The translations under genes and the position numbers were made by a program. This document shows, piece after piece, positions 1 through 64,000 of a DNA stretch of 64,000 nucleotides. The stretch comes from Trypanosoma brucei (taxonomy: Eukaryota): positions 96,001 to 160,000 of the forward strand of contig CH464492.1 of the NCBI GenBank assembly GCA_000002445.1. The letters are read 5' to 3'. The notes under the pieces are model-generated. The model saw only the letters and a program-made list of their open reading frames with translations. It had not been told where the DNA came from and searched no databases. How positions within the stretch are numbered: position 1 is the first letter of the stretch; each line of letters starts with the position of its first letter.

Positions 1-765
1 CGTGGCTTCGACTTGGTCGTCGGCCTGATTTGTTATGCAGAGGTCGGCTTCTCCTGAGTCTGCCCCTTTGCCGCATACGCAAAGGGCGATCGTAATTAGC
101 GCTTCTGCTTTGGCAGATGTCCCTGACGTGCCGCACAGGGCTGTGTGGCTGGCTGCAGCGTTTTTTAGTTTGTTGTTGTCAAGCTTTGTCGCCGCGCTGT
201 CCGGTTGGCCAAAAAGGCCTGTATTTAGGGCTTGTATGATGTTTGCTGGCGTATCCGGGGCTGCATCCTGTGTTAGGCTGTTAAGTTCGACATTTATTGC
301 GGCTGCTTGTTCAGCAACGGGCTGTAGCAACTGCAGATAAAGTTGCTTGTCGGTGCCGCTTGCCCCTCCAAGGCCTGCCCGTTTTTCGATTGCTGCCGCT
401 TTGTTTGGTTCCTCCAGCGCCTCCTCCGCTGCTATCCAGTCTGGCCAGCGCTCTTTTTGAATGGTGTCTTCCCCTTGTTTTGGCGTTGTATACTCCGGCC
501 TGGGTTTGCCTTGCCCTGGCTTGGCGAATTTCTTGCGCCACTCCGCGTCACTTAAAGATGTATTTAGTTGTAGGATGTCTAGATAATCAGTCTTTGCCGT
601 ATAGGTGTCGTCCGGTGTTTGTGATATTCTCGTCGGTGCAGTTAACAGTTCGCACAGGTTGTGAAAAAGATGTGCGTGCTCGCCGGTCGTTGGGCCGGTC
701 GCGGTCCGGGATACTATGAGCAGCATCGCTAAATATGCTGTCGCTTGTTGGAGATAGCCTAGCAT
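1..765 (-). CDS. VSG-A, B-type VSG N-terminal domain, 5' partial gene running off the window. My translation begins MLGYLQQATAYLAMLLIVSRTATGPTTGEHAHLFHNLCELL...LNTSLSDAEWRKKFAKPGQ...ALCVCGKGADSGEADLC
   Basis: Minus-strand ATG at 765-763 with an open frame to the window edge. It is missing from the ORF track because no stop lies within the window. It has a signal peptide and then the same N-terminal motifs (HLFxxLC, LNxSxSxxxW) seen in VSG 28163-29578. Confidence 0.8.
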   Translation of the reverse strand, partial: MLGYLQQATAYLAMLLIVSRTATGPTTGEHAHLFHNLCELLTAPTRISQTPDDTYTAKTDYLDILQLNTSLSDAEWRKKFAKPGQGKPRPEYTTPKQGEDTIQKERWPDWIAAEEALEEPNKAAAIEKRAGLGGASGTDKQLYLQLLQPVAEQAAAINVELNSLTQDAAPDTPANIIQALNTGLFGQPDSAATKLDNNKLKNAAASHTALCGTSGTSAKAEALITIALCVCGKGADSGEADLCITNQADDQVEAT

Positions 766-1634
766 GCTTCACTTTGTTATGGTGCTTCTTTGATTTGAAG
801 GCAGTTAGGTGGTAGAATTAGGGGATACAAGTTTTCTGCTGCTGCTGTTTTGCCTTAGTTATGCTCATTACCTACGCAATAATCCTGTATCATTGTTAGC
901 ACATTTCCTTTATATCAGCCGTTAAATCGAATAAAAATTCTACAAACAATATGAGCTTCCATTTCATAAACTAAATTGTTAACATATACATTCGGTACAA
1001 GATAGGCAGCCACGGCCGCCGCCATCACCAGTGTTTTGCCTGTTCATTTTCGTGTAAAATGTGGTTCTATTTTAAGTCAAATAGAGTATTTTCGAGTGTT
1101 TAATCTTAAGGTTCTCTACGGTTAAGTTTCCTAGCCGCAGAGTCAAGTCGTGATTTATATATTTTTTACCCTTTATTTTGCGAATAATATTCTGATGTTC
1201 TAAAAGACGCTTCTTCCCATCTCTTTCTAAATATTCCCTTAATCAGGAACTTCAATGTTGTTGGTTCTTCCATATGTTCCACTGTCCGGCGAGGGTTGCT
1301 GTCACTTATTGCTTTCCTTTAAACTTACAGATCCAGAAAGATGTAACGGAGATGAAATGTCTATTAGAAATGTCTGCAACATTGGGTCCACATACTTTAT
1401 TAAGTAGGATCATTTCTACTAAATATACCATTTCAGCTATGTTTTCAAGCCAATTTGGGTTTCATATGGGAAAATAGAAAAACTTGCTTTCTATTTAATA
1501 TACTTCCAATTTTCATGAGTGTAGCTTCTAGTGAGTCTCATTATTTTCTTCACTATCTCTTCAGGATGTCACAGTTTTTTGTGCTTTTACTTTTTTGTTT
1601 TGATGTACTTTGGAGTTTAACGCTGCTGGAAACG

Positions 1635-1649
1635 ATAAGCAGCATTGCT
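1635..1649. repeat. Left copy of the 15-bp target-site duplication ATAAGCAGCATTGCT flanking ingi#1
   Basis: An identical 15-mer sits immediately after the ingi poly(A) at 6911-6925. Confidence 0.85.
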
Positions 1650-1657
1650 CCCTGGCG

Positions 1658-4600
1658 ATGCCGGCCACCTCAACGTGGTGCCAGGGTCCAGTACCCCGTA
1701 TCATCGGGGGAAGCCAAGAGCCAGCAGCGTTCCTTTCATGGGGAACAATGCTGTGCTCCGGCTACGGCATCATACAGCACAGGGATCAGCAGCGTCTTGC
1801 TGGGACACCGTCTTTCATTTGTCGGTCCCTGGGCACGTGCCAGCGTGCCATCAGCAGTATCATCCGCACTAAGATGCTGCTGTCCGGTGATGTGGAAGAG
1901 AATCCCGGCCCGTCGTTGCGCGGGATGCAGTGGAACTGCGCCGGGCTATCTCAAGGAAAGAGATTAGCACTCCACAAAACCCTTGTTGATGAGCGGATCG
2001 CCTTTTGTCTGTTGAGCGAGACAAGGATGACGCCTGGAGAGGCGGCTTGCTTTAGCGTTGCTGGCTACCAACATCACGGAATAGCTCGTAACTGCAAAGG
2101 AGGTGGTGTATCAATACTAGTGAGGGAGGACCTACCAGTCGAGACCGGTATGGCCGTTATTGGTCGCATTGAACAAGTGCATGCAACAATTCACCTTGCA
2201 CGTGGAACGGCGCTGACTGTCACGTCGGCATACATCCCACCAAAACACACCTTCACGGCAACTGACCTAGATACGCTTCTGACGACTGACGGTGCCCAGC
2301 TCATCGGTGCAGACGCTAACGCACACGCGTTGGCATGGGATCGCGCGAGCCCACCAAATACCAAGGGTGAAACCCTCACACAGTGGTGCATTGACAACCA
2401 GTTTCTGGTCTGCAACACTGGTGAGTGCACCAGGTACGCGCGCCACCACGGGGAGTCCAGCCCTGATGTGACACTGTGAAGGAATTGCACAGTGTACACG
2501 TGGACATCGCTGTATTCTCCCGATAGCGATCACCATCACATATTTTTCGACGTTATCGTTGGAGACGACACAGATGCACTGAGTTGCCCGCGGCTTCGAA
2601 AGCCCATGTACGCATGGCTAAAAGCTGACTGGAGGAATTTCCGTCTCAAGGTTGACGAGCTCTGCAGGAAAATTGGTAGAGAGAAGAACGTCAACACCAT
2701 GGAACAGAAATTGAGCTCCGCCATCCGCATTGCGACGAAGGTCTCCGTCCCCCGTGGTTGCAGAGCAACGCCACCACATTGGACACCTGAGCTCGCGAAA
2801 CTCGATGAAGAGATCGCTGGATGCGGACCCTCCCACCGAAGGGAAAAGTTGGTAGCCACGCGTAAGCAGATCCTGGACCGTACCACAAAGAAGAGATGGA
2901 GCACGCTATGCTCCAGACTTGCGGTGTCAGACCGCTGCAGTTGGCACATTGTCAAGAAGGTATATGCGCCACGACCACTAACCACACCGGCTGTACTTGT
3001 AGATAACGCGGCCATCACGGACTACCGTCAAGCTGAGAGGTTCAGTAAACTGTACTCGTCCCGCGCAAGAAGGCACCCCGACTCACACCCACCGGCACCA
3101 ATAAAGACGATAGCGAGTGAGTTCAGTCCCATCACGATGGCTGAACTACGGAGATCGATCAAACTGCTACCGAGTGGATCCGCAGCCGGACCTGATTGCT
3201 TATACAACGAGGCACTGCAACATCTCGGCAGAACAGCGCTGAATGTTGTTCTGAGGCTATTCAATGAGAGCCTACGAACGGGAGTCGTGCCGCCTGCATG
3301 GAAGACTGGTGTTATCATCCCCATCCTGAAGGCCGGAAAAAAGGCGGAGGACCTCGATTCTTACAGGCCTGTGACGCTCACGAGCTGTCTCTGCAAAGTC
3401 ATGGAGCGCATAATTGCCGCGAGACTTAGAGACACTGTTGAGTCCCAGCTGACGCCGCAGCAATCAGGCTTTCGCCCCGGATGCTCAACGCTCGAACAAC
3501 TCCTGCACGTCCGCGCTGCCCTCTGCCGTCCCACGCACCAATATCGTACGGGTGCTGTATTCGTTGACTACGAGAAGGCATTTGATACAGTAGACGACGA
3601 CAAAATTGCGAGGGAAATGCACAGAATGAAGGTATCACCCCACATTGTGAAGTGGTGCGTATGATTTCTGAGTAACCGAACTGGCAGAGTGAGATTCAAG
3701 GAGAAGCTTTCCAGAAGCAGAACATTTGAGCGAGGAGTGCCACAAGGAACTGTCCTTGGCCCAATCATGTTCATTATTGTCATGAACTCGTTGAGCCAAC
3801 GCCTTGCAGAGGTGCCGTTACTGCAGCACGGATTCTTTGCAGACGACCTAACGCTACTTGCGAGGCACACAGAGAGGGATGTCATCAACCACACACTACA
3901 ATGCGGTCTAAACGTGGTGTTACAGTGGTCAAAAGAGTACTTCATGTCTGTCAACGTAGCGAAAACAAAGTGCACACTCTTCGGGTGTATAGAGCGCCAC
4001 CCCCTTACATTACAACTGGACGGTGAAAGAATAGGAGCTGACAGGACACCGAAGCTTCTAGGAGTAACATTCCAGTGTCTGCAGGGGATGGCAACACATG
4101 CGGCCGAAACGAGACGCAAGATGGACTTCCGACTACTGCAGATAGCAGCCATCTCAGCTTCTACATGGGGGCCAAGACGACAAGTACTGAGAGCTTTTTA
4201 TCTAGCACTCGTACAGGCACACACCATGTATGGCATTGAGGTATGGTACTGGGACGCTTCGGAACGAAGTCGCGACCTCCTTGCATCAGCACAACACAAA
4301 GCCAGTCGCATCATAGCCGGCATACCGCATGGGACGCGCAAAGAGGACTCTCTGCTGGAAGCAAACCTCCTGCCACTCAAGACGACCACTCTTGTGCGCA
4401 GCATGAAATTCATGCTGATGTGTGAGTCACGAGGCGGATGTTTGCGGCGCAGTGCTGAAGAAGTATACCACAGCAAACACCCAGTCAGAGCCCTACATTC
4501 CCGTATCATGCGGTCCTACCCCCACCTCCGCATTGAGCCACGCGAAAACCCACTAGAGACATCGACGCTCCGCCACAGCTGCCGACCGATATTTCACACG

Positions 4601-6637
4601 CAGATAAAGGCTGTGTGCGCTGATGACCCTGACGATGTCAAAAGGGAGGCTTCCGAAAAGTGGATTGAACGACATTTTGCACGGAGGGGGAAGGAGCCAC
4701 CGCGGCGAGAGCACTACGAATTGTGGACTGATGGATCCGTGTCCCTCGGTGAGAAGTCCGGAGCAGCTGCCCTGCTCTATAGAAACAACACGCTGATTTG
4801 TGCACCTAAGACAGGAGCAGGGGAACTTTCATGCAGTTACAGAGCGGAATGCGTAGCATTAGAGATAGGACTGCAACGGCTGCTGAAATGGCTTCCGGCA
4901 TACAGAACCACACCGAGCAGGTTGTCCATCTTCTCTGACTCGCTGTCAATGTTAACAGCACTGCAGACAGGCCCCCTAGCCGTAACGGACCCAATTCTAA
5001 GACGACTATGGAGGCTTCTGCTTCAAGTTCAGAGAAGGAAGATACGTATCCGACTGCAATTTGTGTTTGGCCATTGTGGCGTGAAACGGAATGAGGTTTG
5101 CGATGACATGGCCAAAAAGGCCGCAGATTTACCACAGTTGCGAGACACATGGATCCCCGACATCATTGCTTATGCGAAGCGAGTGCTTAGGTCGGAAGAA
5201 GTCCATGAGAACACTCATAGGTTTGGTATCACGGGCAACCACTTTCCAACAAAACATAAGGAAGAACTGACGAGGGAAGAAGAAACGGCACTGGCACGCT
5301 TTCGGGTTGGGTCTTCAAGACACTATGGATGGATGTTGCGAAAGATTAACCCGAGTGTGCCTCCACAGTGCCGATGGTGCAACCCGCAACATGCAGAGAT
5401 AGGGCCAACAATACAAACAGCCCCAACTGTTGCGACACGCACTCTTCAAAGAACCTCCGAACCGACCAAATGTACGGAATGTGATGCCACATACCAATGC
5501 CGCTCGAGTGCTGTAACGCATATGGTAAACAAACATGGCTTTGTGCGAGCTGATGCCCTCCGGAGGATCAAATACGGCGATGCAACACCTGCAGTGGATA
5601 TCCCCCCGGAGCCCCCTCCAGTGGTGGCGATCGTTCCTCTACCATCGAGCACACGAGTTACGATGAGACCGCAGGTGCTTCATTGTACCATCTGTGCCTC
5701 CAAATTCGCAATGCCAGGCAGACTACTACACCACCTTAGAACAATACATGGCATAGGCAGCGGTAGTTGCCGCGTGAAAAGGGGGCGAGAGAACGAGGAC
5801 TCAGAGCAAGGAGATGGTAGAGCCCCAGCAGCGCCAGCCTCTCAGGATACACGGAAGCTGCCGTTTCAATGTGACCTGTGCGAGGCGAGCTTCGGTACAC
5901 GTTCTTCCCTGACACTACACAAGAAATTCAAACATAAAAGCATAGTGACGGAGGACGGTACCGTGGTGTTGGTGCAATTCCCTCGTAAGCGTGCCCGTGA
6001 GGGAAACGTTGACGTCCCGGGGAAGGGCGAGGTGCAGTGCGGTGTGTGCCAAAAAGTGCTCAGTTGCAGGGACTCCCTCATCCGACACTGTAAGGCTTTC
6101 CACAAAGGTGAGGGAGTCGAGCTTAAATGCAGCAAAAGCACAAAATTGTGTGCCACTGATTCCCCGCATACAAACACATCCATGTTGGTGTGCCCGACAT
6201 GCGGAAGGCAGTGTGCTAGCAAAACTGGCCTCACCCTACATCAAAAGAAGATGCACGGTATGAAGGTAGAGCGCGCTGTTACCAGCCAACGCGGCGACTG
6301 CGAAGAAACGTCGCTGCACTTGATGAGCTGTCCCGGTTTGAAGGAGTTACGTGTCAGATTTGCGGTAGAAGGTGAGTGTGTGCAGGATGTATGTTTCTCC
6401 AAAAGGCTGGCGCAGTTTCTCATTGCGGTTGAACGGAGCCGGCCGCAGGTGAAGTCCTCACCTAAGGTAACAGTCATACAACCCACTCTCCCTTCTGCAA
6501 CTTCCCCCCTTATTGCCGAGTGTGGAGCCAGCAGGAAAAGCACCGGACGCAGGAATAGTCCAGACACCCTCAGAGACAGAGGAGGTATGCAGTCAACAAG
6601 CAACAAAAACAGAAACAGAAAGAGGGGGAGAGAATAA
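1658..6637 (+). pseudogene. ingi polyprotein ORF (APE-RT-RNaseH-ZnF) split into three frames (1658-2479, 2492-3664, 3689-6637)
   Basis: A TGA at 2477-2479 plus a 2-bp AC insertion relative to ingi#2, and a second frame break near 3664-3689. Canonical ingi has a single ORF of about 1650 aa. Confidence 0.85.
1888..1911 (+). other. 2A-like ribosome-skipping motif DVEENPGP in ingi#1 (LLSGDVEENPGP), just upstream of the AP endonuclease domain
   Basis: This is the exact D(V/I)ExNPGP consensus. The same motif occurs at 43084-43107 in ingi#2 and at 48411-48434 (minus) in ingi#3. Confidence 0.8.
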
Positions 6638-6910
6638 TAAACGAATAACAAAAAACAAAACAAAAGGATTGCTAATTGACATCTTTGGGAGAGTCCGGGG
6701 TGAGGGGGGCTTCTCGCCCCATCTACTGTATTCCGTTCAACTGCGGAGCTACAACAAAAATTATAGAGGGTGTGTTAGGATGAATAAAAAAGGGAGACTC
6801 TGCCACAGTCGCCAGACCGATAGCATCTCAGGGCTCTACGGTGATGGCTGATGGCCGCGCCAGTTGGGAGAAACTCTCACGAAGGCACGAAGAAAATTAA
6901 AAAAAAAAAA

Positions 6911-6925
6911 ATAAGCAGCATTGCT
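6911..6925. repeat. Right copy of the ingi#1 target-site duplication ATAAGCAGCATTGCT
   Basis: Identical to 1635-1649. Confidence 0.85.
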
Positions 6926-7199
6926 TGAAGTAATCAGCAAGGAAAGGACTTTGTACACATTTCCCTATACTCCCTACAGTCACTCTATATTAAAAAGCCT
7001 TATTTTCTAAAATTTAAGTCACAGCATCGAGGAAATATCTACACACTTACCATTGCTTTCAGTAAAAGTTTAGAATGTTACTTTAACGTGTCACTGACTG
7101 AACATTGACTGAATTACAAGTCTTTCGTCAAAATTCCATTCCACTATTTCTATTGATTTAAGTGCTTCTTTTTCCCAGATCATTTAGTCTTCACCACCC

Positions 7200-7615
7200 C
7201 TCTTATTATAAGGTTCGTATACACACTCACAACACTCTCCTGTTATTATCATCATTATTATTATTACTATCATTATTACTGCTCTTATTATAATATTCGT
7301 ATATACACTCTCACTCTCACAACACTCTCCTATTATTATTATTATTATTATTATTATTACTGCCCTTATTATAATATTCGTATATGCATACTCACAACAC
7401 TCTCCTATTATTATTATTATTATTACTGCTCTTATTATAATATTTGTATATACACACTCACAACACTCTCCTATTATTATTATTATTATTACGGATCTTA
7501 TTATAATATTCGTATATACACACTCACAACACTCTCCTATTATTATTATTATTATTACGGATCTTATTATAATATTCGTATATACACACACTCACAACAC
7601 TCTCCTATCATTATC
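7200..7615 (-). repeat. 70-bp-repeat array of about 6 units (82, 81, 66, 66, 66 bp periods), canonical orientation on the minus strand. It is the 5' boundary of the VSG-A cassette.
   Basis: Tandem units CTTATTATAATATTCGTATATACACACTCACAACACTCTCCTATTATTATT..., the reverse complement of the T. brucei 70-bp-repeat core, with variable (ATT)n tracts. Confidence 0.9.
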
Positions 7616-8109
7616 GTTACATCACTATTTTAATGCTAACAAGTATCCATAAGTGACTTAAATAAACAAAATAAAGTAAATTAGAATAACACTAACTTGT
7701 CATACCATTATCCATACTGCTGTTGAACCACACGCTACATTAATACCAAATTGCAAACTTTAAATATTTTGAATTTTTTAGTTATCATGGTGTTCGCGAA
7801 TTTTTATATTTGCATTTAATAGTGTTAAAATATATTAAATCATAGTATATTTAGAAAATTATCTAAAAAAATTTCATAATTATTATAAAATTGAGCAAAA
7901 ATCCTTAGAGTTCTGGAATACTAAAATTCTACCTAAACTACAAATTGTGGTGAGAAAAGAGCAAATTTTCTATTTAAGAGAATGATTGAGTTTTTTAAAG
8001 CATTATTTTTTCTATTTTCAGCCAAGAGCCTTGGCGCAGTCTATTTCTAATTTCCTTTTACTTTTTTTGTAGCTGTTGTCTCTGCTTGCTCCATCTTCTG
8101 CTACCGCAT

Positions 8110-9447
8110 TTAACTGCTCTGAAATTGGTTTTTATCTATTTCGCACTCCCCTTTCCCGCTTTCCCCACCTTTCCATATGCAGTTAGCATCAATACAAGCA
8201 GCTTTGTTGTTTTTGTGTGCGGTGAAAATGGCTTGTTATTTCTGTGGGTTTCCCGCGCCCTTTTGCTCTGTTTGGGCCTGTGCCTGCGACAGGGGTGGGA
8301 CCAGTTTGCCTATAACTGCCGCCTGGTAGACTGCTATTGCTTTTGCGTAAGTTGTTTCTATCGTTGCTGCGTAGAGGCTTTCTTGAGCTTGCTGCAGCGC
8401 TCTTTTTTCAATTGCTACTGCTGCTTGGCGCATCTTGTTGTACCACGGCTGTGTTTCGTGTGTCGTTGTTGATGACTTCTTGAAAAAGTTTGTGTACTCG
8501 ACGCAGGTGTTGCCGGCCGTCCCGGCGCATTCGCTCCCTGTGTTGCTGCTTTTGCCGATCCAGACGCTGTTGTCACTTGCTGCTCCTTGTTGTGTGAGGC
8601 TGCCGTGCCAAGCTTCCAGTGCAGCCGCTATTTCGTGGGGTGTGATGACGTTCTCAGTGTTTAGTGCGCACGAAGCTTTGAGGTCCGCCCATTTTGTTGT
8701 GATCGTCCCCTGATTGTCTATTTCCGCACCGGTAAACGCGCCGCTGCATTCTTTTGCTGCGCCCCCGCTGCCGCCGCGCATACAGAGAAAATCGCCACTG
8801 ATCGACTTTCGCTTGTCGTCGCCGTTGCAGTGGCTTGCCCAGTTGCTGCCCGTACCAAAGCTTGTTGATTGCGTGAGTGCATCTGCTGCCGCTCCGTCTT
8901 CGTATAGTGCTTCACGAAGCAGTTTTTGGATGTTGTTAGTCTCGTCGTTTGTTATAAAGTCCTTGGCTGCCTTCCACTTCTTGCTGATTTCGACTGCTTT
9001 CGCTGTTAACTCCAGGAGGCGATTGTGGGCTGCGAATTGCTGTCGAGCGTCTGCTATTGCTGGGAAGTCTTTGTCTTCCTGTGTTCCAATCTTTTTCTTC
9101 TCCGCCTCCTCTTTGTCTGTTCGCCACGCTCCCCAGGCTGCTGCTCCTCCGAGTGCGCCCGCCTCTTTTTTGCCTTCTGCCGAGAGCTTTTCGTATGCGT
9201 TGCTATTGTTCTTTGAGTTGAACAAAGCGTGCCATTCTTTTGGTGAAGTTGACATGTTGGCTGCTCTTAGTGTTGCTATGTGGGTTTCGATATTTGTTGT
9301 TACGGTCATGTCTGAAAGTTTGCCAGTGGCCGCTTGCAGTAGCCTACACATGGTCCGGTGTTCGCGGGCGTCTTCGTCTGCTGCTCCTTCAGCTGCCCGG
9401 CCCACTATTAGCAGGAAAAGAAGGTGGTTAAATTGTTCTTTCTTCAT
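8110..9447 (-). pseudogene. VSG-B, a B-type VSG with a frameshifted C-terminus
   Basis: The 403-aa ORF (8236-9447) starts MKKEQFNHLLFLLIVGRAAEG and stops before any C-terminal domain. The Cys-rich tail (CIDANCIWKGGESGKGECEIDKNQFQSS) continues in another frame down to the TAA at 8110-8112. Confidence 0.8.
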
Positions 9448-11066
9448 ATCCTTTTTTTCTTGATCCTATGTGGAGAGTTAGAGCAAACACTTCCATTGCA
9501 CGAACTTGCAAGCAACTCGTGGTATTTGTGTTTCCGCGCTGTCAATGTTTCGGAAGTTTATAAGGCAACTTTTTTGCCAGAGTCTTTCTGGTGGCAGCTT
9601 TTGGCCTCCTTTGCTTTCGAAAGATGGTTTTTATACATGTGCGAGACGTCTTTCGCTGATTTCTTTTTGGTCAATTACCGCCTATTTCTACTTTATCGTG
9701 TTCCTCGGTTCCTAAATACCCTCTACGAAAATCTCTATTACTTTATAAAAATTTCCCCAAAGCAAAATCTCCCCCTTTCCCTCTTTTATTTCTATGTTTT
9801 TCTAATTTTCTTTTCTTATCTTTTTTAAATATCCCGTATTCGCCTCTGAGCTACTGCAGAAAAATACACTTTCTTGCTCAATCAGGGGGCTTTAGTCACT
9901 ATTTACCGATACAAAAGTTTTTTCAGTAACTGTGCTGTATATATCACCTATTTTCACGTAAAGATGTTTGTTTTATGTGATAAGGCTGCTGCTGATTGCC
10001 GGCTCATCGCGAATGCTAAGCAAATGCAGCTGCGAGTATACTCTCTAAATTCACCCCAACCACCGCTTCTTAGTTTCTACTGCATTTTCCAGTATATATT
10101 CTATTTTGTGCTTCGGGTTTGCACCAAGCAGCTGAAACACTCTTTATAAGTCTATTCTGTTTCAAACGCAATCTGTACGGCGCCGTCGCCTCCTTATATC
10201 TTTACAATTATTGCTTTTCTTTACTCTTAACGATGCATAGAGGTGTAAGAGGATGAAATGCTACTTGAAAATAGCTGCTTTTTTACTGATTTCCTTCTAC
10301 TAAGATAAATTCAAACTCACTCTTGTATGTACTCTTTTGTTTAGTGTAGTTAAGCTACCATGTAAGTTGTATTTTTCGTACCATTATCTGCTGCATTCCA
10401 TGAATCAATAGAATTATCGCTCGTATCTGGTAAATATTTCCATCCACTTGAGTTTAGCGTCTACTAAGGATCGCCGTTTCTACAGTATTTTTTTACTGCT
10501 CTTATTTCTGACTGTATTTTACTTTTGACGCGTTTTGTTTTGCTTAATGTAGATATTTATGAATTTCGTGTCAGGTTTCATGTGCTTTCGCAAGGTTTTG
10601 TGCAATTGTTAGCTTTTTGGTTTTCTATCACCGCCAGCTTGAGTAGTTAATTCTGTTACAAAACGTATTTTTAGACAAATTGCACGCTCTTTATAAGGTG
10701 TGATCTCTGCTCTTGATACCTTTTTTAAATAAAAGTTCTCTATCCGGAATTAATGCATTCTTTGAATTGGTCTTTAGAACATATTTTCCGTGGTACATTT
10801 AGTATACTTTCACATGTACTGCTTCTTTGTGCTAAATGTAGGAACAGAAATTGACCCTTTCAGTGAATTCTGTATCTCTATAATTATATCCCTTATTCTC
10901 TTCTTTTGTATAATGATGATCTTTGTCGCATTTGTGTTTGAAACTGCACATATTCCATGCCCTCTTCTTTGTCTTCTCTTCATTACCATCCCATTTCCTT
11001 ATTCTCATGGCACACCTTTCACTGTTTTGAGTACCCATATTTTGGATATTCACTTAACTTTAAGTT

Positions 11067-11143
11067 CTCTTATTGTAATTTTTGTATATACACACTTACA
11101 ACACTCTTCTGTTCTCATCATATCATTTTTATCATTATTGCTG
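11067..11143 (-). repeat. Single degenerate 70-bp-repeat unit upstream of VSG-B
   Basis: TGTATATACACACTTACAACACTCTTCTGTTCTCATCATATCATTTTTATCATTATTGCTG. Confidence 0.6.
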
Positions 11144-11416
11144 TTATAACCCTAGCTAATATTCATAAAATCATAAAGTGACACAGTTTTAAAATTTCAA
11201 AATAGCACTCATTTTCAGTGCCCTATGACCTTACTACTTTGCGCCCATAGGCCACTATCTCAGCAAAATTCTATATTTTCAAGTCTTTAAAAATTTTCAA
11301 ATTTTTCCACTTCATTAAAAAAATTATAATATATCAACTTCTAGAAACCTCTCTCAATATAGCAAATTTTCATAAATTTCATAAAATTAACAAAATATTA
11401 TAAAAGTTTTAGAATG

Positions 11417-11767
11417 CTAGAATGTTAAAAAACTCAAAAAAGCAGAAGTTATACTCAGAGAAAATTTCTGATTGGCGAGGAAAATACCGTTTCGGTACTT
11501 TTCTGTATCCTTATCGTCTTCGCCATCTTTACCCTTCCTAAATGCACAATTTTTCTTGTCTCCTGTTTTGTCCTTTTTACAATCAGGCTGATTATGGTGC
11601 CTTGCACATCCAGTTGTAGCTACTTCCCCTGCAATTCCATCTCCTTTTTCTAGCTCTGTGGTTTCCGTTCCTGCCTTAGGTTTGCACTTGTTACCATCTG
11701 TGCTGTTTCCGATATAAACGCAATGCTCGCTTGGGCATTCTACTGCAGTTGTGTTTTTTAGTTGCAT
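11417..11767 (-). pseudogene. VSG-C, an orphan VSG C-terminal domain plus GPI signal with no N-terminal domain
   Basis: The 116-aa ORF ends ...CKKDKTGDKKNCAFRKGKDGEDDKDTEKYRNGIFLANQKFSLSITSAFLSFLTF, a Cys-rich domain followed by a hydrophobic GPI-signal tail. The 850 bp upstream carries no VSG N-domain. Confidence 0.75.
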
Positions 11768-12615
11768 TTATTATGTTCCTCTACTGTTGGCTTTCTGCTT
11801 AATTTTTGCGGTGGAGTTATGCCCGTGGTAATTACGGGGCCCTGTATTAATATTTTTGAGGGCTGCCGCCGGATCTTTCGGGGCATGGGGTTGCGCCTGC
11901 ATTGCTCTGCCGACACTGCAGTTAACTGTTCACCGCCTCCCCTTGCTTTGGCTAAGTTGCTGTACCGCAAAATGACTTGTCCAGCCTGCTACATCGGCTG
12001 GTTTTAGCTGCCGAACTCCATATTCTTCCACTTCCAAATATTAAGATTTTTTCGTTAGCGCCCCTTGAAGAGCAAATCGTATGGCGGAGCGAAACTGCCA
12101 CAAGCCAGCGTTAAAAATAAATTTGAAGTCGCGCGCAGTAGAAAGTGCAGAGCTGAGATTCACCAAAGAAAAAAAGTAACAAGTCGAGACGACGGTGTGG
12201 GTGAACAAAAAAGAGCCGCTGCATCGCTAAGGAAATTTTTTAAAAACTAAAGTCGCGAAGCTTCACTGCTAGTAAAAAAATTATTAGTAAGAGGAGAAAT
12301 AAACATAACCGTAACCCGAATAACCCTCTCTAGCCTCCCTGTCTTTTTTCCTTCTTCCTACCTCCTACTTTCTTGTATTGGCGGAAAAAATAAACAACAA
12401 AAATTAAACTAAAGTTGAAAAATTAATGAAAATTGAAAAATCAAAACTCAAAAACCGATAAAATAAAATTAAAAAAACATAAAACCTTGATTCAAAAAAT
12501 TCTAACCCTAAAAAATTCAAAAAAAATGTGGAACAAAAAGAGAAATTTGACTCATGAAAAAAATTAACACGCACAGGAAGCTCAAAAAGATTAATAATAT
12601 TTCCGGGTAACTTGC

Positions 12616-12631
12616 GTGTTAAAATATATCA
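12616..12631 (-). promoter_or_regulatory. Conserved VSG 3'UTR 16-mer TGATATATTTTAACAC (exact) belonging to VSG-D
   Basis: Its reverse complement GTGTTAAAATATATCA sits on the + strand. An exact second copy is at 39424-39439 (VSG-M) and a 2-mismatch copy at 18933-18948 (VSG-F). Confidence 0.75.
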
Positions 12632-12670
12632 GATAGCAAAATTCTTTTTAAAGGGAAGGGGAAAATTCTT

Positions 12671-14202
12671 TTAGAAAAGCAAAGCCATAAATGCAGCAGA
12701 AACCATGAGGGCGAAGTGTTGTTTAGGAGGAAACTAAAATCTTTGCAAGTTTCACCCTCCCATTTGTAGCCAGCAGCCTCTCCACAATCTTTCTCTCCTT
12801 TCCCCTTGCATTTCTCCTCTTTCTTTTCTTCCCCTTTGTTCTTCTCTGCTGCCACGCAATTTCCATCTTTGAATTCGCAGCCATCTTCTGTTTTGCACTT
12901 TTCTTTGTTGGTTATCGCTGCGCATTTTTTGCTTATTTCTTTTCTCACTTCAGGACTGCTTGATGCAGTTGCTGCCGTCCTTGAGGCTATGAGCTGTTTG
13001 CCCTGCAAAAATGTTAGCACCGTTGCAGCGCTGTCGGTACCTGCTGTTTCGAAGATCGTCTTGTCGAAGGTCGTTTCTCTTACTTTCAGATTGAGTGGCG
13101 TCTTGTCAATCGAATCTGTTATTCGTGCCGTGAACGCGGTTTGGTCGCTGCCGAGGTAAGCGTCTGTTAGAGCCTTTTTTGCCTGCTGCTCTGTTGGTGC
13201 TTTTCCACCTGGGGCTATCAGGTCCGTTAGTGCCTGCAGTAGTTTGTCGTCTGCTCTAACCGCTGCCCATGATATTCGGTGTATTGGTGTATAAGTGGGT
13301 TTTTTGAGCTGACGGATGTTGCAGAGCGCATTTCCTAGAGTATCCTTGTCGTATTCTGTGTATGGGGCCGTCGGGTTGATTTGCGTGCAGGTTTTGGTTT
13401 CCACATTTGTGAACAGATTGATATCAATGGTGCTGTAAGTTGTTGCCTTCTTTGTGAGCGCCGTTGCCATTGCGTTGTTGGCCGCTGTGTTAAAGTCGCT
13501 GCCCCTTTCGATGCAGCCGCCGTCCTGCATTGTTGAAGCAATGGAGCTGCTGGACAGCTTCCCTTTGCAATGTGTGGTGACTGTGTATGTCGTCGCCGGT
13601 TTGGTCACGTCGATGATCTTGATTTTGGTGTGGCTCTCGTGAGCTATGTCGTTTGTTTTTACCGCTTCTTTTTCTGTGTCTAGCGTGCAGGTGGCTGCTT
13701 CTAGCTTGAACGCGGCCGTGCTTGGGCACTTTACCATGCCTGTGACGCTTTCTAGCTGTGCAGCGGTTGATGGCGCTGTACTAGTTACTTTTGCTGATGT
13801 CGACTCTGTCCTGTGCAAGGTTAGCATAGCGGCTTCCTGCTGCTTTATGATCCGCACAGCATCATTGTAGCGCTTGGCAGCCGCTTCCGTTTCTCGGTTT
13901 AGTGTGTCAATGCCTGCTTCGGTCACTGCCGCCATTGCAAGGAATGCTATTTCTGTTTGCTTGTCTTGGCTGAACGCGGCTTTTATTCTGTAAGCCATTG
14001 CTGTCTTTATCGCGGTTGTCCGGATTTCTTTTGCAGAGGGTCGAGCTTGCTCTAGTTTGCTCGCCAGTTTATGCAGGTACTGGGCCGCTGAACAAGCAGT
14101 TTTTACTTGCTGGGTGGCCGTATCCTCGATGTCCGCGGCGCTTACAGGCAAGATACTGACAAGTGACATAACAAATGCGTGCCACAGGCTTTGTGACTTC
14201 AT
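12671..14202 (-). CDS. VSG-D, a near-intact B-type VSG with a 1-nt frameshift inside the GPI signal
   Basis: The uninterrupted ORF 12619-14235 has a signal peptide from internal Met MKSQSLWHAFVMSLVSILPVSAAD, a full N-domain and a C-terminal domain. After ...CKDFSFLLNN the frame slips (TSPSWFLLHLWLCF...) and reads through the 3'UTR. A +1 frame restores KQHFALMVSAAFMALLF-stop at 12671. Confidence 0.85.
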
Positions 14203-15002
14203 TTTTCTATGCTGTTTTGCTTTGGCTAGACACAAACTGTGGTTTTGTTGCTTGGCTTGTGTCTGACTGCCTTATATGGTGTCGGTATATGAGGAAAACG
14301 GTAAATGCACACCTGTGTTTATTAAGTCTGTAGCCCTTTGTGTTTTGTGTTGTTTCCCAATTGTTTTAAGTTGCTTCGCTTCACAATATTGACCTCTATT
14401 TAAATCCTTTGCCTCCTTTTATTCATTATGTCAAAAAATTTCACACGGCACTATTTACCTTTATTGACATATTCTGCTGGTTGTAAAACCTGCAAGTACT
14501 TCACGGCCATTCTGCATTCACTTCACCACCTTCAGTGCTTATCGTCTGGCGCCACCATCAGATTAAGCACCAGCTCCGTAACCACCTCTGCCGCCGTACC
14601 AAAATATTTTCGAATAAAATATAGGGCAGAATCGGGTCCTTTTCATTAATAAGTTTCTTACGTCCTGTGCTTCTCAATTTTTTTCACACTGTCATTTTAT
14701 TCTGTATTTTTCCTTTTCTTCGCCTGCTGTCGCCTTTTCTGTTAATAAAGTACAGAACGCATTTATCCTGTACAGTGAACTCTGTTTGTTTATCATTTCC
14801 TTGTGCATAATAATGCTCACCTCTGTGTCTGTGCAGGAAAATGCGCATATTATATCTACTTTTCTATTTTCCTTCCTGAATTCCTTCAATCATAATATTC
14901 CACGTACTCTCCATCTTGCTCATTGTTTCTTATCACTCACTCACTCACTCTCATATAACCTTTGCTATCGTTTTAACTTCTCGTATTTTTCTCTTCCACT
15001 TA

Positions 15003-15110
15003 GTCATTATTATTATTACTGCTCTTATTATAATATTTGTATATGCACACTCACAACACCGTTTTATAAAAAAAATTGTTATTATTATCGTTATCATTAT
15101 TTTCCCTACA
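15003..15110 (-). repeat. 70-bp-repeat unit or units upstream of VSG-D
   Basis: CATTATTATTATTACTGCTCTTATTATAATATTTGTATATGCACACTCACAACACC followed by a degenerate ATT-rich tract. Confidence 0.8.
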
Positions 15111-15297
15111 CTCACTATTATGACCGTTAATCAATCATAGTGTCCATAAAGTAAACTGAATAAGTCATATTATAATATCATTCATTTTTCATGTCCTTTC
15201 ACTCTGATACTTTATACTTATATGTTAGCATTGCGTACATTGTAAAAAGTTTCATAAATTTCATTATATTTAGAAAAAATTATTTTAATTATTTTAA

Positions 15298-16782
15298 TCA
15301 TAGTAGCAAAAATGCTGCCTTATTAATGACAAAAGAATTGCTTCCTGTGGTGTTTGTGGTTTTTCCATCTCCCTCATCTTTCTTGACTGTTTTTTCCTCA
15401 GGGTCTGGAAAGCATTTTGGTGTTTTGCTACCATCAAATTTGCATCCCGCGTTCTTGCAGATGTCTTGCTCTGTGTGCTCCTTGCAGTCTTCTTTAGAAG
15501 GAGCGTTTTTGGTGGTTTCTGGTTTAGATGAGCAAGATGTGGAGGACGCCACCGTCTTTTCTTCTTTTGCTGCGGCTTCCCCTTGCCAATAAACAAAAAT
15601 CTTTGGTGCAGCTCCGTCTTCTACTATTTTGAGGAGAGATTTTTCGACTTCTGTTGTTCCGTCTTGATATTTTACGTTGCTCTCTGTTAGCGGCGCCACG
15701 CATCTAGTCTTGTGGCCATCTTTGTTCATTCCTAATAATTTTTTGAGTGCTGTTTTTATGTCTTCTGCCTTTTGTATCGCGCCTTCTTTTGTGTACTTTC
15801 CTGTTGCAATTAAGTAACTGGTGTACAGAGTTGACCACTCCGCTTGCTGTGATAGAGTTTCCGGATTCCAATTATCTGGGTCAGTTGGTTCTGGTGGCGC
15901 TGCCACCAGAAATTCGCAGATGGCGTATGCTACTCTGTCGTTATCGCTTGCTGTTTTGGTCTCCGGTTGTTCCACTGTAGCACAGCCTTGTGTCCTGTCG
16001 TCTTTGGCGTACATGCTTGTCTGTTCTGCCGTTAGTCCTGAGTCAGCTGCCACAGATCCCAGGGTGACTTTCAAAGCATTGCTGCCTTCGCTGCCGCTGG
16101 CGTCGCATCGTGTGCCGCCTGTTGCTGTGTCTACGCTGGCCTGCGCCCCTTTTCCTTGCGCCGCCACCTGTGGCAGCCTCGGCGGTGTTGTCGACAGCTT
16201 TAGTAGCTTTATTTTTGTTGCGGCCTCCCAGTTGAACGCTGTTGATTCTACGCCTGTGTCTGTGGCCTTTCTCAGGTCGCAGGTGTCGCGTGTTGATCCT
16301 GATTGTGTTAGCGTGAATGTGCATTTCGCATTGTATGTCGCCTAGCCGGAGGCGTACGCTGCACCTCCTGCTGTTAGCGATGGGCTACAGTACAAAGCTT
16401 CTATATAGCCTATCCTTTCTGAAAGTATCCGCTGTGCCCTTTGGGAAGCTTCCTGTCGCCACTTGAGCTCTTCCGCGTGCTTTTTATGTTGTATCATAGC
16501 GTAAGCGCTGAGGGTGGTGTAAGCCGCTTTGAGCTGTTTGTCGGTCGTCTGAACCACCGCCAGTTGCCATGCTGTTGCATAGGTTTGTAGCTTGTGTATC
16601 AGGTTCCTCCCTGTTTCCGCCTGCTTTGCTATGTATTTTGAAACAGCCGCTAAGTATATAATCTCAGAACACCGGTTGTTGATCGTGTTGCTTGCTGCGT
16701 CGTCTTTGCCGCTGACATTAGTAACAGCTGCCGCGAGCAACAAGCAAGCAAGCACATATTTTCTTGATATCTCCATTTTCAC
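15298..16782 (-). pseudogene. VSG-E, a VSG pseudogene whose N-terminal and C-terminal halves lie in different frames
   Basis: The N-terminal ORF 16342-16782 starts MKMEISRKYVLACLLLAAAVTNVSG. The C-terminal ORF 15298-16167 ends ...GCKFDGSKTPKCFPDPEEKTVKKDEGDGKTTNTTGSNSFVINKAAFLLL. A frame break lies between 16167 and 16342. Confidence 0.8.
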
Positions 16783-18704
16783 CGCTTCTACACAGTATTG
16801 AACTAGTTTATAGTTTCAAAGTTCGGTTTTCGTTTTTCTGCTTTGTTTTGGGGTGCAGGACGCCAACTATGTTGATTCTGTGCAAGGCGAAAAAATAGAA
16901 GAATGGAAAAACTATTGCCTCAGTGCAGCAGCCACTTTACTTCGTTGAGCTAGTTTGTAGGTTTTCTTTTTTAGTCCTTTTGCAAGCTCTATGATCGATT
17001 TATTCCGCCACAATTAACTGTTTTGCATGTCCCCCTTGTCGTCGTTCACCTCAATGCCTCTAAATACCTCTAGGGTAAATATCTCTGTTTTTTCTCAGAA
17101 GACAACCACTGTCTCCACTTGCGAGTTTTAGATTTTCATCATCATGTCTGTATGCACTAGTGTCGTTACTAACTGCACTGGTATTATTTACTGCTGTTGC
17201 GTATTGTTAGGTGTTTTCGCTGGAATTGGCAGCGGATCACACCGTCTGCTTTGCAACTTCTTTTACATAGCTGCCATCACACCTATCGGTAAGTTAGCGT
17301 GTTGTTTTCCTATTGGCATTATTGAAATCTTACCCATGTATGACAGTCTTCGCGCAGTTGTTACAGCTACCGCGAATGTAACTCTTTTAATACGACGATT
17401 TTTTAACAAGTGCAATCTAGCACCCGCTGTTAGTTCTATTCCTCTCCGCTACTTATTTCCTTTTTTCTAACTTAACGATAAAGAAAGCTGTAGGGTTCCA
17501 AATTACATACGGGAAACGGATGCCATTTTCTGTTTTCTTACTGCTTAATTCGATCCACTTGTACTTTTCTAACTCAACTCGTTTCTAACATGCCAAATCT
17601 GCCATTCATATTTGCGTTTTACATTTTACATGCTAATACAGAAAATAACTAAATGTTTTGTGTTCATACAATAACTTTTCCAATTCTGTTGCGTCTTAAA
17701 ACAACTAATTAACACTATTTCTACAGTGTCTTGTGATGTGATAAAGTTTTTTATACTTTTTATTAATTTCTTTGACGCATTCCTCTGCTTACTGCTTATC
17801 CTTCTAAAATTTAGGCGGTCGCAACACTTTCCGAAAGATTTAAAGCAATCATGAGCTAGTTGATTTACTTTTACTCATTCGTGCTTTTAACTCTGCAGTA
17901 CCAAAAACTCTTATACCAATTGTACGGTTTTTCAATGAATCTTTTTTTTGCTGTACAAGTAAAAAATTAGTGTAGCCTTGCCGCTAATTCTATATAATAG
18001 ATAAAGGTCCTCTAACTGTTTATTTGTGCGATACCTTAAGTAATATCCGCTTTATTCGTTTTTAAAGCATGGTAATACATTAGTAGTCGCAGTTTTAAAA
18101 TCAGAAAACCGATAATATTATATTGTTTCACATGAAGACCCAAAATTATTACTGCATCTGATGAGAAAACTTCTGTGTTACATTACAGTTACACAGTCCC
18201 TTCCCCATGTTTCTTCATCTTTTACTGCTTTTTCTTCGAAACAAAAATAAGAAATCACTATCAGATTAATAACCAGAAATGTAACCGTTAGTGCAGATGT
18301 AGCACCTATTCATTTTTTAGTAAAATACTGAGTATCATATCTTCCTTCTATTGTTTTTATTCCGTACGCTGTAATGCATATACTTCTGTTTCATTACATG
18401 CATTGTTTCCTTCTTTTCCACTTTCTGTCAGTGCCTCTGCCAATACCGTAGCATCTCCGTTTAGATTTCAAACTATGTTGTTTCTCTTCTTATTGTCCTT
18501 CATCACCTCCTTGCGTATGATTCCCATCTTCATTTTTGTGTTTCAAGCTGCACATATTCCATCTATGTCTACCTTTTTCTTTCTGAGTTACTCTTAACAA
18601 AATTATTCGTGCGCTCTCTTACTTACTCTTTGTCACTCACTTGAATTTCACCATTTAAAATATTTTGAGTGCTTCTGTTATTTTAGTGCATTCGGTCATT
18701 ACCA

Positions 18705-18760
18705 TTTTCATTATATTATTAGTACATATACATTCACAATGCTTTCCTACTACTAATTTT
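18705..18760 (-). repeat. Highly degenerate 70-bp-repeat remnant upstream of VSG-E
   Basis: AGTACATATACATTCACAATGCTTTCCTACTACTAA resembles the repeat core and is followed by the conserved ...AATATTCATAAAAT motif. Confidence 0.45.
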
Positions 18761-18945
18761 TCTGTTATAACTCAAAATAATATTCATAAAATTGGAAAAA
18801 AATTATAATGACAGTCATCTTTAATACTATATCACATTCCTGATTTGCACCCCTATGCACTTTTCACGCACATTTTACTATATCTATATTTTCAAAATAA
18901 ATATTCATTATTTTTCAAAGGCTTGACAAAAAATATTAAAATATA

Positions 18946-20502
18946 TCAACTTTTAGTATATTTTTTAAAAACAGGAAATTTCATAAATTTAAACCAAAAT
19001 ATTTGAGAGTACTTTAAATATAATAGCAAAACTGCAAGCAAAAGAGGGGCCTTTTTAATGACAAAAGAATTGCTTCCTGTTGCGTTTGTAGTTTTTTCAT
19101 CGTTTTCTGATTTCACTCCCTCTTCAAGTTTACATTTTCCCTCTTTGAATTCGCACCCATCCTTACCGTTGCACCGAGTTTTATCAGCTATTCCATCACA
19201 TTCAGCCACCTTAGCATCATCTTTTGCATCTGTTTGGATGCCACTTGTTGGTTCCCGTTGTATCACCGTTAGACGCTGGTGCAGCAGCCGGGCCAGTACA
19301 GCATGCGTGTCGTCGTCTAACGTTAGTTTCTCGATTGCCTTCTGTTTTATATTATCGCCTTCACGGACCGGCACCGTTTTTGTTTTAATCAGCGGCTTGA
19401 ATTTGGCGTCGAAGCCGTGCGTTCCTTTGCCGTACGCTGTCCTGAGATATGTTTTTAAATCGCTGTTAGTTGCAATGTCGGATTCTTTGACTAAATTCGT
19501 GAATTTTTTGGTGCAACTGGCTACTGCTTCTTGAATTACTGCGTCTTCCGCAAGTGTGTCGCCGCTTAGTTCTGGCATTGTATGGCCTTCCGCCTTCGTC
19601 TCCAGAGCTTCGCAGATGGCGTCGGCTATTTTTTCCCCCCTTGTGGTGCCGGCACCCTTTTGCTTTGCATGGGCTGCGCAGACCTTTTTGCCGTTTTCTT
19701 CCTTGTATATTGGTGTAGTTTGTGTTGTCGCTATGCTGTATTGCGACGGCTTGTAGCTGGTTGATACCGTATCCCCATTTGCCCAGCTGCAGCCGGCCAT
19801 TGCCTGGCCGATTGTTTTGGTTCCACCGCCGCTGCTGGTGCAGCCGTTGCTGGCTACAGTAAACGTTAATTTGTCGACTTTCTTGAGTTTGTCCAAAGCG
19901 TTTAAGGCTGTTAATTTGAGCTGTGTTGCTTTTGCTGGGTCAGGTTGCTTGTTGGCTATGGTTCTGTCGGTGTCTGGCTGCGATATCGAGCAATCCGCCG
20001 AGTTGCTATGGGCTGTCTCCAGCTGCAGCATTGTCGTGCCGGCGCTGTTGGTGCCGTGGAGGGTTCCAGCCTTCACAGTGACTGCTAACTTACTGTTTTC
20101 GATCTCTGCGAGTAAAACACCTCGTTGCTCTTTGGAGTGCTCTAGTCCGCTCAGCAACGCGTTTGGTGGCTCCTCCGCTTGCTTTTGCCGAAGCTTCAGT
20201 ACCTGTTTTGCTTTGACGGCTAAGGCGTTTATTAGACATTGGTCTTCCGGGCTGTCTGCCGCCGCCGCTGCTATTTCGTATTTTGATGCTGTTAGCGCTG
20301 CTTCCTGCAGCCCTCGGTTTCTGTCTACGATCTTGCTGCGCAGGTGTTCTGCTATTTTCTTTAGATAAAACTCCTCGTCACAAAGTGTTCCTATTCCTGT
20401 CGCCGCCTCGTCGTTGGTGAGCTGTGCTATTGTGTACTGTATACTAGTAAAGAGCACTAATGTTAGTACGATCTGCTTGTTCGGAATTATTTTCTTTGCC
20501 AT
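18946..20502 (-). CDS. VSG-F, a full-length VSG (518-aa ORF) whose stop codon is lost after the GPI signal
   Basis: Starts MAKKIIPNKQIVLTLVLFTSIQYTIAQ (signal peptide) and ends ...CEFKEGKCKLEEGVKSENDEKTTNATGSNSFVIKKAPLLLAVLLL followed by 24 extra residues (YLKYSQIFWFKFMKFPVFKKYTKS). In VSG-E the TGA stop falls right after the conserved TTGCTACT octamer. Here that region reads TTGCTATTATATTT and no stop follows. Confidence 0.85.
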   Translation of the reverse strand: MAKKIIPNKQIVLTLVLFTSIQYTIAQLTNDEAATGIGTLCDEEFYLKKIAEHLRSKIVDRNRGLQEAALTASKYEIAAAAADSPEDQCLINALAVKAKQVLKLRQKQAEEPPNALLSGLEHSKEQRGVLLAEIENSKLAVTVKAGTLHGTNSAGTTMLQLETAHSNSADCSISQPDTDRTIANKQPDPAKATQLKLTALNALDKLKKVDKLTFTVASNGCTSSGGGTKTIGQAMAGCSWANGDTVSTSYKPSQYSIATTQTTPIYKEENGKKVCAAHAKQKGAGTTRGEKIADAICEALETKAEGHTMPELSGDTLAEDAVIQEAVASCTKKFTNLVKESDIATNSDLKTYLRTAYGKGTHGFDAKFKPLIKTKTVPVREGDNIKQKAIEKLTLDDDTHAVLARLLHQRLTVIQREPTSGIQTDAKDDAKVAECDGIADKTRCNGKDGCEFKEGKCKLEEGVKSENDEKTTNATGSNSFVIKKAPLLLAVLLLYLKYSQIFWFKFMKFPVFKKYTKS

Positions 20503-21351
20503 TTTGTGCCTGCTTAATTTCTTTAAAATGGGAAAAGGCGTTGGCTGCTGACTTCTTAGATTTTGCTTTTCTTTTGCTTGTCAGTGTTAATATCGATAAA
20601 GGCCGGTCTATATTTATTGAATATAGTATTCTCCTCTTTAAATCCAGTACTATACCACATTAAAATACTGAATACGTTTCTATGTCTAACACTTTGCGTT
20701 TTATAACGCCTAATTTGCATTACTTTGCAGTGATACCACGAGACATTGTCAATAACGATATAATGTTGGTTTTCCTTTTGTAGGCGGCTTCTGATTCTTT
20801 AGCACTCCTGTCGTGGTTTATTGTTGGTTCTTCTTGGCTCTTGTTCTGTAAAAGGTGTCCTCCCTGCAGTCACCTGTTCTGAATTTTCTTGATACGTGCT
20901 TTCACAGCTTGGTAACTGTGCATTCCTGTGCGAAGTTTGCGTTTGATGAAGAGTGTCAGTTCCTTAGGCTTACACTAATATTGTAGAGGCGATGTTTTAT
21001 TACTAACTCTCTCAACTTTATAAAAATCTTAGGATTGTTTAAATGCGAGCTCCTTTATTGTTTTGCCTCCATTTTTGTGTTGAGCTTTGGTTAAAAAATT
21101 TTCTATGTCACAAATCTCGCCTATTTCTGATAGAGAAATGTAACTCCATGACTGTCTAAGATTAATGCTGTGCCTTTGTTATTTAAACTTTCTCCTAATT
21201 CTGTAAAATGATGCCTGTGACCTCTATTTTTTTTTTGTCAAACCACGTCAATTTCACCCCTTACTCTTTTAATCTCTGTCTGAGCTACACACACACACAT
21301 ACTCCCATTATACCTTGATGTTTCTTTCCGTGCATTTTTTGCAGTTTCTAT

Positions 21352-21515
21352 TTATCATTATTACTGCTCTTATTATATTATTCGTATATACACACTCACA
21401 ACACTTTCCTATTATTATTATCATTATTATCATTATTATTATTAATACTGATCTTATTATAATATTCGTATATACACACACTCACAACACTCTCCTATTG
21501 TTATTATTATCATTT
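21352..21515 (-). repeat. Two 70-bp-repeat units upstream of VSG-F
   Basis: Two copies of the ...CTTATTATA(T/A)TATTCGTATATACACACTCACAACACT(T/C)TCCTATT... core separated by an ATT/ATC tract. Confidence 0.85.
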
Positions 21516-21748
21516 TCATTTTATCCTAAATTCCTTATAATAGTCATTAAAAATAGATGACCAAAATTAGAATATCATTCATTTTTAATTTTCTGTTACT
21601 ATACTACCTTGCACACATAGGATACTATCATACATATTTAACTGAAATTATAAAATTTTCATTTTTTTATGCTTCTCAAAATAGAAAAATAGCAAAGTTT
21701 CATACAGATTTATCATAGAAGAAATGCAAGTAAAGGAGGGGTTGTAAT

Positions 21749-23131
21749 TCAAACAGAATTTCTCGCTCTATTGTTTGTAGTTTTCCCATCATTCCTTCCA
21801 GTTTCTTGGCTTTCTTGTTCTGCTGCTTTTTTGCCTCCCCCTATTCAATTTTGCACTTCTTTTCTACACATTTTGCTTCAACCACTTTGCATGGTTGTTT
21901 GCATTTATCCCCTGTTCCTTTCGTTCAGAAAATTTCTTCTATCTCTTGTTTCTCTGGTTTGTTCGATTTTTCTGAAATTTCTTTGAATTTTTCTAAGTAT
22001 TCTACGTTTTTGATTGCCGCTGTTGTATACGCCGCTAAAATACTGGTTAGGACGCTGATGTCCTCTTCGGTCGAAATATTGTGCCCTGCAGGTGCATTTC
22101 CAACCTTCATGTCGGTTTTAAAATTTGTTACTGTTTGCCAAACCGTTTTGTCCAGTGCATCTGCGCCTGTGTCGTAAAAAGTTTGAAGTCTCGCCGTCAA
22201 ATCAGGTATGGGTTTACTTGGGTCTAATCCTTGACTGATTTGGAAAGCTTTGACGAATGCTTCGTCGCGCGCTAGTGTCGCGAGGTCGGGGTTTTTATAT
22301 GTGACAAGAACTTCAGGTCTGTCTTTGTTGTGTTTCCATGCTTCTGCCAGCACGTATTTTCCGTCTGAGGGTTGTGAGTTTTCTAAGTTACTCATTTGGA
22401 CGTGTTGTACCGCGCCGGCTGCTGTTTGCAGGAGGCCACCGCCTAGGTGGCGTGTTCCTTCCGGCTGGTTGGTTTCCAGCAAGCCTTCATCGTTGTTATA
22501 GGTAAAGGGGCGGTAGTTATCTTCGTTGCTTGCTGCAGCTGAGGTTGCGCTGTCTTTGAAGTATGTCAGTCCATCGCGTAGCAGTACCGTTGCCGGGTTT
22601 ATAGTGTCCTCGGCCTCGAAGGTTAGCTCTTTGCACGTTGTGTGATCGGATTTTAAGGAGTCGAGGGATGTGTGCGAATTGCTGCTGTCGGCATTGGTGG
22701 GTGGGCACCCTTCGGTTCTGTTACTGATTGACGTCGTGGCTATCGTTATTAGCTCCCGGATGTGTTCCATCGCGAGAGCCGCTGACCTGATCCTTTTTCT
22801 ATCCTATTGCATTGTTTCTGTCTTGTTTTCGGCGTTGAGTTCGCTTACTTTTGCCTGTGGGTAGGCTATAACGGGTACGTAAAGCTTTCGGCGCCTGTTT
22901 TCTGGTAGCTTCGAAGAAGATTTGCGTTCTCAGAAGCTGCTTTTCCGCTTCCACTGCTTTTCGCCGTCTTTGACTTGCTGCTTGCGTCGTTTCATCGATC
23001 CGCTTCCTGAGTGGCGCATAGATATCGCACATAGACTTCCATACTTTGGGCGCTAGAGAGTGCAGGTTGGCAGCGCCTCCATAGGGCGCTACTAAACTTA
23101 GAGTTACCAGTACTAAAATAACGATTTTCAT
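21749..23131 (-). pseudogene. VSG-G, an A-type VSG pseudogene with multiple frame breaks
   Basis: The signal-peptide ORF 22799-23131 starts MKIVILVLVTLSLVAPYGGAANL. The central ORF 21925-22770 is 281 aa. The C-terminal domain (..GKTTNNRARNSV-stop) is degenerate in a third frame. Confidence 0.7.
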
Positions 23132-25253
23132 TGTTTTCAGTTGGAACTTGCCCTCAGCTGTGCCAGTGCCTCTAAAAGTTTTATAAAAAATAAGACAAGC
23201 ATGCGGTTTGTTTTATGTAGAATATTTTGTGGTTTACAGAAGGGTCATAATTTTAGATATACCGCTTGCTGCACGTGATGGAGGATGTCCTACAAACTTT
23301 GTCGACTCATAGAAATGTTTTTTGTTCTGGCGATGGAGGAACCAAATGTGTAATATTCACAACTAATGCGTCACTTTCACATGGGCCTTAATTTTGTGGG
23401 TTGTTATTTTCCTGCACCACTTCCTACTTCAGCACGCTCCAGCACATGTGTTCTGTTTCAGTAGCCCTCCCTCCGCAGCTTTTGTTAACCGCTTCCGATC
23501 ACGTAGTGGAATTAAAGATGCTGTGCTTGAGGTGTCCACTGTCTTGGTCCGAGATGTAAAGAGATGCCTACTTGTGCAGTTTGCTTACCTGAAGTATGTT
23601 GAATGCCTGGTTTTTCTTTTGGTTTTCAGTTTTCCAAAATGCTTTCTGTTCGATAGCCTAAATCAAGTTAGACGGACATCAATTACGTAATTTGCTGGTA
23701 ACCAGTCTTGGTGATCCGCAGTTTTTCTCTACAAATCATTGAAAAGCTGCACTATCTGCCCGGTGATTTGTTGATCTTACGATTTCCTGTTTCTTACAAT
23801 CTGGAACTGATTCAATAGCGATATGCCGCAGTTTTTAAATTCAGGAGGTTCAATCATTTCTTTGGTGTGTTGTAATGTTCTAATTTTGTCCCCTCCCCTT
23901 TGCAGCCTTTTTCACCTTTGCATGTATTACACCTTTTCCGTTGCGTTCTAGCCAACAAACCTTGCTTTTTATTTTATTTTAGTTGGGTTTACCGCTGTTT
24001 AGTGGTCAACACATATAGGTGAGTGTGGTAGAAGCTGCTGTATTGCCGCTGTGAGTTATTCCATTACAGAGTCAAAAACAGTACAAGCTTCCTCTTGTTG
24101 TTTTTTCTGCGTTTCTAGTTGTAATGCATTCCCAGATTTCACATTTTGACCCATTTTTAATTCTCTTCTATGAAATGTTTAATCATTTCTCACTCTGCAT
24201 TATCTCAATATTTCCGTAAATTGTCAACGTCGCTCTGTCTATCTGAACTAACAGTTTTTATAGTTTTACATTTTTGAATTTGCTCAGGCATTTTGTTGGC
24301 AATCATATGGTGACTCTCTGAAGACATAACGCTTTATTCTGTCAGTATGCACAGTTTTTATTTTTTATTATTATCCGGGCTTTTTGAACATCTCTTGACC
24401 TCTTATTCTCCAATTTTGGTTTTATTTGAGAGTTTTCCCTGTATTTTCTTGATAAGCCCCATCAATGCCGCGTCGTTGTATACTCCTCCGTCAATTACTA
24501 GTGGCTAGACTGCTAAGATTTTTACCTACACCAATGTGGTAGTGGTGTTGTATCAACGGTGATTCTCGCAACTTCATATAAATAGGTCATGCTCTTCTAC
24601 AAGAGACAGTTTAGGTAGGTTAAGCGTTTTCATTTGATTTACTCACCGTGTGTATCCATTAGTAGCTTTCGTTTTAAAAGATTGTTGTCGACAGAAAAAA
24701 TATAATTTCACCCAAAAAATTTCGCCTCTTCTGCTCTAGATTGAGAGAAAAAGTCTTTGAAATGACCACACCCTTAGTCAATTCTTTCCTGTTGTTACTG
24801 CTTCTCACAGATAAATATTAGAATCAGAAATCAGATTAAAAACAACAGTTTTCACCATCTCTACAGCATAATATATCAATTTCTGCGAAAACTTAGGCGC
24901 ATTGTTTCTTCCTTATATATTATGTCTCTCTATACGGTGCTGTCATAGTAATTTTATTCCATTTTATTTCTTTTTTACCGGCTAGTGAAATTTTTTGCAA
25001 ATAACGCTGCTGGCACATTTATTCTGTACACTGGATACCTTCTCTCCACCATTTTCTCCTGTATCACTTCCTCGTCTGCAATAATTCTCATACTCTATTT
25101 CCATTTCTCTCTTTGTCTATTTGTGTGTCGCATAATACTATTCCTCGTTTTTTCCCACATACGGTCATATAGATTTCATCACATTGCACACTTGTCGGTT
25201 TTAAAGTGTCCCTACTCTCGACGAACGTTCAGTCTTCAACCACATCCTTACCG

Positions 25254-25315
25254 TAATATTAGTATATACACATTCCTTTTATCTATTATTATTATTATCA
25301 TTATCATTGCTATTA
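25254..25315 (-). repeat. Degenerate 70-bp-repeat remnant upstream of VSG-G
   Basis: TATATACACATTCCTTTTATCTATTATTATTATTATCATTATCATTGC. Confidence 0.5.
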
Positions 25316-25476
25316 AAATTATGACCCTAACAAATATCCATAAAATTTCCTATAATTGAGAAAACTTTATTAAAATTAAACCAAACCCACAAAAGAAGCA
25401 GCCATTACAACCAATTTCTTATTTGCGAAGAAACATGAAACTTTGCACTTTTTTCTTCCAATTTGTAGCTATCTTT

Positions 25477-26940
25477 TCAGTCTTTTTGCTCTTTCCCTGC
25501 ACATTTCTCCTCTTTTTCTCCATCATTCCCTCCTGTTTCTTGGTTTGCTTCTTTTGTTACTTCTTGTTTGGCATTCTCACTCAAGGTGCACTTTTTGTCC
25601 TTCTTTCCATCCTCTTTAAATGTGCACCCCTGGCCCTTTAACTTATCACATGCATTTTTGTCGTCTCCTGCTGCATTGCATTCTTTTTCGGCTTTGGCTT
25701 GATCTCTTCTGGTCCCAGCGGAGTTGGCTTGTCTTTGGTCCGCGTTGTCCTTTTGTTTTGCTGTATCTTCCTCTTTTATGTGCCACGAGTTGGCCCCAAC
25801 TTTCAGCGTTTTTTGCTTTATATTCTTTATCCGTTTGTCAAGTTCCGCTGCTTCCGCCACTGCCTGTTCCTGCTCTTCTAATTCTTCCGCTAGCGTTTCC
25901 AGTTGCTTTAACCAAGTTATCTTTCCCAGTTTAACTACACCGTTGGCTGCCCAGTCATCGACTTTGACACACAAGCCGTCGTTGTTTTTGCCGCCGCAGC
26001 TGTTTCCTGTTTCTGAGGCTCCTAGTACCCCTGCGGCGGCCTTGACTTTAATTGCAGATTCTAGGTCCTCGAGTATTGCCTTGATGTAGTTTGCCGTCAA
26101 TTTCTTCGGCGTCGCCTTGTTACAGAATGTTAGTGGTTCTGTTACGTCGGTGGAGGCCGGCGGGCTTGCAACTGTCCATTGTGCTGTTGCTATTTTCACT
26201 GTTGTGCCGCAAGCTCGGTCTTCTTGGTTGCTGTCTGCCTTTGCGCATAGGCACGCTATGAGGCCGGCTACTGATTTTACTTTGATCGATGCCGAATTGC
26301 CTGTGCAGGCGGCACTGTAGCTTGTACCGCCGCCCTGGAAAGCATCATTCTGGTCGACAGTGGCCGCTTTCTTGTCTTTGTTGCCATAAACTATTATTTT
26401 TAGCGTCTTCCCTGGGCTAGTTTTGACTTTGCTTAGTTCAGCTGCCAGTTCTTCCCTTCGAGTTTTGATTTGGTACGCTTTCTCTGTGAGTTGGCGCACT
26501 TCTGTTGTTACGGCCTGCTTTTGCGCCGGTGTTAGCGTTGAGAGCTTCATATCGTCGATTATTTTCAGGTTCTCCTTCTTTAATATATCCTGTGCTGCTT
26601 TGTGCCAGTGCTTCCAGTACGGCTCCCACTTGTTTTCCTTATTTACCGTTTCGGGTTGTGTTTTGTGGACATCGTTGTCCGCAGCGTTTTTCACAAACAT
26701 CTGCAGCCACTCAGGCGCCGACAGTGACATATTTAGCCTCATTATGTCTTCAAGGTCAGCGTCGTTTGCGGTTTCTGCTGTTGCATGTGGCGGGGTGTTC
26801 TCTGCTAGGGCCACTAATCTGCAGAGCAAGTTGAATTCGTTGGCGTTGTCCCCCGGGTTGACGTTCGAACAACCGAGGTTGGTCGTGGTTATAAACAAGG
26901 CAACATAGAGGCCTTTTAGAGGTATACCAGATTTCTGCAT
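25477..26940 (-). pseudogene. VSG-H, a B-type VSG with a premature TGA at a conserved C-terminal-domain Cys codon
   Basis: ORF 25477-27075. The true start is probably the internal Met at 26940 (MQKSGIPLKGLYVALFITTTNLG...NEFNLLCRLV). The ORF ends ...EKEEKCAGKEQKD-TGA where the VSG at 59520-59735 has [20 protein letters not shown]. The tail after the stop is degenerate. Confidence 0.75.
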
Positions 26941-27773
26941 CTCCGCTGCGCTGTTTGCCTGTCTATGTTCCTGTATATCGTTTTTTGCGTAGCTTTGTTG
27001 GCTTGACCCCTGTTCATGGTTTCGGATATCGGCACGATGGTAGAGAGTTGTGGATATAAAGAAAAAAAGGACCACAAGGAAACTCCCAGGTATCTTGCCT
27101 TTTATGTGCGGAAGCTGACTTTAGAGGTTGTGAAGCAGGTGCTGCTTGCAGTTTAGCAGTATCGAACTGAAAATCTGTAGAGTTTGAGTTATATTCCTTT
27201 CCAAAATTCAAAAACATCTTTATGCCTCAACTATAAAATATCATGCACTACCCCGCCAATAACCCTTTGAAAATAAATAGATCACGTCCACATTGCAACA
27301 CAACGGCTTTTGGACTTAATATTTTCCGACGCGATCCGAAGCTACGTAAAAATACAACTGCCACTATCTTTTCTGTTGCGTATAACTACTTTTTTGTAAA
27401 ATACGGCGGTGTCTTAACTTCACCCTCCTGTAGTATTTTCTTTACTCGTCAGCTGCTCTAACAGACACACCGTCATTTCTTTCTCCACTTTCTTTCGTTA
27501 ATTTTGGCTTCCTGTCACAGTTTATGCGGGTCACTTAGTTGCTGCGTCTACGAAGTACACTTCGTTATGTTCCTCCTTCATTAACACTTTTATTATTTAC
27601 TTGTGTATAATGATACCTATCGTCGTATTTTTGTTTACGTATACGGGTATTATAGCTCCGTATCTTCTTTCTTTCTTACTTACTCACTCACTCACTTAAT
27701 CATTTCAACCGCAATACTGTTTTAGGTTTCTTCTATTGTGAGTGATCTGTCATTAAGAACTGCCACTGTTACA

Positions 27774-27845
27774 ATTATATCAATATACACCCAGTCACAA
27801 CACTCTCCTGTCATTATCATTATTATCATTTCTATTATTAGTGTA
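27774..27845 (-). repeat. 70-bp-repeat unit upstream of VSG-H
   Basis: ATATCAATATACACCCAGTCACAACACTCTCCTGTCATTATCATTATTATC. Confidence 0.7.
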
Positions 27846-28162
27846 ATTACAAATTATAATTATAATCCTAACTAATATTTATAGAGTAAATAATAAAAAT
27901 AGTAAATTGCACAAGAGCATTCATCTTTCTCACCGTATTACTTTACTAATTTTTACCTATAGGCCACTGTTATACACATTTTACTAACTTTCACATTTTC
28001 ATCACAAAGTGTTGAGATATAGCAAAATTTAGAGAATCTGTTAAAGTATAATATTTTCAAAAAAGTTATAATCCTACCAAATTCACAAAAGCAGAATCAA
28101 TTAGAGCAAATATCATATTTTATGAAGAAACTGAAATCTTTGCAAGTTTCGCCTTTCCATTT

Positions 28163-29578
28163 TCAGCCAAGAGCATTGGTGAATTCGCCTTCTAATTTCC
28201 CCTTGCATTTATCTGTTTTCGTTGCCACAGCTCCATCTGTAAACTGTTTTTTCTGCTCCTCTGGCTTAGCTTTGCACGCGCTTTCCCCCTTTTCCTCAGT
28301 TCCTTCCCATTTGCAACCATTCTCTTCGCATGTCTTTTTTGGTTTGTATTGTTTGCATTCGTCGCTTGTCTCGCTGTTTCCTGCCGGTGTCGGGGCACCG
28401 CCGGTGACTTGTATTGGTGGAGCGGCTGTTACAGTCTTCGCTGCGTCTATGGCTGCTTGCAGTTGAGTTTCGAGCAATGCAAGCTCCTTTTTTATTGCCC
28501 GTGCTCTCTGTGTTGCCTCGCGACTCTGCCTTAGCGCAGTCACTGTTTCTCCTACGGTTTTGACCCATGCCATGGAATCAAACAGTGTGCTTGTTCCGCG
28601 TTTGTCATTTGTATATTTTACGCAGAAACCTGTGTTTTGCGACGCTTGACATCCTGTTTGTCTGTACGCTCCGAGGTATGCGTGCGAGTCGTCTGTTTTG
28701 ATGGCGGCTTTTATTGATTGTAGGGTGCTGTCTAAAATTTCTTCAGGCTTTTCCGATGTCACTTTGTGTGTGCAGTGCTTTGCTAGGGTTGTCCATTGAG
28801 TTGCTGCGCCCGTTTGTCCGTCTGACCACTGGCTGAGTTCTGTCTGCGGGTTGACGCATACTGTTTTTAGGTTTGCTCCTCCGGCGCAGACACAGATGAT
28901 GGTGCCCGATATGGTTTCCGTTACCTTGTCGGCGGCTGTATTTTCGCAGCACGCCTGTGCGGTGTCTTTACCCGCCCCTTTGAAAACCTCCGCGCCGACC
29001 AATGGGCCTGCTGCTGTCCTGTCCGCTCCATACGCTGCAATCTTAAGGTTCTTCGCTGCGTTTTTGGCTGCGTCTGCTTGTTCGACGACCTTCAGCATTT
29101 TGAGTTCGCTCGCTAGTTCTGCGCTTTTAGATGCAATTACTCTGAGTTTCCTGGAAAGATAAAGTTTCTGGTGTTGCTCCAGCTGTAGCGCACCTCTGTT
29201 TTTTAGCTTTTGTTGTTGCTTGTCCGAGGCGTGAGCCTGAGCTGCTTTAAGCCACCTTGGCCACTGGGCCGACCAGGTTTTATGGCTCGAGAAGTTTGTT
29301 GGTACCGTTTGCTGCCAGTCGTCCTCACCTGTACCGCTCTTGAAGATACTTTGCCAGTCGGGTGTGCTGAAGGACATGTTTAGTTGCTGAATTTCGGCGT
29401 CTATTGCGTTTGTTTCTTCTGCTTCGCTGCCGATCTCTATTTTTGCTTCTGCTACTCCGATTAAGGTACAGAGTTGGTTGAACAGCTGTGCGTTTTCTCC
29501 GGCAGCTACGTTTCCTGTGCTCGACTGAGAAACGCAAGCGACCATCAGCAGTGCCATCACTGCTATGCTTTGTTGCAT
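28163..29578 (-). CDS. VSG-I, a B-type VSG (471-aa single ORF) whose C-terminal domain is frameshifted and lacks an in-frame GPI signal
   Basis: Starts MQQSIAVMALLMVACVSQSSTG...AQLFNQLCTLIG. The ORF ends ...KCKGKLEGEFTNALG, while KWKGETCKDFSFFIKYDICSN lies in another frame downstream. Confidence 0.75.
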   Translation of the reverse strand: MQQSIAVMALLMVACVSQSSTGNVAAGENAQLFNQLCTLIGVAEAKIEIGSEAEETNAIDAEIQQLNMSFSTPDWQSIFKSGTGEDDWQQTVPTNFSSHKTWSAQWPRWLKAAQAHASDKQQQKLKNRGALQLEQHQKLYLSRKLRVIASKSAELASELKMLKVVEQADAAKNAAKNLKIAAYGADRTAAGPLVGAEVFKGAGKDTAQACCENTAADKVTETISGTIICVCAGGANLKTVCVNPQTELSQWSDGQTGAATQWTTLAKHCTHKVTSEKPEEILDSTLQSIKAAIKTDDSHAYLGAYRQTGCQASQNTGFCVKYTNDKRGTSTLFDSMAWVKTVGETVTALRQSREATQRARAIKKELALLETQLQAAIDAAKTVTAAPPIQVTGGAPTPAGNSETSDECKQYKPKKTCEENGCKWEGTEEKGESACKAKPEEQKKQFTDGAVATKTDKCKGKLEGEFTNALG

Positions 29579-31312
29579 TGGTGCTTTTGGATGAAAGATG
29601 CTCTTGTGTCTCTTAAAAGTTTGAAATCCTTGCCTGTGCTGACTATATCAATGGCAGGTAGTGGGTGCGAAAGAGATATTTCCAAAAACGCTGTACGGCT
29701 TAGTTTCTAAGTTGAAAATTCACAATATGTTACAAATCGCCTCATTTTTCGCGTTTTATGGATTCTGTCGCTAGGGCGTCTTGTTTCCTCGGAGTTTTTT
29801 ACTGAGTCATATTACTCGTTTTGTTACTACCTTTTCTTCAATGTTCCCACAATCTATCCCAAATCACTGCCAACCAATTTACGTCCTTTTCCATTCTATA
29901 CTCTTCTGGTGTCGACCGTTTAGAGTATCTCGTTTTCAGTGGTCACACCCTTCTTTCTATTGAATTGCCATTTACAATCAACAGTTGATCAGCGTTATGC
30001 ATCTACACGGAAGCCCTGTTGCTATTTAAAGAGTTAATTCTACCCATTTTGTATAACATTGTACCATATATCCTCTAGTGGAGCCGCTAACTTTCGTCTA
30101 CTGTTGTGCTTCTGCGCAATTAAAACTTTGATATTGAAACTTATCACGATTCCTTCCTCTTCTAAACCCTCTTATTTATAGTGTTTGTTACTTCTTGTGT
30201 CTGACCACTTTTTCCGCAATTCTATCCTTGCAAATTTTTAAGGTGCCGCACATATTTCTGTAGTTGTATACTCAAATTTTATTGATTTTTATTTGATCCA
30301 TTTACTTGTGGCCTGGCGTCGGTACGCCATGCTTAAGTAGCAATATAACACCTCTATTTTGTGCGTGTACACGTTCTTTGTTTCGTTTAATTCAACAGCT
30401 GGTTTGATTTGGGCAGCTTGCGGCCGAGACTCGATATATCAGTTCCGATAACCAATATGTGTTTTGCTTTGCGGCATTTAGTTACTGAAGTACATTTTGG
30501 TAGACCCTTAACCTTTTGTGAATTGTACACTTTTTAAGTACTGTCAATTAATTTCTTGTTTCTCAGTATGGGATTCGCTGATAGTGACAAACAACGATTT
30601 ATGAATCATAAAGTTCGTCTAACGATTCATATATCTGTTATTTTAAGCAAAGTTAGCGTTTTTGCTCTCCCTTTGGTGGCCAGTTCAATAAATTAGTAGT
30701 CCAAGTTTTAAAATCATCTACCAAATAATTTTATATCTTTGTTTACAAATGTTGTCCATTATTGCTTGATATGACAAGAAAACGACTTCCACATTACCTC
30801 CCACATACCCAATCCCTTTCTCCTTCATCTTGTGATCCGTTTCTGTTATACACCATGTTCCTCCACAAATTAAAAGCCACAATAGTCATCATTTCTGCAG
30901 TAAAACCAATCCCTGTTTGTGTGAAATACTGGAATCATTATTAATCTATTCTCTTTCTGTACTATATAGATCTTTTCTGTGGCGGTCTGGTGTCGATTAT
31001 GTTGTTTCATTATGTTGGTAACATTTTTGTTTACTACATCTAGCGTGTTGTACAATGTAGTGACCCCATCTGGACTTCACTATCTGCTCTGTCTCAACCG
31101 AATTTCCTCCTCCTCTGCTGATATGAAGATGGTCATAGCCATGTTTATGTTTGAGTGTGAGCATATTTCATCTCATCTTCTGCGTGACTTGCTGCTTTTC
31201 CTTTAATAACATCGCCGTTAAACTCTTTAAGCACTCCCATTTTCTTACTTTCTCCAGTTGATTTAAGTGATTCAGTTTTATTATTGCATATTTTTTCACA
31301 ACTACTCTTTTT

Positions 31313-31380
31313 GATAATATTAGTATATACGCATTCAGAACACTCTTCTATCATTATCATTATTGGTCATATAATCATTA
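31313..31380 (-). repeat. Degenerate 70-bp-repeat unit upstream of VSG-I
   Basis: TATTAGTATATACGCATTCAGAACACTCTTCTATCATTATCATTATTGG. Confidence 0.6.
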
Positions 31381-31587
31381 TAGCCCTGACTAATATCAGC
31401 AAAATAAACAAAAGACAGATTTAGAAGAGTTAATAATTGCATTTTTTTTCGTACTTTACCCCCTTACTACTTTGTACCCATTTTTCACCGTTCTACATTT
31501 TTTCATGCTTTTTAGTTTTTTTTAATATTTACACATTTTCATCAAAGGTTGTCAAAATGTATCAAATATTAGCAAATTTTGTAAATT

Positions 31588-33102
31588 TCATAGACTTAAT
31601 AACTTTGAGAAATTTTTTTCAGAAAAATAATTATAGAAGAAAAATGCAAGCAAAAGAGGTTGTTTAACTACAATGTAATTGCTCCCTGTTGTATTTTTAG
31701 TGCCAGTTTTCCAAACTGCTGCTGCCACTTTAGTCTTGCACTTCCCGTCTTTGAATTCACACCCATATTTTATGTTACATTTAGTTTCGTCAGTTTCTCC
31801 CTTGCAATCTTTTGAATATTTGCCGCCAACTTCTACAGCTGCTTTGTTTTTATTTAGCGCCTGGGGCTCCTTGCGGTTCCATTTTACCTCACCATTACTT
31901 AGTGCTGCAATTGTTTCTTCACCTTCGGCGACGTCTTTTATATTCTTGGTCTCTGTGTCCCACGCTTTTAGGACTTCAGTTTGTTCCGTTTTTAGATTTT
32001 CCAGAAAATTTGCCTTAAACTGCCTGTTGTCGCTGCCGAGGTTGTCTTTTAAATATTTGGTCAGCTCCACTTCTGTTAGATCGGCAGCAGTGTGTTGTAT
32101 CTTGTGTGATTGCGGTATGCAGTTTCGCGCAAACAACCTTAAGCTCATCATCTGGGCGAGGGTCTTGCCTGAAAAAGCTTCCGGATCGCTGTAGTACGGG
32201 TGTTGTTGCTTGGTGGCTACGCATAATGTGTAAAGCACAGCTTGTTTTCTGTTGTGTTTTGCGTCGGCCGTCTCGGCTGTTTGTTTGCAAGGTTGTGCCG
32301 GTTCGTCGTTTGCGTAGAGGCTTTCTTCGGTCGAGACGTTGGTATAGGCTGGTGCAGACCGGGCGTCGGATGTTAGTGTGCGGGCTCTGTTCTATCCGGC
32401 GCAACTTTTAAACACATTTTGCAGGGTCTGAGTTTCTGCTGCTTGATTGCCTTGGCATAAGGTGAATGCGTCCAGCTGTATGGTGGCTTTGTGGAACTGT
32501 TTGTGCAGCGCAGTCGGGTCTGAAAGTTTGATCTTGGCAAGCTTGTCCCAGTCGATCGCTGTTTTTCCTGCTTCGACCTCGGTGACGGTTTTGGGTTGCT
32601 TGCATGTTGGTGTCCCTGAATCAGCGAGGCTGAGTGTGAGCTTTACAGTATTTCGGTCAGGGTTTGAGTGTTTATTAGCCACTTCAACTATTTTTCTGTT
32701 TGCTGTTTGTTGCATTGCTTCCAGTAGTCCGCGGTGGCGTGCTATTGCCAGTCGGGCATCTGTTGCTGCTTGGCCGAGATTTTGGCGGCTTGCCTCTATT
32801 TTCCGCAGTTCGGTGATTAGTTGTTCGCTTAGGGCGTGATAAAGACATCTTTTTGTTGGGTCCTCTACCGCTGCTGCCGCTCTTTTCCAGCTGTTCGCTT
32901 GTGATTTGTTTCTTGCCTTGGCTGGAGAACCAGAGGTCCCTACCTGTTGCAGCCGTTTGTCAAGTTCTCCTAGGAAATAGATTTCTTGGCAGATATTTTC
33001 CACTGCGCTTGCAACTTCTTCGTTTGTGGAAATGACAGCTGCTTCTGCTGCCATTAGTATTAGCAAAGCTTTGGCTACTGTTATGCGTGGCATCGTCTGC
33101 AA
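31588..33102 (-). pseudogene. VSG-J, a VSG pseudogene with a frame break between its N-terminal and C-terminal parts and a frameshift in the GPI signal
   Basis: The N-terminal ORF 32392-33102 starts MPRITVAKALLILMAAEAAVISTNEE. The C-terminal ORF 31588-32238 ends ...GCEFKDGKCKTKVAAAVWKTGTKNTTGSNYIVVKQPLLLAFFFYNYFSEKNFSKLLSL. The stop is lost through a 1-nt deletion relative to the VSG-E tail. Confidence 0.8.
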
Positions 33103-34536
33103 TAATAAAATGGCAGTGGAGTATTTTGTTGCTGTCGCTTTGTGGTAACATTTGGGTTGTTTACAGCTTGAAACTAGTGCTTGACTTTAACGGCTTGTCC
33201 TCACATAAAGCAGTCATCTGTGATGTTCTGGTGTCCGTTGTTGCTTATATTTTGGTTGACAACTTCCTGTTTCTTGTTTCTGGTATTTTTTATTGTTTTC
33301 GAATTATGTAATAAAGTCCTCTATAGAGATTTTCTGAAGCTAGGCATCGGCTCTTATCTGCTTTAGTCCGACAAAAGTTTACTAAAGTATTCTTTTCATC
33401 TCTCTAGTCGCGACAACTACATCTTTTGGCCTTGCATTTTATTTTCCGAAACTATTGGATCGATTCGAATGGAACCTTTTTAACAAAATAAATTAGTTAA
33501 GCCGAGGAATCTTCACTTCAAGGTCTAATCTATAGCATTCTACATCTATAAACATATGTCATTTATCCGCTGCAGTTGGTTTCAGCGGCTAATGATCATG
33601 CGTTACCGCTATGACTTGTAATAACAAGTTAACGGCGCTGCTTCCCTTATAAGCACTTCTTTTTGTCCTTTTTGTAGTATTCGCCGCTGTTGTGTAGCAC
33701 AATCGCTTTTTCTTTGTAATTTGTTGTCCAAGAGTAATTTTTTTTCTGTTTTTTGTTCTGATTTGTGTTGGTAATCTGTGTCTGGGATTATCATTATACT
33801 GATCACCCATTCATTGAAAGTCCCTGATGTCTCGCACTGTATAAATATGAAATTGATGGATTATCAGCATTGGTTGTATTCTTTTCATAAACCTCCATTA
33901 GCACTTCATATACGCACCATTTTAGTCATTTTCCGTGTCTTATTCGTGTTTTGTCCTCGACAGAAATTTATTAGTAGTCACAAATTTAAAATCTTCGCCT
34001 CTATGTTATTACATTTTATGCAACAAATATTTCTCGTTATTACAATATCTTATTGAAAATTTTTGTCACTACATACTTATTCAACACATTCTACCCCGTT
34101 CTTCTTCAGCCCATCTGGATATTGGTAATTTTCATCATATTAAAAGACACAGTCCATTCATTTCCTCGTGAGCTACAGGGCATCATTAACTCCCCCTGTA
34201 TCATTCTTTCTTGTGCTCTGCGTTATTCCGTTGTTTCATTAAAACTTTTCTTTCTTCCTTTTTCATATACTGGTATTATCACTGAGGATTACTAAGCTAC
34301 TTCATTTGGCTTATACACTAGACTCTCTCTTTATGATCGTCCCTTTCATTACCTCGTTTTGTGTGATGGTAGATATCATCATATTTGTGTTTAAAATGGC
34401 GCATACTACATTTCATTTTATTTTTTTCTCTTTTCCGGTACCAAAATCACTTGATTACTTTAATAACATCCTTACCATTGTTGTAACTACTTTTATTATG
34501 GCGCTGTATTTAGTCTTCACCGCAACTTTTATTAAA

Positions 34537-34590
34537 ATATTAGTATGTGAACACTTTGAGCTATCTTCTGTCATTGTTATTATTGATATA
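34537..34590 (-). repeat. Very degenerate 70-bp-repeat remnant upstream of VSG-J
   Basis: GTATGTGAACACTTTGAGCTATCTTCTGTCATTGTTATTATTG. Weak call. Confidence 0.35.
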
Positions 34591-34920
34591 ACGCCAAATT
34601 ACTCCTAATATCCATAGTATAAACAAATTAATAAAATAACTCAAGTTATCATATTACTTTTTTTTATTACGTCTCACTCATACTTTATACCCATATGCTA
34701 TCATTACGCATAATTTACTATTTTTTTCATTTAAAAAAAATTTTCAACAATTTTCAAAAGTTTGACGAAAAGAGTTAAATTCTCTAAATTTTCACAAAAT
34801 TTCTAAAATTTCATAAAATTGAGCAGAAATCCTTAAAGTGCTAAAATGTTACCAAACTTATAATAGAAGCAGCTATACTCAGAGCCAATTCTTATTTACG
34901 ATAAAACTGGAATTCTTTAA

Positions 34921-36411
34921 CTATCTTCCTTCCAACTTACAATCCGAAGATTTGCATTCTTTCTCTGGTTTCCCTTTGCATATCTCTGTTGTTGTTTCAG
35001 TTCCTACTCCCGTTTGAGTTTGTGTTACAGAAACTCCTTTTTCTTTCGCTTTTGTTGAATTATATTTGCATTTTTTGTCACTTTTTTCTTTCGAATCATA
35101 AGTACAGAAATTCTTGGCATCGCAATCAGCTTGGCTGGCATGGTGTGCTTCACATTCTGTTTTGAGGCTTGCTGCACTTGGATGTTGCGGGGTTGTCTGA
35201 GCTGCTGTTACGGAGATCGGTTGTGGTGCTGTAAGTGCCCTTAATGTTGCAGCAAGTCCATAAGTTGTGTCTCTGATGGCGACTATTTGGTTTGCTAGTA
35301 GCGCCGCTTGTGCTGTGGCTTGTTCGTTTTCGCGGAGCTGCTCCGTTAGGCTCTCCAGGTCGTCTAGCCATTTCAGCTTGCCTTTGTGCGTTGTCGGGTC
35401 GTTAGTATAGCCATTGAGCTTGACGCAGACGCCAGTGGCCGCCGTGCCGGTGCAGCTGCCATTTTCCGTTTCTCCAAGGTAGCCGTTGTTGTTGATTATC
35501 CTGATACTGTTTCGTACCTGTGTTGTGATTTGGCCTAGCCAGTTGCTTGTGATTGGCTTTTTCTCGGCGCTTGGGCATGCCTTAAGTAGATCGCCGGCGG
35601 CGGTGTCCAGGTTTTGTTGGCTTGCGCTGTTCCATTTGTTTGTGTTTGGCATGTTGCGGCCGCATGGCCTTGGTGGTGCGTCACCGTTGTCCTGAATACA
35701 AAGGCATGCTAGCGTCGCCGCTGCCGAAGTCGCTTTGTCATCGGCGCAGGTTGTCTGGCGGGTTTGGTCGTACCCTGTGAAAGCCTTCGCTGTTTCGAAC
35801 ACCGGTTCTGTTGCCTTTTCTCCGTATGCTGCTTTTAGTAACCGGTCTTTGATTTGTTGTGTCGTCAGAGCATTCGCTTTTGACAGCACCGTCAGCCGCT
35901 GTTTTTGTAGATTTAAAGCTAGTGCAAGCGCTTTTGCTGTTTCGATGTGCATCGCCTGTTTTTGGTGTGGTGCTAGGCTATCATGCGCTGCGTCCTTAAT
36001 GTGCTGTGGCGTTGTTTTTGGGTCGCCGGTTTGTTTGAAAGCGGCTACCCAGTGCTGCCAGGCTTCTTGCCAGTTGCTGTTGACGTCTGTGGGTTTTAAT
36101 GAAAAATATGCTGCTACTTTCTCTTTGTCAAAAGTCGCCGCTGCGTTTTTGAATTTGTCCCGCCATTCTTTGGGCGACGTTGTAAAATTTAATTCGTGCA
36201 GCTCGGTGATAGCTGTTGCCGGGTCTTGGGCCGCTGTTGGAATGTCGCCAGCTATTTTGGACGCACTTACAAGCGCACATAGTTGATGAAAATACAATGC
36301 GTTGTCCGCTTCAGCTACGTTGGCACTTATTGACGGGACGAATATAGCTGCTAGTGCTGATATGGCGATTACGGCCGGCACCTTGTCAGCTTTCATTTTC
36401 TCCTCCTTCAA
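34921..36411 (-). CDS. VSG-K, a B-type VSG (496-aa single ORF) with a degenerate GPI-signal region
   Basis: Starts MKEEKMKADKVPAVIAISALAAIFVPSISANVAEADNALYFHQLCALV and ends ...CKGKPEKECKSSDCKLEGR-stop. Downstream, ...KEFQFYRK-stop-ELALSIAASII looks like a decayed GPI signal in another frame. Confidence 0.8.
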   Translation of the reverse strand: MKEEKMKADKVPAVIAISALAAIFVPSISANVAEADNALYFHQLCALVSASKIAGDIPTAAQDPATAITELHELNFTTSPKEWRDKFKNAAATFDKEKVAAYFSLKPTDVNSNWQEAWQHWVAAFKQTGDPKTTPQHIKDAAHDSLAPHQKQAMHIETAKALALALNLQKQRLTVLSKANALTTQQIKDRLLKAAYGEKATEPVFETAKAFTGYDQTRQTTCADDKATSAAATLACLCIQDNGDAPPRPCGRNMPNTNKWNSASQQNLDTAAGDLLKACPSAEKKPITSNWLGQITTQVRNSIRIINNNGYLGETENGSCTGTAATGVCVKLNGYTNDPTTHKGKLKWLDDLESLTEQLRENEQATAQAALLANQIVAIRDTTYGLAATLRALTAPQPISVTAAQTTPQHPSAASLKTECEAHHASQADCDAKNFCTYDSKEKSDKKCKYNSTKAKEKGVSVTQTQTGVGTETTTEICKGKPEKECKSSDCKLEGR

Positions 36412-36839
36412 AAGACGTCTTTACAGAGTTTTATGCTCTTTCCGCACGATACTTTTTTGGCCTTCTTCCTGCTTGTTTGTTTTTGCAAAGCCTTTCTGCT
36501 AGGTGTGTTTTGAGTTTGTTTCCCAGCCAAAAAGGGGGGTACTTATATGGTTGATAAGAGCTGACATAAATGAGAAAATGCCATAATAACACACATTTTT
36601 CATGCCCTAAGCCCACTAGTTTAAAGCATAATTCTACATCATTCATATTTTATATAAATATCAAAATTTTATCTTCTCAAAAATTTCCTCCATTTGCACA
36701 TTTTAGTCAAAAGTAATAAAGCAAAACAAAAATATCAAATTTAAAAAAATGTTAGAAAATTATCTAAAAATACTTAAAATAGAAACCTCACAAAAGCAGT
36801 ATCCATAAAAAAAAACAATTTCTTATTTACGAGAAAAAT

Positions 36840-37562
36840 GTAATCCTTGAAAAAATCAGCCTCCCGTGTGCAGTTTCCAATGCAATCTTTTTAAGGCTTA
36901 TCTTTGCAGTCAGAGCTTTCTTTTCCATTATTTTCTTCACCTTACTTCTTTGTTTTTGTTTCAGGGTCTGGAAAGCATTTTTCACCATCGGGTTTGCCAT
37001 TATCGAAATTTCATCCCGCTTTTGGGAAGGCATACTGCTCAGTGAGTTCCTTGCAGTTATCTTATGATGGCGGTCGGAGTGCGGCTCCTGGATGTTTGTT
37101 GTTTTCCATTTTCGCAGAAAGCTGCTGTAGGTTTACGCTAAGTTGCGTTTCTAGGTGTCCCAACACCACCTAAAGGTCTGTCACGCTCAACAAACCGCCT
37201 AGCTTTTTGCTGCTACCGATTTTTTTATTTAGGTCTGGCACGTCTTCTTCTTCTATTTGGCTTATCAATTCCTTGAGTTTTATGCCTTCATCTGCCAGTT
37301 GCTCTTTGGCTATCATGGTTGTTTCGGTTGTAAGCTTGGCAGTGTCTAGATCCAGTTTTTCTAGGATTATTATTATTTTTATCTCATTCGCCAGCTCTCC
37401 TTGTACATCGCTGCTACCTAGTATATCCTTTTCTATTTCTCTGCTGCTGCTGCTGATTGTGGTTAGTTTAGAGAGTGTTTTATTAGATCGGAGTGTATTG
37501 CCACCTTCTGCGGTGCTTCGGTTGCAGTTAGTGAGAACATTATCCCTCCTCAGATGCTCTGC
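36840..37562 (-). pseudogene. VSG-L, a VSG 3'-half fragment (C-terminal domain region) with several in-frame stops
   Basis: My minus-strand translation reads ...ELANEIKIIIILEKLDLDTAKL...LADEGIKLKELISQIEEEDVPD...NCKELTEQYAFPKAG-stop-NFDNGKPDGEKCFPDPETKTKK-stop-GEENNGKESSDCKDKP. Cys-rich CxFDxG and CFPDPE motifs match the VSG-E C-terminal domain. No N-terminal domain was found upstream. Confidence 0.6.
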
Positions 37563-39119
37563 TTTTAACTTCTAAGATCAACCTAAGCACACTTCCGAAA
37601 TTCCAGTCTATTTCGGTCCGAAATTCTATTAGTTCTCCTCTATTCTCTGTACGTCCCTGATAAAATTCAAACCACACATTCCTTCGATCAATTGGCGTTT
37701 GTTTGCCTTAACACTTAACACGTGGAGAAGCCATAATATGAAGAAAATACAGTTGGTGCACTCTTCTCCACTACTGCATTTATCCGTTTCTGTGTAAATA
37801 AAAAAAAGTGCACCAATTCTCCACGTATCATCTGCCCCTATGGCCTCTATTTGACGCACTGTCTTGTTTCACTATGTATTTGCCCTCCGTGTTTGCCGGT
37901 ATATCTGTTGACTTCTTTTGATACTGCAGTATCTTTATCTGGCCTGCACATGGTCTCCGTCTCTCCCCCATTGTCCCCTTAATAACCTTCTTGTGTAATA
38001 TGATTCCAAACTGCGTGTTTGTTTTTTCAAGTGCGCAATTTTGATTTCCATTCTTACAGTCTAAAAATCATTTGAATATGTCACTTATCACTAGAAATCA
38101 TTGTTTTTTGTCATTTTTTCAACTTGTGACAAGGTTTTTTCTCCACGGAGACTCATAGAAATTATGAAAGATTTTAAAGGTAAATTTTGTTTAACCACTA
38201 GTTTCTACTTTTAATTCTACTCTATATCGATCTATATCTACACCTAAAGCACTTATCATTTATTCCCGGTGCATATTTTCGGAGCGCTTCAAGTTTTGTT
38301 GCTGTTTACACGCAGTGACAAAATAATGCTGTTGCTTTGCCAGTAAACACGCTCTTTAGTACTTGTCACATTTATACTAGTTAAATAGTGATCTTTGTCT
38401 TCTTTTTATCGTAATTTACAGTCACTAGTAAACTCATTTGTTTTAAAGTTTCATGACACGCTGCACTAACGCCGCATCAGTGTGTATTCTAATGTGTATT
38501 TACCGTCTCCTGAAAATTATTAATGTCTGACCAGTATACCAATACCGAATTGGAGGAGTATCATCATTGATTCTCTCCACTTCATAGAGTTATGCCATTA
38601 CATTATGTAAGCGCTACTTAAGCGGTTTCCTCGTCTTTATTCTCCTTTATTTTCGGCGAAAATTCATTAGTAATCCCAGCTTTTAAATTGCCCTCCCCAT
38701 AGTGTTATATTCTTTCGCACAAATATTTTCCAATATTTCTATATCTTATGAAAATAATTCGACATTACTTCATACTTACAAAATCCCTTACCCCATATTC
38801 TGGGCGCGATACTTCTTTACAGCTGTATATTAGGATAAAAAGTCAAATTAAAAAGGAGTAACTATTATCCGTAAACTGGCGCCTATCCACTTTCAGTAAA
38901 ATGTGGAGCACAACATCCTCTCGTATCGTTGTGTAGTTTGCTGTGCATTTCTTTTGACTCACCTTCAATTCTGTTATTTTACCTGCTGTCGCTACGAGTC
39001 TACGAGGCTTGACTAGGGTTCCCACCTGCTTGATAATCATGAAATCGTGCATATTCCATCTCTATTTGTTTCTCTCTGTCTGCCTTCACTTTAATAATAT
39101 TCCTTTTGCTCTCACTCAC

Positions 39120-39265
39120 TCCTATCATTATTATTATTATCATCATTATTATTATTATTACTGTCATTATTATTATCATTATTACTATCATTACTGCTCT
39201 TATTATAATATTCGTATATGCACACTCACAACAGTCCCCTATTATTTATTATTATTATATCACAA
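39120..39265 (-). repeat. 70-bp-repeat unit preceded by a long (ATT/ATC/ACT)n tract, forming the upstream boundary of the VSG-L/VSG-M region
   Basis: CATTACTGCTCTTATTATAATATTCGTATATGCACACTCACAACAGTCCCCTATTATTTATTATT, preceded by about 80 bp of triplet repeats. Confidence 0.85.
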
Positions 39266-39416
39266 AAAACATGCATAAAAGACTTAATAAACTAAATAAA
39301 AGAAATTAGAATCCACTCATTTTCAAATCTTATCGGCTTACTACTTTGAACCCATACACTCTCATACAATTTTTTTTCGAAAACTTTTCATATTTTCACT
39401 AATTTACTTACTTTCA

Positions 39417-40963
39417 TCAAAAAGTGTTAAAATATATCAAATAGCAAAATTTTATCAAACGAAAAATTCTTTTTAAAGGGAGGGGTAAAATTTTAAAAAA
39501 GAAAAAAGCAAGCCAAAGAGGGGAAGCTTTGATGAGAAAAGAATTGCTTCCTTTGGTGTTTGTGGTTTTACCATCATTCTCTGCTTTCACCTCGTCTTCT
39601 TCATCTTTAGGTTTGCAAGTTCCTTTGTCTTCGGTACCTTCCCATTTGCATTTATTCTCTTTGCTGCACTCATCTTTCTTTTTGTCATTACAGATCGCTT
39701 CTGAGGTTTTATAAATTGTAACAATTGCTTTTTCTGTTTGTTTTTTTAGGATTTGGCCTTGCAAATATGTAATTGCCTTTGCAAAGGTTTCCGGTTGACA
39801 CAAAAAGCTTATTGGTTTCGCTTCGGCTGCGTCCCCGAGCTTGACAGTTAGCTCACTGCTGCGCAATTCTTTCAAGAATCTCTTATTGTATGCCTCCCCT
39901 TTGTCGCCGAAGTATCGGTTGAGGAGCCTGGTTAGCAATTCGCCCTTCGGCGCATCGCTTAGCTTGCTTGTGCCTGGGTTGTCAGATAGCAAGTTTCTAG
40001 CCAGTTCTGCTATCTGTGAGTCGCTCTTTAAGGCTTCGATTGTTAACGTAGCGAGGTCTAACTCTGGCTTGTTAAGTGTTACTTGCAGCTCGTGAAGGAC
40101 TTTGGCGATTTGCTTACCTGTGAGTTCGGCTGCAGGGTAGTCGTTCTCTGTTGCGGTCGCATCCTTGTTGCTTGCGTCGTCTAGTTTGTGGATGCTTGCC
40201 TGCGGTGCTTGTGCTTTGTTTTTTGGCTGTTTGCCTGGTTGTAATTTGAATGATTGTTGTGCTGTGCTGTCTGTTTTGCAGACTTGACCGTTGCCGTCGC
40301 TAGCTGTCGTCCAGCTGGCGCCGCCTCCCACCTTAAAGTTCAGAATTCTCTCCTCTACGTGTTTATCGGCGTCTAACTCATCGAGTAGAGTGATATGTGT
40401 AGCCGTCCGCAACAGCTGTCTGATGGTGTCGGCAGCCGCAGACTCCTTTGCTGTTGCAGTGCAGCTTGGGCCAGTTGTTGCGGCCGGGCTGATCTTGATC
40501 TCGCACGGGGCTGAGTTTGCCGTTACGGAAGTTGTGGCCGATGCTGGGATCGTTGCGGGGTGTGCCATGACGACACCCTGGACTCGGCTTAGATAGTTTA
40601 TTCGTGCTGCGATCACCGCTGATGCTTTTTCAGCTGCCGTTGTCGCCGCAACCCTGTTAGAAATCCGTTGAAGTGTCGCTTTTTCATCGATAGCCATAAG
40701 CAACTTGTATGCCTTTTTTGAATTTATGTCGTCGGTTGCGGCTGCCGCAAGCTTCCATGCGCACAGCTGTTTGTTTTTTTCTTCAACGCCTTCGTATGCC
40801 TTCAGTACTACGATTCGGATGGCTGTGACCGTGTTAGTTAGGAATTTTCGTTCCGTGCACTAGTTGTCGCTCTCAAAAGCAATTGTGTTTGTTTTGTCTT
40901 CACCTGCTGTCGATATTGTCGCCGCTAGCATAAAAGCCAGAGTTAGGCTTGCTATTGTAGTAA
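39417..40963 (-). pseudogene. VSG-M, a VSG pseudogene with an in-frame stop right after the signal peptide and stop-loss in the GPI signal
   Basis: My translation from the ATG near 40963 gives MITTIASLTLAFMLAATISTAGEDKTNTIAFESDN-stop. The ORF 39417-40703 continues ...NKCKWEGTEDKGTCKPKDEEDEVKAENDGKTTNTKGSNSFLIKASPLWLAFFFF and reads through the 3'UTR across the 16-mer (a T-homopolymer length difference). Confidence 0.8.
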
Positions 40964-42366
40964 TCATGTTTTAAGGTCGCTGCCTTAGGGACTAGCTTTG
41001 CTGTGACGGAAACGTTCCGCTATTTATCCATGTTGTGCGAAAATGAACACTTATAGACGTTACAAAATCGAATCTCTGACAAAAACACAATCAATATTTG
41101 TCATAAAAGAAATGCTGGTTTTTTCGTTTGCTGTGGTGTCAATAAAAAAGTGGCTAAAAAATTATTATATGCACATAATCACTATAAATGGCTTTTTTGC
41201 TCATATTTTCAACTCACAAAACGATTGGTTTCACTGTAGAACCTTACGGTCACCAAGATATATATTTTGAACCTAAATGTTGTTTTTCAACAATGTTCGT
41301 GCTTTACTGCTCAACCCATATCGATCTATATCTATATCTATTGCATCTATTATGTATGGTCGGTGTGTGGTTTTAATACCGGTTGGCTCCTGTAGCGTCG
41401 GTGTATCTTTAAAAACGGTATAACGGTGACGTTTTTCCGTATGCATGGCGTTGATTATTTTGCAGTGTTTTCCTGGTTTGTTGTCAGTCACTTTAACTTT
41501 TTAGGCAGTTGAGTCTCTAAATGGACTCATTTGTTTTCGCATTTGTGTTCATTCCCCATTATTTCTTCGTTAGTTTGTATTTTTATGTGAATTATTCGCT
41601 CTTTGAATGGGTTCAACTTTTTTCCACTGAACCAGCAGATGAGAGATGCAGCTTCATTTGAAACCTTTGTTACATCACACAAAGTTCCTCAGCTGTTTTA
41701 TGTGTTATTTTAAGTTGTTTTAACGTCTTTATTCTCCTCTTAAGCTTCATTGAAAGCCACTTATTTTCCATTCTTAAAAGTATTTCTTTCCTATAACATT
41801 ATGTTTTCTGCCACAAATGGTTGCTATTATTAATATATCTGATAAAAATAAGGCTTCGAAATTGCGTCAAACTTACTCAAGACATTCCTCCTTCCTATTT
41901 TATTTCTTTTACTTTACAGAAGAATATTATGATCGGCCATCCGATTTTAAACTGCAGTAATCAGCATTATCATCGCCGTATCGTCTATTCATTTTTGTGA
42001 AAAACAAGAAGCATCATCTTTTGCTGATGTATCATTTATTTCTATGTTGTGCTGTAGAATCCTCTATCGTTTCTTTCAATATTCTTTTCCCTTCTTTTAG
42101 TTTGATGCAGCTGTCATATCACTAACGCAGCAACCCCATTTTTTCTGCTCGATTTTCTTTACCTCTCCCTCATCATCTCCTCCACAAAAAATCTCTGCCT
42201 CTGTCATGACACGCATCGCCATTTTTGTGCATGAAAACTGCGCATACTCTACCTTCCTTTTTTCTTTTTTTAATGTTCCTCAATATAATATATTATTTCC
42301 ATCAAAGCCTTTACATTGTTTTTAGTAAATTTATTTTACGCCCATTTTGTCCTTACCACAGCTCCC

Positions 42367-42435
42367 ATAATAATACTAGTATACAGACGCACAACACACC
42401 CATATCACTACCATTATTATGACTATCATAACCTA
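42367..42435 (-). repeat. Degenerate 70-bp-repeat remnant upstream of VSG-M
   Basis: CATAATAATACTAGTATACAGACGCACAACACACCCATATCACTACCATTATTATG. Confidence 0.5.
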
Positions 42436-42639
42436 GTTAACATAAATAAAATAAGAAAACAAACAAATGAGAACACCACTCATTTTTCATACTCTTCCAC
42501 TTTACTACCTTTCACCTATTAACCATCATCATGCATATTTTACTTACTATAGTTATTTTACTTATCTAAATTACAATTACTAAAAACTTTCAAGTGTTAT
42601 AGAAAAATTATCACAAATGTAATACTGTCTTCAAAACAA

Positions 42640-42844
42640 AGCTCATAAAGGAAGAAACAATTAGTTACAAATTTTTTATTTACAATAATAGTGAAATCCT
42701 TACAGGAGTGACTTTCCCATTTTCACCTATTTTTACAATCCCTCTCCAGTTTACCCTTATATTTACCTGTTGTTGTTTCGGTTAACGTAGTTTGAGGTAG
42801 TGCTAAAAAGACTGCATTCTCGTTGATTTGCCATGCATTATATT
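42640..42844 (-). pseudogene. VSG 3'-end remnant (distal C-terminal domain, GPI signal and 3'UTR) truncated by ingi#2
   Basis: The minus strand reads ...CKDFTIIVNKKFVTNCFFLYELCF followed by a 3'UTR-like ...CAAAGCTCATAAAGGAAGAAACAATTAG. The sequence is the same type as the 3' flanks of the other VSGs at 28080-28170 and 50030-50110. The VSG body is absent on both sides of the ingi pair. Confidence 0.5.
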
Positions 42845-45800
42845 CCCTGCTAATGCCGGCCACCTCAACGTGGTGCCAGGGTCCAGTACCCCGTATCATC
42901 GGGGGAAGCGAAGAGCCAGCAGCGTTCCTTTCATGGGGAACAATGCTGTGCTCCGGCTACGGCATCATACAGCACAGGGATCAGCAGCGTCTTGCTGGGA
43001 CACCGTTCTTCATTTGTCGGTCCCTGGGCACGTGCCAGCGTGTCATCAGCAGTATCATACGCACTAAGATGCTGCTGTCCGGTGATGTGGAAGAGAATCC
43101 CGGCCCGTCGTTGCGCGGGATGCAGTGGAACTCCGCCGCGCTATCTCAAGGAAAGAGATTAGCACTCCACAAAACCCTTGTTGATGAGCGGATCGCCTTT
43201 TGTCTGTTGAGCGAGACAAGGATGACGCCTGGAGAGGCGGCTTGCTTTAGCGTTGCTGGCTACCAACATCACGGAATAGCTCGTAACTGCAAAGGAGGTG
43301 GTGTATCAATACTAGTGAGGGAGGACCTACCAGTCGAGACAGGTATGACCGTTGTTGGTCGCATTGAACAAGTGCATGGAACAATTCACCTTGCACGTGG
43401 AACGGCGCTGACTGTCACGTCGGCATACATCCCACCAAAACACACCTTCACGGAAACTGACCTAGATACGCTTCTGACGACTGACGGTGCCAAGCTCATC
43501 GGTGCAGACGCTAACGCACACTCGTTGGCATGGGATCGCGCGAGCTCACCAAATACCAAGGGTGAAAACCTCACACAGTGGTGCATTGACAACCAGTTTC
43601 TGGTCTGCAACACTGGTGAGTGCACCAGGTACGCACGCCACCACGGGGAGTCCACCCCTGATGTGACACTGTCAAGGAATTGCACAGTGTACGTGGACAT
43701 CGCTGTATTCTCCCGATAGCGATCACCATCACATATTTTTCGACGTTATCGTTGGAGACGGCACAGATGCACTGAGTTGCCCGCAGCTTCGAAAGCCCAT
43801 GTACGCATGGCTAAAAGCTGACTGGAGGAATTTCCGCCTCAAGGTTGACGAGCTCTGCAGGAAAATTGTTAGAGAGAAGAACGTCAACACCATGGAACAG
43901 AAATTGTGCTCCGCCATCCGCATTGCGACGAAGGTCTCCGTCCCCCGTGGCTGCAGAGCAACGCCACCACATTGGACACCTGAGCTCGCGAAACTCGATG
44001 AAGAGATCGCTGGATGAGGACCTTTCCACCGAAGGGAAAAGTTGGTAGCCACGCGTAAGCAGATTCTGGACCGTACCACAAAGAAGAGATGGAGCACGCT
44101 ATGCTCCAGACTTGCGGTGTCAGACTGCTGCAGTTGGCACATTGTCAAGAAGGTATATGCGCCACGACCACTAACCACATTGGCTGTACTAGTTGATAAC
44201 GCGGCCATCACGGACTACCGTCAAGCTGAGAGGTTCATTAAACTGTACTCGTCTTGCGCAAGAAGGCACCCCGACTCACACCCACCGGCACACATAAAGA
44301 CGATAGCGAGTGAGTTCAGTCCCATCACGATGGCTGAACTACGGAGATCGATCAAACTGCTACCGAGTGGATCCGCAGCCGGACCTGATTGCTTATACAA
44401 CAAGGCACTGCAACATCTCGGTAGAACAGCGCTGAATGTTGTTCTGAGGCTATTCAATGAGAGCCTACGAACGGGAGTCGTGCCGCCTGCATGGAAGACT
44501 GGTGTTATCATCCCCATCCTGAAGGCCGGAAAAAAGGCGGAGGACCTCGATTCTTACAGGCCTGTGACGCTCACGAGCTGTATCTGCAAAGTCATGGAGC
44601 GCATAATTGCCGCGAGGCTTAGAGACACTGTTGAGTCCCATCTGACACCGCAGCAATCAGGCTTTTGCCCCGGATGCTCAACGCTCGAACAACTCCTGCA
44701 CCTCCGCGCTGCCCTCTGCCGTCCCACGCACCAATATCGTACGGGTGCTGTATTCGTTGACTAAGAGAAGGGATTTGATACAGTAGACGACGACAAAATT
44801 GCGAGGGAAATGCACAGAATGAAGGTATCACCCTACATTGTGAAGTGGTGCGTATGATTTCTGAGTAACCGAACTGGCAGAGTGAGATTCAAGGAGAAGC
44901 TTTCCAGAAGCAGAACATTTGAGCGAGGAGTGCCACAAGGAACTGTCCTTGGCCCAATCATGTTCATTATTGTCATGAACTCGTTGAGCCAACGCCTTGC
45001 AGAAGTGCCGTTGCTGCAGCACGGATTCTTTGCAGACGACCTGACGCTACTTGCGAGGCACACAGAGAGGGATGTCATCAACCACACACTACAATGCGGC
45101 CTAAACGTGGTGTTACAGTGGTCAAAAGAGTACTTCATGTCTGTCAACGTAGCGAAAACGAAGTGCACACTCTTCGGGTGTATAGAGCGCCACCCCCTTA
45201 CATTACAATGGACGGCGAAAGAATAGGAGCTGACAGGACACCGAAGCTTCTAGGAGTAACATTCCAGTGTCTGCAAGGGATGGCAACGCATGCGGCAGAA
45301 ACGAGACGCAAGATGGACTTCCTACTACTGCAGATAGCAGCCATCTCAGCTTCTACATGGGGGCCAAGACGACAAGTACTGAGAGCTTTTTATCTAGCAC
45401 TCGTACAGGCACACACCATGTATGGCATTGAGGTATGGTACTGGGACGCTTCGGAACGAAGTCGCGACCTCCTTGCAGCAGCACAACACAAGGTCAGTCG
45501 CATCATAGCCGGCATACCGCATGGGACGCGCAAAGAGGACTGTCTGCTGGAAGCAAACCTCCTGCCACTCAAGACGGCTACTCTTGTGCGCAGCATGAAA
45601 TTCACGCTGATGTGTGGGTCACGAGGCGGATGTTTGCGGCGCAGTGCTGAGGAAGCATATCACAGCAAACACCCAGTCAGAGCCCTACATTCCCGCATCA
45701 TGCGGTCCTACCTTCACCTCCGCATTGAGCCACGCGAAAACCCACTAGAGACATCGACGCTCCGCCACAGCTGCCGACCGCTATTTCACACGCAGATAAA

Positions 45801-48089
45801 GCCTGTGTGCGCTGATGACTCTAACAATGTCAAAAGGGAGGCTTCCGAAAAGTGGATTGAACGGCATTTTGCACGGAGGGGGAAGGAGCCACCGCGACGA
45901 GAGCACTACGAATTGTGGACTGATGGATCTTTGTCCCTCGGTGAGAAGTTCGGAGCAGCTGCCCTGCTCTATAGAAACAACACGCTGATTTGCGCACCCA
46001 AGACCGGAGCAGGGGAACTCTCATGAAGTTACAGAGCGGAATGCGTAGCATTAGAGATAGGACTGCAACGGCTGCTGAAATGGGTTCCGGCATACAGAAG
46101 CACACCGAGCAGGTTGTCCATCTTCTCTGACTCGCTGTCAATGTTAACAGCATTGCAGACAGGCCCCCTAGCCGTAACGGACCCAATTCTGAGACGACTA
46201 TGGAGGCTTCTGCTTCAAGTTCAGAGAAGGAAGATACGTATCCGACTGCAATTTTTGTTTGGCCATTGTGGCGTGAAACGGAATGAGGTTTGCGATGAAA
46301 TGGCCAAAAAGGCCGCTGATTTACCACAGTTGCGAGACACATGGGTCCCCGACATCATTGCTTATGCGAAGCGAGTGCTTAGGTCGGAAGAAGTCCATGA
46401 GAACACTCATAGGTTTGGTATCACGTGCAACCACTTTCCAACAAAACATAAAGAAGAACTGACGAGGGAAGAAGAAACGGCACTGGCACGCTTTCGGGTT
46501 GGGTCTTCAAGACACTATGGATGGATGTTGCGAAAGATCAACCCGAGTGTGCCTCCACAGTGCAGATGGTGCAACCCGCAACATGCAGCGATAAGGCCAA
46601 CAATACAAACAGTCCCAACTGTTGCGACACGCACTCTTCAGAGAACCTCCGAATTGACCAAATGTACGGAATGTGATGCCACATACCAATGCCGCTCGAG
46701 TGCTGTAACGCATATGGTAAACAAACATGGTTTTGTGCGAGCTGATGCCCTCCGGAGGATCAAATACGGCGATGCAACACCTGCAGTGGACATCCCCCCG
46801 GAGCCCCCTCCAGTGGTGGCGATCGTTCCTCTACCATGGAGCACACAAGTCCCGATGAGACCACAGGTTCTTCATTGTACCATCTGTGCCTCCATATTCG
46901 CAGTGCCAGGCCGACTATTACACCACCTTAGAACAATACATGGCATAGGCAGCGGTAGTTGCCGCGTGAAAAGGCGACAAGAGAACGAGGACTCAGTGCA
47001 AGGAGATGGTAGCGTCCCAGCAGCGCCAGCCTCTCAGGATACACGGAAGCTGCCGTTTCAATGTGACCTGTGCGAGGCGAGCTTCGGTACACCCTCTTCC
47101 CTGTCACTACACAAGAAATTCAAACATAAGAGCATAGTGACGGAGGACGGTACTGTGGTGTTGCTGCAAATCCCTCGTAAGCGTGCCCTTTAGGGAAACG
47201 TTGACGTGCCGGGGAAGGGCGAGGTGCAGTGTGGTGTGTGCCAAAAAGTGCTCAGTTGCAGGGACTCCCTCATCTGACACTGTAAGGCTTTCCACAAAGG
47301 TGAGGAAGTGGAGCTTAAATGCAGCAAAAGCACAAAATTGTGTGCCACTGATTCCCCGCATACAAACGCATCCATGTTTGTGTGCCAGACATGCGGAAGG
47401 CAGTGTGCTAGCAAAACTGGCCTCACCCTACATCAAAAGAAGATGCACGGTATGAAGGTAGAGCGCGCTGTTACAAGCCAACGCGGCGACTGCGAAGAAA
47501 CGTCGCTGCACTTGATGAGCTGTCCCGGTTTGAAGGAGTTACGTGTCAGGTTTGCGGTAGAAGGTGTGTGTGCAGGATATATGTTTTTCTAAAAGGCTGG
47601 CGCAGTTTCTCATTGCGGTTGAACGGAGCCTGCCGCAGGTGAAGTCCTTACCTAATGTAACAGTCATACAACCCACTCTCCCTTCTACAACTTCCCCCCT
47701 TATTGCCGAGAGTGGAGCTAGCAGGAAAAGCACCAACCGCAGGAATACTCCAGACACCCTCAGAGACAGAGGGGGTATGCAGTCAACAAGCAACAAAAAC
47801 AGAAAGAGGGAGAGAGAATAATAAACGAATAACAAAAAACAAAACAAAAGGATTGCTAATTGACATCTTCGGGAGAGTCCGGGGTGGGAAGCTTCTCGCC
47901 CCATCTGCTGTATTCCGTTCAACTGCGGAGCTACAACAAAAAATTATAGAGTGTGTTAGGCTGAATAAAAAAGGGAGACTCTGCCACAGTCGTGAGACCG
48001 ATAGCATCTCAGGGCTCTACGGTGATGGCTGATGGCCGCGCCAGTGGGGGGAAACTTTCACGAAGGCACGAAGAAAATTCAAAAAAAAA
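42845..48089 (+). mobile_element. ingi: ingi#2, a full-length ingi retroposon (5245 bp) with an A9 tail, multiply frameshifted and with no target-site duplication
   Basis: The 5' end is CCCTGCTAATGCCGGCCACCTCAACGTGGTGCCAGGG and the element is about 98% identical to ingi#1 along its length. The ORF is split into at least six pieces (42823-43719, 44042-44764, 44882-45226, 45094-46026, 46114-47193, 47308-47592). The 2A motif is at 43084-43107. Confidence 0.95.
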
Positions 48090-48670
48090 TGCCGACGTGA
48101 CAGTCAGCGCAGTTCCACGTGCAAGGTGAATTGTTGCATGCACTTGTTCAATGCGACCAACAACTGTCATACCGGTCTCGACTGGTAGGTCCTCCCTCAC
48201 TAGTATTGATACACCACCTCCTTTGCAGTTACGAGCTATTCCGTGATGTTGGTAGCCAGCAACGCTAAAGCAAGCCGCCTCTCCAGGCGTCATCCTTGTC
48301 TCGCTCAACAGACAAAAGGCGATCCGCTCATCAACAAGGGTTTTGTGGAGTGCTAATCTCTTTCCTTGAGATAGCCCGGCGCAGTTCCACTGTATCCCGC
48401 GCAACGACGGGCCGGGATTCTCTTCCACATCACCGGACAGCAGCATCTTAGTGCGTATGATACTGCTGATGGCACGCTGGCACGTGCCCAGGGACCGACA
48501 AATGAAAAACGGTGTCCCAGCAAGACGCTGCTGATCCCTGTGCTGTATGATGCCGTTGCCGGAGCAAAGCAGTGTTCCCCATGAGAGGAACGCTGCTGGG
48601 TCTTGGCTTCCTTAGATGAGACGGGGTACTGGACCCTGGCACCACGTTGAGGCGGCCAGCATTAGCAGGG
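48090..48670 (-). mobile_element. ingi: ingi#3, the inverted 5' 580 bp of an ingi (RIME-left half, 2A motif and start of the AP endonuclease domain) abutting the ingi#2 poly(A)
   Basis: The minus-strand 5' end CCCCTGCTAATGCTGGCCGCCTCAACGTGGTGCCAGGGTCCAG lies at 48670. ORF 48009-48446 begins MLLSGDVEENPGPSLRGIQWNCAGLSQGKRLALHK. The fragment breaks at the equivalent of ingi position about 585, directly against the ingi#2 A-tail. Confidence 0.9.
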
Positions 48671-49697
48671 GGTTTGCCTCAAACATTCCAACATAGAAAG
48701 GTGTTAGGGGTGAATGAAACACGTATGGGCGGTGGTTTAGCTTTTGTGTCTTCTGTTGTAAATGTTCATTAAATTGTGTTCTGCTACCGCCGCCTCGTTT
48801 GTAACCTATTAATCTTCATTTAAAGTTCGTTTTTTATACCTTTTGCTCACTTCACTATAAAAATAAAACAAAAATTTTCTTTTCCTTAATCCCTTTTTCA
48901 CATCTGTTGAGTATAAGGGAAACTGAGGTTCACTGTTAATATAATGCATGGTAATACAATAAAGTTCTTGTTTCGTTTGTTTTCGGTATATTGATTTATA
49001 GTTCTGTTTATTTTTGGCTTTACCACATTGTTCAAGGTTTGTGCCATCATTAAGCTACTTTTGTGCCGCTGCTTCATCGTCTCAATGGTTCTGCATCAGT
49101 AAAAGTCTTACATAAATTGTGAATTCTTACCTTATTAATTTTTATATGTACACCCATATGGAATCTGGGGTGTATTACAATCAACTCATCTTCATCACTA
49201 AGCCATATTGCAGCTCTTCTATGTGATATTTTACGGACTTTTCAATTCTTACTCTTCTTTCGACGTTCATTGTAATCCATTGATAGTTCTTGTTTTAAAA
49301 TTCCCCTCCAAATAAAATTACTATATTTGTGCCTCACATTTTATACATTATTACTATATATGATGATATGAAAACTTTAATATAACCTCACACCTACACA
49401 CTTCTTTCTTCTTCCTGCTCTATTTTCCGCTTTTTTTCAGATAGTAATTAATTTACACCACCATAATCAAAATCAACAGTTACAGACATCACCTCCGTTG
49501 CATTTATCAATTTTTAAATCAAATAGCGTAGATAATTACTTCTTCTTTTCTTAATCTTGGTGCATATATTTTTCCACCGTGTTGTGTTGTATCGTATTGT
49601 GTCATTTCATTTTATATTTTCCCTCTTTTTCGCTTTCTTTTACTGCTTTATGAGATGACGTGCCACTCCATTTGAACGGCACACAATACTGGCTTGT

Positions 49698-49790
49698 CAT
49701 TACTATTATTCCTATTACTGCTTTTATTATAATATTCGTATATACTCACACTCACAACACTCTTCTATCATTATTATTATTATTATAACC
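49698..49790 (-). repeat. 70-bp-repeat unit bounding a cassette slot that now holds only ingi#2 and ingi#3
   Basis: CATTACTATTATTCCTATTACTGCTTTTATTATAATATTCGTATATACTCACACTCACAACACTCTTCTATCATTATTATTATTATT. Confidence 0.85.
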
Positions 49791-50019
49791 TTTACTATTA
49801 TTAGTAAAATCAGCGAAATAAACAAAATATAAAAGTATTTAATTATCACACCCTATTACCTTACTAGTTTACATTCAAAGTACACAATCATATATATTTC
49901 AAAAATTTATAATCTTGTCAAAAAGTGTCAAAATATATCATATTTTTAGAAAACTTCATACAATTGCAAATTTTCATAACATTTCATGTAATTCAGAATA
50001 ATCCTTAATCCCTTAAAAT

Positions 50020-51534
50020 TCTTCTAACCTCACAAAAAGCAGCAGAAACCATGCTGAGGGCGAATTGTTTGTTGACTAGAAAACTGTAATCTTTGCACTC
50101 TTTTCCATCATATTTTCAACCATCTTTGCAATCTTTCTCTCCTTTACCTGTGCACGGTGACTCTGTTTTCGAATATTTCCCTGTTTCTTGTTTTGCTGCT
50201 GCTTTTGCTGCGGCTTCTTTCGTTAAGGTACACTTTTTCCCTTTCTCATTTGTATCGACAAAATGGCACCCTGCCGTTTCGCCACACTTGGTTTTGTTTT
50301 CCCCTATGTCGTTGCAAATTTGTTCTGGACTCTTACCGTCAGCTTTAGCACCAAGGTTTTTTAGCTGCTTCTTTAGGTTTGTTATTTCCTTATTTAGGCT
50401 CGTAACTCGAGCTTGTTGATAGTGCCTGAGGAGCTTATCCAGCTCATCTAAATCGTTGATGGTGCTCAACTCTTTACCCTCGCTTTCTTTTCCGGTTAAA
50501 TCGATTACTTTTGTGTCCGGGAAGTCCTTGTATTCGGTTTCCATTTTGGAGCCAAAGGCTGATTGTACCGCATTTGCTTCGACCGGCGCATCTGGCCTTT
50601 CGAGCTTGCTGTCGCCTAGTACCTGTCGTCTGTAGGCATTCTTGAAGTCGTCGTCGCCTGCAAGCTGTGTCGGGCCTTTGAAGGCATATCCTTCGCTGAC
50701 GTCCTTTGTTGCGAGATAAGCGTCGTGTCCTGCTTTCATGGTTGCATGCTGTGCCGAAGCTGTTGTTATGGCGTCGGCGTGGTTGTTGTTGAAAGTTGTG
50801 CCAAGCTTGAACAGGCCACCTGCAAAAACGACGTCTCCTCCGAGATTGCCGCCTGTGTTTGTGTTGATGAGATGGCTGCTAGCTTTTGTTTCTGTTAGTG
50901 TGCAGCTTGCGCCGCCCTGTGTCGTTGTTGCATCGTCGGTCCCAGCTAGGTGGCTATTTGTTATGCCGTTTGGGCCGAACTGAGTTGTCGTCGCGAGCGA
51001 TGGTTCTATGGCGCTTGCTTTTGCGGCGCAGCCTTCCTCCGTCATTGGCTTCGGCGACCCTCCGGATCTTTTGCGCACATCGCCTCCGTCGATGAGACAG
51101 GCATGTGTCCCGTCTTCTGCGATTTGATTGGCCATGTTTACGAATTCTTGTATCGCGCCTTCAAACTTGGCGGCGTTTGCTATTGCAGTTGCACCTTTGG
51201 TTAGCGTGCTGCCGGTTGCCTCCTGTAAAGCCAGGTTTGCTTTTCGCATGTAGTATTCAACGAGTGCTAGATCGACTTTACGGTACTTACCGGATCTCTT
51301 CACTTCAATGTATATTTTGGTTTTGTAGGCTTGCGTTAGATAGTTGGCTGTCCCGGTGATCTTGTTTTTCACCATCTGCGCCGCTCTTTTCTGGACCTTC
51401 TGTAAGTCTACTGCTACTGCACATGCCGCTTTCCATGTTGTTTCCTTGATCGGGTTTGTCGACGCGGCTTCTGAATGAGTAACAATTAAAGATACCAGAA
51501 ACACTAGCAGTTGTAGGCCGCTGTTGCAGTGCAT
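50020..51534 (-). pseudogene. VSG-N, an A-type VSG with a premature TGA at a conserved C-terminal-domain Cys codon
   Basis: The 472-aa ORF 50116-51534 starts MHCNSGLQLLVFLVSLIVTHSEAAS and ends ...SPCTGKGEKDCKDG-TGA-KYDGKECKDYSFLVNKQFALSMVSAAF in the same frame. The expected Cys codon of DGCKYDG is TGA. Confidence 0.8.
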
Positions 51535-53149
51535 CGGTTTTTATCCTTGTTTTTCCTAGCTAAATGTTGATTTTGACTGTATAGGTGTGAAAATTGAAGT
51601 TTTGTTAAGGAGGTCTGCCGCGTTCTGCTGGTCTGCTGCATCCGCTGCTTTGGGTACTTTATTTTCCCTCTTTTTATCACATGCCAAATGAAAACGCGCT
51701 CCTACTCAGTGGACTGATTTCTGTTCAGTATTTCTTGAATGAAATACCGTAAGTCTTTAGGTCTCTGAAGTTTACTCGCGCTGTTAAAGCCAAACCTATG
51801 CGCATTATCTTTCAGCCTCACCTTAAAACAAGTGAAGGGCAAACCCCTGTAGAAAATATATTTCAAGGGCCGTGCGCATATGTGGTAAATGATTAAGTGA
51901 TATTGCAGCTTGGTTAGTCGTTGATTTTAAAGAAAAAATAAATGTTAGAAAGATGTACACAGCTTGCTGCATTTGCCATGGTGAGTAAAAGTATTTCAAT
52001 TAAGCCAAAGAACATCCACTGTTAATTCCAATCTTTACCATTATATATCTATATCTATGTCTAAAGAATATATTATTTGTAGTCGGTGTTCTTCTGTAAT
52101 GCGTTCAAATGCATGCTTTGTGGAAGCATATGCAATGACTATAAAACGCAGACACTTTTTTCTTACGCATAATCTTGAGAATTTTTACTGCTATCCTGTT
52201 TTATTGTTTGCCTTTTCAACTATTTCTTGGCAGTGTCAGTTTTATTTGAACTCATTTTTTTGAAATTTGTGATTTTACTTCATTAATGCCATTTCATTGT
52301 GTATTTTGATGCAAGTTAGCTTTTCCGTGGAAGTTGTTAACGTCTGGAATGTATACCAATAGGGGACTGTTAAAGGGTTGCTATTTATTCTTTTTACTCA
52401 TAAAAGTGCCATATAGAGTTATACATAAGATATTTTAAAACAGATTTAGCGATTTTATTATTCTCCTTCCCACGATAAAGTATTGTTAGTCGTGGTTTCA
52501 AAACCCTCCTTCACAAAATATTATATTGTTTCACACAAATTTTGGCCTTTATTATTATACCTGATTTGAGGAATAATTTGACATTATCTTACACAAACCT
52601 TGACGGCTGCTTCTGCTTCTCTTCACTGCCACTTCGGAGTTAGACGTTATAATCTACCACCAGACTAATAACTACAATAGGTGCTACTGTTGTTTTTTCG
52701 TCTATCATTTTCTTATAGAGCTTCGCAGCAGTATATTCTCCTGCATATTTTCTTTCTGTGTCGTGCTGTGGCATATTCTGTTATTTCATTCTGTGTTTTA
52801 GTTAATTTTTTTTCATTCTTTATCGCTGCTTCTTCATGTAACGTAGACATCCCATTTTGCCTTTACATTGAACTCTGTCTCTACCTTATATTCTCGTCCA
52901 CAATCTTCTCATATATGAAGAAACACCTCTTCGCGTTTTCGCCTGAGCATCCGCATATTCTATCTACCCCCTTCCTATCTCTTTCTGCTTTTACTTTAAT
53001 AATATTTCTCTTCTACTCCATTTTCATCTCGCTTACTATTCCACCCACTTACTCACTCAGTTACTTGCACAACACCTTTATCACTATTTTAAAGGCTTCT
53101 ATCCTTCCTTCCTTTTTATTCTCCGGCACGACACTACCAGCAGTGGTAG

Positions 53150-53215
53150 TATATGTTTATTCGCAGCACTTTTCTATTATTATAATTACTATCTTTACTA
53201 TTGTTATAGCCCTAA
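53150..53215 (-). repeat. Degenerate 70-bp-repeat remnant upstream of VSG-N
   Basis: An ATT-rich tract with a repeat-like core, followed by the conserved ...AGTAAAATTTCAAAAATAAAC motif. Confidence 0.45.
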
Positions 53216-53350
53216 ATTGCTGTTAGTAAAATTTCAAAAATAAACATAATAAAATAAATTAGAATATCATTTGTTTTTCATACCATATTACTATGCAACT
53301 TTACACCGATAACTCACTATGATACAACAACTTACCAAAATTTTAAAATT

Positions 53351-56300
53351 TCCCTGATTTCTGCCAGCCACACCATCGTGGTGCCAGGGTCTATTACTGC
53401 CTCCAGGAGGAAGGCAAGTGCACGCATTATACCTGATCTGACAGGATTTGGGAGTGAAAGAGGCTTTTGGAAACCACAGGAGCAAGAAGCAGAATTGGCA
53501 TTCTGGGATGAAGAAATATATTAGACTGCTCTTCTGCGCGTGCGAGCGCGCCTCGATTAGGATACATAGGCTTCTAATACTAAGCGGAGATGTTGAGCTC
53601 AACCCTGGTCCTCAGATAAGTGGAGCCCAGTAGAATGATGGAGGTCTCTCCCAGACGAAGCGGATCGCCTTAGAGAAGAAGCTTCACGATGATATGGTAG
53701 TCTTCTGTCTATCGCAGGAGACTCACTTGGCAGCAGAATAATATTATGCATTAAAAATCAGTGGATAACAACACATGGGAATGGAAGGCTTTCCACATGG
53801 TGTTGGGGTATCAATTTTTGTCAAAGATAGCACGGGAGTCTTCCAAGGTCCAAAGGAGGAGGAACTGCCGAAAAGAGTCTCGGCAACACTGATGTGTTCA
53901 ACTAATCTAATGTTAACTATAAAGTCAGTTTACTTCCAACAGAAGGAAGATTTCACTACCTCCACGCTTGATAGCCTTAAGAGCTAAACTAGAACACTGG
54001 TGATATGATCCTATACAACGCACATCACGAGTCATGGGACCCGCTTCACTCAAATGATACAGCGGGAGAATGCATTGTAGACTGGTGTCCACAAAATGAT
54101 ATCAAGATTGCAAATGATGGCACCCCAACAAGAATTCCTCACACGGAAGCCATGTCGTTTCCAGACGTTAGGATGTACAGATAATGCGAGGTCACAAGAT
54201 GTGAAGCAAGTCTCAGTTCAGATAGTGGGCACTACTGGATAATATTTGAGGTGTGCATTGGCATTGGTGTAGAAACGACTGCCATTTCAAAGCTACGAAG
54301 GGTACTGTATGCTTGGAATAAAGCAAATTGTCGGGAGTTTAGAAAAGTGTGTGACGTAAGAATGTTTAATAATTAAGGAAGTCTGGAAAGAATGTGGATG
54401 CCATGGCTGAGGCAGTGACTAAAGGCATTCGCACAGCAGCAAAGAAGAAAACAATACCGAATGGTAATGTAGTATCGCCACCGCTGTGAAGGCGAGAACT
54501 AACCAAACTGGACACAAAAATAAGATAGTGTACAAACGAGAAGCACAGATAGGTTCCCCTATATACAAGAGAAGGAAAGCTCTCGATGAAACATCCCTAC
54601 AACGGTGGAAAGAAAATGTGTCAAAGGTGTCGGTGATCAATACAAAAAATTGGAGTGTAGTCAAGTCGGTGTATGCACTAAGATGACTGACATCTCCGGT
54701 TATGGTAGTAAATAGTCACCCTCTAACACGCAGACAGAAAGCTAATAAGCTAGAGCAGATGTATAGAGAGAGCTGTTGACGAAACTATCAGATGCTCCTG
54801 CCATGAGTATACTTTAACCAGGAAGCAGGGAATTTGCACCAATAACGATGGCAGAACTTGAGACAGAACTGAAGGATCTCTCTTCAAGAGCTGCCTCCGG
54901 TAAGGACGATATACATTGCGAACAGTTAAAGCAATTAGGAAGCTACAGCAAGAAATATGTCCTCAAGCTCATTAACTCTAACCTACAGAAACACTGGGTG
55001 CCGGAGAAGTAGAAGCAGTGCGTTATTGTATCACTACTCAAACCCAACAAACCGGCCAAGTGTATGTTATCTTTCCAAACCATCACACTCACTTGCACCA
55101 TCTGTAAACTCATGGAGATGTTTGTAGAGAGAGAAATACGAAACACAGTAGTGTAAGCTGCAACTACAGCAGACTGTTTTCAACCAGGAAAAATCTATAT
55201 TGTCAGACGCCATGAGCACTCACAGAATCCGTGACACATAGGGTACCAAGAGAGAAAACTGCAGAGGTATTCACATATTATGCGAGGGCATTTAACTCTG
55301 TGGATCGCAGGTGCATAATAGGTGCACTAAAAAGATATGAGGTAGACATAAAACTTATTGTGTCGGTTGCAAATTTCCTGGAGGGATGGACTGCAGTAGT
55401 ACGAATAAACAACACCCTCTCAAATAAAATACAACTCACGTGTGGTGTTCCGCAAGGTTGCGTGTTGGGGACGTTGCTATTCATTATCGCAATAGACTCT
55501 CTCAGTGCGAAATTAAACTCCATACGAGCACTTAAACACTGCTTCTTCACGAACGAACTCACGATAGTATGCTCTAACACTGACCTAGAAGCTATTCGGC
55601 AGACGCTACAAACAGGATTAGATTGAATAGCGAGCTGTTCAGGAGAGGACTATATGAATGTGTCTGCGGAAATAACGGAATACACATTATTTGGGGTGAG
55701 ATACAGAGACTCGTTACGCCTATTTCTTGGACAGTACATGTTAAACGAGACGAGAAATCCCAGACTCCTTAGAGTGACAATGCAGCTACACAAGGGAGTA
55801 AGCAGACATGCACACACCCCACAAACAGCACTAAATATGAGATTAATGAAACTACAGGCTGTTGCATCACCCGAAAAGTGTTAAAAGTAAAGAAATTTTC
55901 CGAGTATTTTACTTAGCCTTAATCCTGGAAAAGGTACGCTATGCGATCGCAGCATGGTGGTTCAATGCTTATCCATCAGAGGAGGAGCTTGAACGAGTAC
56001 AAGAGCAGACGGTACATGTTATCGCTGGTATTCCAAAGTACGCGACTCAGTGAAATGTCATGAAGGATGCCCGTCTTCACAAGATAGATGATTTTGGTCA
56101 CATACGAGGAATAGAATACCATTTAATAAGGAGGGCGAACGGTAAATAATCAGCAGATACAGTGGAAAAAAGTTCCCACCCATTCGTCCGATACACACGC
56201 GACTGCAGAGTGTGTCACACTTTTGTGGGGAAGTGCACAGACCGCAGAAAAAACACACACGGTAAGTATATTGCAACTGGCGAGGAGACCGTACTTCAAC

Positions 56301-59000
56301 ACCACAACACCAGGTGGTCTCCATTCTGGCGCTTTCGACAACGAGAAAAAGACATAAAATGCAAAGGGTACGTAGATTCAAAGACTACGATTATCAAGTG
56401 CAGACGGATGAGTCGGTGATACTGAACGAATCCTCTGGCGCCGACCACGATAATATACCCTAGACAATGTAATGCGGTAAAAGTGAAGAAAGGAGCAGCA
56501 AGTCAGCATGCAACTACAGAGCATGGTGTGTAGCCGTGGAGGCAGGACTTATGAAACTTAAGTCAGTAACAAATCTCAAGGAAAGCATAAAAACGAAAGT
56601 GGAAATATTTACAGGCTCGGTATCCTTATTAATGGCACTTAAAAAGGTCCTGAAGTAGTGAGAGATTCGATACTACAAGGCATATGGAACCTGATCCTGC
56701 ACTTCATGAAACCAAAGGTATCCATGTCGTTTCAGTCTGTGTTTTTGCATTGCAGTATCACGACAAATGACAAAGTGAGCTAACTCGCAAACAAAGGAAA
56801 CCACATGCAGCAAACCTACCTTGCATGGATCACCGAAAATGTCACAGGTATAGCGCACCAAATACGGTATCAGTCACAACGCGACTTCAATTTGCGGGAG
56901 GTCGTGGCCCAAACACACATTGCAGTGCTTTACTAAACCATCTAAAACCGACTCCAAAATACAAGGAGATAGATAAGGAAAATGAGTCAATGTCAGCTCA
57001 ATTTAGAAAGGGACCTCAAAACATTTTGGATGATTACATAGGGTGATCACACGAAAGGTTGACAAACTGGTGTGTAGATGGTGTGCAAAACACATGAAAC
57101 ATTTTCAAGAATTACCCTTCTAAAAATTAAAAAAACTGTAAAGATGGAAGAAACTGAGGAAGGCAAGATGGTAATAGCTGCAACACATAATGACCCGATG
57201 ATATTCTTAGTTTGCAACATCATGTGCGCGAGATGACAAACGGGAGTTGTTCACATAATGAAAACAGATCAGTGGGTTTGTCCAAATGCACTAGTTGCAT
57301 TAAAGATGGCGTCAAGAGAATCGCATCTCTATAATGGAGTCTATCGATGTCACGTATGTGGTAAAGTATTCAAACAAAAGGGACTACTACCGCAACACAT
57401 GCCACAGCACGCTCCAACAACTTCAGTAGTATGGACATAGCGACAAAAGAGGAAGCGAGAATACGAAGAACAGTCGTTGCCAACTGTCGGCAAGTGTTAA
57501 TGCTGCCCCAAGCAGTATGCCACGTATGACTTGTTGACTAGGCATATACATCTAAAACATCCTGAAAAGCAAAGCGATGTGACTCAACAAAAGGAAACGC
57601 AGGATGTAAGCATCGAAGATGAACAATGGCAAGCACAACAAGCATACAAATGCCTCCGGTGCAAACAGTTGTACGGAAGCAAAACATGGCTCACCAGGCA
57701 TAAGTGCAATCCGGAGCAGAGTAAGGGGGAACCAAGCACACCACTACAGGAAGCACTGCCGGAGAGAGAAGAATGTAAGGTATACGGTAAAGAGTACCAG
57801 CACAGCTTGATGTTACCCCGTATGAATGCGAAACACCCCTGGAATGATATCTCACTTAGTCCATATCCGATAAAGATAAGCAAATCGACGAAGGAGATAT
57901 CAAAGTCACAATCAAAGGAAGACACTAGTTGCGACAACAAAAATAAGGATGACGATGAAACACCACTTTGTGTTTGCGGCAAATGCAAGAGGGGTTTCAA
58001 AAGCAAGACATAACTAACACGCTTCAAGTGTGTGAGCATAGAAAGAAATGGCACGAAAAGTGAGAATGTGAACAACCACCATAGAGCAGCTAAATAACTA
58101 GATACAACTACCAAAATGGGTCGAAGCCTGGCTCAATAAATAGAGCACTTCTCAACTCAGACTTGTTACACACAATTAAAATTTGAACTTCACGACAAGA
58201 AAGAGAAGAACAGAGACTGAGCATGACACGCTAGCAGATGAGATGGATATGAGAGATCAGAGAGAGGAGCCAAAACACAAATGGCATAAAGCTTAAGGGC
58301 ATACAGATAACCCTTGTAGAGAGTTTGCATGTGAAAGGTGTTAGAACACCTACATGCTCTGCTGTACGCTAGTATGGAATAACAGAACGCACTACAAAAA
58401 TTCAATCACTGTAAAGAGGAAGCACGAAGAAGGATCCCTTGAAATCACGCCACTGGCCCCCCTTGCGCAACAATGCCCACTCTGCTCGAAGGTATGTGCA
58501 CACAACAATATCTAACAATGCACCTCCAAGAAGCACATGGGCAGGCACATAGCTATGATAGGCGAAATAAGCTAAAAGTCAAATGAGAAATTCAAAGAAA
58601 AATCGGTTCACCTGTTGGAGTGTCTGGCTTTCCGTAAACTCAGGTCTGAGCATATAGACAGTCCGAAAGGGGAAAAAATATACTTTAGTGTTAAGGTGGT
58701 GAACTTCTTAAGGGCACTCTTCATTCCGACGGAAATTCAGGCTCCCACTATAGAAGCGAAGAAATCGATAACCCAAAAGAGAATAAAGAAAGAAAGGCCA
58801 CCATCGTGCTAAGTATCCACTGACTATATGCGACACATTCGGATGACAGCCAGTAAGATTTTCCTCAACTGATGGAAAAAAGTATTGAAAGAAGAGCTTT
58901 GTCAACAAGGCACCATTAGCCAGCCCCCACAGGAGAAAGCGAGTAGGGGATCGTGAGGATGGAAAACATATCAACGGAGAAAGTAGACACCAGGGAAGTC
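53351..59000 (+). mobile_element. DIRE: Degenerate ingi-related retroposon (DIRE-like), heavily decayed, with an uncertain 3' boundary
   Basis: The 5' end CCCTGATTTCTGCCAGCCACACCATCGTGGTGCCAGGGTC is a diverged ingi 5' end. LILSGDVELNPGP (2A-like, 53589-53612) is followed by GLSQTKRIALEKKLHDDMVVFCLSQETHL, which parallels the ingi APE start. RT motifs appear at 55231-55626 (YARAFNSVD, GVPQGCVLGTLLF versus ingi YEKAFDTVD, GVPQGTVLGPIMF). C2H2 fingers lie at 57258-58013 and an ingi-like CxxFRKLR motif at 58615-58690. Stops and frameshifts occur throughout. Confidence 0.75.
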
Positions 59001-59175
59001 TATATAGATTGATTGAGGTGCGTGCAGGTAAACCTTATATTAAAGAATCTCCGCACCTTAAATCTTGTTCTCTTTGTCCTTTATTGTTTCGTTTCGCAAT
59101 ATTTTTTTGTTTTCTACATCAGTTACTCACATTGCACACATGCTACTTTTTTGTGCGCTTATATTTTGGCCGTCC

Positions 59176-59260
59176 ATTATTATTATTATTATTATTATTA
59201 CTGCTCTCATTATAATATTCGTATATACACACGCAAAACGGACTTTTATAATTATTATTG
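59176..59260 (-). repeat. 70-bp-repeat unit bounding the slot occupied by the DIRE
   Basis: CCATTATTATTATTATTATTATTACTGCTCTCATTATAATATTCGTATATACACACGCAAAACGG. Confidence 0.85.
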
Positions 59261-59519
59261 TAAACATAACTAATATTCATAAAATAATGGAAATGAACAA
59301 AAATATACGTGGAATATCACTCAGTTTATACATTATAGTAACCTACACTTTTTATCAATTTTCCACGATCATACATGTCTTACTAAAATTTCAGATTTGC
59401 ATATTTCGCAATGGTTTTACAACAGTGTTAAAATATCATAACTATTTAAATGTTTTAGCACATCCTATCAGTATAAAAAAGTTTTATACATTTTGTAAAG
59501 TGGAGCAATTGTTAAAATG

Positions 59520-61064
59520 CTAAAGTGCTACAAAACTCACAAAAGCAGAAGCCATCAAAGCGAATTGTTTGTTTAATAGAATAGAGGAATCTTTGCAAGT
59601 TTCGCCCTCCCACTTACAATCCGGAGATTTGCAGTCTTTTTGTTCTTTCCCTGTGCACTTGGAGTCGGTTTTTTTATCTTTCCCTCCTGTTTCTTGGTTA
59701 GCTTTTTCTAGTGCTTGTTTGGCTTCCTTGTTCAATGTGCACTTTTTGTTTGTCTCGCCATTCTCTTTAAATATGCACCCCTGGCCCTTTAACTTATCAC
59801 ATTCTCCTTTGTTGTCTCATGCTTTATTGCATTCTTTCTCCTGATCTTCCGCTGATTTTGTTTCTTTATTTTGCTTTGCATCGGTCAGCTCCTGTTTTAA
59901 TTTCTCTTTATCTTTGATGAGTGCTATGTTTAATGTTGCCAGAATGGCCTCCAACTGCCCAGTGGACATTGCATTGAGTGCTGTTTCTTTATCTGTTCCC
60001 GCGATTTTGTCTTTGAGTTTGTAGTTTGCTGCGTCACTTAGTAGCTTGTCTACCGTGTCTTTGCTGGTTGCACCGAAAAGGTTTGTTATTGCTGCTTTAC
60101 TGTTTGCTATTGTGCCGTCGTCTACATTTTTTATAATTCTTGCTATTGTCTTTGCTGCTCTTTCCGTTGATTCTAACTTGTCCGAAGTATTCGTGTAGTC
60201 TTCGTCACTAATTTTAGGTAGTGCGCCCACTGTCGTTATCACAGCCTGCCATGCTGTAGCTTCGGTTCGGTCTGTTAGTGTCGGTCTGTTCAGGTTTAGT
60301 AGGTTGACTTTGCCGTCGTTACTGCCTGTGTCTATCTCGATGTAGCCGGCCGCATAGTGTAGTTTTGCCGCATCGACGTCTCCAGCCTTGCCCAGGCCGT
60401 CGGCGTTGCTCTTTGCGAACAGTCGGCAATTTTTGTTTGCTGATTGTAGGCTGTTGCTGTTGTCTAGTCCCGCTTGTGTGCCGGCGATGCCGCCTGCTGT
60501 TATAGTCTTTTTTGCCCTCCCGTTGCCCGCTGTCTGTGGCACCCCGGTTTTGCATTCTGTACCGTCTATCGTCGTCCCTGCGAAATTGTGGGCGTTGGTG
60601 TCATCCCCGTGTAAGCAGCCATGGTCGGTGCCTTCCTTTGTCTGTGCCGCCACCGTCATAAACTCGTCGATCGCTCCTTTAGCGTAGCTCGTCGCCGCAA
60701 CTGCTGCTAGAAATTTGTCACCGTCTATGCTGTGCAGTTTTGCGAGCGCCTGTTCTTCCATTGATGCTACATAAGCCGCTAAAACGATGCTCCTTTCAGC
60801 CACTGCTGCTGTTGGCGCAACCCTGCTGTAGACTTTGAGCTGCAGAGCTTCTTTTCTAAAGTCAAGCGCCAGTTTTAGGATGCGCTTCTGCTCTGTTGCC
60901 GCTTCGGAGGTTACCTCTCCCAGCTCTTTTGCTAAGTTACACAATGGAACCCAAGTTTCTTTTTTCAGTCCCATGTTGTCCGCGCCTTCCGTGGAGGTTG
61001 TTGTGAGCAAAACGGCAAGTATTACTGATGCCGCAGGCTGTTTACTGCAGCTCATGGGTTTCAT
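59520..61064 (-). pseudogene. VSG-O, an A-type VSG with a frameshift between the N-terminal domain and an intact C-terminal domain plus GPI signal
   Basis: ORF 59817-61064 starts MKPMSCSKQPAASVILAVLLTTTSTEGAD...WVPLCNLAKELG. ORF 59520-59735, in another frame, reads ...[45 protein letters not shown]. Confidence 0.8.
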
Positions 61065-62391
61065 TTTTTGGTTCCGACTCCACTGCTTTTGAAAGCCGTA
61101 GCCGTGGCTGTTTTGCCTTCAGATGACAACTTAGCTTGTTATTTAGTTTTTAACCGTTTTCCTTTCAGATACCTTTCAACGAGGTTAATATTGAACAAAC
61201 GCTTAAACAACCAACTTTGTCTACTATACACAAAACAAAAAAAACAGATAAGGTTAAAGAAAGACAATTACCTATATTTTTCGACAGCATTCCAATGTGT
61301 TTCAAAACTAGATACGTAAGTCCGAATAACCACAAAAAGGACTCATTTGGACATATATTGTGCTTTCTTGAACTCGTACTCTTAAAGGTATATTTCCCAA
61401 ATTTAGGGTTTTTGAACCTGTTTGTCTCCACTTCCAATAAAGTGTTTTTTCTCCACAGATAAAACCGCAAAACGGTATTTTCAATTAATTTCGTATTTGT
61501 AGAGATACATAACAGACACGTTAGAGCATGTAAATTATCACTCTATTTTATTGTGTTTTTCATATGCTAAACTTGCGTAAACTTCAATTTCACTATAGAA
61601 GGCCATGGCCACAATGAAAAAAATTTTTAAGGTGAATTTTGTTTTTCGAAAAGTTTACCCTTTTACATCTTAATCTATATCGCTATATATTTCTATTTAT
61701 TACTTCTATCATTTAAGACCGTTGTGTGCTACTGATGCGCTTCCACTACTGTTGGTGTGAGGCATCTGCAATGGCGATATAGCGTTGATACTTCTGTCAT
61801 ACGCGTGGTTTCAGGCAGTCAGCGCTGTTATACGGCTGTATTGTTAGTCACTTTAGCATCTTGATCGATAATAGCTGTATTCACAAAATTATTTTGTTTA
61901 AAATTTGCCGGTATGCACCATCTAAACTGCTATGGTGTGTGTTTTCACATGAATCATCTGTTCATTGAATCGGCGTAACGGTTTTAGTGTTTTGTCTTTA
62001 AAGCAATGTTGTTCTAGTGGAGTATAACGAACCATTCTGTAAATAAAAGACTCTTCTGTTTTCCCATGGGCGTTTTTTAAACTCGTGTTGGTCTTTTTTG
62101 ACATGCTCCTTAGTCAGCTGCGAATACTGCATTTATTGTCGATTTTTTATATGAAAATACAACTACATTCGCCTTGTATGATGAACTCAGTTCCTTAATG
62201 ACTTCCATCTACTTCTCGTGTATACTGACATCCGTATCCTTTATTGTGTTTGAAATAGCGAATATTCCATCTCTCTCTCATTAAATTTTTTACAAACTCA
62301 CCTACTCACTGCGATTTCACCCTTTCCTGTGTTTTAACTGCTTTGAACACGGTATTTTTACTCGGTTATCGTTGGTACTGTTCTTACCACT

Positions 62392-62433
62392 CTTATGATA
62401 ATATTAGTATACATACACACTCACAACACTCTC

Positions 62434-62471
<38 letters not shown>

Positions 62472-62575
62472 GTTATTATTATTGTTATTATTATTGTTAT
62501 TATTATTGCTATTACTGCTCTCATTATTATATTCGTATATACACACTCACAACACACACCTACCATTATTATTGT
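62392..62575 (-). repeat. 70-bp repeats (2 cores) with a greatly expanded (ATT)12-(ATTATTATTGTT)3 tract, upstream of VSG-O
   Basis: Cores ATAATATTAGTATACATACACACTCACAACACTCTCGT and CTCTCATTATTATATTCGTATATACACACTCACAACACACACC are separated by about 100 bp of triplet repeat. Confidence 0.9.
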
Positions 62576-63281
62576 CAGCTTTAATATTCAGGTTTTCATC
62601 CATCACTATTTTATTTTTGATATTTTCTTTCCAACATCTTTTTCAAGTAACAAGGTCGATTTTAAATATAATAAACATCAATGGTTGGAGAATCTTTGAT
62701 TTGCTTTGACCGTACAGATGCGCAAAGTTCAAAAGGTTTCAGAAAGGTGTTGGTGAAGTTTAACCATATTTTTTTATTACTGAATTATTTCTCTAAAATG
62801 CTTTTTTTCTTTTGTATTGCACTTACATCAAAAACCAATTGGGCAGCGCTTTGAAGGCAGTGAAGTGGCGTATGGGAATATTTGCGTATTGGTGGTTCTT
62901 TAATGTATGAGGGTTACGTTCCAAAAGGTGATGGAAAAAAGTAACATATGCATGTGTGTTCAATAATAATAATTAAATGCCAAGTTCTCTTACTTTCTGT
63001 ATCAAACAGTGAGTGTGTTTTCTAATGTCATTTTTTCAAATGCGTATCGAGGTTTAGGAGGCACAATGTTGCTTAAAACTCAACTCTCACGAGAATGACA
63101 CAAATTAAGGGAAGCTTCTATCGCAGCCACCATTTCCATGTGTGCAACAGTAAGCGAGTCATCGTAACAATTTTTTTTGCGCGTGTGAAGTGTGAAATCC
63201 TCATGAGAACTCAAGATTTACCACAATAATACTCATTATGCAAGGTGCTTTGAGTGGAGAAGGTGGCGCAGACTCAAATAT

Positions 63282-63381
63282 NNNNNNNNNNNNNNNNNNN
63301 NNNNNNNNNNNNNNNNNNNNNNNNNNNNNNNNNNNNNNNNNNNNNNNNNNNNNNNNNNNNNNNNNNNNNNNNNNNNNNNNN
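63282..63381. other. Assembly gap (100 N)
   Basis: A run of exactly 100 N characters, the conventional unknown-size gap placeholder. Confidence 0.99.
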
Positions 63382-64000
63382 TAGCGCCAAAACTATTTTT
63401 TTTAATGGCCACAAAATGCTGCAGGAAAGCAGTGTGGAAATAATTTCATTGGATAGAAAAGTGTGTGAGGAAAGTTTATTAAAATTATTTGAGATTTATA
63501 ACTGTTCTATCTGAGTAACCATGTGCGTGCTTTAGTACAGGAATACCTTTGTAATAAAGCTTTTGTATCCTTTACAAAGAAACACTAAGAAGCCGAATTA
63601 GTTATAAAAGTAAAGCAAATATTTTAATCAAGAACAATACTCAACATTTTGCTTCAGGACAAAAAAACACTTATTCTGGGAGAAAAGCGTCTGAGGGAAC
63701 GTGAAGCAAGAGGTGATCACGTTTTCAGTTTATATGGCTCCGTATGCAATGCAAAGTGAAGTCACGTTATAATGGACAACGAAACTCAACTGCTCGGGAT
63801 GGAGTTTGTTGATGGAACGCGTGGTGATGATGTAATGTGGAAGGATGAAGAACTTAATGTTGTCCCTGAAATTGAGGAAACTGTGGAGAAGAAACCAGAG
63901 TCCAGGGAAGCAGTTGAAGCAATGGTTCTAACATCTCAAATGGGGTGATAATAACCCAAGTTTACCGACGGGTGTGGCGAAAACATATTCATCTGTAGAG

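Follow-up and report, generated by a model that had tools for sequence, protein, structure and literature searches.

Antigenic variation in Trypanosoma brucei draws on silent variant surface glycoprotein (VSG) units, which act as gene-conversion donors. Reports said to treat the subtelomeric silent arrays of strain TREU927 are those of Berriman et al. (2005), on the genome, and of Marcello & Barry (2007), on the VSG archive. The genome strain holds about 1600 VSGs in subtelomeric tandem arrays, only 4.5% of them intact (PMC1868767). Among array VSGs, two in three are pseudogenes, which are used for mosaics (PMC3467770, PMC3708902), and array VSGs are adjoined by 70-bp repeats (PMC4858185). The retroposon ingi, described in Kimmel et al. 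1987 as cited in PMC3820030, has a 12-bp target-site duplication, and the degenerate ingi-related elements (DIREs) measure about 5 kb (PMC3820030).

Here we describe a 64-kb stretch of DNA (hereafter the window), which is almost certainly a row of silent VSG cassettes, most of them damaged and all pointing the same way, with retroposons, in the T. b. brucei TREU927 reference genome. The region is ordinary and already known, since it belongs to a published, annotated reference genome and has the textbook layout of a VSG archive. It shares with the silent VSG arrays of TREU927 (VSGdb, PMC1868767) identical proteins, head-to-tail units, short 70-bp elements and conserved 3' ends. The pseudogene majority, the atypical genes, the fragments and the interspersed ingi and DIRE elements likewise agree with those arrays, from which the window does not differ in any substantial way. 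Bloodstream expression sites (PMC2567434, PMC4858185) also place 70-bp repeats before the VSG and a 3'UTR with the 16-mer after it, but their promoter, ESAGs, long tract of 70-bp repeats, lone VSG and neighbouring telomere have no counterpart in the window.

RESULTS

Origin of the window

In a protein search, five ORFs of the window showed full-length, 100% identity to EAN78987-EAN78991 (XP_828099-XP_828103), whose database name is 'variant surface glycoprotein (VSG), putative [T. b. brucei TREU927]'. The five EAN accessions are numbered consecutively, and they occur in the same order in the window and on a single 286,308-bp TREU927 record. These best protein matches bear out the T. brucei origin proposed in an earlier, sequence-only reading of this DNA. 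The remaining VSG matches were to VSGs of T. brucei Lister 427 and EATRO1125, at 43-96% identity.

Orientation and layout of the array

A tblastn search with 45 VSG proteins, comprising the window ORFs and database VSGs, returned 18 segments, all in minus frames and none in plus frames, as expected from the earlier claim that every unit lies on the minus strand. The VSG units total 16, all on that strand: 13 have an N-terminal domain (U1, U2, U4-U11 and U13-U15) and three are C-terminal fragments (U3, U12 and a remnant at 42600-42760). With one slot that holds a DIRE only, the sum is 17, in agreement with the approximate number of slots counted before.

The order of elements is a short 70-bp element, a spacer, the VSG, a 3'UTR with the 16-mer, a conserved flank of about 170 bp and then the next 70-bp repeat. 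Within the units, the VSG is made up of a signal peptide, an A- or B-type N-terminal domain, a C-terminal domain and a GPI signal. Spacers of 0.8-2.1 kb separate the 70-bp repeat and the ATG of the VSG, matching the upstream spacer of 0.8-2 kb reported earlier. The spacers resemble each other in weak patches only, all in the same orientation, and 10 spacer ORFs, taken from both strands, gave no meaningful Pfam match. The VSG 3'-flank block, of about 200 bp, was found by nhmmer in 13 copies, all on the minus strand; one of the 13, that in the DIRE slot, was absent from the training of the profile.

The 70-bp-repeat profile gave 23 nhmmer matches, all on the minus strand. The sequence-only reading had placed such a repeat before each unit; we found 15 sites, all on the minus strand, and none belonging to U3 or U11. 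Eleven of the 15 sites are strong and four are weak (E 8e-5 to 0.095), and each element comprises 1-6 units (TRF, nhmmer). The longest consists of six tandem copies upstream of U1, on the far side of the first ingi (7181..7619; TRF period 66, 95% matches; nhmmer E 1e-16 to 1e-18). Upstream of U6 there are two copies (21351..21509; TRF; nhmmer E~4e-17), as there are upstream of U15, where they have a long TAA tract (62370..62574; nhmmer E~1e-16 to 1e-18; TRF). A full and a partial unit stand at the head of the slot occupied by the second ingi (49681..49779; E=1.4e-15), and the repeat upstream of U12 and U11 also has a long TAA tract (39178..39253; E=3.3e-17; TRF). Single repeats lie upstream of U2 (11050..11121; E=7.6e-13), U4 (15004..15076; E=3.6e-15), U8 (27747..27823; E=7.5e-14), U9 (31296..31362; E=8.6e-11) and U13 (42344..42417; E=4.2e-12), and at the head of the DIRE slot (59185..59260; E=1.5e-13). 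The weak sites are degenerate repeats upstream of U5 (18694..18755; E=8.4e-5) and U10 (34513..34580; E=0.0027), a remnant upstream of U7 (25247..25274; E=0.003) and a very degenerate repeat inside the DIRE slot (53147-53188; E=0.095).

The 16-mer, previously assigned to three 3'UTRs, is present, but its exact form TGATATATTTTAACAC occurs only twice (12616-12631 and 39424-39439). Near-copies have one mismatch at 7822 and at 49925 and two at 18933, and further degenerate copies are also present, each copy being downstream of a VSG. We regard the copies as real because only 0.06 would be expected by chance.

VSG units and their damage

Every VSG unit carries damage, be it a stop, a frameshift or the loss of its stop, and in none is there a canonical complete VSG frame. 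Six ORFs reach at least 470 aa (U4, U6, U8, U9, U11 and U14), to be set against 12 full-length units and U1, which the edge of the window truncates; five of these six are annotated CDS. The former count of only four near-full-length ORFs among 14 has to be revised to this extent. Nor do the others all require two or more frames, as had been stated, given that U5, U10, U13, U14 and U15 are each a single frame with one stop. Several of the annotated VSG CDS terminate only within the 16-mer of the 3'UTR or have no GPI signal.

Profiles for the VSG N- and C-terminal domains, on which the sequence-only reading had staked its VSG assignment, all found matches (PF13206, PF00913 and PF10659). The B-type profile PF13206 matched five units (U1, U2, U8, U9 and U11), the A-type profile PF00913 three (U7, U14 and U15), and the C-terminal profile PF10659 six at or above its cut-off (U3, U9, U11, U13, U14 and U15). 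The five N-terminal-domain units that escape both PF13206 and PF00913 match VSGsur or database VSGs; among them, U4, U6 and U13, Pfam-negative in this domain, match the solved structure VSGsur (phmmer, E 1e-10 to 1e-16).

Among the B-type units, all on the minus strand, U1 (1..765; PF13206 E=3.8e-32, profile positions 2-226 of 352; tblastn) is an N-terminal part with its ATG at 765, which leaves the window at the left edge. U2 (7822..9447; PF13206 E=2.5e-47) is a pseudogene whose N-terminal domain forms a 403-aa ORF, with stops and frameshifts in the C-terminal domain and a one-mismatch 16-mer at 7822-7837. U8 (25350..26940; PF13206 E=8.7e-81) encodes 487 aa and is a 100% match to EAN78989. 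U9 (28009..29578; PF13206 E=1e-74), with 471 aa and an exact match to EAN78990, meets a premature stop ahead of the GPI signal, which lies in a different frame. U11 (34800..36396; PF13206 E=2.3e-60; PF10659 30 bits), a 491-aa ORF without a spacer of its own, also has a premature stop ahead of the GPI signal, followed by a frameshift; nr contains its sequence, but no TREU927 CDS for it.

The A-type units are on the minus strand as well. In the pseudogene U7 (21600..23131), two ORFs share the PF00913 match (profile positions 1-75 and 117-367); there is a frameshift near 22802, and the C-terminal domain is degenerate. In U14 (49925..51534; PF00913 E=1e-84; tail PF10659 29 bits), with 472 aa and an exact match to EAN78991, the C-terminal domain is interrupted by a premature stop, the GPI tail is aberrant and a one-mismatch 16-mer lies at 49925-49940. 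The pseudogene U15 (59425..61064; PF00913 E=5.6e-64; PF10659 85 bits) is one frame that, apart from a single in-frame stop at 59817-59819, is complete, including the GPI signal.

The VSGsur-like units, again on the minus strand, show comparable lesions. The ORF of the A-like U4 (12616..14202; 527 aa; exact match to EAN78987; PDB VSGsur E=4e-10) ends at a TAA within the exact 16-mer at 12616-12631, because of a frameshift in the GPI signal. U6 (18933..20502; 518 aa; 100% full-length match to EAN78988; PDB VSGsur E=1e-15) is undamaged in its interior, but its usual stop is gone, so that the ORF continues for another 25 codons and stops at the TGA in the two-mismatch 16-mer. The pseudogenes U5 (15208..16776; tblastn, phmmer to VSGs) and U10 (31549..33093; tblastn with U6, aa 4-500, E=1e-25; phmmer) each consist of one frame, with in-frame stops at 16342-16344 and 32392-32394, respectively. 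The pseudogene U13 (39424..40967; PDB VSGsur E=2e-16; translations) has an in-frame stop 35 codons past the ATG, and its ORF continues through the 3'UTR into the exact 16-mer.

Three units, likewise on the minus strand, are 3' fragments. In U3 (11321..11950; PF10659 76 bits; translation), which sits directly behind U4, a C-terminal domain is followed by a GPI signal that has its own stop. U12 (36650..37290; tblastn 36654-37286; translation) retains the end of an N-terminal domain, the C-terminal domain and the GPI signal, interrupted by several in-frame stops, and lies 240 bp upstream of the U11 ATG. The remnant at 42600..42760 preserves the last ~45 codons; phmmer matches it to the C-terminus of U4, and its PF10659 score of 17 bits is below cut-off. 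It adjoins the second ingi, the rest of the gene is missing, and a 3'-flank block is located at 42419-42629.

Retroposons in the array

The three retroposons recognized earlier are present, namely ingi 1 at 1650-6911, ingi 2 at 42845-48089 and a DIRE at 53353 to about 58774. All three are long, LINE-like elements on the plus strand, antisense to the VSG array. While ingi 1 is a clean insertion into a spacer, ingi 2 and the DIRE occupy the places of lost VSGs. Both ingi copies are about 5.2 kb long, with the conserved 5' signature, an ORF encoding endonuclease, RT, RNase H and zinc-finger domains, and poly(A).

The full-length non-LTR retroposon ingi 1 (1650..6911; endonuclease, RT, RNase H and C2H2 domains) lies between U1 and the 70-bp repeats of that unit. 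It has a single frame of ~1661 codons with two in-frame stops and a terminal poly(A), and a direct repeat, TAAGCAGCATTGCT, flanks it at 1636-1649 and 6912-6925. At 5.26 kb, it resembles the published ingi in its 5' signature, domains and poly(A); its direct repeat reads as 14 bp, as against a target-site duplication of 12 bp in the literature (PMC3820030).

The second copy, ingi 2 (42845..48089), is also full-length, as judged from self-BLAST (96.4% identity to ingi 1), its domains and the tblastn frames; it has several frameshifts and a poly(A) tail. In contrast to the ingi of the literature (PMC3820030), it has no target-site duplication in direct orientation, and its poly(A) is fused to an inverted ingi fragment. 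A 16/17 copy of its 5' flank is found inverted, 850 bp downstream. The inverted 582-bp fragment, which directly abuts the poly(A), corresponds to element positions 1-582 (48090..48670, minus strand; self-BLAST 96.4%; minus-strand endonuclease domain) and constitutes a fourth retroposon piece, missing from the sequence-only reading. The 268-bp piece that follows, at 48671-48937, has no match elsewhere in the window.

We considered how this junction might have arisen. Neither twin priming nor a recombination of inverted ingi copies reproduces the observed order of the flank copies, and both were rejected by reasoning. A real rearrangement covering 42828-48954 can be put forward only tentatively, and we consider it rather doubtful: a retroposon-associated 865-bp inversion, together with a deletion, would have removed a nearly whole VSG, leaving the target-site duplication behind as an inverted copy. 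Alternatively, the complex may be a local misassembly of the Sanger-era reference, in which case the poly(A) would be followed directly by TTACCATGCATTATATT.

The DIRE (53353..58774, plus strand; tblastn, PF00078, 5' signature) is about 5.5 kb long, with its 3' limit somewhere between 58.8 and 59.1 kb. Its start at 53353 is marked by a Pr77-like signature, CCCTG...GTGGTGCCAGGGTC, and its protein identity to ingi is 25-40%, spread over many frames and frameshifts. The size of about 5 kb, the degeneracy and the ingi-type 5' signature agree with published DIREs (PMC3820030). At its 5' end lies a truncated VSG 3'-flank block (53200-53360, minus strand; nhmmer E=5e-14, model positions 71-226). Judged by its sequence, this block, together with the degenerate 70-bp repeat (53147..53360 overall), can be identified as the sole remains of a VSG slot filled by the DIRE. 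The idea that the DIRE merely splits the 70-bp tract of U14 was rejected on account of the truncated block.

Surroundings of the units

Pfam scans of ORFs in the 64-kb window found no ESAG-like or housekeeping domains, and no telomere repeats are contained in the window. Scans for tRNA genes and Rfam RNAs detected none in it. To the right of 62574 there is neither a VSG nor a 3'-flank block, and then an assembly gap of 100 N follows (63282..63381, unstranded).

DISCUSSION

Our analysis supports, from the sequence, the core of the earlier reading, namely a silent, cassette-like VSG array of mostly pseudogenes with interspersed retroposons. Nothing that we found contradicts the array reading, and the assignment of its source rests on the protein matches.

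The location of the array within the genome has to be weighed against other possibilities. VSG/ESAG islands have been described in T. brucei chromosome cores (PMC2854126), and the chromosomal location is not visible from the window alone; the window could accordingly be a chromosome-internal VSG island instead of a subtelomeric array. However, the sole example of stated size is a segmental insertion of eight VSG genes (PMC2854126), whereas the window has 17 slots in 64 kb and no other gene, and is part of a 286-kb record, making an internal island very unlikely. Still less probable is an array of the same type that belongs to a different T. brucei-group member (Lister 427, T. b. gambiense, T. 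evansi or T. equiperdum). Related VSGs do exist in Lister 427, EATRO1125 and T. equiperdum, but they are 26-96% identical, as compared with 100% for the five consecutive TREU927 accessions in the same order. Another rival, in which a VSG also follows 70-bp repeats, is an expression site (bloodstream or metacyclic) or a VSG locus on a minichromosome. It is already refuted by the anatomy of the window and has a negligible probability, with no telomere repeats in the window, no ESAG-like domains in the ORFs scanned, 70-bp elements of 1-6 units instead of long tracts, and 16 VSG units in a row as against the single telomere-proximal VSG of an expression site (PMC4858185).

For the preferred reading, a silent TREU927 array, the literature suggests a role. 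The array lacks a promoter of its own and is silent in place. Its units would serve as donors, which gene conversion copies into an expression site at a telomere, with upstream homology provided by the 70-bp repeat and downstream homology by the region of the C-terminal domain and 3'UTR. Damaged copies could contribute segments to mosaic VSGs.

The region may also be hemizygous, judging from the literature; hemizygosity of T. brucei subtelomeres was reportedly found by Callejas et al. in 2006. The subtelomeric position itself is suggested by the description of the TREU927 VSG tandem arrays as subtelomeric (PMC1868767).

To conclude, our work adds corrected counts to a known region. The number of canonically intact units is zero, compared with 4.5% genome-wide in TREU927 (PMC1868767). 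Moreover, if the rearrangement at ingi 2 is real, it would provide a concrete case of retroposons driving the loss of VSGs from the array.

Results

Our searches place the window in the published TREU927 reference genome, because five of its ORFs match, exactly and in the same order, five consecutively numbered proteins of a single 286,308-bp record. By exact look-up, these minus-strand ORFs, named by VSG units numbered U1 to U15 along the window, are U4 (12619-14202; EAN78987), U6 (18946-20502; EAN78988), U8 (25477-26940; EAN78989), U9 (28163-29578; EAN78990) and U14 (50116-51534; EAN78991). Protein searches also returned 100% identity to annotated proteins for the 518-aa minus-strand ORF at 18946-20502 and the ORF at 25477-27075, and the remaining, lower-identity matches were to VSGs from Lister 427, EATRO1125 and T. 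equiperdum.

Pfam assigned a VSG_B N-terminal domain (PF13206) to U1, U2, U8, U9 and U11, and an A-type domain (PF00913) to U7, U14 and U15, while the C-terminal domain (PF10659) reached the cut-off in U3, U9, U11, U13, U14 and U15. The Pfam N-terminal domain search had no match in five units, U4, U5, U6, U10 and U13. Among these, U4, U6 and U13 resemble VSGsur, the sequence of a solved structure, over most of their length (E values of 1e-10 to 1e-16), and U5 and U10 resemble U6, U13 and database VSGs. An N-terminal domain is present in 13 units, counting U1, which is truncated at the window edge. Together with three 3' fragments, U3 (11321-11950), U12 (36650-37290) and a roughly 45-codon remnant (42600-42760), all on the minus strand, and one slot occupied by a degenerate ingi-related element (DIRE), they give a total of 17 cassette positions, in agreement with the roughly 17 proposed by the sequence-only reading. 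That reading also put every VSG-like unit on the minus strand, and a tblastn of the window with 45 VSG proteins yielded 18 VSG segments, every one in a minus frame, with no plus-strand match. U3 and U12 lack a 70-bp repeat of their own (11321-12615 and 36411-37290). U3 comes directly behind U4, and only 240 bp separate the end of U12 from the ATG of U11 downstream, which leaves U11 without a normal spacer.

No canonical VSG, running from signal peptide through GPI signal to a normal stop, was found among the window units. A single frame with one premature stop characterizes U5, U10, U13, U14 and U15, and frameshifts affect U2, U4 (within the GPI signal), U7, U8, U9 and U11. The interior of U6 is undamaged; its stop is lost, and reading continues 25 codons into the 3'UTR. 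In the long ORFs of U4, U6 and U13, where the normal stop is lost or the frame shifted in the GPI signal, the stop is encountered only within the conserved 3'UTR 16-mer or a variant of it (12616-12631, 18933-18948 and 39424-39439). U4 and U6 are annotated as protein-coding in TREU927 despite a stop codon supplied by this motif. All five annotated ORFs (U4, U6, U8, U9 and U14) are recorded as CDS although they are non-canonical.

A profile trained on clear copies of the 70-bp repeat and run over the window detected 23 repeat units, every one on the minus strand, distributed over 15 sites, of which 11 are strong and four weak (18694, 25247, 34513 and 53147). More than one full unit occurs at only three of the 15 sites (six, two and two copies), and the distance from repeat to ATG is 0.8-2.1 kb for each VSG. 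The three copies of the 16-mer given in the sequence-only reading reduce to two exact ones (12616 and 39424). Further copies carry one mismatch (7822 and 49925) or two (18933), and still weaker ones lie downstream of other VSGs. In nearly every slot, a stretch of conserved sequence about 170 bp long connects the 16-mer with the following 70-bp repeat. A profile that also covered the 16-mer found 13 copies of this block, each of them on the minus strand (for example 7621-7859, 39249-39470 and 59252-59474), and recovered the copy at 53200-53360, which had been kept out of profile building. Homology therefore extends without a break from the 3' end of a VSG through the block and on into the next 70-bp repeat. 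Similarity between spacers is limited to weak patches, always in the same orientation.

The window carries three long retroposons, ingi 1 (1650-6911), ingi 2 (42845-48089) and the DIRE (53353 to about 58774), each on the plus strand and antisense to all 16 VSG units. Ingi 1 has endonuclease, RT, RNase H and zinc-finger domains, about 1661 codons in one frame with two stops, and a terminal poly(A). It lies in the spacer separating U1 from its six 70-bp repeats and harms no VSG. The direct repeat on both of its sides (1636-1649 and 6912-6925), TAAGCAGCATTGCT, reads 14 bp, whereas ingi is reported with 12 bp (PMC3820030); chance may account for the two additional matching bases.

The third element, which extends from 53353 to about 58.8 kb, opens with the conserved 5' signature and shows 25-40% protein identity to ingi, spread over many frames, which identifies it as a DIRE (PMC3820030). 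It is bounded by a 70-bp repeat (59185-59260) and, directly at its 5' end, by a truncated 3'-flank block with a degenerate 70-bp repeat (53147-53360). Since cassette flanks enclose it on both sides, the VSG of this slot has been lost.

Ingi 2 is frameshifted and 96.4% identical to ingi 1. No target-site duplication was found at its flanks, and its slot retains only the last 45 or so codons of the VSG. Its poly(A) is directly followed by the 5' part of an ingi in inverted orientation (48090-48670; element positions 1-582), and the 5' flank of ingi 2 recurs as an inverted 16/17 copy at 48938-48954, 850 bp downstream. With the main repeats set aside, just 0.87% of 14-mers occur again anywhere in the window, so this copy is probably not due to chance. 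Inverting 48090-48954 on paper recreates a normal duplication. The complex at 42828-48954 reflects either a real inversion with deletion or a local misassembly.

The window contains no telomere repeats, tRNA genes or Rfam RNAs, and no ESAG-like or housekeeping domains were found among the ORFs scanned. From 62574 rightward to a 100-N assembly gap (63282-63381), there is no VSG 3' end and no 3'-flank block. Cassette features end beyond the last 70-bp repeat, and 62575-64000, which includes the gap, contains no VSG-like sequence.

Discussion

The window represents an already known array of silent VSGs in the TREU927 reference genome; the identity to TREU927 VSG proteins and the VSG domains bear out the interpretation first made from the sequence. 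The observations given with that interpretation need correction, among other points in the number of exact 16-mers and in the presence of a 70-bp repeat before every unit. The subtelomeric position of the array is inferred from the literature (PMC1868767, PMC3467770, PMC3708902, PMC4858185), and the hemizygosity proposed in the sequence-only reading is putative. Previous work classed 4.5% of VSG genes as intact, the others being atypical genes, pseudogenes and fragments (PMC1868767; also PMC3467770), and the gene damage observed here fits this picture.

According to published work, the units of the array would be donors that gene conversion copies into an expression site, with the 70-bp repeats providing the upstream homology and the 3' coding and UTR region the downstream homology. 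VSG pseudogenes are reported to feed mosaic VSGs (PMC1868767, PMC3467770, PMC3708902, PMC4858185), and those of the window may likewise be sources of mosaic VSGs.

What the first reader, a model, noticed from the sequence alone, without database searches (positions are those of the whole stretch)
1635..6925. Intact-ended ingi with a perfect 15-bp target-site duplication inside the VSG-A cassette, between its 70-bp repeats and its ATG
ATAAGCAGCATTGCT occurs immediately before the ingi 5' end (1635-1649) and immediately after its A13 tail (6911-6925), as expected of a clean retrotransposition with no later rearrangement. The element lies about 885 bp upstream of the VSG-A ATG and about 275 bp downstream of the 70-bp array at 7200-7615, inside what would be this cassette's transposed unit. 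A gene conversion that uses these 70-bp repeats as its 5' boundary would copy an extra 5.3 kb of retroposon. That could make this VSG a poor or unusual donor. It could also carry an ingi into an expression site.
Basis: seen in the sequence. Interest (0 to 1): 0.6.

Follow-up and report, generated by a model that had tools for sequence, protein, structure and literature searches.

The report
Ordinary ingi retroposon inside VSG cassette
A full-length but coding-defective ingi retrotransposon really did insert cleanly between a silent trypanosome surface-antigen gene and its upstream 70-bp recombination repeats, but this is an ordinary, already documented kind of event in the Trypanosoma brucei reference genome.

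Summary
ATAAGCAGCATTGCT occurs exactly twice in the window (1635-1649 and 6911-6925). The two copies abut a 5261-bp ingi (1650-6910, + strand) that has the canonical CCCTGGCGATGCC 5' signature and a poly(A) tail.

The element sits 884 bp upstream of the ATG of a minus-strand B-type VSG (1-765) and about 275-290 bp from a roughly 6-copy 70-bp repeat array (7218-7614).

Corrections:
- The tail is A12 if the duplication is 15 bp.
- 15 bp is 3 bp longer than the 12 bp reported for Tbingi.
- The ends are intact, but the ORF carries two in-frame TGA codons (2477, 3662), in the endonuclease and RT domains.

The window is T. b. brucei TREU927: three of its VSGs are exact matches to TREU927 RefSeq proteins.

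The functional reading is untested and not new:
- About 46% of this array lies in 70-bp-to-VSG intervals.
- The window's second ingi sits in the same kind of interval.
- Lister 427 expression site BES2 is already described as carrying an ingi 3' of its 70-bp repeats, and it can be activated.
- VSG-A is probably a pseudogene.

I could not obtain an empty site from another strain. Verdict: real, clean, fairly recent TPRT insertion, of low interest.

The parts
1..765 (-). N-terminal 255 codons of VSG-A (B-type VSG). ATG at 765-763. The gene runs off the window start.
   Evidence: Translation. Pfam VSG_B E=3.7e-32. 100% identical to ARB50700.1/P0001.
766..1634 (-). VSG-proximal part of the 70-bp-to-VSG interval (co-transposed-type region). 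AT-rich (GC 0.36) and unique in the window.
1625..1634 (+). Partial match to the Tbingi target signature GTxGGxTxxx^ (here GCTGGaaacg^). It places the first-strand nick at 1634/1635.
   Evidence: Signature from PMC3820030. GG lies at -7/-6 from the TSD start, as in three T. equiperdum ingi loci. Only 4 of 10 specified positions match.
1635..1649 (+). Left copy of the target-site duplication, ATAAGCAGCATTGCT.
1650..6910 (+). Full-length ingi (Tbingi) non-LTR retrotransposon, 5261 bp, oriented opposite to the VSGs.
   Evidence: It is 99.5% identical to the ingi in T. equiperdum locus L004.
1650..1728 (+). Conserved 79-bp 5' signature of ingi/RIME (Pr77 region).
   Evidence: Sequence. The first 15 nt are identical in five full-length ingi copies from T. 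equiperdum. The signature is described in PMC2323293 and PMC1874656.
1658..6637 (+). ingi ORF in a single frame: AP-endonuclease, RT, RNase H and C2H2 zinc fingers. It is interrupted by two TGA codons.
2477..2479 (+). In-frame TGA (codon 274, endonuclease domain). It is TCA in all other copies examined, so it is private to this copy.
3662..3664 (+). In-frame TGA (codon 669, inside RVT_1). It is shared with the window's second ingi and is TCA in seven copies from T. equiperdum and T. b. gambiense.
6899..6910 (+). Poly(A) tail. A12, or A13 if 6911 is counted.
6911..6925 (+). Right copy of the target-site duplication.
6926..7217 (-). Distal part of the 70-bp-to-VSG interval.
7218..7614 (-). 70-bp repeat array of about 6 units, TAA-rich on the VSG strand, upstream of VSG-A.
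   Evidence: TRF. Pattern and blast matches.

Best explanation
A Tbingi (ingi-clade non-LTR) retrotransposon copy inserted by target-primed reverse transcription into the spacer between a silent subtelomeric VSG and its 70-bp repeats, in T. b. brucei TREU927.

**Steps shown by the sequence.**
- The element is full length, with the canonical 5' signature, a poly(A) tail and a perfect 15-bp target-site duplication.
- The first-strand nick position (1634/1635) fits the GG-anchored Tbingi target signature.
- The second-strand nick was 15 nt downstream rather than the usual 12.

**Inferred steps.**
- The insertion is evolutionarily recent. The TSD is perfect, only about 10 changes are private to this copy, and it is 99.5% identical to an ingi at an unrelated T. 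equiperdum locus.
- The copy was probably mobilised in trans, or decayed afterwards, because its ORF has nonsense codons in the endonuclease and RT domains. One of these is shared with another ingi in the window.
- The consequence for antigenic variation is most likely nil or small. The element is a passenger in a cassette whose VSG is probably a pseudogene, and it landed in the class of DNA that makes up nearly half of the array.
For: - Exact 15-mer at both junctions and nowhere else.
- Element ends and length.
- Colinear alignment with seven other ingis.
- Domain content Exo_endo_phos, RVT_1, RNase_H, zf-C2H2.
- GC 0.53 inside the element against 0.34-0.36 in the flanks.
- GG at -7/-6 from the TSD start, as in L001a, L002 and L004. 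Signature and 12-bp rule are from PMC3820030.
- TGA codons are single C>G changes from TCA. One is private, one is shared with ingi2.
- With the ingi removed, the 70-bp-to-ATG distance is 1176 bp, typical of the array.
- The window's VSGs are exact matches to TREU927 proteins XP_828100.1, XP_828102.1 and XP_828103.1.
- BES2 is a published precedent.
Against: - No empty site from another strain or paralogous cassette could be obtained. The insertion is inferred from its hallmarks only.
- The TSD is 15 bp, not the canonical 12.
- The target signature matches at only 4 of 10 specified positions.
- Pseudogene status of VSG-A is indirect, because the gene runs off the window.
- Neutrality of the insertion is an inference, not a measurement.
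Confidence: 0.82

Rival explanations
1. The ingi materially changes the behaviour of this cassette as a gene-conversion donor. Conversions starting in the 70-bp repeats would have to copy about 8 kb instead of about 2.7 kb. This would make VSG-A a poor donor, or would deliver an ingi into an expression site.
For: - The geometry is as described: 6452 bp against 1176 bp.
- 70-bp repeats are the usual 5' homology for array VSG conversion (PMC4858185, PMC10374056).
Against: - No expression or switching data were available here.
- VSG-A is probably a pseudogene. It would then act only as a mosaic donor, where coding identity rather than 70-bp repeats sets the boundaries.
- BES2 is activatable despite its ingi.
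- The location is what random insertion would often give: 46% of array DNA, and ingi2 lies in the same class of interval.
Confidence: 0.12
2. The ingi acts as a portable block of recombination homology. Array cassettes carrying an upstream ingi (this one and the one at 39417-49784) could pair with the ingi in BES2-type expression sites, so that the 5' conversion boundary lies in the ingi rather than in the 70-bp repeats.
For: - Two cassettes in one 64-kb window carry a full-length ingi in the same orientation relative to their VSG.
- ingi copies are 96-99.5% identical over 5.2 kb.
- ingi1 and ingi2 share about 8 variants, including a stop codon, that are absent from the T. equiperdum and T. 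b. gambiense copies. This is compatible with sequence exchange between copies.
- ingi/RIME are said to recombine and cause rearrangements (PMC2854126).
Against: - Entirely inferential.
- The orientation and sequence of the BES2 ingi were not available.
- BES2 belongs to a different strain (Lister 427).
- The shared variants can equally reflect strain- or subfamily-specific source elements.
Confidence: 0.05
3. The structure is an assembly artefact, or a product of homologous or ectopic recombination, rather than a retrotransposition.
For: - ingi is a multi-copy repeat and subtelomeric arrays are hard to assemble.
- ingi2 in the same window shows a rearranged 3' junction.
Against: - A misassembly or ingi-ingi recombination would not create a perfect 15-bp duplication of unique flanking DNA exactly at both canonical element ends.
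- The reconstructed empty site is unique in the window.
Confidence: 0.01

Closest known systems
Tbingi/TbRIME retroposons of T. brucei (ingi4 subclade), surveyed genome-wide in TREU927 by Bringaud et al. 2004 (cited in PMC3820030) and Khan et al. 2015 (PMC4660242)
   Same: 79-bp 5' signature, length of about 5.25 kb, EN-RT-RNaseH-zinc-finger ORF, poly(A) tail, flanking TSD, GG-anchored nick site, and residence in VSG-rich subtelomeres.
   Different: The TSD is 15 bp (14 if the first A is tail) instead of the size-conserved 12 bp. The upstream signature is matched only weakly (4 of 10 positions). The ORF has two nonsense codons.
Lister 427 bloodstream expression site BES2 (TAR129, VSG 427-9/VO2): 'ingi element 3' of 70-bp repeat' (Hertz-Fowler et al. 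2008, PMC2567434)
   Same: [quoted passage not shown]
   Different: BES2 is a telomeric, promoter-driven, activatable expression site in another strain. This locus is a silent internal array cassette. The sequence, orientation and flanks of the BES2 ingi could not be compared here.
ingi copy in T. b. equiperdum GCA_003543875.1, CM010681.1 (locus L004, 5426-10679)
   Same: 99.5% identical over the full length. Perfect TSD and poly(A) tail. It belongs to the same young subfamily.
   Different: It lies in a chromosome-core context beside housekeeping genes. It has the canonical 12-bp TSD (TTTATTTCTTTG). It has TCA, not TGA, at codons 274 and 669.
Second ingi of the same window (42845-48089)
   Same: Full length, same orientation, and also located between a minus-strand VSG and the next upstream 70-bp repeat. 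It shares the TGA at codon 669.
   Different: 96.6% identity and many frameshifts. No TSD. Its A9 tail is fused to an inverted 581-bp ingi 5' fragment, so it is older and rearranged.

Membership tests
Tbingi (ingi/L1Tc clade non-LTR retrotransposon) | Conserved 79-bp 5' signature beginning CCCTGGCGATGCC | tested here: met
   Window 1650-1728. The first 15 nt are identical in L001a, L002, L003 and L004.
Tbingi (ingi/L1Tc clade non-LTR retrotransposon) | Length of about 5.25 kb, colinear with other ingi copies | tested here: met
   5261 bp. Full-length alignments at 96.5-99.5% identity to five T. equiperdum copies and to ingi2.
Tbingi (ingi/L1Tc clade non-LTR retrotransposon) | Single long ORF encoding AP-endonuclease, reverse transcriptase, RNase H and C2H2 zinc finger | tested here: inconclusive
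   All four domains are found in one frame with no frameshift. Two in-frame TGA codons split the endonuclease and RT domains, so this copy is not autonomous unless the stops are read through.
Tbingi (ingi/L1Tc clade non-LTR retrotransposon) | 3' poly(A) tail | tested here: met
   A12 at 6899-6910.
Tbingi (ingi/L1Tc clade non-LTR retrotransposon) | Flanking target-site duplication | tested here: met
   Perfect 15/15 repeat at both junctions.
Tbingi (ingi/L1Tc clade non-LTR retrotransposon) | TSD size conserved at 12 bp (PMC3820030) | tested here: not met
   The TSD is 15 bp, or 14 if the first A belongs to the tail. L004, L001a and L002 show 12-bp TSDs.
Tbingi (ingi/L1Tc clade non-LTR retrotransposon) | Upstream target signature AxxxxxxxTxxxGTxGGxTxxx^xTxTxxTxxxxx | tested here: inconclusive
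   With the nick at 1634/1635, 4 of 10 specified positions match, including the GG at -7/-6. With a 12-bp register only 2 of 10 match (sequence, signature).
Tbingi (ingi/L1Tc clade non-LTR retrotransposon) | RIME halves at the two ends | not tested
Silent array VSG cassette | VSG N-terminal domain ORF | tested here: met
   VSG_B E=3.7e-32.
Silent array VSG cassette | 70-bp repeats upstream of the VSG, in array orientation | tested here: met
   About 6 units at 7218-7614. The same orientation is seen at ten other sites upstream of minus-strand VSGs.
Silent array VSG cassette | Intact VSG (C-terminal domain, GPI signal, 3' conserved elements) | not testable with these tools
   The gene runs off the window start. 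The only identical protein (P0001, 427 aa) ends within the C-terminal domain and has no Trypan_glycop_C hit.
BES2-type 'ingi 3' of 70-bp repeat' arrangement | Telomeric expression site with promoter and ESAGs | tested here: not met
   The window is an internal array of more than 10 tandem VSG cassettes without ESAG ORFs. It resembles BES2 only in local arrangement.

The most novel reading that the evidence does not exclude
ingi elements lodged between 70-bp repeats and array VSGs are not mere passengers. They either travel with the VSG into expression sites during duplicative conversion, which would explain the origin of BES2-type structures, or they provide 5 kb of alternative upstream homology that links ingi-bearing cassettes to ingi-bearing expression sites. 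Either way they would bias which VSGs are activated.
Probability: 0.08. Interest if true: 0.45.

Novelty: already known. Interest (0 to 1): 0.14.

Why it matters
If the functional reading were true, retroposon insertions would be one more flank-encoded factor affecting VSG activation probability, and a route by which mobile elements enter expression sites.

As it stands, the locus is a textbook TPRT insertion in the TREU927 reference genome. Its practical value is limited to two uses:
- It is a likely presence/absence marker between T. brucei strains, because the neighbouring VSGs have Lister 427 orthologues.
- It is one data point that Tbingi second-strand cleavage can occur 15 nt rather than 12 nt from the first nick.

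Tried and rejected
**Orthologous empty site.** None of these gave genomic context:
- Exact-protein contig look-ups for P0001, window 8236-9447, window 18946-20502 and P0055 all returned 'not on record'.
- A metagenome scan for the left flank plus TSD found nothing.
- The homology search with the neighbouring VSG returned only VSGnome proteins without contigs.

**Paralogous empty site in the window.** The reconstructed 1158-bp pre-insertion sequence matches only itself, apart from one 68-bp 76% match at 10205-10270.

**Rfam.** A permissive search of 1-8000 for an HDV-like ribozyme or other RNA in the ingi 5' end gave no match at E<=0.1.

**Marcello & Barry 2007** (VSG archive paper) is not held in the library.

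**A canonical 12-bp TSD plus 3 coincidental bases.** Rejected as less likely. The GG anchor of the target signature fits only the 15-bp register, with 4 against 2 of 10 positions matching.

**Inverted ingi fragment next to ingi2 as a self-copy (hairpin or twin priming).** Rejected. It is only 96.4% identical to ingi2.
Full report

Yes. ATAAGCAGCATTGCT occurs exactly twice in the 64-kb window, at 1635-1649 and 6911-6925. The only other match within two mismatches is at 716-730, and shuffles expect 0.29 such matches.

The 5261 bp between the copies (1650-6910) begin with CCCTGGCGATGCCGGCCACCTCAACGTGG, which is the conserved 5' signature of trypanosomatid ingi/RIME retroposons. They end in a run of A. 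The element aligns end to end with seven other ingi copies: one in this window, five in T. b. equiperdum and one in T. b. gambiense. Identities are 96-99.5%. GC content is 0.53 inside the element against 0.34-0.36 in the flanks.

Small corrections:
- The A run ending at 6910 is 12 long. The structure is A12 + 15-bp duplication, or A13 + 14-bp if the ambiguous first A is given to the tail.
- By similarity the 70-bp units start at 7218. The region from 7200 holds a partial unit.

**2. What surrounds it?**

Window 1-765 on the minus strand is the first 255 codons of a B-type VSG (Pfam VSG_B, E=3.7e-32). The ATG is at 765-763, 884 nt from the ingi 5' end.

On the other side, 274-292 nt beyond the right duplication, lies an array of about six 70-bp repeats (7218-7614).

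The whole window is a head-to-tail array of minus-strand VSGs. Each is preceded, at higher coordinates, by one to a few 70-bp units in the same orientation.

Three of the VSGs are exact matches to T. b. brucei TREU927 proteins XP_828100.1, XP_828102.1 and XP_828103.1, on a 286-kb contig. The window is therefore from the reference genome. Two of those proteins are also identical to Lister 427 VSGnome entries. The VSG next to the 70-bp array (8236-9447) is 98% identical to Lister 427 VSG 1430. The array is thus shared between strains.

**3. Anatomy of the element.**

From ATG 1658 to the stop at 6635 there is one reading frame with no frameshift. It encodes AP-endonuclease (Exo_endo_phos), reverse transcriptase (RVT_1), RNase H and C2H2 zinc fingers.

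The frame is broken by two TGA codons:
- Codon 274 (2477-2479), in the endonuclease domain.
- Codon 669 (3662-3664), in the middle of RVT_1.

Both are single C>G changes from the TCA found in an intact 1656-aa T. equiperdum ingi. The first is private to this copy. The second is shared with the window's other ingi, and is TCA in all seven copies from other subspecies. This copy cannot make its own enzyme unless the stops are read through. It was either mobilised in trans, as RIME is, or mutated after insertion.

Its closest relative in hand is an ingi in a chromosome-core region of T. equiperdum (L004). The two differ by 28 substitutions and 7 gap columns in 5261 bp, which is 99.5% identity. 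About ten changes are private to the window copy. Together with the perfect duplication, this indicates a fairly recent insertion. For scale, coding sequences of T. b. brucei and T. b. gambiense average 99.2% identity (PMC2854126).

**4. Mechanism.**

The hallmarks are those of target-primed reverse transcription.

Published work states that Tbingi/TbRIME have a size-conserved 12-bp duplication. They are preceded by the signature AxxxxxxxTxxxGTxGGxTxxx^xTxTxxTxxxxx, where ^ is the first-strand nick (PMC3820030).

Three T. equiperdum ingi loci that I fetched obey this, each with GG at -7/-6 from the duplication start:
- L004 has GGaTgaa^TTTATTTCTTTG, a perfect 12-bp TSD.
- L001a and L002 have degenerate 12-bp TSDs.

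In the window the sequence is GCTGGaaacg^ATAAGCAGCATTGCT. The GG is at -7/-6 only if the duplication starts at 1635. A 12-bp register puts AA there. The match is weak overall: 4 of 10 specified positions, against 2 of 10 for the 12-bp register.

I therefore read the first nick as canonical (1634/1635) and the second-strand nick as 15 nt rather than 12 nt downstream. This is a minor departure from the family rule. It is inferred, not shown.

**5. Does the position mean anything?**

Removing the ingi and one copy of the duplication restores a 70-bp-to-ATG distance of 1176 bp. That is squarely within the range of the other cassettes here: 719, 770, 865, 1326, 1620 and 1735 bp, with a few longer. 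It also agrees with the 'approximately 1.5 kb upstream' reported for minichromosomal VSGs (PMC4858185).

Summed over the window, with ingis removed, such intervals make up about 46% of the DNA. A random insertion therefore lands in one nearly half the time.

The second full-length ingi of the window (42845-48089) has the same orientation. It also lies between a VSG (39417-40703) and the next upstream 70-bp unit (49724-49784).

**6.

They are reasonable inferences from the standard model. In that model, 70-bp repeats supply the 5' homology for duplicative VSG conversion, and activation frequency depends on that homology (PMC3467770, PMC10374056). But they are neither tested nor new.

- Hertz-Fowler et al. 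2008 list Lister 427 BES2 (VSG 427-9/VO2) as deviating from the consensus by an 'ingi element 3' of 70-bp repeat'. They note that BES 2, 4, 7 and 15 carry extra sequence between the 70-bp array and the VSG, and they record BES2 as functional and activatable (PMC2567434). An ingi in that position inside an expression site is thus known and tolerated.
- VSG-A is probably a pseudogene.
  - The only protein identical to its first 255 residues (ARB50700.1, 427 aa) ends in '...DCKQKGHCK', within the C-terminal domain. It has no GPI signal and no Trypan_glycop_C hit.
  - Its 90% cluster contains no TREU927 EAN/XP entry, although neighbouring intact VSGs have them.
  - About two-thirds of array VSGs are pseudogenes. 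They contribute through mosaic conversion guided by coding identity (PMC3467770), for which the upstream ingi is irrelevant.
  - This status is indirect, because the gene runs off the window.

**7. What could not be done.**

The decisive comparison is an empty site with a single 15-mer in another strain. It was out of reach:
- Exact-protein contig look-ups failed for VSG-A and for neighbouring VSGs.
- The metagenome scan for the left junction found nothing.
- The homologues found are VSGnome proteins with no genomic context.
- No paralogous empty site exists within the window.

**8. Verdict.**

The feature is a real, clean and relatively young Tbingi insertion in the spacer of a silent VSG cassette of the TREU927 reference genome.

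- The kind of element, its mechanism, its association with VSG regions and its occurrence between 70-bp repeats and a VSG are all in the literature. ingi/RIME have also been surveyed genome-wide in TREU927 (Bringaud et al. 2004, cited; PMC4660242), although I could not check that this particular copy is listed.
- The only slightly unusual details are the 15-bp duplication and the nonsense codon shared with a second ingi 40 kb away.

Interest is low. The most novel reading not excluded is that ingis act as hitch-hikers into, or as recombination homology with, expression sites. I put that at under 10%.

Noticed in passing
window 42845-48670: A second full-length ingi (42845-48089, + strand) is 96.6% identical to the first and has many frameshifts. 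Its A9 tail is fused directly to an inverted 581-bp ingi 5' fragment (48090-48670), which is 96.4% identical to both ingis and so is not a self-copy. There is no TSD. Both ingi2 and the inverted fragment start with the variant CCCTGCTAATGC instead of CCCTGGCGATGC. The pair lies between VSG 39417-40703 and the 70-bp unit at 49724-49784.
   Followed up: partly
window 3662-3664 and the homologous codon of ingi2 (42845-48089): The in-frame TGA at ingi codon 669 (RT domain) is shared by the two ingis of the window. It is TCA in all seven copies examined from T. equiperdum and T. b. gambiense. ingi1 and ingi2 share about 8 such variants, although ingi1 is otherwise 99.5% identical to a T. equiperdum copy. 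Possible causes are a subfamily marker, a defective master element, or gene conversion between copies. This is not resolved.
   Followed up: partly
window 1889-1912: A 2A-like peptide motif, DVEENPGP, lies at codons 78-85 of the ingi ORF, just upstream of the endonuclease domain. From my own recollection, 2A-like motifs are described for L1Tc/ingi elements.
   Followed up: no
window 7218-7614 versus 11068, 15006, 21368, 27795, 31314, 39119, 49724, 59176, 62391: VSG-A's cassette has the longest 70-bp array in the window (about 6 units). Most other cassettes have 1-2 units or only fragments.
   Followed up: no
window 51535-59175: There are 7.6 kb without any ORF of 200 aa or more between VSG 50116-51534 and the next upstream 70-bp remnant. 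This is far longer than other cassette spacers and contains no ingi similarity. Its content was not examined.
   Followed up: no
window 12619-14235, 18946-20502, 39417-40703 (minus strand): Three long VSG-position ORFs (428-538 aa) gave no Pfam hit at E<=1e-5. One of them (18946-20502) is nevertheless an exact match to a TREU927 protein annotated as VSG. The Pfam VSG models miss part of the repertoire.
   Followed up: no
VSG-A (window 1-765) versus the Lister 427 VSGnome: Four neighbouring VSGs have relatives among Lister 427 VSGnome proteins: two identical, one 98% identical, and one sharing a 90% cluster. VSG-A has only a 100% match of unknown strain (ARB50700.1) and 72% matches from EATRO1125. 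The VSG-A cassette may therefore be absent or diverged in Lister 427.
   Followed up: partly
L001 (T. equiperdum CM010672.1, locus coordinates 5993-11244 and 12899-16971): An intact 1656-aa ingi ORF (RHW74236.1) has a 12-bp TSD with a one-base indel. It lies tail to tail with a second, inverted ingi about 1.6 kb away, next to an LRR (ESAG8-like) gene.
   Followed up: no

What the first reader, a model, noticed from the sequence alone, without database searches (positions are those of the whole stretch)
1888..1911. 2A-like ribosome-skipping motif (DVEENPGP) at the start of the ingi polyprotein, present in all three ingi copies and as DVELNPGP in the DIRE
LLSGDVEENPGP (1876-1911; also 43084-43107, 48411-48434 on the minus strand, and LILSGDVELNPGP at 53589-53612) fits the D(V/I)ExNPGP consensus of viral 2A peptides. 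In every copy it sits directly before the AP-endonuclease domain (GMQWNCAGL...), so the short N-terminal leader would be released co-translationally. The motif survives in the much older, decayed DIRE despite heavy divergence elsewhere. That suggests selection maintained it while the element was active.
Basis: partly seen in the sequence, partly recalled or inferred. Interest (0 to 1): 0.55.

Follow-up and report, generated by a model that had tools for sequence, protein, structure and literature searches.

The report
Known 2A skipping peptide in ingi/DIRE
The trypanosome jumping genes (ingi and a decayed relative, DIRE) in this window really do carry a virus-like "2A" ribosome-skipping peptide just ahead of their endonuclease domain, but this has been published and tested since 2006, so only the DIRE copy adds a small detail.

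Summary
DVEENPGP is encoded at 1889-1912 (+), 43084-43107 (+) and 48408-48431 (-), and DVELNPGP at 53589-53612 (+). That is four matches against none expected by chance. In every copy the motif is in frame with the AP-endonuclease domain and ends 5 residues before it. It closes an approximately 84-codon leader that begins in the Pr77 5' hallmark.

The ingi and DIRE elements share only 35% amino-acid identity. Even so, LSGDVExNPGP is 10/11 identical, and 9 of the 10 conserved residues use different codons. The constraint was therefore on the peptide, not the DNA.

A second DIRE copy, from T. b. equiperdum, has a decayed motif (RGDVEHNPCP). Its survival in the window copy is therefore a matter of luck after the element died.

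Relatives in T. vivax, T. conorhini, T. grayi, Angomonas, Strigomonas and Lotmaria carry an intact or decayed 2A at the same position.

Heras et al. 2006 and Odon et al. 2013 reported and tested 2A in L1Tc and ingi. I found no paper that mentions 2A in DIRE, which makes that part a minor extension. Interest is low.

The parts
1650..6910 (+). Full-length ingi copy 1 (5.26 kb). It starts CCCTGG (Pr77 hallmark), has a poly(A) tail at 6899-6910, and is flanked by the target-site duplication ATAAGCAGCATTGCT at 1635-1649 and 6911-6925.
   Evidence: Self-BLAST; 5' alignment; 3' sequence; Pfam APE, RT, RNase H and C2H2 domains.
1658..1909 (+). Inferred leader ORF of ingi copy 1. It runs 84 codons from the ATG at element nt 9-11 to the Gly of NPG. 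The first ~23 codons overlap the Pr77 hallmark and the last ~20 form the 2A peptide.
   Evidence: Translation. Several relatives in other trypanosomatids (e.g. T. conorhini, Lotmaria) begin MPATS at the same place. Use of this start codon is inferred, not shown.
1889..1912 (+). DVEENPGP 2A core of ingi copy 1. The predicted skip lies between Gly (1907-1909) and Pro (1910-1912).
1910..6637 (+). Downstream polyprotein of ingi copy 1 (Pro-APE-RT-RNaseH-C2H2). It is interrupted by in-frame stops at 2477-2479 and 3662-3664, so this copy is a pseudogene.
1925..2476 (+). AP-endonuclease domain (Pfam Exo_endo_phos and Exo_endo_phos_2). It begins 5 residues after the skip site.
42845..48089 (+). ingi copy 2, 96% identical to copy 1, with several frameshifts and stops. 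Poly(A) tail at 48081-48089.
43084..43107 (+). DVEENPGP 2A core of ingi copy 2.
48090..48670 (-). Inverted 581-bp 5' fragment of an ingi (Pr77, leader, 2A and the first ~105 codons of APE). It abuts the poly(A) tail of copy 2.
48408..48431 (-). DVEENPGP 2A core of the ingi 5' fragment.
53352..58986 (+). DIRE (degenerate ingi/L1Tc-related element). It has a Pr77-like 5' end and is 35% identical to ingi over 1020 aligned codons, with 16 stops in those codons plus frameshifts. It is 79% nt-identical to a DIRE of T. b. equiperdum (L001). The 3' end is not defined.
53589..53612 (+). DVELNPGP 2A core of the DIRE, at element nt 238-261. This is the same position as in ingi (nt 240-263).

Best explanation
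These are the known 2A-like 'ribosome-skipping' (StopGo) peptides of trypanosomatid ingi-clade non-LTR retrotransposons.

The proposed mechanism is as follows. Translation of the single long ORF starts near the extreme 5' end of the element, most likely at the ATG at 1658 (inferred). It produces a leader of about 84 residues that ends ...IIRTKMLLSGDVEENPG. While this nascent peptide sits in the exit tunnel, the ribosome fails to form the Gly-Pro bond and the leader is released without a stop codon. Translation then either resumes at Pro, yielding the APE-RT-RNaseH-zinc-finger protein, or aborts, which lowers the yield of that protein. These mechanistic steps come from established knowledge and published assays on ingi and L1Tc sequences.

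What is shown here is the motif, its frame, its fixed position 5 residues before the APE domain, and peptide-level purifying selection on it. The DIRE copy is a fossil of the same device in a different, extinct sublineage. All four copies in this window sit in pseudogenised or truncated elements, so none is likely to make a working enzyme now.
For: - **Motif:** four matches against 0 expected by chance. All are in frame with the APE domain, which starts 5 residues downstream.
- **Conservation between ingi and DIRE:** LSGDVExNPGP is 10/11 identical while the elements are 35% identical overall. It is tied for the most conserved 11-mer among 1010 windows.
- **Codon evidence:** 9 of the 10 conserved residues use different codons, including Ser TCC versus AGC. 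In contrast, the Pr77-encoded codons upstream show 13 identical codons and 0 synonymous changes against the second DIRE copy (L001) (Fisher p = 1.2e-5). The 2A is therefore constrained as a peptide and Pr77 as nucleic acid.
- **Leader frame:** it stays aligned with the Pr77-encoded PATSxWCQG in ingi and in both DIREs despite indels. It is stop-free in DIRE L001, where the other two frames have 8 and 3 stops.
- **Relatives:** in an exhaustive HMMER search, all 42 of the best 150 relatives that span the site have an intact (26) or slightly decayed (16) 2A at the same position. NPGP lies 5 residues before Q(W)N in 33 of 36 cases. Named sources include T. vivax, T. conorhini, T. grayi, Angomonas, Strigomonas and Lotmaria.
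- **Literature:** 2A in L1Tc and ingi was reported and found active in translation assays (PMC3708506, citing Heras 2006; PMC5814959). GDVEENPGP and GDVELNPGP are the cores of active viral 2As, namely PTV-1 at ~94% and ERBV-1 at ~99% (PMC8623073, Table 1). A viral 2A peptide (T2A) separates proteins at 80-90% efficiency in T. cruzi cells (PMC10830525).
Against: - Nothing here tests recoding activity. The exact ingi variant (KMLLSG...) and the DIRE variant in their native upstream context were not assayed by me. The upstream context is known to matter (PMC3708506).
- The start codon is inferred. Neither DIRE copy has an ATG at the ingi position (CTG and AAA).
- Pr77-driven transcripts are described as poorly translatable (PMC3383444 abstract).
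- An in-frame ATG at 1874 lies only 5 codons before the motif. If that were the real start, the nascent chain would be too short for 2A action. That Met is not conserved in relatives, which have L or F there.
- All copies in the window are pseudogenes or fragments.
Confidence: 0.9

Rival explanations
1. The main biological role is translational attenuation rather than release of a useful leader. Under this reading the 2A chiefly makes many ribosomes stall or drop off, which keeps APE-RT protein levels low. This would be a form of self-restraint, replacing the dampening effect of a missing ORF1. It is a variant of the best explanation, not an exclusive alternative.
For: Heras 2006, as summarised in PMC5814959 and PMC3708506, found a strong imbalance with less downstream NL1Tc product in the native context. 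A 2026 preprint (PMC13405545) reports that most retrotransposon-associated 2A-like peptides reduce protein abundance (59% of the ORF2p cases tested). The middle of the leader is poorly conserved between ingi and DIRE, which argues against a conserved leader protein.
Against: The window sequence cannot distinguish skipping with re-initiation from drop-off. The canonical cores GDVEENPGP and GDVELNPGP are highly efficient separators in viral contexts (PMC8623073).
Confidence: 0.35
2. The conserved 24 nt act at the nucleic-acid level, for example as part of the internal promoter, a downstream promoter element or an RNA structure at the element's 5' end. On this view the 2A-like translation is incidental.
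For: The motif lies about 240 nt from the 5' end of elements whose first 77 nt are a known promoter and ribozyme (PMC1874656, PMC3185411).
Against: Between ingi and the DIRE, nearly every conserved residue of the motif is encoded by a different codon (9 of 10). The genuinely nucleotide-constrained Pr77 codons show no synonymous change against the second DIRE copy. DNA identity across the motif is low while the peptide is kept. Relatives from other genera keep the peptide as well.
Confidence: 0.02
3. The match is a chance resemblance to a short viral motif.
For: The core is only 8 residues long, and such motifs do occur by chance in cellular proteins (PMC3708506 notes inactive cellular occurrences).
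Against: There are 4 matches against 0 expected in shuffles. The position is the same in two element families that are 35% identical and in all 42 spanning relatives.
Confidence: 0.01

Closest known systems
ingi 2A-like sequence of Trypanosoma brucei (Heras et al. 2006; Odon et al. 2013, PMC3708506)
   Same: [quoted passage not shown] This is the thing itself.
   Different: Nothing substantive differs. From memory (not verified here), the assayed T. brucei sequence, listed as 'TSR1' by Donnelly et al. 2001, reads ...KMLVSGDVEENPGP, one residue different from the KMLLSG in this window.
L1Tc2A of Trypanosoma cruzi L1Tc (Heras et al. 2006; review PMC5814959)
   Same: It is an ingi-clade element with a single ORF. 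The 2A is in frame and upstream of the AP endonuclease, and a Pr77 hallmark lies at the 5' end. It has been shown to be active, with an effect on the ratio of products.
   Different: The core is DIEQNPGP (57.5% of copies) or DIEQHPGP (PMC3708506). It comes from a different species and sublineage.
Picornavirus 2A peptides: porcine teschovirus-1 P2A (GDVEENPGP) and equine rhinitis B virus 2A (GDVELNPGP)
   Same: The 9-residue C-terminal cores are identical to those of ingi and the DIRE respectively. Reported separation is ~94% and ~99% (PMC8623073, Table 1).
   Different: The upstream residues are unrelated. In viruses the peptide separates large polyprotein domains. Here it separates a short leader from a retrotransposon enzyme. 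No common ancestry has been demonstrated.
2A-like sequences in metazoan APE-type non-LTR retrotransposons (Rex1, L2, L2A, Crack, CR1, Ingi-1_AC; PMC3708506)
   Same: They sit 40-80 residues from the N-terminus of ORF2, mostly in elements that lack ORF1. Several hits of this type appeared in the HMMER search.
   Different: Many of them have a PHD or zinc-finger segment between the 2A and the APE domain. In the trypanosomatid elements APE follows within 5 residues.

Membership tests
2A / 2A-like (NPGP) translational recoding peptides | C-terminal consensus D(V/I)ExNPG|P | tested here: met
   DVEENPGP occurs three times and DVELNPGP once, against 0 expected by chance.
2A / 2A-like (NPGP) translational recoding peptides | The motif lies inside a continuous ORF, and the downstream protein continues in frame from the Pro. 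| tested here: met
   It is in frame with APE-RT-RNaseH in ingi copy 1. It keeps the same frame relative to APE in copy 2, the fragment and the DIRE.
2A / 2A-like (NPGP) translational recoding peptides | At least ~20-30 translated residues lie upstream, so that the nascent peptide fills the exit tunnel. | tested here: inconclusive
   An open 84-codon leader runs from the ATG at 1658, and several relatives in other trypanosomatids begin MPATS at the same place. Use of that start codon is not shown. An alternative ATG at 1874 would give only 12 residues.
2A / 2A-like (NPGP) translational recoding peptides | A suitable, non-conserved upstream context (a hydrophobic, Leu-rich stretch before G-D) | tested here: met
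   ingi has MLLSG and the DIRE has LLILSG. Relatives show the same L-rich pattern, xLLLxxGD. This is a resemblance only.
2A / 2A-like (NPGP) translational recoding peptides | Demonstrated separation of upstream and downstream products in a translation assay | not testable with these tools
   Published as active for ingi and L1Tc sequences (PMC3708506, PMC5814959). I found no report of the DIRE variant in its own context being tested.
ingi (T. brucei autonomous non-LTR retrotransposon, ingi clade) | A single long ORF with APE, RT, RNase H and C2H2 zinc-finger domains and no ORF1 | tested here: met
   Pfam Exo_endo_phos, RVT_1, RNase_H and zf-C2H2 all lie in one frame.
ingi (T. brucei autonomous non-LTR retrotransposon, ingi clade) | About 5.2 kb long, with a Pr77 5' hallmark (CCCTGG...), a 3' poly(A) tail and a target-site duplication | tested here: met
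   Copy 1 spans 1650-6910 with a poly(A) tail and a 15-bp TSD. Its first 76 nt are 84% identical to the DIRE 5' end. The host is a T. brucei-group VSG array.
DIRE (degenerate ingi/L1Tc-related element) | Recognisable APE, RT and RNase H similarity to ingi/L1Tc, but riddled with stops and frameshifts | tested here: met
   It is 35% identical over 1020 codons spread over three frames, with 16 stops in those codons.
DIRE (degenerate ingi/L1Tc-related element) | Pr77-type hallmark at the 5' end | tested here: met
   CCCTG...GCCAGCCACACCATCGTGGTGCCAGGG aligns with the ingi 5' end.

The most novel reading that the evidence does not exclude
The leader-2A-APE arrangement was already present in the common ancestor of all trypanosomatid ingi-clade retroposons, including extinct DIRE lineages. 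It is seen here in Trypanosoma, Angomonas, Strigomonas and Lotmaria. The released leader of about 84 residues, whose first ~23 codons double as the Pr77 promoter/ribozyme, would then be a functional product in its own right, for example a stand-in for the missing ORF1 protein, rather than a mere spacer.
Probability: 0.12. Interest if true: 0.45.

Novelty: already known. Interest (0 to 1): 0.12.

Why it matters
The finding matters little beyond correct annotation. 2A in ingi and L1Tc is a textbook example of a virus-like recoding signal in a cellular mobile element.

This analysis makes three modest additions:
- an extinct DIRE sublineage of T. brucei also carried the 2A, with the ERBV-type core GDVELNPGP;
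- a clean codon-level contrast, with peptide-level selection on the 2A and nucleotide-level selection on the adjacent Pr77 hallmark;
- evidence that the 2A-APE junction with fixed 5-residue spacing is shared by ingi-clade relatives in several trypanosomatid genera, which points to an old acquisition.

Tried and rejected
- **Heras et al. 2006:** I tried to read it by PubMed id and by PMC id, but it is not held. Its content is cited through PMC3708506 and PMC5814959.
- **Exact peptide strings in the literature:** searches for SSIIRTKML... and LILSGDVELNPGP found nothing. Searches linking DIRE with 2A found no explicit report. This covers only the held library.
- **More DIRE copies:** a protein search with the DIRE N-terminus gave one hit (P0001) and one with the RT region gave two. 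Only one extra DIRE locus (L001) could therefore be examined, and no family consensus could be built.
- **Genomic origin of the window:** exact look-ups of two VSG ORFs found no record.
- **HDV-like ribozyme:** an Rfam scan of 1500-2100 gave only a chance-level miRNA hit. Absence from Rfam says nothing about the published L1Tc-type ribozyme.
- **ATG at 1874 as the true start:** I considered this because it would disable the 2A. I rejected it as unlikely because that Met is not conserved in relatives and the upstream frame is kept open.
- **Nucleotide-level function of the motif:** rejected on codon evidence.

Full report
**1. Observation**

A degenerate DNA pattern for D-V-E-x-N-P-G-P matches four times in the window, against none in 100 dinucleotide-preserving shuffles. 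The sites are:

| Site | Strand | Peptide | Element |
|---|---|---|---|
| 1889-1912 | + | DVEENPGP | ingi copy 1 |
| 43084-43107 | + | DVEENPGP | ingi copy 2 |
| 48408-48431 | - | DVEENPGP | ingi 5' fragment |
| 53589-53612 | + | DVELNPGP | DIRE |

The other two are exact. In-frame translations read SSIIRTKMLLSGDVEENPGP/SLRGMQWNCAGLSQGKRLALHK in the three ingi-type copies and IRIHRLLILSGDVELNPGP/QISGAQ*NDGGLSQTKRIALEK in the fourth.

**2. What the elements are**

- **ingi copy 1.** Self-BLAST and the 5'/3' sequences define a full-length ingi at 1650-6910. It starts with CCCTGG, ends in poly(A), and is flanked by a 15-bp target-site duplication (ATAAGCAGCATTGCT at 1635-1649 and 6911-6925). One reading frame runs from 1604 to 6634 with only two in-frame stops. 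In that frame Pfam finds Exo_endo_phos, RVT_1, RNase_H and C2H2 zinc fingers. The endonuclease match begins 5 residues after the NPG|P site.
- **ingi copy 2.** It spans 42845-48089, is 96% identical to copy 1, and carries more frameshifts.
- **The 'third copy'.** This is only an inverted 581-bp 5' fragment (48090-48670) that abuts the poly(A) tail of copy 2.
- **The DIRE.** The fourth site lies in an element of at least 5.6 kb (53352 to at least 58986). It has a Pr77-like 5' end and is 35% identical to ingi over 1020 aligned codons spread over three frames, with 16 stops in those codons. This fits the definition of a DIRE.
- **The surroundings.** The window is otherwise an array of VSG genes and pseudogenes on the minus strand, with 66-bp TAT-rich repeats. 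It is therefore a T. brucei-group subtelomeric VSG array.

**3. Evidence that the motif was functional**

- *Position.* The motif occupies element nt 240-263 in ingi and 238-261 in the DIRE.
- *Conservation.* LSGDVExNPGP is 10/11 identical between ingi and the DIRE. It is tied for the best of 1010 sliding 11-mers and scores higher than the RT GVPQG block.
- *Codon usage.* Nine of the ten conserved residues are encoded by different codons, including Ser TCC versus AGC. The Pr77-encoded codions upstream behave in the opposite way. Between ingi and the second DIRE copy (L001), all 13 conserved residues use identical codons (Fisher p = 1.2e-5). The 2A was therefore kept as a peptide and Pr77 as nucleic acid. 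This rules out a promoter or RNA-structure explanation for the motif.
- *Leader frame.* The net effect of indels between Pr77 and the motif preserves the reading frame in both DIRE copies. In DIRE L001 the leader frame has no stop, while the other frames have 8 and 3.

**4. A second DIRE copy and what 'survival' means**

A protein search with the DIRE N-terminus found one ORF fragment from T. b. equiperdum (P0001). Its locus (L001) holds a DIRE that is 79% nt-identical to the window copy over 5.6 kb. Its motif reads LILLRGDVEHNPCP, with S>R and G>C changes that would destroy a 2A. With ingi as outgroup, the DIRE ancestor had LSGDVExNPGP.

The two DIREs differ more at third codon positions (22%) than at first and second positions (16-17.5%; p = 0.003). 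Six of their nine differences within the motif codons are synonymous. Part of their divergence therefore happened while the lineage was active, and the rest (roughly 8-10% per copy) is neutral decay. At that level of decay I estimate an intact 8-codon motif is expected in about a quarter of copies. Its survival in the window copy is thus luck. The evidence for selection comes from the ingi-DIRE and DIRE-DIRE codon patterns.

**5. Relatives elsewhere**

I ran an exhaustive HMMER search with leader+2A+APE (1658-2476), which gave 1025 hits at E <= 1e-3.

- Of the best 150 hits, 42 span the motif position. Twenty-six have an intact D[VI][EH]xNPGP, and the other 16 have versions at the same place that are decayed or depart from that strict pattern.
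- NPGP lies 5 residues before Q(W)N in 33 of 36 cases.
- Named sources include T. vivax, T. conorhini ('Tcoingi'), T. grayi ('Tbingi'), Angomonas deanei, Strigomonas culicis and Lotmaria passim.
- The DIRE is closer to the T. vivax and T. conorhini type (46-58% identity) than to ingi (35%). It is therefore a distinct ingi-clade sublineage rather than an older ingi.
- Several of the predicted proteins, e.g. from T. conorhini and Lotmaria, begin MPATS... exactly where the ingi ATG (1658) lies. This supports that start codon.

**6. Mechanism**

The following steps are inferred from established 2A biology and published assays, not tested here. Translation begins near the 5' end. The nascent leader of about 84 residues ends in ...LLSGDVEENPG. 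The Gly-Pro bond is skipped and the leader is released. Translation then either resumes at Pro to make the APE-RT-RNaseH protein or aborts, which lowers the yield.

Literature support is as follows.

- Odon et al. 2013 state that 2A elements in L1Tc and ingi had been reported and tested active, that they lie immediately upstream of APE, and that all Ingi-clade elements (Ingi, Tcoingi, Tvingi, L1Tc) have them (PMC3708506).
- The review PMC5814959 summarises the Heras 2006 assays, which showed up to 95.8% cleavage and less downstream product in the native context.
- GDVEENPGP and GDVELNPGP are the cores of the efficient PTV-1 and ERBV-1 2As (PMC8623073).
- T2A works at 80-90% efficiency in T. 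cruzi cells (PMC10830525).

**7. Caveats**

- The start codon is inferred. Both DIRE copies lack that ATG.
- Pr77 transcripts are reported to be poorly translatable (PMC3383444).
- All copies in the window are pseudogenes or fragments.
- I found no report of an assay of the DIRE variant.

**8. Verdict**

I found no paper that explicitly notes a 2A in DIRE. This covers the held library only, and Heras 2006 could not be read. That part is a small and unsurprising extension. Interest is low.

Noticed in passing
window 48081-48670: The poly(A) tail of ingi copy 2 (48081-48089) directly abuts an inverted 581-bp ingi 5' fragment (48090-48670, minus strand). The fragment breaks off at the position equivalent to about 2232 of copy 1. 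I saw no target-site duplication for copy 2, and the rest of the inverted element is absent upstream of copy 2. This suggests a rearrangement, or an insertion followed by a deletion.
   Followed up: partly
window 1635-1649 and 6911-6925: A perfect 15-bp target-site duplication (ATAAGCAGCATTGCT) flanks ingi copy 1. This indicates a clean and relatively recent target-primed insertion, even though the copy has two in-frame stops.
   Followed up: yes
window 1658-1726 vs L001 5543-5611: The first ~23 codons of the leader (MPATSTWCQGPVPRIIGGSQEPA) overlap the Pr77 hallmark. They are conserved at the nucleotide level, with 13 identical codons and no synonymous change between ingi and the L001 DIRE. 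This is the opposite pattern to the 2A. The start codon would lie only 8 nt from the element's first base.
   Followed up: partly
window 7340-7614; also 15006-15059, 21352-21523, 39174-39258, 49699-49786, 62381-62573: These are tandem or dispersed 66-bp repeats with TAT runs (TRF: period 66, 4.1 copies, 95% match). They recur between the VSG ORFs and look like the VSG-associated '70-bp' repeats read on the opposite strand.
   Followed up: partly
window 8236-9447, 21925-22770, 28163-29578, 50116-51534, 59817-61064 (all minus strand): These are VSG genes or fragments (Pfam VSG_B or Trypan_glycop), so the window is a subtelomeric VSG array of a T. brucei-group trypanosome. Exact-sequence look-up of the 50116-51534 VSG product found no public record.
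   Followed up: partly
window 18946-20502 (-): This is a 518-aa ATG-started ORF within the VSG array. It has no Pfam match at E <= 0.001 and no exact record in the protein collection.
   Followed up: no
window 63282-63381: A run of 100 N, which is an assembly gap.
   Followed up: no
window 11478-11569 (-) vs L001 ~5339-5430: A ~93-bp stretch just upstream of the T. b. equiperdum DIRE matches the window at 78% identity (E = 3e-10). It is an unidentified short dispersed repeat.
   Followed up: no
proteins P0020, P0022, P0024 (Angomonas deanei, Strigomonas culicis, Lotmaria passim): Predicted proteins from non-Trypanosoma trypanosomatids have the same layout: the PATSxWC(Q/Y)G leader start, then GDVETNPGP, GDVERNPGP or GDIELNPGP, then APE 5 residues later. 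This suggests the arrangement predates the split of these genera.
   Followed up: partly

What the first reader, a model, noticed from the sequence alone, without database searches (positions are those of the whole stretch)
42640..49790. ingi#2 plus inverted ingi#3, with no target-site duplication, occupy a slot where only the last about 200 bp of a VSG survive, consistent with retroposon-associated deletion of a VSG
Between the 70-bp remnant at 42367-42435 and the next 70-bp repeat at 49698-49790 there is no VSG body. There is only a VSG 3' tail (C-terminal domain end, GPI signal, 3'UTR; 42640-42844). It abuts the 5' end of full-length ingi#2 (+), whose A9 tail runs directly into an internally truncated, inverted ingi 5' fragment (48090-48670, -). 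The flanks differ (ccatgcattatatt before ingi#2 versus tgccgacgtg after its tail), so no target-site duplication is present. That points to ectopic recombination between two ingi copies, twin priming, or template switching rather than a simple insertion. A deletion of about 1.4 kb of VSG coding sequence is implied.
Basis: inference. Interest (0 to 1): 0.7.

Follow-up and report, generated by a model that had tools for sequence, protein, structure and literature searches.

The report
Nested inverted ingi retroposons replacing a VSG
In a Trypanosoma brucei surface-antigen gene array, one full-length ingi retroposon sits inside the stub of an older, oppositely oriented ingi, at a place where all but the last 80 codons of an antigen gene are missing; this is most likely an insertion that deleted its target DNA, an ordinary kind of subtelomeric damage with one unusual detail.

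Summary
A full-length ingi#2 (42845-48089, +, A9 tail) runs directly into the inverted first 582 nt of another ingi (ingi#3, 48090-48670, -). On its 5' side it abuts an 81-codon VSG C-terminal remnant (42600-42844, - strand; Pfam PF10659). It has no target-site duplication (TSD), and no VSG body lies between the two 70-bp repeats.

Twin priming is rejected. The inverted piece lies 3' of the poly(A) tail and differs from ingi#2's own 5' end at 21 of 582 positions.

Ten reference ingi 5' flanks all carry a GG about 7 nt before the first-strand nick. The poly(A) junction inside ingi#3 has this GG at the right distance. The VSG-side flank has no GG.

Best reading (about 0.45): ingi#2 retrotransposed into the older ingi#3, and its 5' end was joined to a distant upstream break. 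That would remove 4.66 kb of ingi#3 plus about 2.2 kb of the VSG cassette, as in L1-mediated deletions. Main rival (about 0.3): recombination between two ingi copies.

No orthologous locus could be retrieved. A 14-nt inverted repeat bounding the block is unexplained. The case is a new example of known phenomena, of modest interest.

The parts
42348..42429 (-). Degenerate 70-bp repeat remnant. It is the downstream boundary of the damaged cassette and lies upstream of the next VSG (39417-40703, -).
   Evidence: 72-74% blastn matches to the 70-bp repeat family at 62379-62572.
42436..42596 (-). Degenerate VSG 3'UTR of the remnant, with no recognisable 16-mer.
   Evidence: It lies between the stop at 42597-42599 and the 70-bp remnant. 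The 16-mer scan found none here.
42597..42844 (-). VSG C-terminal remnant: 81 codons plus the stop codon, with one internal stop and a degenerate GPI signal.
   Evidence: Translation ..EYNAWQINENAVFLALPQTTLTETTTGKYKGKLERDCKNR*KWESHSCKDFTIIVNKKF... Pfam PF10659 E=1e-6. tblastn alignments to VSG C-termini reach the junction.
42831..42844 (+). 14-mer CCATGCATTATATT, abutting the ingi#2 5' end. It is native VSG sequence (encodes YNAW) and forms the left arm of an inverted repeat.
   Evidence: (I3).
42845..48089 (+). ingi#2: full length (5245 bp), decayed (at least 3 frameshifts plus internal stops), A9 tail at 48081-48089, no TSD.
   Evidence: blastn against ingi#1 is 96.4% identical over the full length. 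tblastn of the intact 1656-aa ingi protein P0054 aligns in 4 frame-shifted pieces at 89-94% identity. Flanks.
48090..48670 (-). ingi#3: inverted 5' stub, ingi positions 1-581/582. Its 3' 4.66 kb is absent.
   Evidence: 96.4% identical to ingi#2 positions 1-582 on the opposite strand. It has 13 private and 5 shared derived substitutions. Its own 5' flank has the GG motif at -19.
48078..48103 (+). Poly(A)/target junction. The reconstructed target ..GGTGGGATGT(A)|TGCCGACGTGAC fits the first-strand nick context of other ingi insertions.
   Evidence: The GG has its first G at -8/-7 from the first non-A base, which is the modal position in the reference flanks.
48671..48937 (-). 267 bp of unique non-coding DNA flanking the ingi#3 5' end. 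It ends in the presumptive ingi#3 target site ..GTTGGAATGT|TTGAGGCAAACC.
48938..48951 (+). AATATAATGCATGG, an exact reverse complement of 42831-42844. The match extends to 22 nt at 86%, through 48959. This is the right arm of the inverted repeat that bounds the 6.1-kb block. Unexplained.
   Evidence: I3.
48952..49693 (-). Unique AT-rich DNA between the 70-bp repeat and the block, presumed to be the upstream region of the lost VSG. It has no VSG or retroposon coding similarity.
49694..49800 (-). 70-bp repeat, the upstream boundary of the damaged cassette. It lies just 3' of VSG 50116-51534.
   Evidence: 80-90% matches to 70-bp repeats at 12 other places in the window.

Best explanation
Proposed sequence of events:

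1. An ingi (ingi#3) first inserted, in - orientation, into the cassette that lay between the 70-bp repeats at 49694-49800 and 42348-42429. This was a normal insertion at ..GTTGGAATGT|TTGAGGCAAACC.
2. Later, a second ingi RNA (ingi#2) was reverse-transcribed from a nick made by the ingi endonuclease in the antisense strand of ingi#3, between its positions 581/582 and 583. This is target-primed reverse transcription and explains why the A9 tail is fused directly to ingi#3.
3. The usual second nick about 12 nt away did not complete the insertion. Instead, the finished full-length cDNA was joined to a distant upstream DNA end inside the C-terminal coding region of the VSG.
4. Everything between was lost: ingi#3 positions 583-5245, its tail and TSD, and about 2.2 kb of cassette DNA, including roughly 1.25 kb of VSG coding sequence. 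The total is about 6.9 kb. Because of this loss there is no TSD.

Shown: the anatomy, the absence of a TSD, the fit of the nick-site motif at the 3' junction, and its absence at the 5' junction.
Inferred: the order of events, the single-step deletion, and that a VSG body was there beforehand.
For: - Both ends of ingi#2 are exact element ends (nt 1 and the poly(A) tail). The flanks are unrelated: VSG tail on one side, ingi#3 antisense on the other.
- No copy of the expected TSD (ATGCCGACGTGAC..) exists outside ingi-internal sequence. No second copy of the ingi#3 TSD exists in the window.
- In 10 of 10 reference ingi 5' flanks a GG lies with its first G at -23..-16 from the element start, and in 6 of 10 at exactly -19, which is 7 nt before a 12-nt TSD. 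The flanks are window ingi#1 and ingi#3 plus eight T. b. equiperdum copies in L001-L004, L008 and L009. The background rate is 0.18-0.28.
- The reconstructed target at the ingi#2 poly(A) junction, GGTGGGATGT(A)|TGCC, has GG at that distance.
- The ingi#2 5' flank has no GG anywhere in its last 30 nt.
- In the related L1Tc, TSD-less elements are reported to keep the upstream motif (PMC5814959), as recombinants should. ingi#2 does not.
- The pattern matches the hallmarks of L1-mediated deletions: poly(A) tail plus endonuclease-type site at the 3' breakpoint, no TSD, and the 5' end joined to an upstream break (PMC7058536).
- ingi#2 divergence from the consensus is even along its length, so there is no sign of a chimera.
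Against: - The motif was derived here from only 10 flanks. It could not be checked against the published Tbingi consensus (Bringaud 2004 and 2009 are not held).
- Two of the reference flanks (L002b, win1) carry the GG off the modal position. The likelihood ratio against a genuine 5' target site is therefore only about 5-12.
- TSD-less ingi are common: L002b and L003 among the nine other full-length copies sampled. ingi/RIME recombination is documented (PMC2854126), so the prior favours recombination.
- To my knowledge, insertion-coupled deletions have not been described for ingi, and T. brucei lacks classical end joining (own knowledge).
- There is no microhomology or filler at the 5' junction to mark end joining.
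- The 14-nt inverted repeat that ends exactly at the 5' junction is not explained by this model.
- No pre-insertion or orthologous allele was available.
Confidence: 0.45

Rival explanations
1. Homologous recombination between two directly oriented ingi copies. Copy A had inserted into the VSG C-terminal region (TSD ATGCATTATATT or similar). Copy B had inserted into inverted ingi#3 at position 582. Unequal or ectopic crossover inside the 5.2-kb homology left one chimeric ingi (ingi#2), carrying A's 5' flank and B's 3' flank. The interval was either deleted or, if the exchange was ectopic, the flanks were swapped between two subtelomeric loci.
For: - ingi#2 has exact element ends and no TSD, which is the classical signature of inter-element recombination.
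- TSD-less full-length ingi are frequent in the sample: L002b and L003.
- About half of L1Tc/NARTc elements lack TSDs (PMC5814959).
- T. brucei repair is dominated by homologous recombination (own knowledge).
- The 3' junction motif is equally expected under this model.
Against: - It needs three ingi insertions within one cassette, or an ectopic partner, plus a crossover.
- The 5' flank should then be a genuine endonuclease target. It is the only one of 11 flanks with no GG at -23..-16, against a background absence of 72-82%.
- There is no step in divergence along ingi#2. This is a weak argument.
- No reciprocal product is present in the window.
Confidence: 0.3
2. The 6.1-kb block (ingi#2 + A9 + ingi#3 stub + 267 bp, 42845-48937) arrived as one unit. 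One version is a cDNA of a read-through (3'-transducing) transcript from another locus where ingi#2 was already nested in ingi#3, captured at a double-strand break in the centre of a short palindrome (T|T') that an earlier deletion had left at the head of the VSG fragment. The other version is a single aberrant retrotransposition that combined insertion, local inversion with a 14-nt staggered cut, and deletion.
For: - The block is bounded exactly by a perfect 14-nt inverted repeat, 42831-42844 and 48938-48951, extending to 22 nt at 86%.
- The left arm ends at ingi#2 nt 1.
- I estimate roughly 1% for an arm of one of the 8 short inverted pairs in this 7.6 kb ending exactly at one of the junctions. 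This figure is my own.
- The length equals an ingi TSD (12-15 nt; PMC3820030).
- The left arm is native VSG sequence, so the right arm would be the copy.
- The 5' flank has no endonuclease motif, and there is no poly(A) at the right end of the block. Both fit an endonuclease-independent capture.
- The ingi 5' end is defined at the RNA level by a ribozyme that releases the RNA from co-transcripts (PMC4035085 abstract).
Against: - It requires several rare steps.
- There is no independent evidence that 48671-48937 is foreign to this locus.
- 14-mer exact matches are not rare in this AT-rich DNA: six for the 1-kb flank against 210 kb.
- A two-step in situ history explains everything except the repeat.
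Confidence: 0.1
3. Assembly artefact. The two flanks of ingi#2 belong to different genomic ingi copies and were joined in silico through the 5.2-kb repeat.
For: - ingi is a high-copy 5.2-kb repeat at 95-97% identity.
- Subtelomeric arrays are hard to assemble (PMC2854126).
- The strain and read type behind the window are unknown.
Against: - Both junctions are exact element ends, and the 3' junction has a biological nick-site context.
- ingi#2 has an even, copy-specific divergence of about 3% along its whole length with no switch.
- The flanking VSG 39417-40703 is 100% identical to an independently deposited T. brucei VSG.
- An in silico chimera would also be expected to keep a motif-bearing 5' flank.
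Confidence: 0.08
4. Twin priming or an intramolecular template switch of a single ingi RNA produced the inverted piece.
For: An inverted ingi segment is directly fused to ingi#2.
Against: - The inverted piece lies after the poly(A) tail, not at the 5' side.
- It repeats positions 1-582, which ingi#2 also contains.
- It differs from them at 21 of 582 sites, 13 of them private to the stub.
- It has its own motif-bearing 5' flank.
Confidence: 0.01

Closest known systems
L1-mediated (insertion-associated) target-site deletions of human LINE-1 (Gilbert 2002 and Symer 2002, from memory; Rodriguez-Martin 2020, PMC7058536, read)
   Same: - Poly(A)-tailed element whose 3' breakpoint sits at an endonuclease-type site.
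- No TSD.
- The 5' end is attached to a distant upstream end.
- Kilobases of target DNA are lost.
   Different: - The element is an APE-type ingi-clade retroposon of a trypanosome, and it is full length. Most L1 cases are 5'-truncated.
- There is no microhomology or filler at the 5' junction.
- The host lacks classical NHEJ.
- The event is old and fixed, and is inferred without a pre-insertion allele.
TSD-less ingi/RIME and L1Tc/NARTc elements attributed to inter-element recombination (PMC5814959; PMC2854126)
   Same: Full-length element with exact ends and unrelated flanks, in a recombination-prone subtelomere.
   Different: Those elements are reported to keep the conserved upstream target motif. 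ingi#2's 5' flank does not have the motif seen in all 10 reference flanks.
Nested retroposon insertions and tandem or adjacent ingi/RIME arrangements (PMC3820030)
   Same: One ingi inserted into another at a site that fits the endonuclease preference.
   Different: Described arrangements are head-to-tail tandems separated by a TSD. Here the host element is inverted, is truncated at the insertion point, and the TSD is missing.
VSG gene fragments in silent subtelomeric arrays (Berriman 2005; Marcello and Barry 2007; own knowledge, papers not read here)
   Same: A decayed VSG C-terminal fragment with a 3'UTR, followed by a 70-bp repeat, inside a VSG array.
   Different: Here the truncation point coincides to the base with the 5' end of a retroposon.

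Membership tests
Tbingi (ingi4 subclade, ingi/L1Tc clade non-LTR retroposon) | About 5.25-kb element with the conserved 77-79 nt 5' signature | tested here: met
   ingi#2 is 5245 bp. Its first 250 nt are 92-97% identical to 9 other ingi copies, including T. b. equiperdum ones. The 5' end is CCCTGCTAATGCCGGCCACCTCAACGTGG. No Rfam family matched.
Tbingi (ingi4 subclade, ingi/L1Tc clade non-LTR retroposon) | Encodes an APE endonuclease - reverse transcriptase - RNase H - zinc finger polyprotein | tested here: met
   The intact 1656-aa protein P0054 (Pfam Exo_endo_phos_2, RVT_1, RNase_H) aligns over residues 1-1656 to ingi#2 at 89-94% identity. The alignment is in 4 frame-shifted pieces, so the copy is decayed.
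Tbingi (ingi4 subclade, ingi/L1Tc clade non-LTR retroposon) | 3' poly(A) tail | tested here: met
   A9 at 48081-48089.
Tbingi (ingi4 subclade, ingi/L1Tc clade non-LTR retroposon) | 12-bp (here 12-15 bp) target-site duplication (PMC3820030) | tested here: not met
   The flanks ATGCATTATATT and TGCCGACGTGAC are unrelated. ingi#1, L004 and L009 do have TSDs. This is a property of the insertion event, not of the element.
LINE insertion-mediated target deletion | Poly(A) junction at an endonuclease-type nick site | tested here: met
   GG lies 7-8 nt before the junction, as in 10/10 reference flanks. The motif was derived here from a small sample and not checked against the published consensus.
LINE insertion-mediated target deletion | No TSD, with the 5' junction at a site unrelated to the nick site | tested here: met
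LINE insertion-mediated target deletion | Demonstrated loss of target DNA relative to an empty or pre-insertion allele | not testable with these tools
   No orthologous locus could be retrieved. Three window VSGs are absent from the contig index. The closest homologues are isolated VSG records without genomic context. The loss is inferred from the missing 4.66 kb of ingi#3 and from cassette spacing.
LINE insertion-mediated target deletion | Microhomology or short filler at the 5' junction (seen in most L1 cases) | tested here: inconclusive
   There is no overlap between ..TATATT and CCCTGC. The 14 nt next to the junction recur inverted 6.1 kb away, but they appear to be native VSG sequence.
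Recombinant (chimeric) ingi from two insertions | Both flanks are genuine, independent insertion sites, with the upstream motif retained at the 5' flank | tested here: not met
   The 3' flank fits. The 5' flank has no GG within 30 nt, whereas 10/10 reference flanks have it. The sample is small, so this lowers the model but does not exclude it.
Recombinant (chimeric) ingi from two insertions | A reciprocal product or parental elements present in the genome | not testable with these tools
   The window holds only three ingi hits. No T. brucei genome of this strain is searchable.
Twin-primed (5'-inverted) LINE insertion | The inverted segment lies at the 5' side of the same element, derives from the same RNA, and is flanked by one TSD | tested here: not met
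   The inverted piece is 3' of the poly(A) tail, duplicates positions 1-582, differs at 21 sites, and has no TSD.

The most novel reading that the evidence does not exclude
The whole 6.1-kb block (ingi#2, the ingi#3 stub and 267 bp of flank) is bounded by a perfect 14-nt inverted duplication of TSD length. This may record a single aberrant ingi retrotransposition that combined insertion with inversion and deletion of target DNA. Alternatively, it may record the capture of a 3'-transducing ingi cDNA at a palindromic break. Either would be the first sequence-level evidence that ingi retrotransposition itself, rather than later homologous recombination, remodels and destroys genes in the T. brucei VSG archive.
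Probability: 0.12. Interest if true: 0.55.

Novelty: new member of a known kind. Interest (0 to 1): 0.3.

Why it matters
The silent VSG archive is the raw material of trypanosome antigenic variation, and most of it consists of pseudogenes and fragments. How those fragments arise is usually put down to recombination and decay.

A case in which the truncation point of a VSG coincides to the base with the 5' end of a retroposon, and in which the other end shows a target-primed junction inside an older retroposon, suggests another route. Retrotransposition itself may delete archive genes, as L1 does in human cells, in an organism without classical end joining.

The practical gain is a simple, testable signature that could be scanned genome-wide: poly(A) junction with the nick motif, no TSD, and a motif-less 5' flank. 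As a single old event without a pre-insertion allele, it remains an anecdote.

Tried and rejected
1. Orthologous locus. Exact look-ups of three intact window VSGs found nothing. Homology searches with both flanking VSGs returned only context-less VSG records: VSG 1457 at 96% identity, and A0A1V0FZ46 at 100%. No comparison with another strain was possible.

2. Published Tbingi target consensus. Bringaud 2004 and 2009 are not held, and the open papers give only the ingi6 and L1Tc patterns. I therefore derived a motif from 10 flanks fetched through ingi proteins of T. b. equiperdum and T. b. gambiense.

3. VSG N-terminal remnant right of the block. None was found.

4. Retroposon or DIRE coding remnants in the flanks. 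None was found.

5. Reading 48671-48951 (+) as the inverted continuation of the VSG. Its translation is full of stops and not VSG-like. Rejected.

6. Several inversion, fold-back and 5'-transduction schemes to explain the 14-nt inverted repeat. Each needs either a second breakpoint exactly at an element end or flanks that are not observed. None was adopted.

7. Chimera test by divergence profile. The profile is flat and uninformative.

8. Rfam scan of the region. No hits.

9. Second copies of the expected TSDs. None was found.


Full report
CONTEXT

The window is a Trypanosoma brucei-group subtelomeric VSG array. About a dozen VSG ORFs lie on the - strand. Each is followed, at lower coordinates, by a 3'UTR and a 70-bp repeat. 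The two VSGs that flank the finding have T. brucei VSGs as best hits: 96% identity to VSG 1457, and 100% to A0A1V0FZ46. Spacing from one 70-bp repeat to the next is 2.5-6.4 kb in cassettes without retroposons, with a median of about 3.7 kb (coordinates).

OBSERVATION

blastn of the candidate element against the window gives three hits:
- ingi#1 at 1650-6908 (+).
- ingi#2 at 42845-48089 (+), 5245 bp.
- The reverse complement of ingi positions 1-582 at 48670-48089 (ingi#3), 96.4% identical to ingi#2.

ingi#2 starts at the canonical CCCTG and ends in A9. The next base begins ingi#3 antisense, with 1 nt of ambiguity.

The 5' flank is ...TTGATTTGCCATGCATTATATT and the 3' flank is TGCCGACGTGAC, so there is no TSD. 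As a positive control, ingi#1 has a 14-15 nt TSD, and L004 and L009 from T. b. equiperdum have 13-14 and 12 nt TSDs.

The - strand of 42600-42844 translates to a VSG C-terminal remnant:

EYNAWQINENAVFLALPQTTLTETTTGKYKGKLERDCKNR*KWESHSCKDFTIIVNKKF...

- It passes Pfam's threshold for PF10659.
- It aligns with other VSG C-termini up to the very junction.
- Nothing VSG-like or retroposon-like is detectable in 48671-49693.

Three corrections apply:
- The tail's coding part reaches down to 42597.
- The 70-bp matches are at 42348-42429 and 49694-49800.
- The missing cassette DNA is about 2.2 kb rather than 1.4 kb: 7.35 kb of repeat-to-repeat spacing, minus 5.83 kb of ingi, leaves 1.5 kb against a median of 3.7 kb. 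A further 4.66 kb of ingi#3 is also missing.

WHAT THE TWO ingi ARE

ingi#2 is a decayed copy. The intact 1656-aa ingi protein aligns to it in four frame-shifted pieces at 89-94% identity. Its divergence from a consensus of ten other copies is about 3% and even along its length.

The stub ingi#3 differs from ingi#2's own first 582 nt at 21 sites: 8 private to ingi#2 and 13 private to ingi#3. The two share 5 derived changes that are absent from six other copies. They are therefore separate copies of one sublineage, not two parts of one cDNA.

This, together with the position of the stub 3' of the poly(A) tail, rules out twin priming.

TARGET-SITE EVIDENCE

Elements of the ingi clade make 12-bp TSDs.

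I therefore fetched nine loci with ingi copies from T. b. equiperdum and T. b. gambiense, through members of the ingi protein cluster. I compared ten full-length 5' flanks:
- All ten carry a GG whose first G lies at -23..-16 from the element start.
- Six have it at exactly -19, which is 7 nt before a 12-nt TSD. Examples: GGATGAT|TTTTCC.., GGATGAA|TTTATT.., GGAATGT|TTGAGG.., GGAAAAT|ATTCAT...
- The background frequency of such a GG is 0.18-0.28.

Applied to the two ingi#2 junctions:
- Poly(A) junction: the missing upstream half of the target was reconstructed from ingi sequence as ..TTTTGGTGGGATGT(A)|TGCCGACGTGAC. It has GG at -8/-7, the modal place.
- 5' flank: CATTCTCGTTGATTTGCC ATGCATTATATT contains no GG at all.
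- ingi#3's own 5' flank has the motif at -19, so ingi#3 was a normal insertion.

The poly(A)/ingi#3 junction thus looks like a real target-primed insertion into the antisense strand of a pre-existing ingi#3. The VSG/ingi#2 junction does not look like a normal endonuclease target.

MECHANISM

The anatomy matches L1-mediated deletions. Reverse transcription is primed at an endonuclease nick. The cDNA then pairs with or is joined to a 3' end from a break further upstream. The DNA in between is lost and no TSD forms (PMC7058536).

Applied here, one event after the ingi#3 insertion removes about 6.9 kb in total: ingi#3 positions 583-5245, its tail and TSD, the rest of the upstream region, and the VSG down to its last 81 codons.

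The main rival is recombination between two direct ingi copies, one in the VSG and one nested in ingi#3.
- For it: ingi/RIME recombination is documented (PMC2854126). TSD-less copies are common, with two in my sample of nine other full-length copies and about half of L1Tc (PMC5814959).
- Against it: such recombinants are expected, and for L1Tc reported, to keep the upstream motif, which ingi#2 lacks. It also needs more events.

Weighing a prior that favours recombination against a likelihood ratio of roughly 5-12 from the motif, I put these figures on the alternatives:

| Explanation | Confidence |
|---|---|
| Insertion-coupled deletion | about 0.45 |
| Recombination between two ingi | about 0.30 |
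| Complex single-unit event | about 0.10 |
| Assembly mis-join | about 0.08 |
| Twin priming | about 0.01 |

AN UNEXPLAINED DETAIL

The 14 nt that abut the ingi#2 5' end (CCATGCATTATATT, 42831-42844) recur as an exact reverse complement at 48938-48951. That is 267 bp beyond the ingi#3 5' end. The match extends to 22 nt at 86%.

- Short inverted matches are not rare in this AT-rich DNA: 8 pairs in 7.6 kb, and six exact 14-mers for the 1-kb flank against 210 kb.
- I estimate only about 1% for an arm ending exactly at a junction.
- The left copy is native VSG sequence. It encodes YNA(W), which aligns with KYNST of the window VSG 34921-36411.
- The length equals an ingi TSD.
- I tried inversion, fold-back, 5'-transduction and palindrome-capture schemes. 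None is both simple and consistent with all the flanks.

I report this as unexplained. It is the basis of the more novel reading.

LIMITS

- No pre-insertion allele, reciprocal product or raw reads could be examined.
- The motif rests on ten flanks.
- The VSG tail is itself decayed: it has an internal stop, a degenerate GPI signal and no 16-mer. The event is therefore old, and the lost gene may already have been a pseudogene or a fragment.

VERDICT

Twin priming is wrong. The deletion is larger than stated.

The best-supported mechanism is retrotransposition into an older inverted ingi with loss of the target DNA. This is a new example, in a trypanosome retroposon, of a phenomenon well known for LINE-1. 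It is of modest interest unless confirmed genome-wide.

Noticed in passing
window 53361-56924 (+): The next array slot (51535-59181, 9.4 kb between 70-bp repeats) holds a degenerate ingi-related element (DIRE-like). It is only 26-41% identical at protein level to ingi proteins, aligns in many frame-shifted pieces, and is invisible to blastn with ingi#2. The 64-kb window therefore carries four retroposon insertions.
   Followed up: partly
window 42831-42844 and 48938-48951 (22 nt: 42823-42844 / 48938-48959): A perfect 14-nt inverted repeat (86% over 22 nt) bounds the ingi#2 + ingi#3 stub + 267-bp block. Its left arm ends exactly at ingi#2 nt 1, and its length matches an ingi TSD. No satisfactory mechanism was found.
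   Followed up: yes
window 42845-43426 vs 48089-48670: ingi#2 and ingi#3 share 5 derived substitutions (positions 6-8 GCG>CTA, 215, 504) that are absent from six other ingi copies. The two neighbours therefore belong to one sublineage, or have exchanged sequence by gene conversion.
   Followed up: partly
5' flanks of ingi in window (1650, 48670) and in L001-L004, L008, L009: A GG (often GGA[T/A]) lies about 7 nt before the first-strand nick in 10/10 flanks, and the TSD usually starts with (A)T. This resembles the ..TATG^A pattern quoted for L1Tc (PMC5814959). The motif was derived here and not checked against the published Tbingi consensus.
   Followed up: partly
window 1635-1649 and 6909-6925: ingi#1 is flanked by a 14-15 nt direct repeat, (A)TAAGCAGCATTGCT, which is longer than the 12 bp stated for Tbingi. 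Its ORF is nearly intact, aligning in one frame to the 1656-aa protein at 96.6% identity.
   Followed up: no
L002 16902-22127 (-) and L003 9993-15241 (+) (T. b. equiperdum GCA_003543875.1): These two further full-length ingi copies have no recognisable TSD. L003 keeps the upstream GG motif at -19, while L002b has it only at -25..-23.
   Followed up: no
window 50040-50118 (-): The ORF of the right-hand neighbour VSG (50116-51534) stops just before its GPI-signal region. That region..CKDYSFLVNKQFALSMVSAAF.., continues in another frame by my reading, so this VSG is probably a frameshifted pseudogene. Several other array VSGs also have aberrant C-terminal ends.
   Followed up: no
window 39417-40703 (-): This VSG is 100% identical over 94% of its length to a deposited T. 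brucei VSG (UniProt A0A1V0FZ46, P0060). That could identify the strain of origin.
   Followed up: no

What the first reader, a model, noticed from the sequence alone, without database searches (positions are those of the whole stretch)
53150..59260. A whole VSG cassette slot is filled by a degenerate ingi-related element with a divergent 2A motif
The DIRE-like element starts about 135 bp after one 70-bp repeat (53150-53215) and ends just before the next (59176-59260). It contains no VSG sequence, so the element has replaced the VSG and its upstream spacer. Its protein remnants (APE start, RT YARAFNSVD and GVPQGCVLG boxes, C2H2 fingers) are collinear with ingi but highly diverged and riddled with stops, so the insertion is ancient. 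With the two ingi events above, 3 of about 17 slots in 64 kb are retroposon-modified. All three events lie at the 70-bp-repeat-proximal side of a slot.
Basis: partly seen in the sequence, partly recalled or inferred. Interest (0 to 1): 0.6.

Follow-up and report, generated by a model that had tools for sequence, protein, structure and literature searches.

The report
Dead retroposon filling a VSG slot
A long-dead, full-length jumping gene of a known kind (a Trypanosoma brucei DIRE) sits between two 70-bp repeats where a surface-antigen (VSG) gene would normally be; this is a real but ordinary piece of genome decay.

Summary
Window 53352 to about 59050 (+ strand, antisense to the VSG array) is a full-length, degenerate ingi-clade non-LTR retroposon. 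It has a 5' 79-bp signature, a 2A peptide, and APE, RT, RNase H and C2H2 remnants collinear with ingi. It carries 24 in-frame stops and at least 10 frame changes, and the RT catalytic box is mutated (FADD to FTNE). No VSG similarity lies inside it.

It is bounded by a solid 70-bp repeat (59176-59260) and a degenerate partial one (53131-53215). The partial repeat is validated by the conserved block that follows every 70-bp repeat (53222-53353, E 2e-11).

- The element is closer to T. vivax and T. congolense ingi (47% aa) than to T. brucei ingi (32%). Much of its divergence from ingi therefore reflects lineage, not age.
- The 2A (ILSGDVELNPGP) is canonical, not divergent.
- "Replaced the VSG" is an architectural fact, but the cause is unproven. 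There is no target-site duplication and no poly(A). The deletion of at least 2.5 kb could have happened before, during or after insertion.

DIREs are already described in T. brucei. The claimed bias towards 70-bp repeats rests on three cases and has a simple AT-richness explanation. Interest is low.

The parts
53131..53215 (-). Degenerate, partial 70-bp repeat (left boundary). It heads the cassette of VSG 50116-51534.
   Evidence: blastn of 53149-53208 against 7380-7439 gives 75% over 60 bp, E 5e-5. It aligns in register with nine other repeats but lacks the TAA-run/TTACTGCTC half.
53222..53351 (-). Conserved block that lies between every 70-bp repeat and the 3' end of the preceding VSG. Here it is truncated by the element about 45 bp short of where the VSG 3'-UTR 16-mer sits in other cassettes.
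   Evidence: A held-out nhmmer profile built from 8 other cassettes hits 53222-53353 with E 2.1e-11, covering hmm positions 11-139 of ~146. See also the alignment and the 16-mer map.
53340..53351 (+). The 12 bp directly upstream of the element (ATTTTAAAATTT), preceded by ACTTaccaaA. This is a candidate target site with a partial match to the ingi6 signature TTTTxxxxxA^A.
   Evidence: Sequence read; signature taken from PMC3820030. The same signature is perfect at the Tvingi and Tcoingi copies in L002 and L001. No second copy is found at the 3' end above chance.
53352..59050 (+). Full-length degenerate ingi-clade retroposon (TbDIRE of the Tvingi/Tcoingi-like lineage), about 5.7 kb. The 3' end is uncertain within 59030-59065.
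53352..53430 (+). 5' 76-79-bp signature (Pr77-type hallmark) of trypanosomatid retroposons.
   Evidence: 79% identical to Tcoingi, 71% to Tvingi and 66% to Tbingi. This is the only nucleotide-level match to the window's ingi copies: 36 bp at 83%.
53571..53612 (+). 2A ribosome-skipping motif LLILSGDVELNPGP. It is canonical D[V/I]ExNPGP.
   Evidence: Tbingi has LLSGDVEENPGP; Tvingi and Tcoingi have (L/V)ISGDVERNPGP or VSGDVERNPGP.
53613..54355 (+). AP-endonuclease domain remnant, spread over 2 frames and containing stops.
   Evidence: tblastn HSPs at 53361-53978 and 54017-54355. Pfam Exo_endo_phos_2 scores E 0.006, below its cut-off.
54830..55869 (+). Reverse-transcriptase remnant. The catalytic box is FFTNE (55543-55557) in place of FFADD.
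   Evidence: Pfam RVT_1 E 3.8e-8; HSPs; box located.
56392..56837 (+). RNase H remnant.
   Evidence: tblastn to ingi aa 1038-1186, E 1e-16.
57258..58515 (+). C-terminal C2H2 zinc-finger region, collinear with Tvingi ORF3.
   Evidence: ORFs; frames. tblastn with Tvingi ORF3 maps aa 1-189 to 57399-57959 (E 3e-20) and aa 211-274 to 58318-58506 (E 3e-8).
59066..59175 (-). T-rich remnant next to the right 70-bp repeat. It is probably the repeat-proximal end of the cassette spacer.
   Evidence: The composition switches here. The last ~50 bp align in register to the spacer-proximal profile at 2.3 bits, a score reached by 3 of 300 shuffles. No hit appears in the whole-window scan.
59176..59260 (-). 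70-bp repeat (right boundary): (ATT)8 followed by the core.
   Evidence: 86-94% identical to copies at 7253-7589, 21352-21479, 39169-39280 and 62490-62590.

Best explanation
What it is. Window 53352 to about 59050 is an extinct, full-length non-LTR retrotransposon of the ingi clade, a T. brucei DIRE. It descends from the lineage that is still potentially active in T. vivax and T. congolense (Tvingi/Tcoingi, called 'ingi6' by Bringaud et al.), not from Tbingi.

How it worked when alive. It encoded one polyprotein: a short leader, then a 2A ribosome-skipping site, then AP-endonuclease, reverse transcriptase, RNase H and C2H2 fingers. It inserted by target-primed reverse transcription at AT-rich TTTTxxxxxA^A sites. 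It is now inert. It carries 24 in-frame stops and at least 10 frameshifts, its start codon is lost, and its RT box reads FTNE instead of ADD.

Where it sits. It lies antisense in a silent VSG array. Its intact 5' end is inside the conserved 3'-flank block of a VSG cassette, 137 bp from the next 70-bp repeat. Its 3' end is about 110-145 bp from the upstream 70-bp repeat. The cassette interior that should lie between those two points is missing: most of the spacer, the VSG and the 16-mer-bearing 3' UTR, at least 2.5 kb in all.

Favoured mechanism (inference, not shown). The deletion arose at the insertion event itself. The first nick would have been near the right repeat, with the full-length cDNA joined to a second break about 3 kb away. 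That amounts to a large target-site deletion.

Present function: none.

On the confidence figure. Identity as a TbDIRE of this lineage is about 0.95 and absence of a VSG from the slot about 0.9. The stated confidence of 0.45 applies to the whole statement, including the favoured deletion-at-insertion mechanism.
For: Identity:
- Collinear homology to ingi, E 5e-113.
- Best database relatives are T. vivax and T. congolense ingi proteins, E 5e-269 and 8e-260 at 46-47% identity.
- Pairwise aa identity is 47% to those against 32% to Tbingi.
- The 5' UTR beyond the signature is 60-63% identical to Tcoingi/Tvingi against 31% to Tbingi.
- Pfam RVT_1.

Decay:
- 1.57 stops per 100 codons against 6.2 expected in random sequence and 5.6-7.3 in the off-frames.
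- FFTNE box.

Full length:
- The 5' end starts with the canonical CCCTG.
- Tvingi in L002 has a 293-bp 3' UTR. By protein collinearity, that puts the expected 3' end at about 59030-59050, which is where A-rich turns to T-rich.

Architecture:
- Left flank matches the 3'-flank block, E 2e-11.
- The 16-mer normally lies 80-215 bp from each repeat and is absent here.
- No VSG similarity inside the element.
- The right flank abuts a solid 70-bp repeat.

Deletion at insertion:
- Both element ends are intact.
- The flanks are non-contiguous cassette parts.
- There is no TSD.
- Rough prior reasoning (inference): landing in a pre-existing ~300-bp empty slot, or a later deletion ending exactly at the element's terminus, each needs a coincidence.
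Against: - No empty-site allele or paralogous slot could be examined, so the timing of the deletion is not shown.
- A TSD decayed by about 12% per copy would be expected to match at about 9/12. The best matches are 8/12, which 80% of shuffles also reach. A simple insertion with a decayed TSD is therefore not excluded.
- No poly(A) tract remains at the 3' junction, although TPRT should leave one.
- The identity of the right flank as spacer rests on a weak match (2.3 bits, p about 0.01).
- Assignment to the ingi6 subclade rests on pairwise identities, not on a phylogeny with all six reference subclades. The key paper (PMC2756862) was not available.
- Large target-site deletions are documented for human L1 (my own knowledge), not for ingi-clade elements.
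Confidence: 0.45

Rival explanations
1. Simple TPRT insertion into a slot that had already lost its VSG. Before insertion, two 70-bp repeats lay about 250-300 bp apart. The TSD and poly(A) have since decayed beyond recognition.
For: - Both element ends are intact.
- The 5' flank partly fits the ingi6 target signature: A^A present, 2 of 4 Ts.
- Several 8/12 candidate TSDs lie at 59037-59066, which is compatible with about 12% decay on each copy.
- VSG-poor slots without any retroposon exist in the same window. For example, 36672-39123 holds only a C-terminal-domain fragment, so deletions occur here independently of retroposons.
Against: - 8/12 matches are at chance level (80% of shuffles).
- No other ~300-bp VSG-less inter-repeat segment is seen in the 64 kb.
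- The target would be only about 0.5-1% of the array.
Confidence: 0.3
2. Ordinary insertion into the VSG 3' flank (or into the spacer), followed later by an independent deletion or ectopic recombination. That later event removed the neighbouring VSG together with the poly(A) and TSD.
For: - No poly(A) and no TSD.
- The nearby ingi#2 slot shows that post-insertion rearrangement happens here. ingi#2 lacks a TSD, abuts an inverted ingi 5' fragment (48089-48672), and only a VSG C-terminal-domain fragment remains (42669-42764).
Against: The deletion breakpoint would have to fall within a few tens of bp of the element's terminus. The length predicted from Tvingi collinearity matches the observed end, and the 5' end is exact.
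Confidence: 0.12
3. The left '70-bp repeat' is spurious. The element simply sits in the long upstream spacer of VSG 50116-51534, so no slot is missing a VSG.
For: - The repeat core matches only weakly: a 10-bp exact hit in the short-query scan and 75% over 60 bp.
- ingi#1 shows exactly this arrangement, a spacer insertion with a TSD.
Against: - The held-out 3'-flank profile hits 53222-53353 at E 2e-11, in register and adjacent to the repeat remnant.
- The segment aligns collinearly with nine other repeat-plus-flank units, and its mean identity (0.59) falls within their range of 0.53-0.67.
Confidence: 0.03
4. The region is not a retroposon but another gene family, or a heavily decayed VSG.
For: None found.
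Against: - Collinear APE, RT, RNase H and zinc-finger homology, E 5e-113 to ingi and 5e-269 to Tvingi.
- No VSG hit better than E 0.05.
Confidence: 0.01

Closest known systems
TbDIRE (degenerate ingi/L1Tc-related elements of T. brucei), in particular the eight ingi6-related copies ('TbDIRE2') described by Bringaud et al. (PMC3820030)
   Same: - About 5 kb or more in length, with the 5' 76-79-bp signature.
- Degenerate APE, RT, RNase H and zinc-finger coding remnants.
- Related to Tvingi/Tcoingi rather than Tbingi.
- Upstream sequence compatible with TTTTxxxxxA^A.
   Different: - Nothing in kind.
- This copy shows no poly(A) and no recognisable TSD.
- It occupies the place of a VSG between two 70-bp repeats.
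- Whether it is one of the eight catalogued copies could not be checked.
Tvingi (T. vivax) and Tcoingi (T. congolense), potentially active autonomous ingi-clade retroposons
   Same: - Same domain order.
- 46-47% aa identity.
- 2A of the same type (SGDVE[R/L]NPGP followed by QI.GAQWN).
- 5' UTR alignable for about 150 nt.
- Similar total length (5413 bp for the L002 copy).
   Different: - The living elements have intact ORFs, an A18 tail and a perfect 12-bp TSD (AAGAATGCAATA in L002).
- The window element has none of these.
- Its 3' UTR shows no nucleotide similarity to theirs.
Tbingi (the two copies in this window, 1651-6913 and 42846-48088)
   Same: Same clade, same architecture, same 5' signature and a 2A site. 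Both lie in the same VSG array in the same orientation.
   Different: - Only 32% aa identity.
- No nucleotide similarity beyond 36 bp of the signature.
- Tbingi#1 has just 2 in-frame stops and an exact TSD, so it is much younger.
Large target-site deletions at LINE-1 insertions in human cells (from my own knowledge of the L1 literature; not checked here)
   Same: A full-length or 5'-intact element is joined to flanks that were kilobases apart before insertion, with no TSD.
   Different: Not documented for ingi-clade elements. It is only inferred here.

Membership tests
[quoted passage not shown] | Conserved 76-79-bp signature at the 5' end | tested here: met
   53352-53430 is 79%, 71% and 66% identical to Tcoingi, Tvingi and Tbingi respectively.
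[quoted passage not shown] | About 5 kb long, with coding remnants collinear with ingi/L1Tc (APE, RT, RNase H, zinc fingers) | tested here: met
   About 5.7 kb, with collinear HSPs. Pfam RVT_1 is above its cut-off.
[quoted passage not shown] | Degenerate: ORF broken by many stops and frameshifts, so unable to transpose | tested here: met
   24 stops in 1527 codons, at least 10 frame changes, and FADD changed to FTNE.
[quoted passage not shown] | 3' poly(dA) stretch | tested here: not met
   No A-run lies at 59030-59065. This could be decay or loss. It does not affect membership by homology.
[quoted passage not shown] | 12-bp target-site duplication (often vestigial in extinct families) | tested here: inconclusive
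   The best match is 8/12, a level reached by 80% of shuffles.
ingi6 subclade (Tvingi/Tcoingi lineage) | RT/polyprotein closer to Tvingi/Tcoingi than to other subclades | tested here: met
   47% against 32% aa identity, and the top database hits. This is by pairwise identity only; no tree with ingi1-6 references was built.
ingi6 subclade (Tvingi/Tcoingi lineage) | Upstream signature TTTTxxxxxA^A followed by 12 bp | tested here: inconclusive
   The site reads ACTTaccaaA^ATTTTAAAATTT. A^A is present and 2 of 4 Ts match, which is weakly informative in AT-rich DNA. The signature is perfect in L001 and L002.
Active Tbingi (ingi4) | High nucleotide identity to ingi and a (near-)intact 1657-aa ORF | tested here: not met
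   blastn finds only 36 bp of similarity, and aa identity is 32%.
2A / 2A-like ribosome-skipping peptides | C-terminal motif D[V/I]ExNPGP in frame with the downstream protein | tested here: met
   DVELNPGP at 53589-53612 is in frame with the APE remnant. The same octapeptide occurs in viral 2As.
2A / 2A-like ribosome-skipping peptides | Demonstrated co-translational separation | not testable with these tools
   This needs an in vitro translation reporter. It is moot here because the ORF is dead.
Canonical array VSG cassette | 70-bp repeat upstream | tested here: met
   59176-59260.
Canonical array VSG cassette | VSG coding sequence (or pseudogene) and a 3' UTR with the 16-mer | tested here: not met
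   There is no VSG similarity and no 16-mer between 53215 and 59176 in the proper context.

The most novel reading that the evidence does not exclude
Retroposition itself deleted a VSG from the silent archive. An ingi-clade element integrated near a 70-bp repeat, either through a large target-site deletion or through capture at a break in this fragile AT-rich DNA. More generally, the AT-rich flanks of 70-bp repeats would be preferred ingi-clade targets. Retroposons would then be a recurrent, directional cause of cassette loss and array restructuring.

A corollary concerns timing. The Tvingi/Tcoingi-like lineage would still have been active in the T. brucei lineage after the 70-bp-repeat cassette architecture arose. 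[quoted passage not shown]
Probability: 0.2. Interest if true: 0.45.

Novelty: already known. Interest (0 to 1): 0.18.

Why it matters
The practical value is small. The case documents that one slot of this VSG array carries no antigen gene at all, and that dead retroposons of a lineage extinct in T. brucei persist inside the array.

Two modest points follow:
1. The element interrupts a conserved cassette-flank module. Its arrival therefore postdates the origin of the 70-bp-repeat cassette architecture, which gives a relative date for when the Tvingi/Tcoingi-like lineage was still mobile in the T. brucei lineage.
2. Together with the ingi#2 slot, it gives two cases in 64 kb where a retroposon coincides with loss of VSG sequence. 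A genome-wide test of retroposon-linked archive erosion would be cheap to run on existing assemblies.

Tried and rejected
- Exact look-ups of three window ORFs in the contig collection found nothing. These were the two flanking VSGs and the 160-aa zinc-finger ORF, so no orthologous or paralogous T. brucei locus could be fetched.
- The VSG homologue search placed the window in T. brucei: 96% identity to Lister 427 VSG-1457 and 70% to EATRO1125 VSGs. Those entries carry no contigs.
- An Rfam scan of 52500-59800 at E up to 1 gave no match, so no curated family covers the 5' signature or ribozyme.
- The Tvingi 3' UTR has no nucleotide similarity to the element's 3' region (282 of 300 shuffles scored as high). 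The exact 3' end therefore could not be fixed by homology.
- The TSD search found nothing above chance.
- The spacer-proximal profile did not hit the right flank in the whole-window scan. A targeted scan gave only a weak in-register match.
- The T. congolense contig L001 ends inside the element, so it gives no 3' end.
- The key classification paper (Bringaud 2009, PMC2756862) is not held. Literature searches for DIREs inside VSG arrays returned nothing specific.
- I considered and rejected two ideas: that the region hides a decayed VSG, and that the left repeat is spurious.
Full report
CONTEXT

The window is a Trypanosoma brucei silent VSG array with the VSGs on the minus strand. VSG-like reading frames recur every 3-4 kb. 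Between them lie 70-bp repeats and the VSG 3'-UTR 16-mer, which sits 80-215 bp to the right of each repeat. The VSG at 50116-51534 is 96% identical to Lister 427 VSG-1457.

Using the repeats and a profile of the conserved block beside them, I count about 15 cassette boundaries. Four retroposon-derived segments exist:
- ingi#1, 1651-6913. It has an exact TSD, ATAAGCAGCATTGCT, and only two in-frame stops.
- ingi#2, 42846-48088. It has no TSD.
- An inverted ingi 5' fragment, 48089-48672, which abuts the ingi#2 poly(A).
- The element of this finding.

tblastn with the window's own ingi polyprotein gives nine collinear HSPs in alternating frames. They run from 53361 to 56837 and cover ingi aa 19-1186 at 28-40% identity, with a combined E of 5e-113. 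The C2H2 region continues the collinearity: Tvingi ORF3 aa 1-189 maps to 57399-57959 and aa 211-274 to 58318-58506. By eye, the last conserved stretch (KGEKIYFSVKVVNFLRALF against Tvingi KDGELFFSAQLASFVKELF) reaches about 58750.

All quoted motifs are present. Pfam RVT_1 is above its cut-off (E 3.8e-8). The endonuclease and zf-C2H2 models give only sub-threshold hits, as expected for a decayed sequence.

Along the homologous reading path there are 24 stops in 1527 codons and at least 10 frame changes. That is 1.57 stops per 100 codons, against 6.2 expected from base composition and 5.6-7.3 in the other frames. If about 4% of point changes create stops (my assumption), this corresponds to roughly 12% substitutions per site since inactivation, with a Poisson range of about 8-19%. 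This falls within the 10-30% divergence-from-consensus range (median 16%) reported for the extinct TbSIDER1 family (PMC3820030), and is far more than ingi#1 shows. The RT catalytic box reads FFTNE instead of FFADD. The position of the Tvingi start codon reads AAG.

No VSG similarity exists inside the element: the best E is 0.05 over 20 aa, and the same queries find all other VSGs.

WHICH FAMILY

The closest proteins in the large database are T. vivax and T. congolense ingi reverse transcriptases, with E 5e-269 and 8e-260 at 46-47% identity. Pairwise aa identities are:
- element to Tvingi or Tcoingi: 47%
- element to Tbingi: 32%
- Tbingi to Tvingi: 40%

At nucleotide level the 5' UTR beyond the 79-bp signature is 60-63% identical to Tcoingi/Tvingi. 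It is 31% identical to Tbingi, no higher than Tbingi scores against Tcoingi or Tvingi over the same columns. The only nucleotide match to the window's ingi copies is 36 bp of the signature.

The element therefore belongs to the Tvingi/Tcoingi-like lineage, called 'ingi6' in Bringaud's nomenclature. That lineage is represented in T. brucei only by extinct TbDIRE copies, of which eight were reported, all preceded by TTTTxxxxxA^A (PMC3820030). The living relatives I fetched show that signature perfectly:
- Tvingi in L002: TTTTattttA^AAGAATGCAATA, with a 12-bp TSD and an A18 tail.
- Tcoingi in L001: TTTTcttaaA^ATTAGGAACAGG.

The window element has ACTTaccaaA^ATTTTAAAATTT, which is compatible but uninformative in AT-rich DNA.

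THE 2A MOTIF

LLILSGDVELNPGP (53571-53612) fits D[V/I]ExNPGP exactly. It differs from Tbingi (DVEENPGP) and Tvingi/Tcoingi (DVERNPGP) only at the free x position. The octapeptide DVELNPGP is listed many times among viral 2As. It is not divergent.

BOUNDARIES AND FLANKS

The 5' end is the canonical CCCTG at 53352.

The 3' end has no poly(A). A-rich composition gives way to T-rich between about 59030 and 59065. Projecting from the last collinear protein positions and the 293-bp Tvingi 3' UTR puts the expected end at about 59030-59050. The element therefore appears full length, about 5.7 kb against 5413 bp for Tvingi.

To the left, 53222-53353 matches a profile built from eight other cassettes, excluding this one. 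The profile models the block that lies between each 70-bp repeat and the preceding VSG's 3' end. The match has E 2e-11 and covers profile positions 11-139 of about 146. Next to it, 53131-53215 is a partial, degenerate 70-bp repeat. The mean identity of this repeat-plus-flank unit to the others (0.59) is within their own range of 0.53-0.67. The element starts about 45 bp short of where the 16-mer lies in other cassettes.

To the right, the repeat at 59176-59260 is solid. The 110-145 bp between it and the element are T-rich. Only their last ~50 bp weakly match, in register, the block that normally lies on that side of a repeat (2.3 bits, reached by 3 of 300 shuffles). The whole-window scan gives no hit.

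WHAT HAPPENED TO THE VSG

In a canonical cassette the two junction points are separated by most of the spacer, the VSG and its proximal 3' UTR, at least 2.5 kb. That DNA is absent. The descriptive claim that the slot is filled by the element and has no VSG is therefore correct.

The cause is not established. No TSD is detectable: the best match is 8/12, which 80% of shuffles reach. Three orders of events fit:
(a) Deletion at the insertion event, as a large target-site deletion or capture at a break.
(b) Simple insertion into an already VSG-less segment of about 300 bp, with the TSD and poly(A) decayed since.
(c) Ordinary insertion followed by a later deletion.

Because both element ends look intact, (c) needs a breakpoint coincidence. 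Explanation (b) needs a hit on a very small and otherwise unseen target. Explanation (a) needs a kind of event known from human L1 but not documented for ingi-clade elements. By rough prior reasoning, which is inference only, I rank them (a) about 0.45, (b) about 0.30 and (c) about 0.12.

Two observations in the window cut both ways. The ingi#2 slot also lacks the VSG N-terminal domain and shows rearrangement. But at least one slot without any retroposon (36672-39123) also holds only a VSG C-terminal-domain fragment, so VSG loss here does not require a retroposon.

THE CLAIM OF A BIAS TOWARDS 70-BP REPEATS

ingi#1 lies 305 bp into the spacer from the repeat array at 7218. The ingi#2 5' end lies inside a VSG coding region, 82 bp from a C-terminal-domain fragment and about 300 bp from the next boundary block. 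The DIRE ends lie within about 140 bp of repeats on both sides. This is not one consistent position, and the sample is three.

A mundane bias exists in any case. The ingi6 target motif TTTTNNNNNAA occurs at 5.6 per kb within 300 bp of 70-bp repeats (GC 0.30). It occurs at 2.7 per kb in the rest of the non-retroposon array (GC 0.42).

COMPARISON WITH WHAT IS KNOWN, AND VERDICT

DIREs are long established as ~5-kb degenerate ingi/L1Tc relatives present in all trypanosomatid genomes and annotated in T. brucei (PMC2323293; PMC3820030; PMC4035085). This element meets the homology-based defining features. It fails only the poly(A) feature, and the TSD test is inconclusive.

It is an instance of a known kind and has no present function. 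The only mildly new angles are two. First, it stands where a VSG should be. [quoted passage not shown]

Interest is low (0.18).

Noticed in passing
window 42669-49700: The ingi#2 slot is rearranged. ingi#2 (42846-48088, + strand) has no TSD. Its poly(A) abuts an inverted 5' ingi fragment (48089-48672, - strand, about the first 580 bp including the signature). Only a VSG C-terminal-domain fragment (42669-42764) remains of the slot's VSG. About 1 kb of spacer follows before the 70-bp repeat at 49686-49786.
   Followed up: partly
window 36672-39123: This slot has no retroposon and holds only a VSG C-terminal-domain fragment (36780-37070). The next ~2 kb have no VSG similarity. VSG truncation or loss therefore also occurs here without transposable elements.
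   Followed up: no
window 11260-12600: About 1.3 kb of low-GC sequence without VSG similarity lies between a 70-bp-repeat flank block and the 16-mer of the next VSG (12613). It includes A-rich tandem repeats at 12399-12484. Its origin is unknown.
   Followed up: no
window 63282-63381: A run of exactly 100 N marks an assembly gap inside the window. Base composition to its right (63001-64000: GC skew +0.18, AT skew +0.09) differs from the rest of the array.
   Followed up: no
window 59520-61118: The VSG to the right of the element is a frameshifted pseudogene. The N-terminal domain ORF (59817-61064) and the C-terminal domain with its GPI-signal ORF (59520-59735) are in different frames.
   Followed up: no
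L001 2138-9938 (T. congolense IL3000 contig CAEQ01002527.1): A Tcoingi copy with an intact 1106-aa ORF lies directly downstream of two VSG_B-type genes. It is preceded by a perfect TTTTcttaaA^A target signature. The same retroposon lineage therefore also sits next to VSG genes in T. congolense.
   Followed up: partly
window 1651-6913: ingi#1 is a clean, young insertion with a 12-15-bp TSD, an A13 tail and only two in-frame stops in 1677 codons. It lies in the spacer 305 bp from the multi-copy 70-bp repeat array at 7218-7605.
   Followed up: yes
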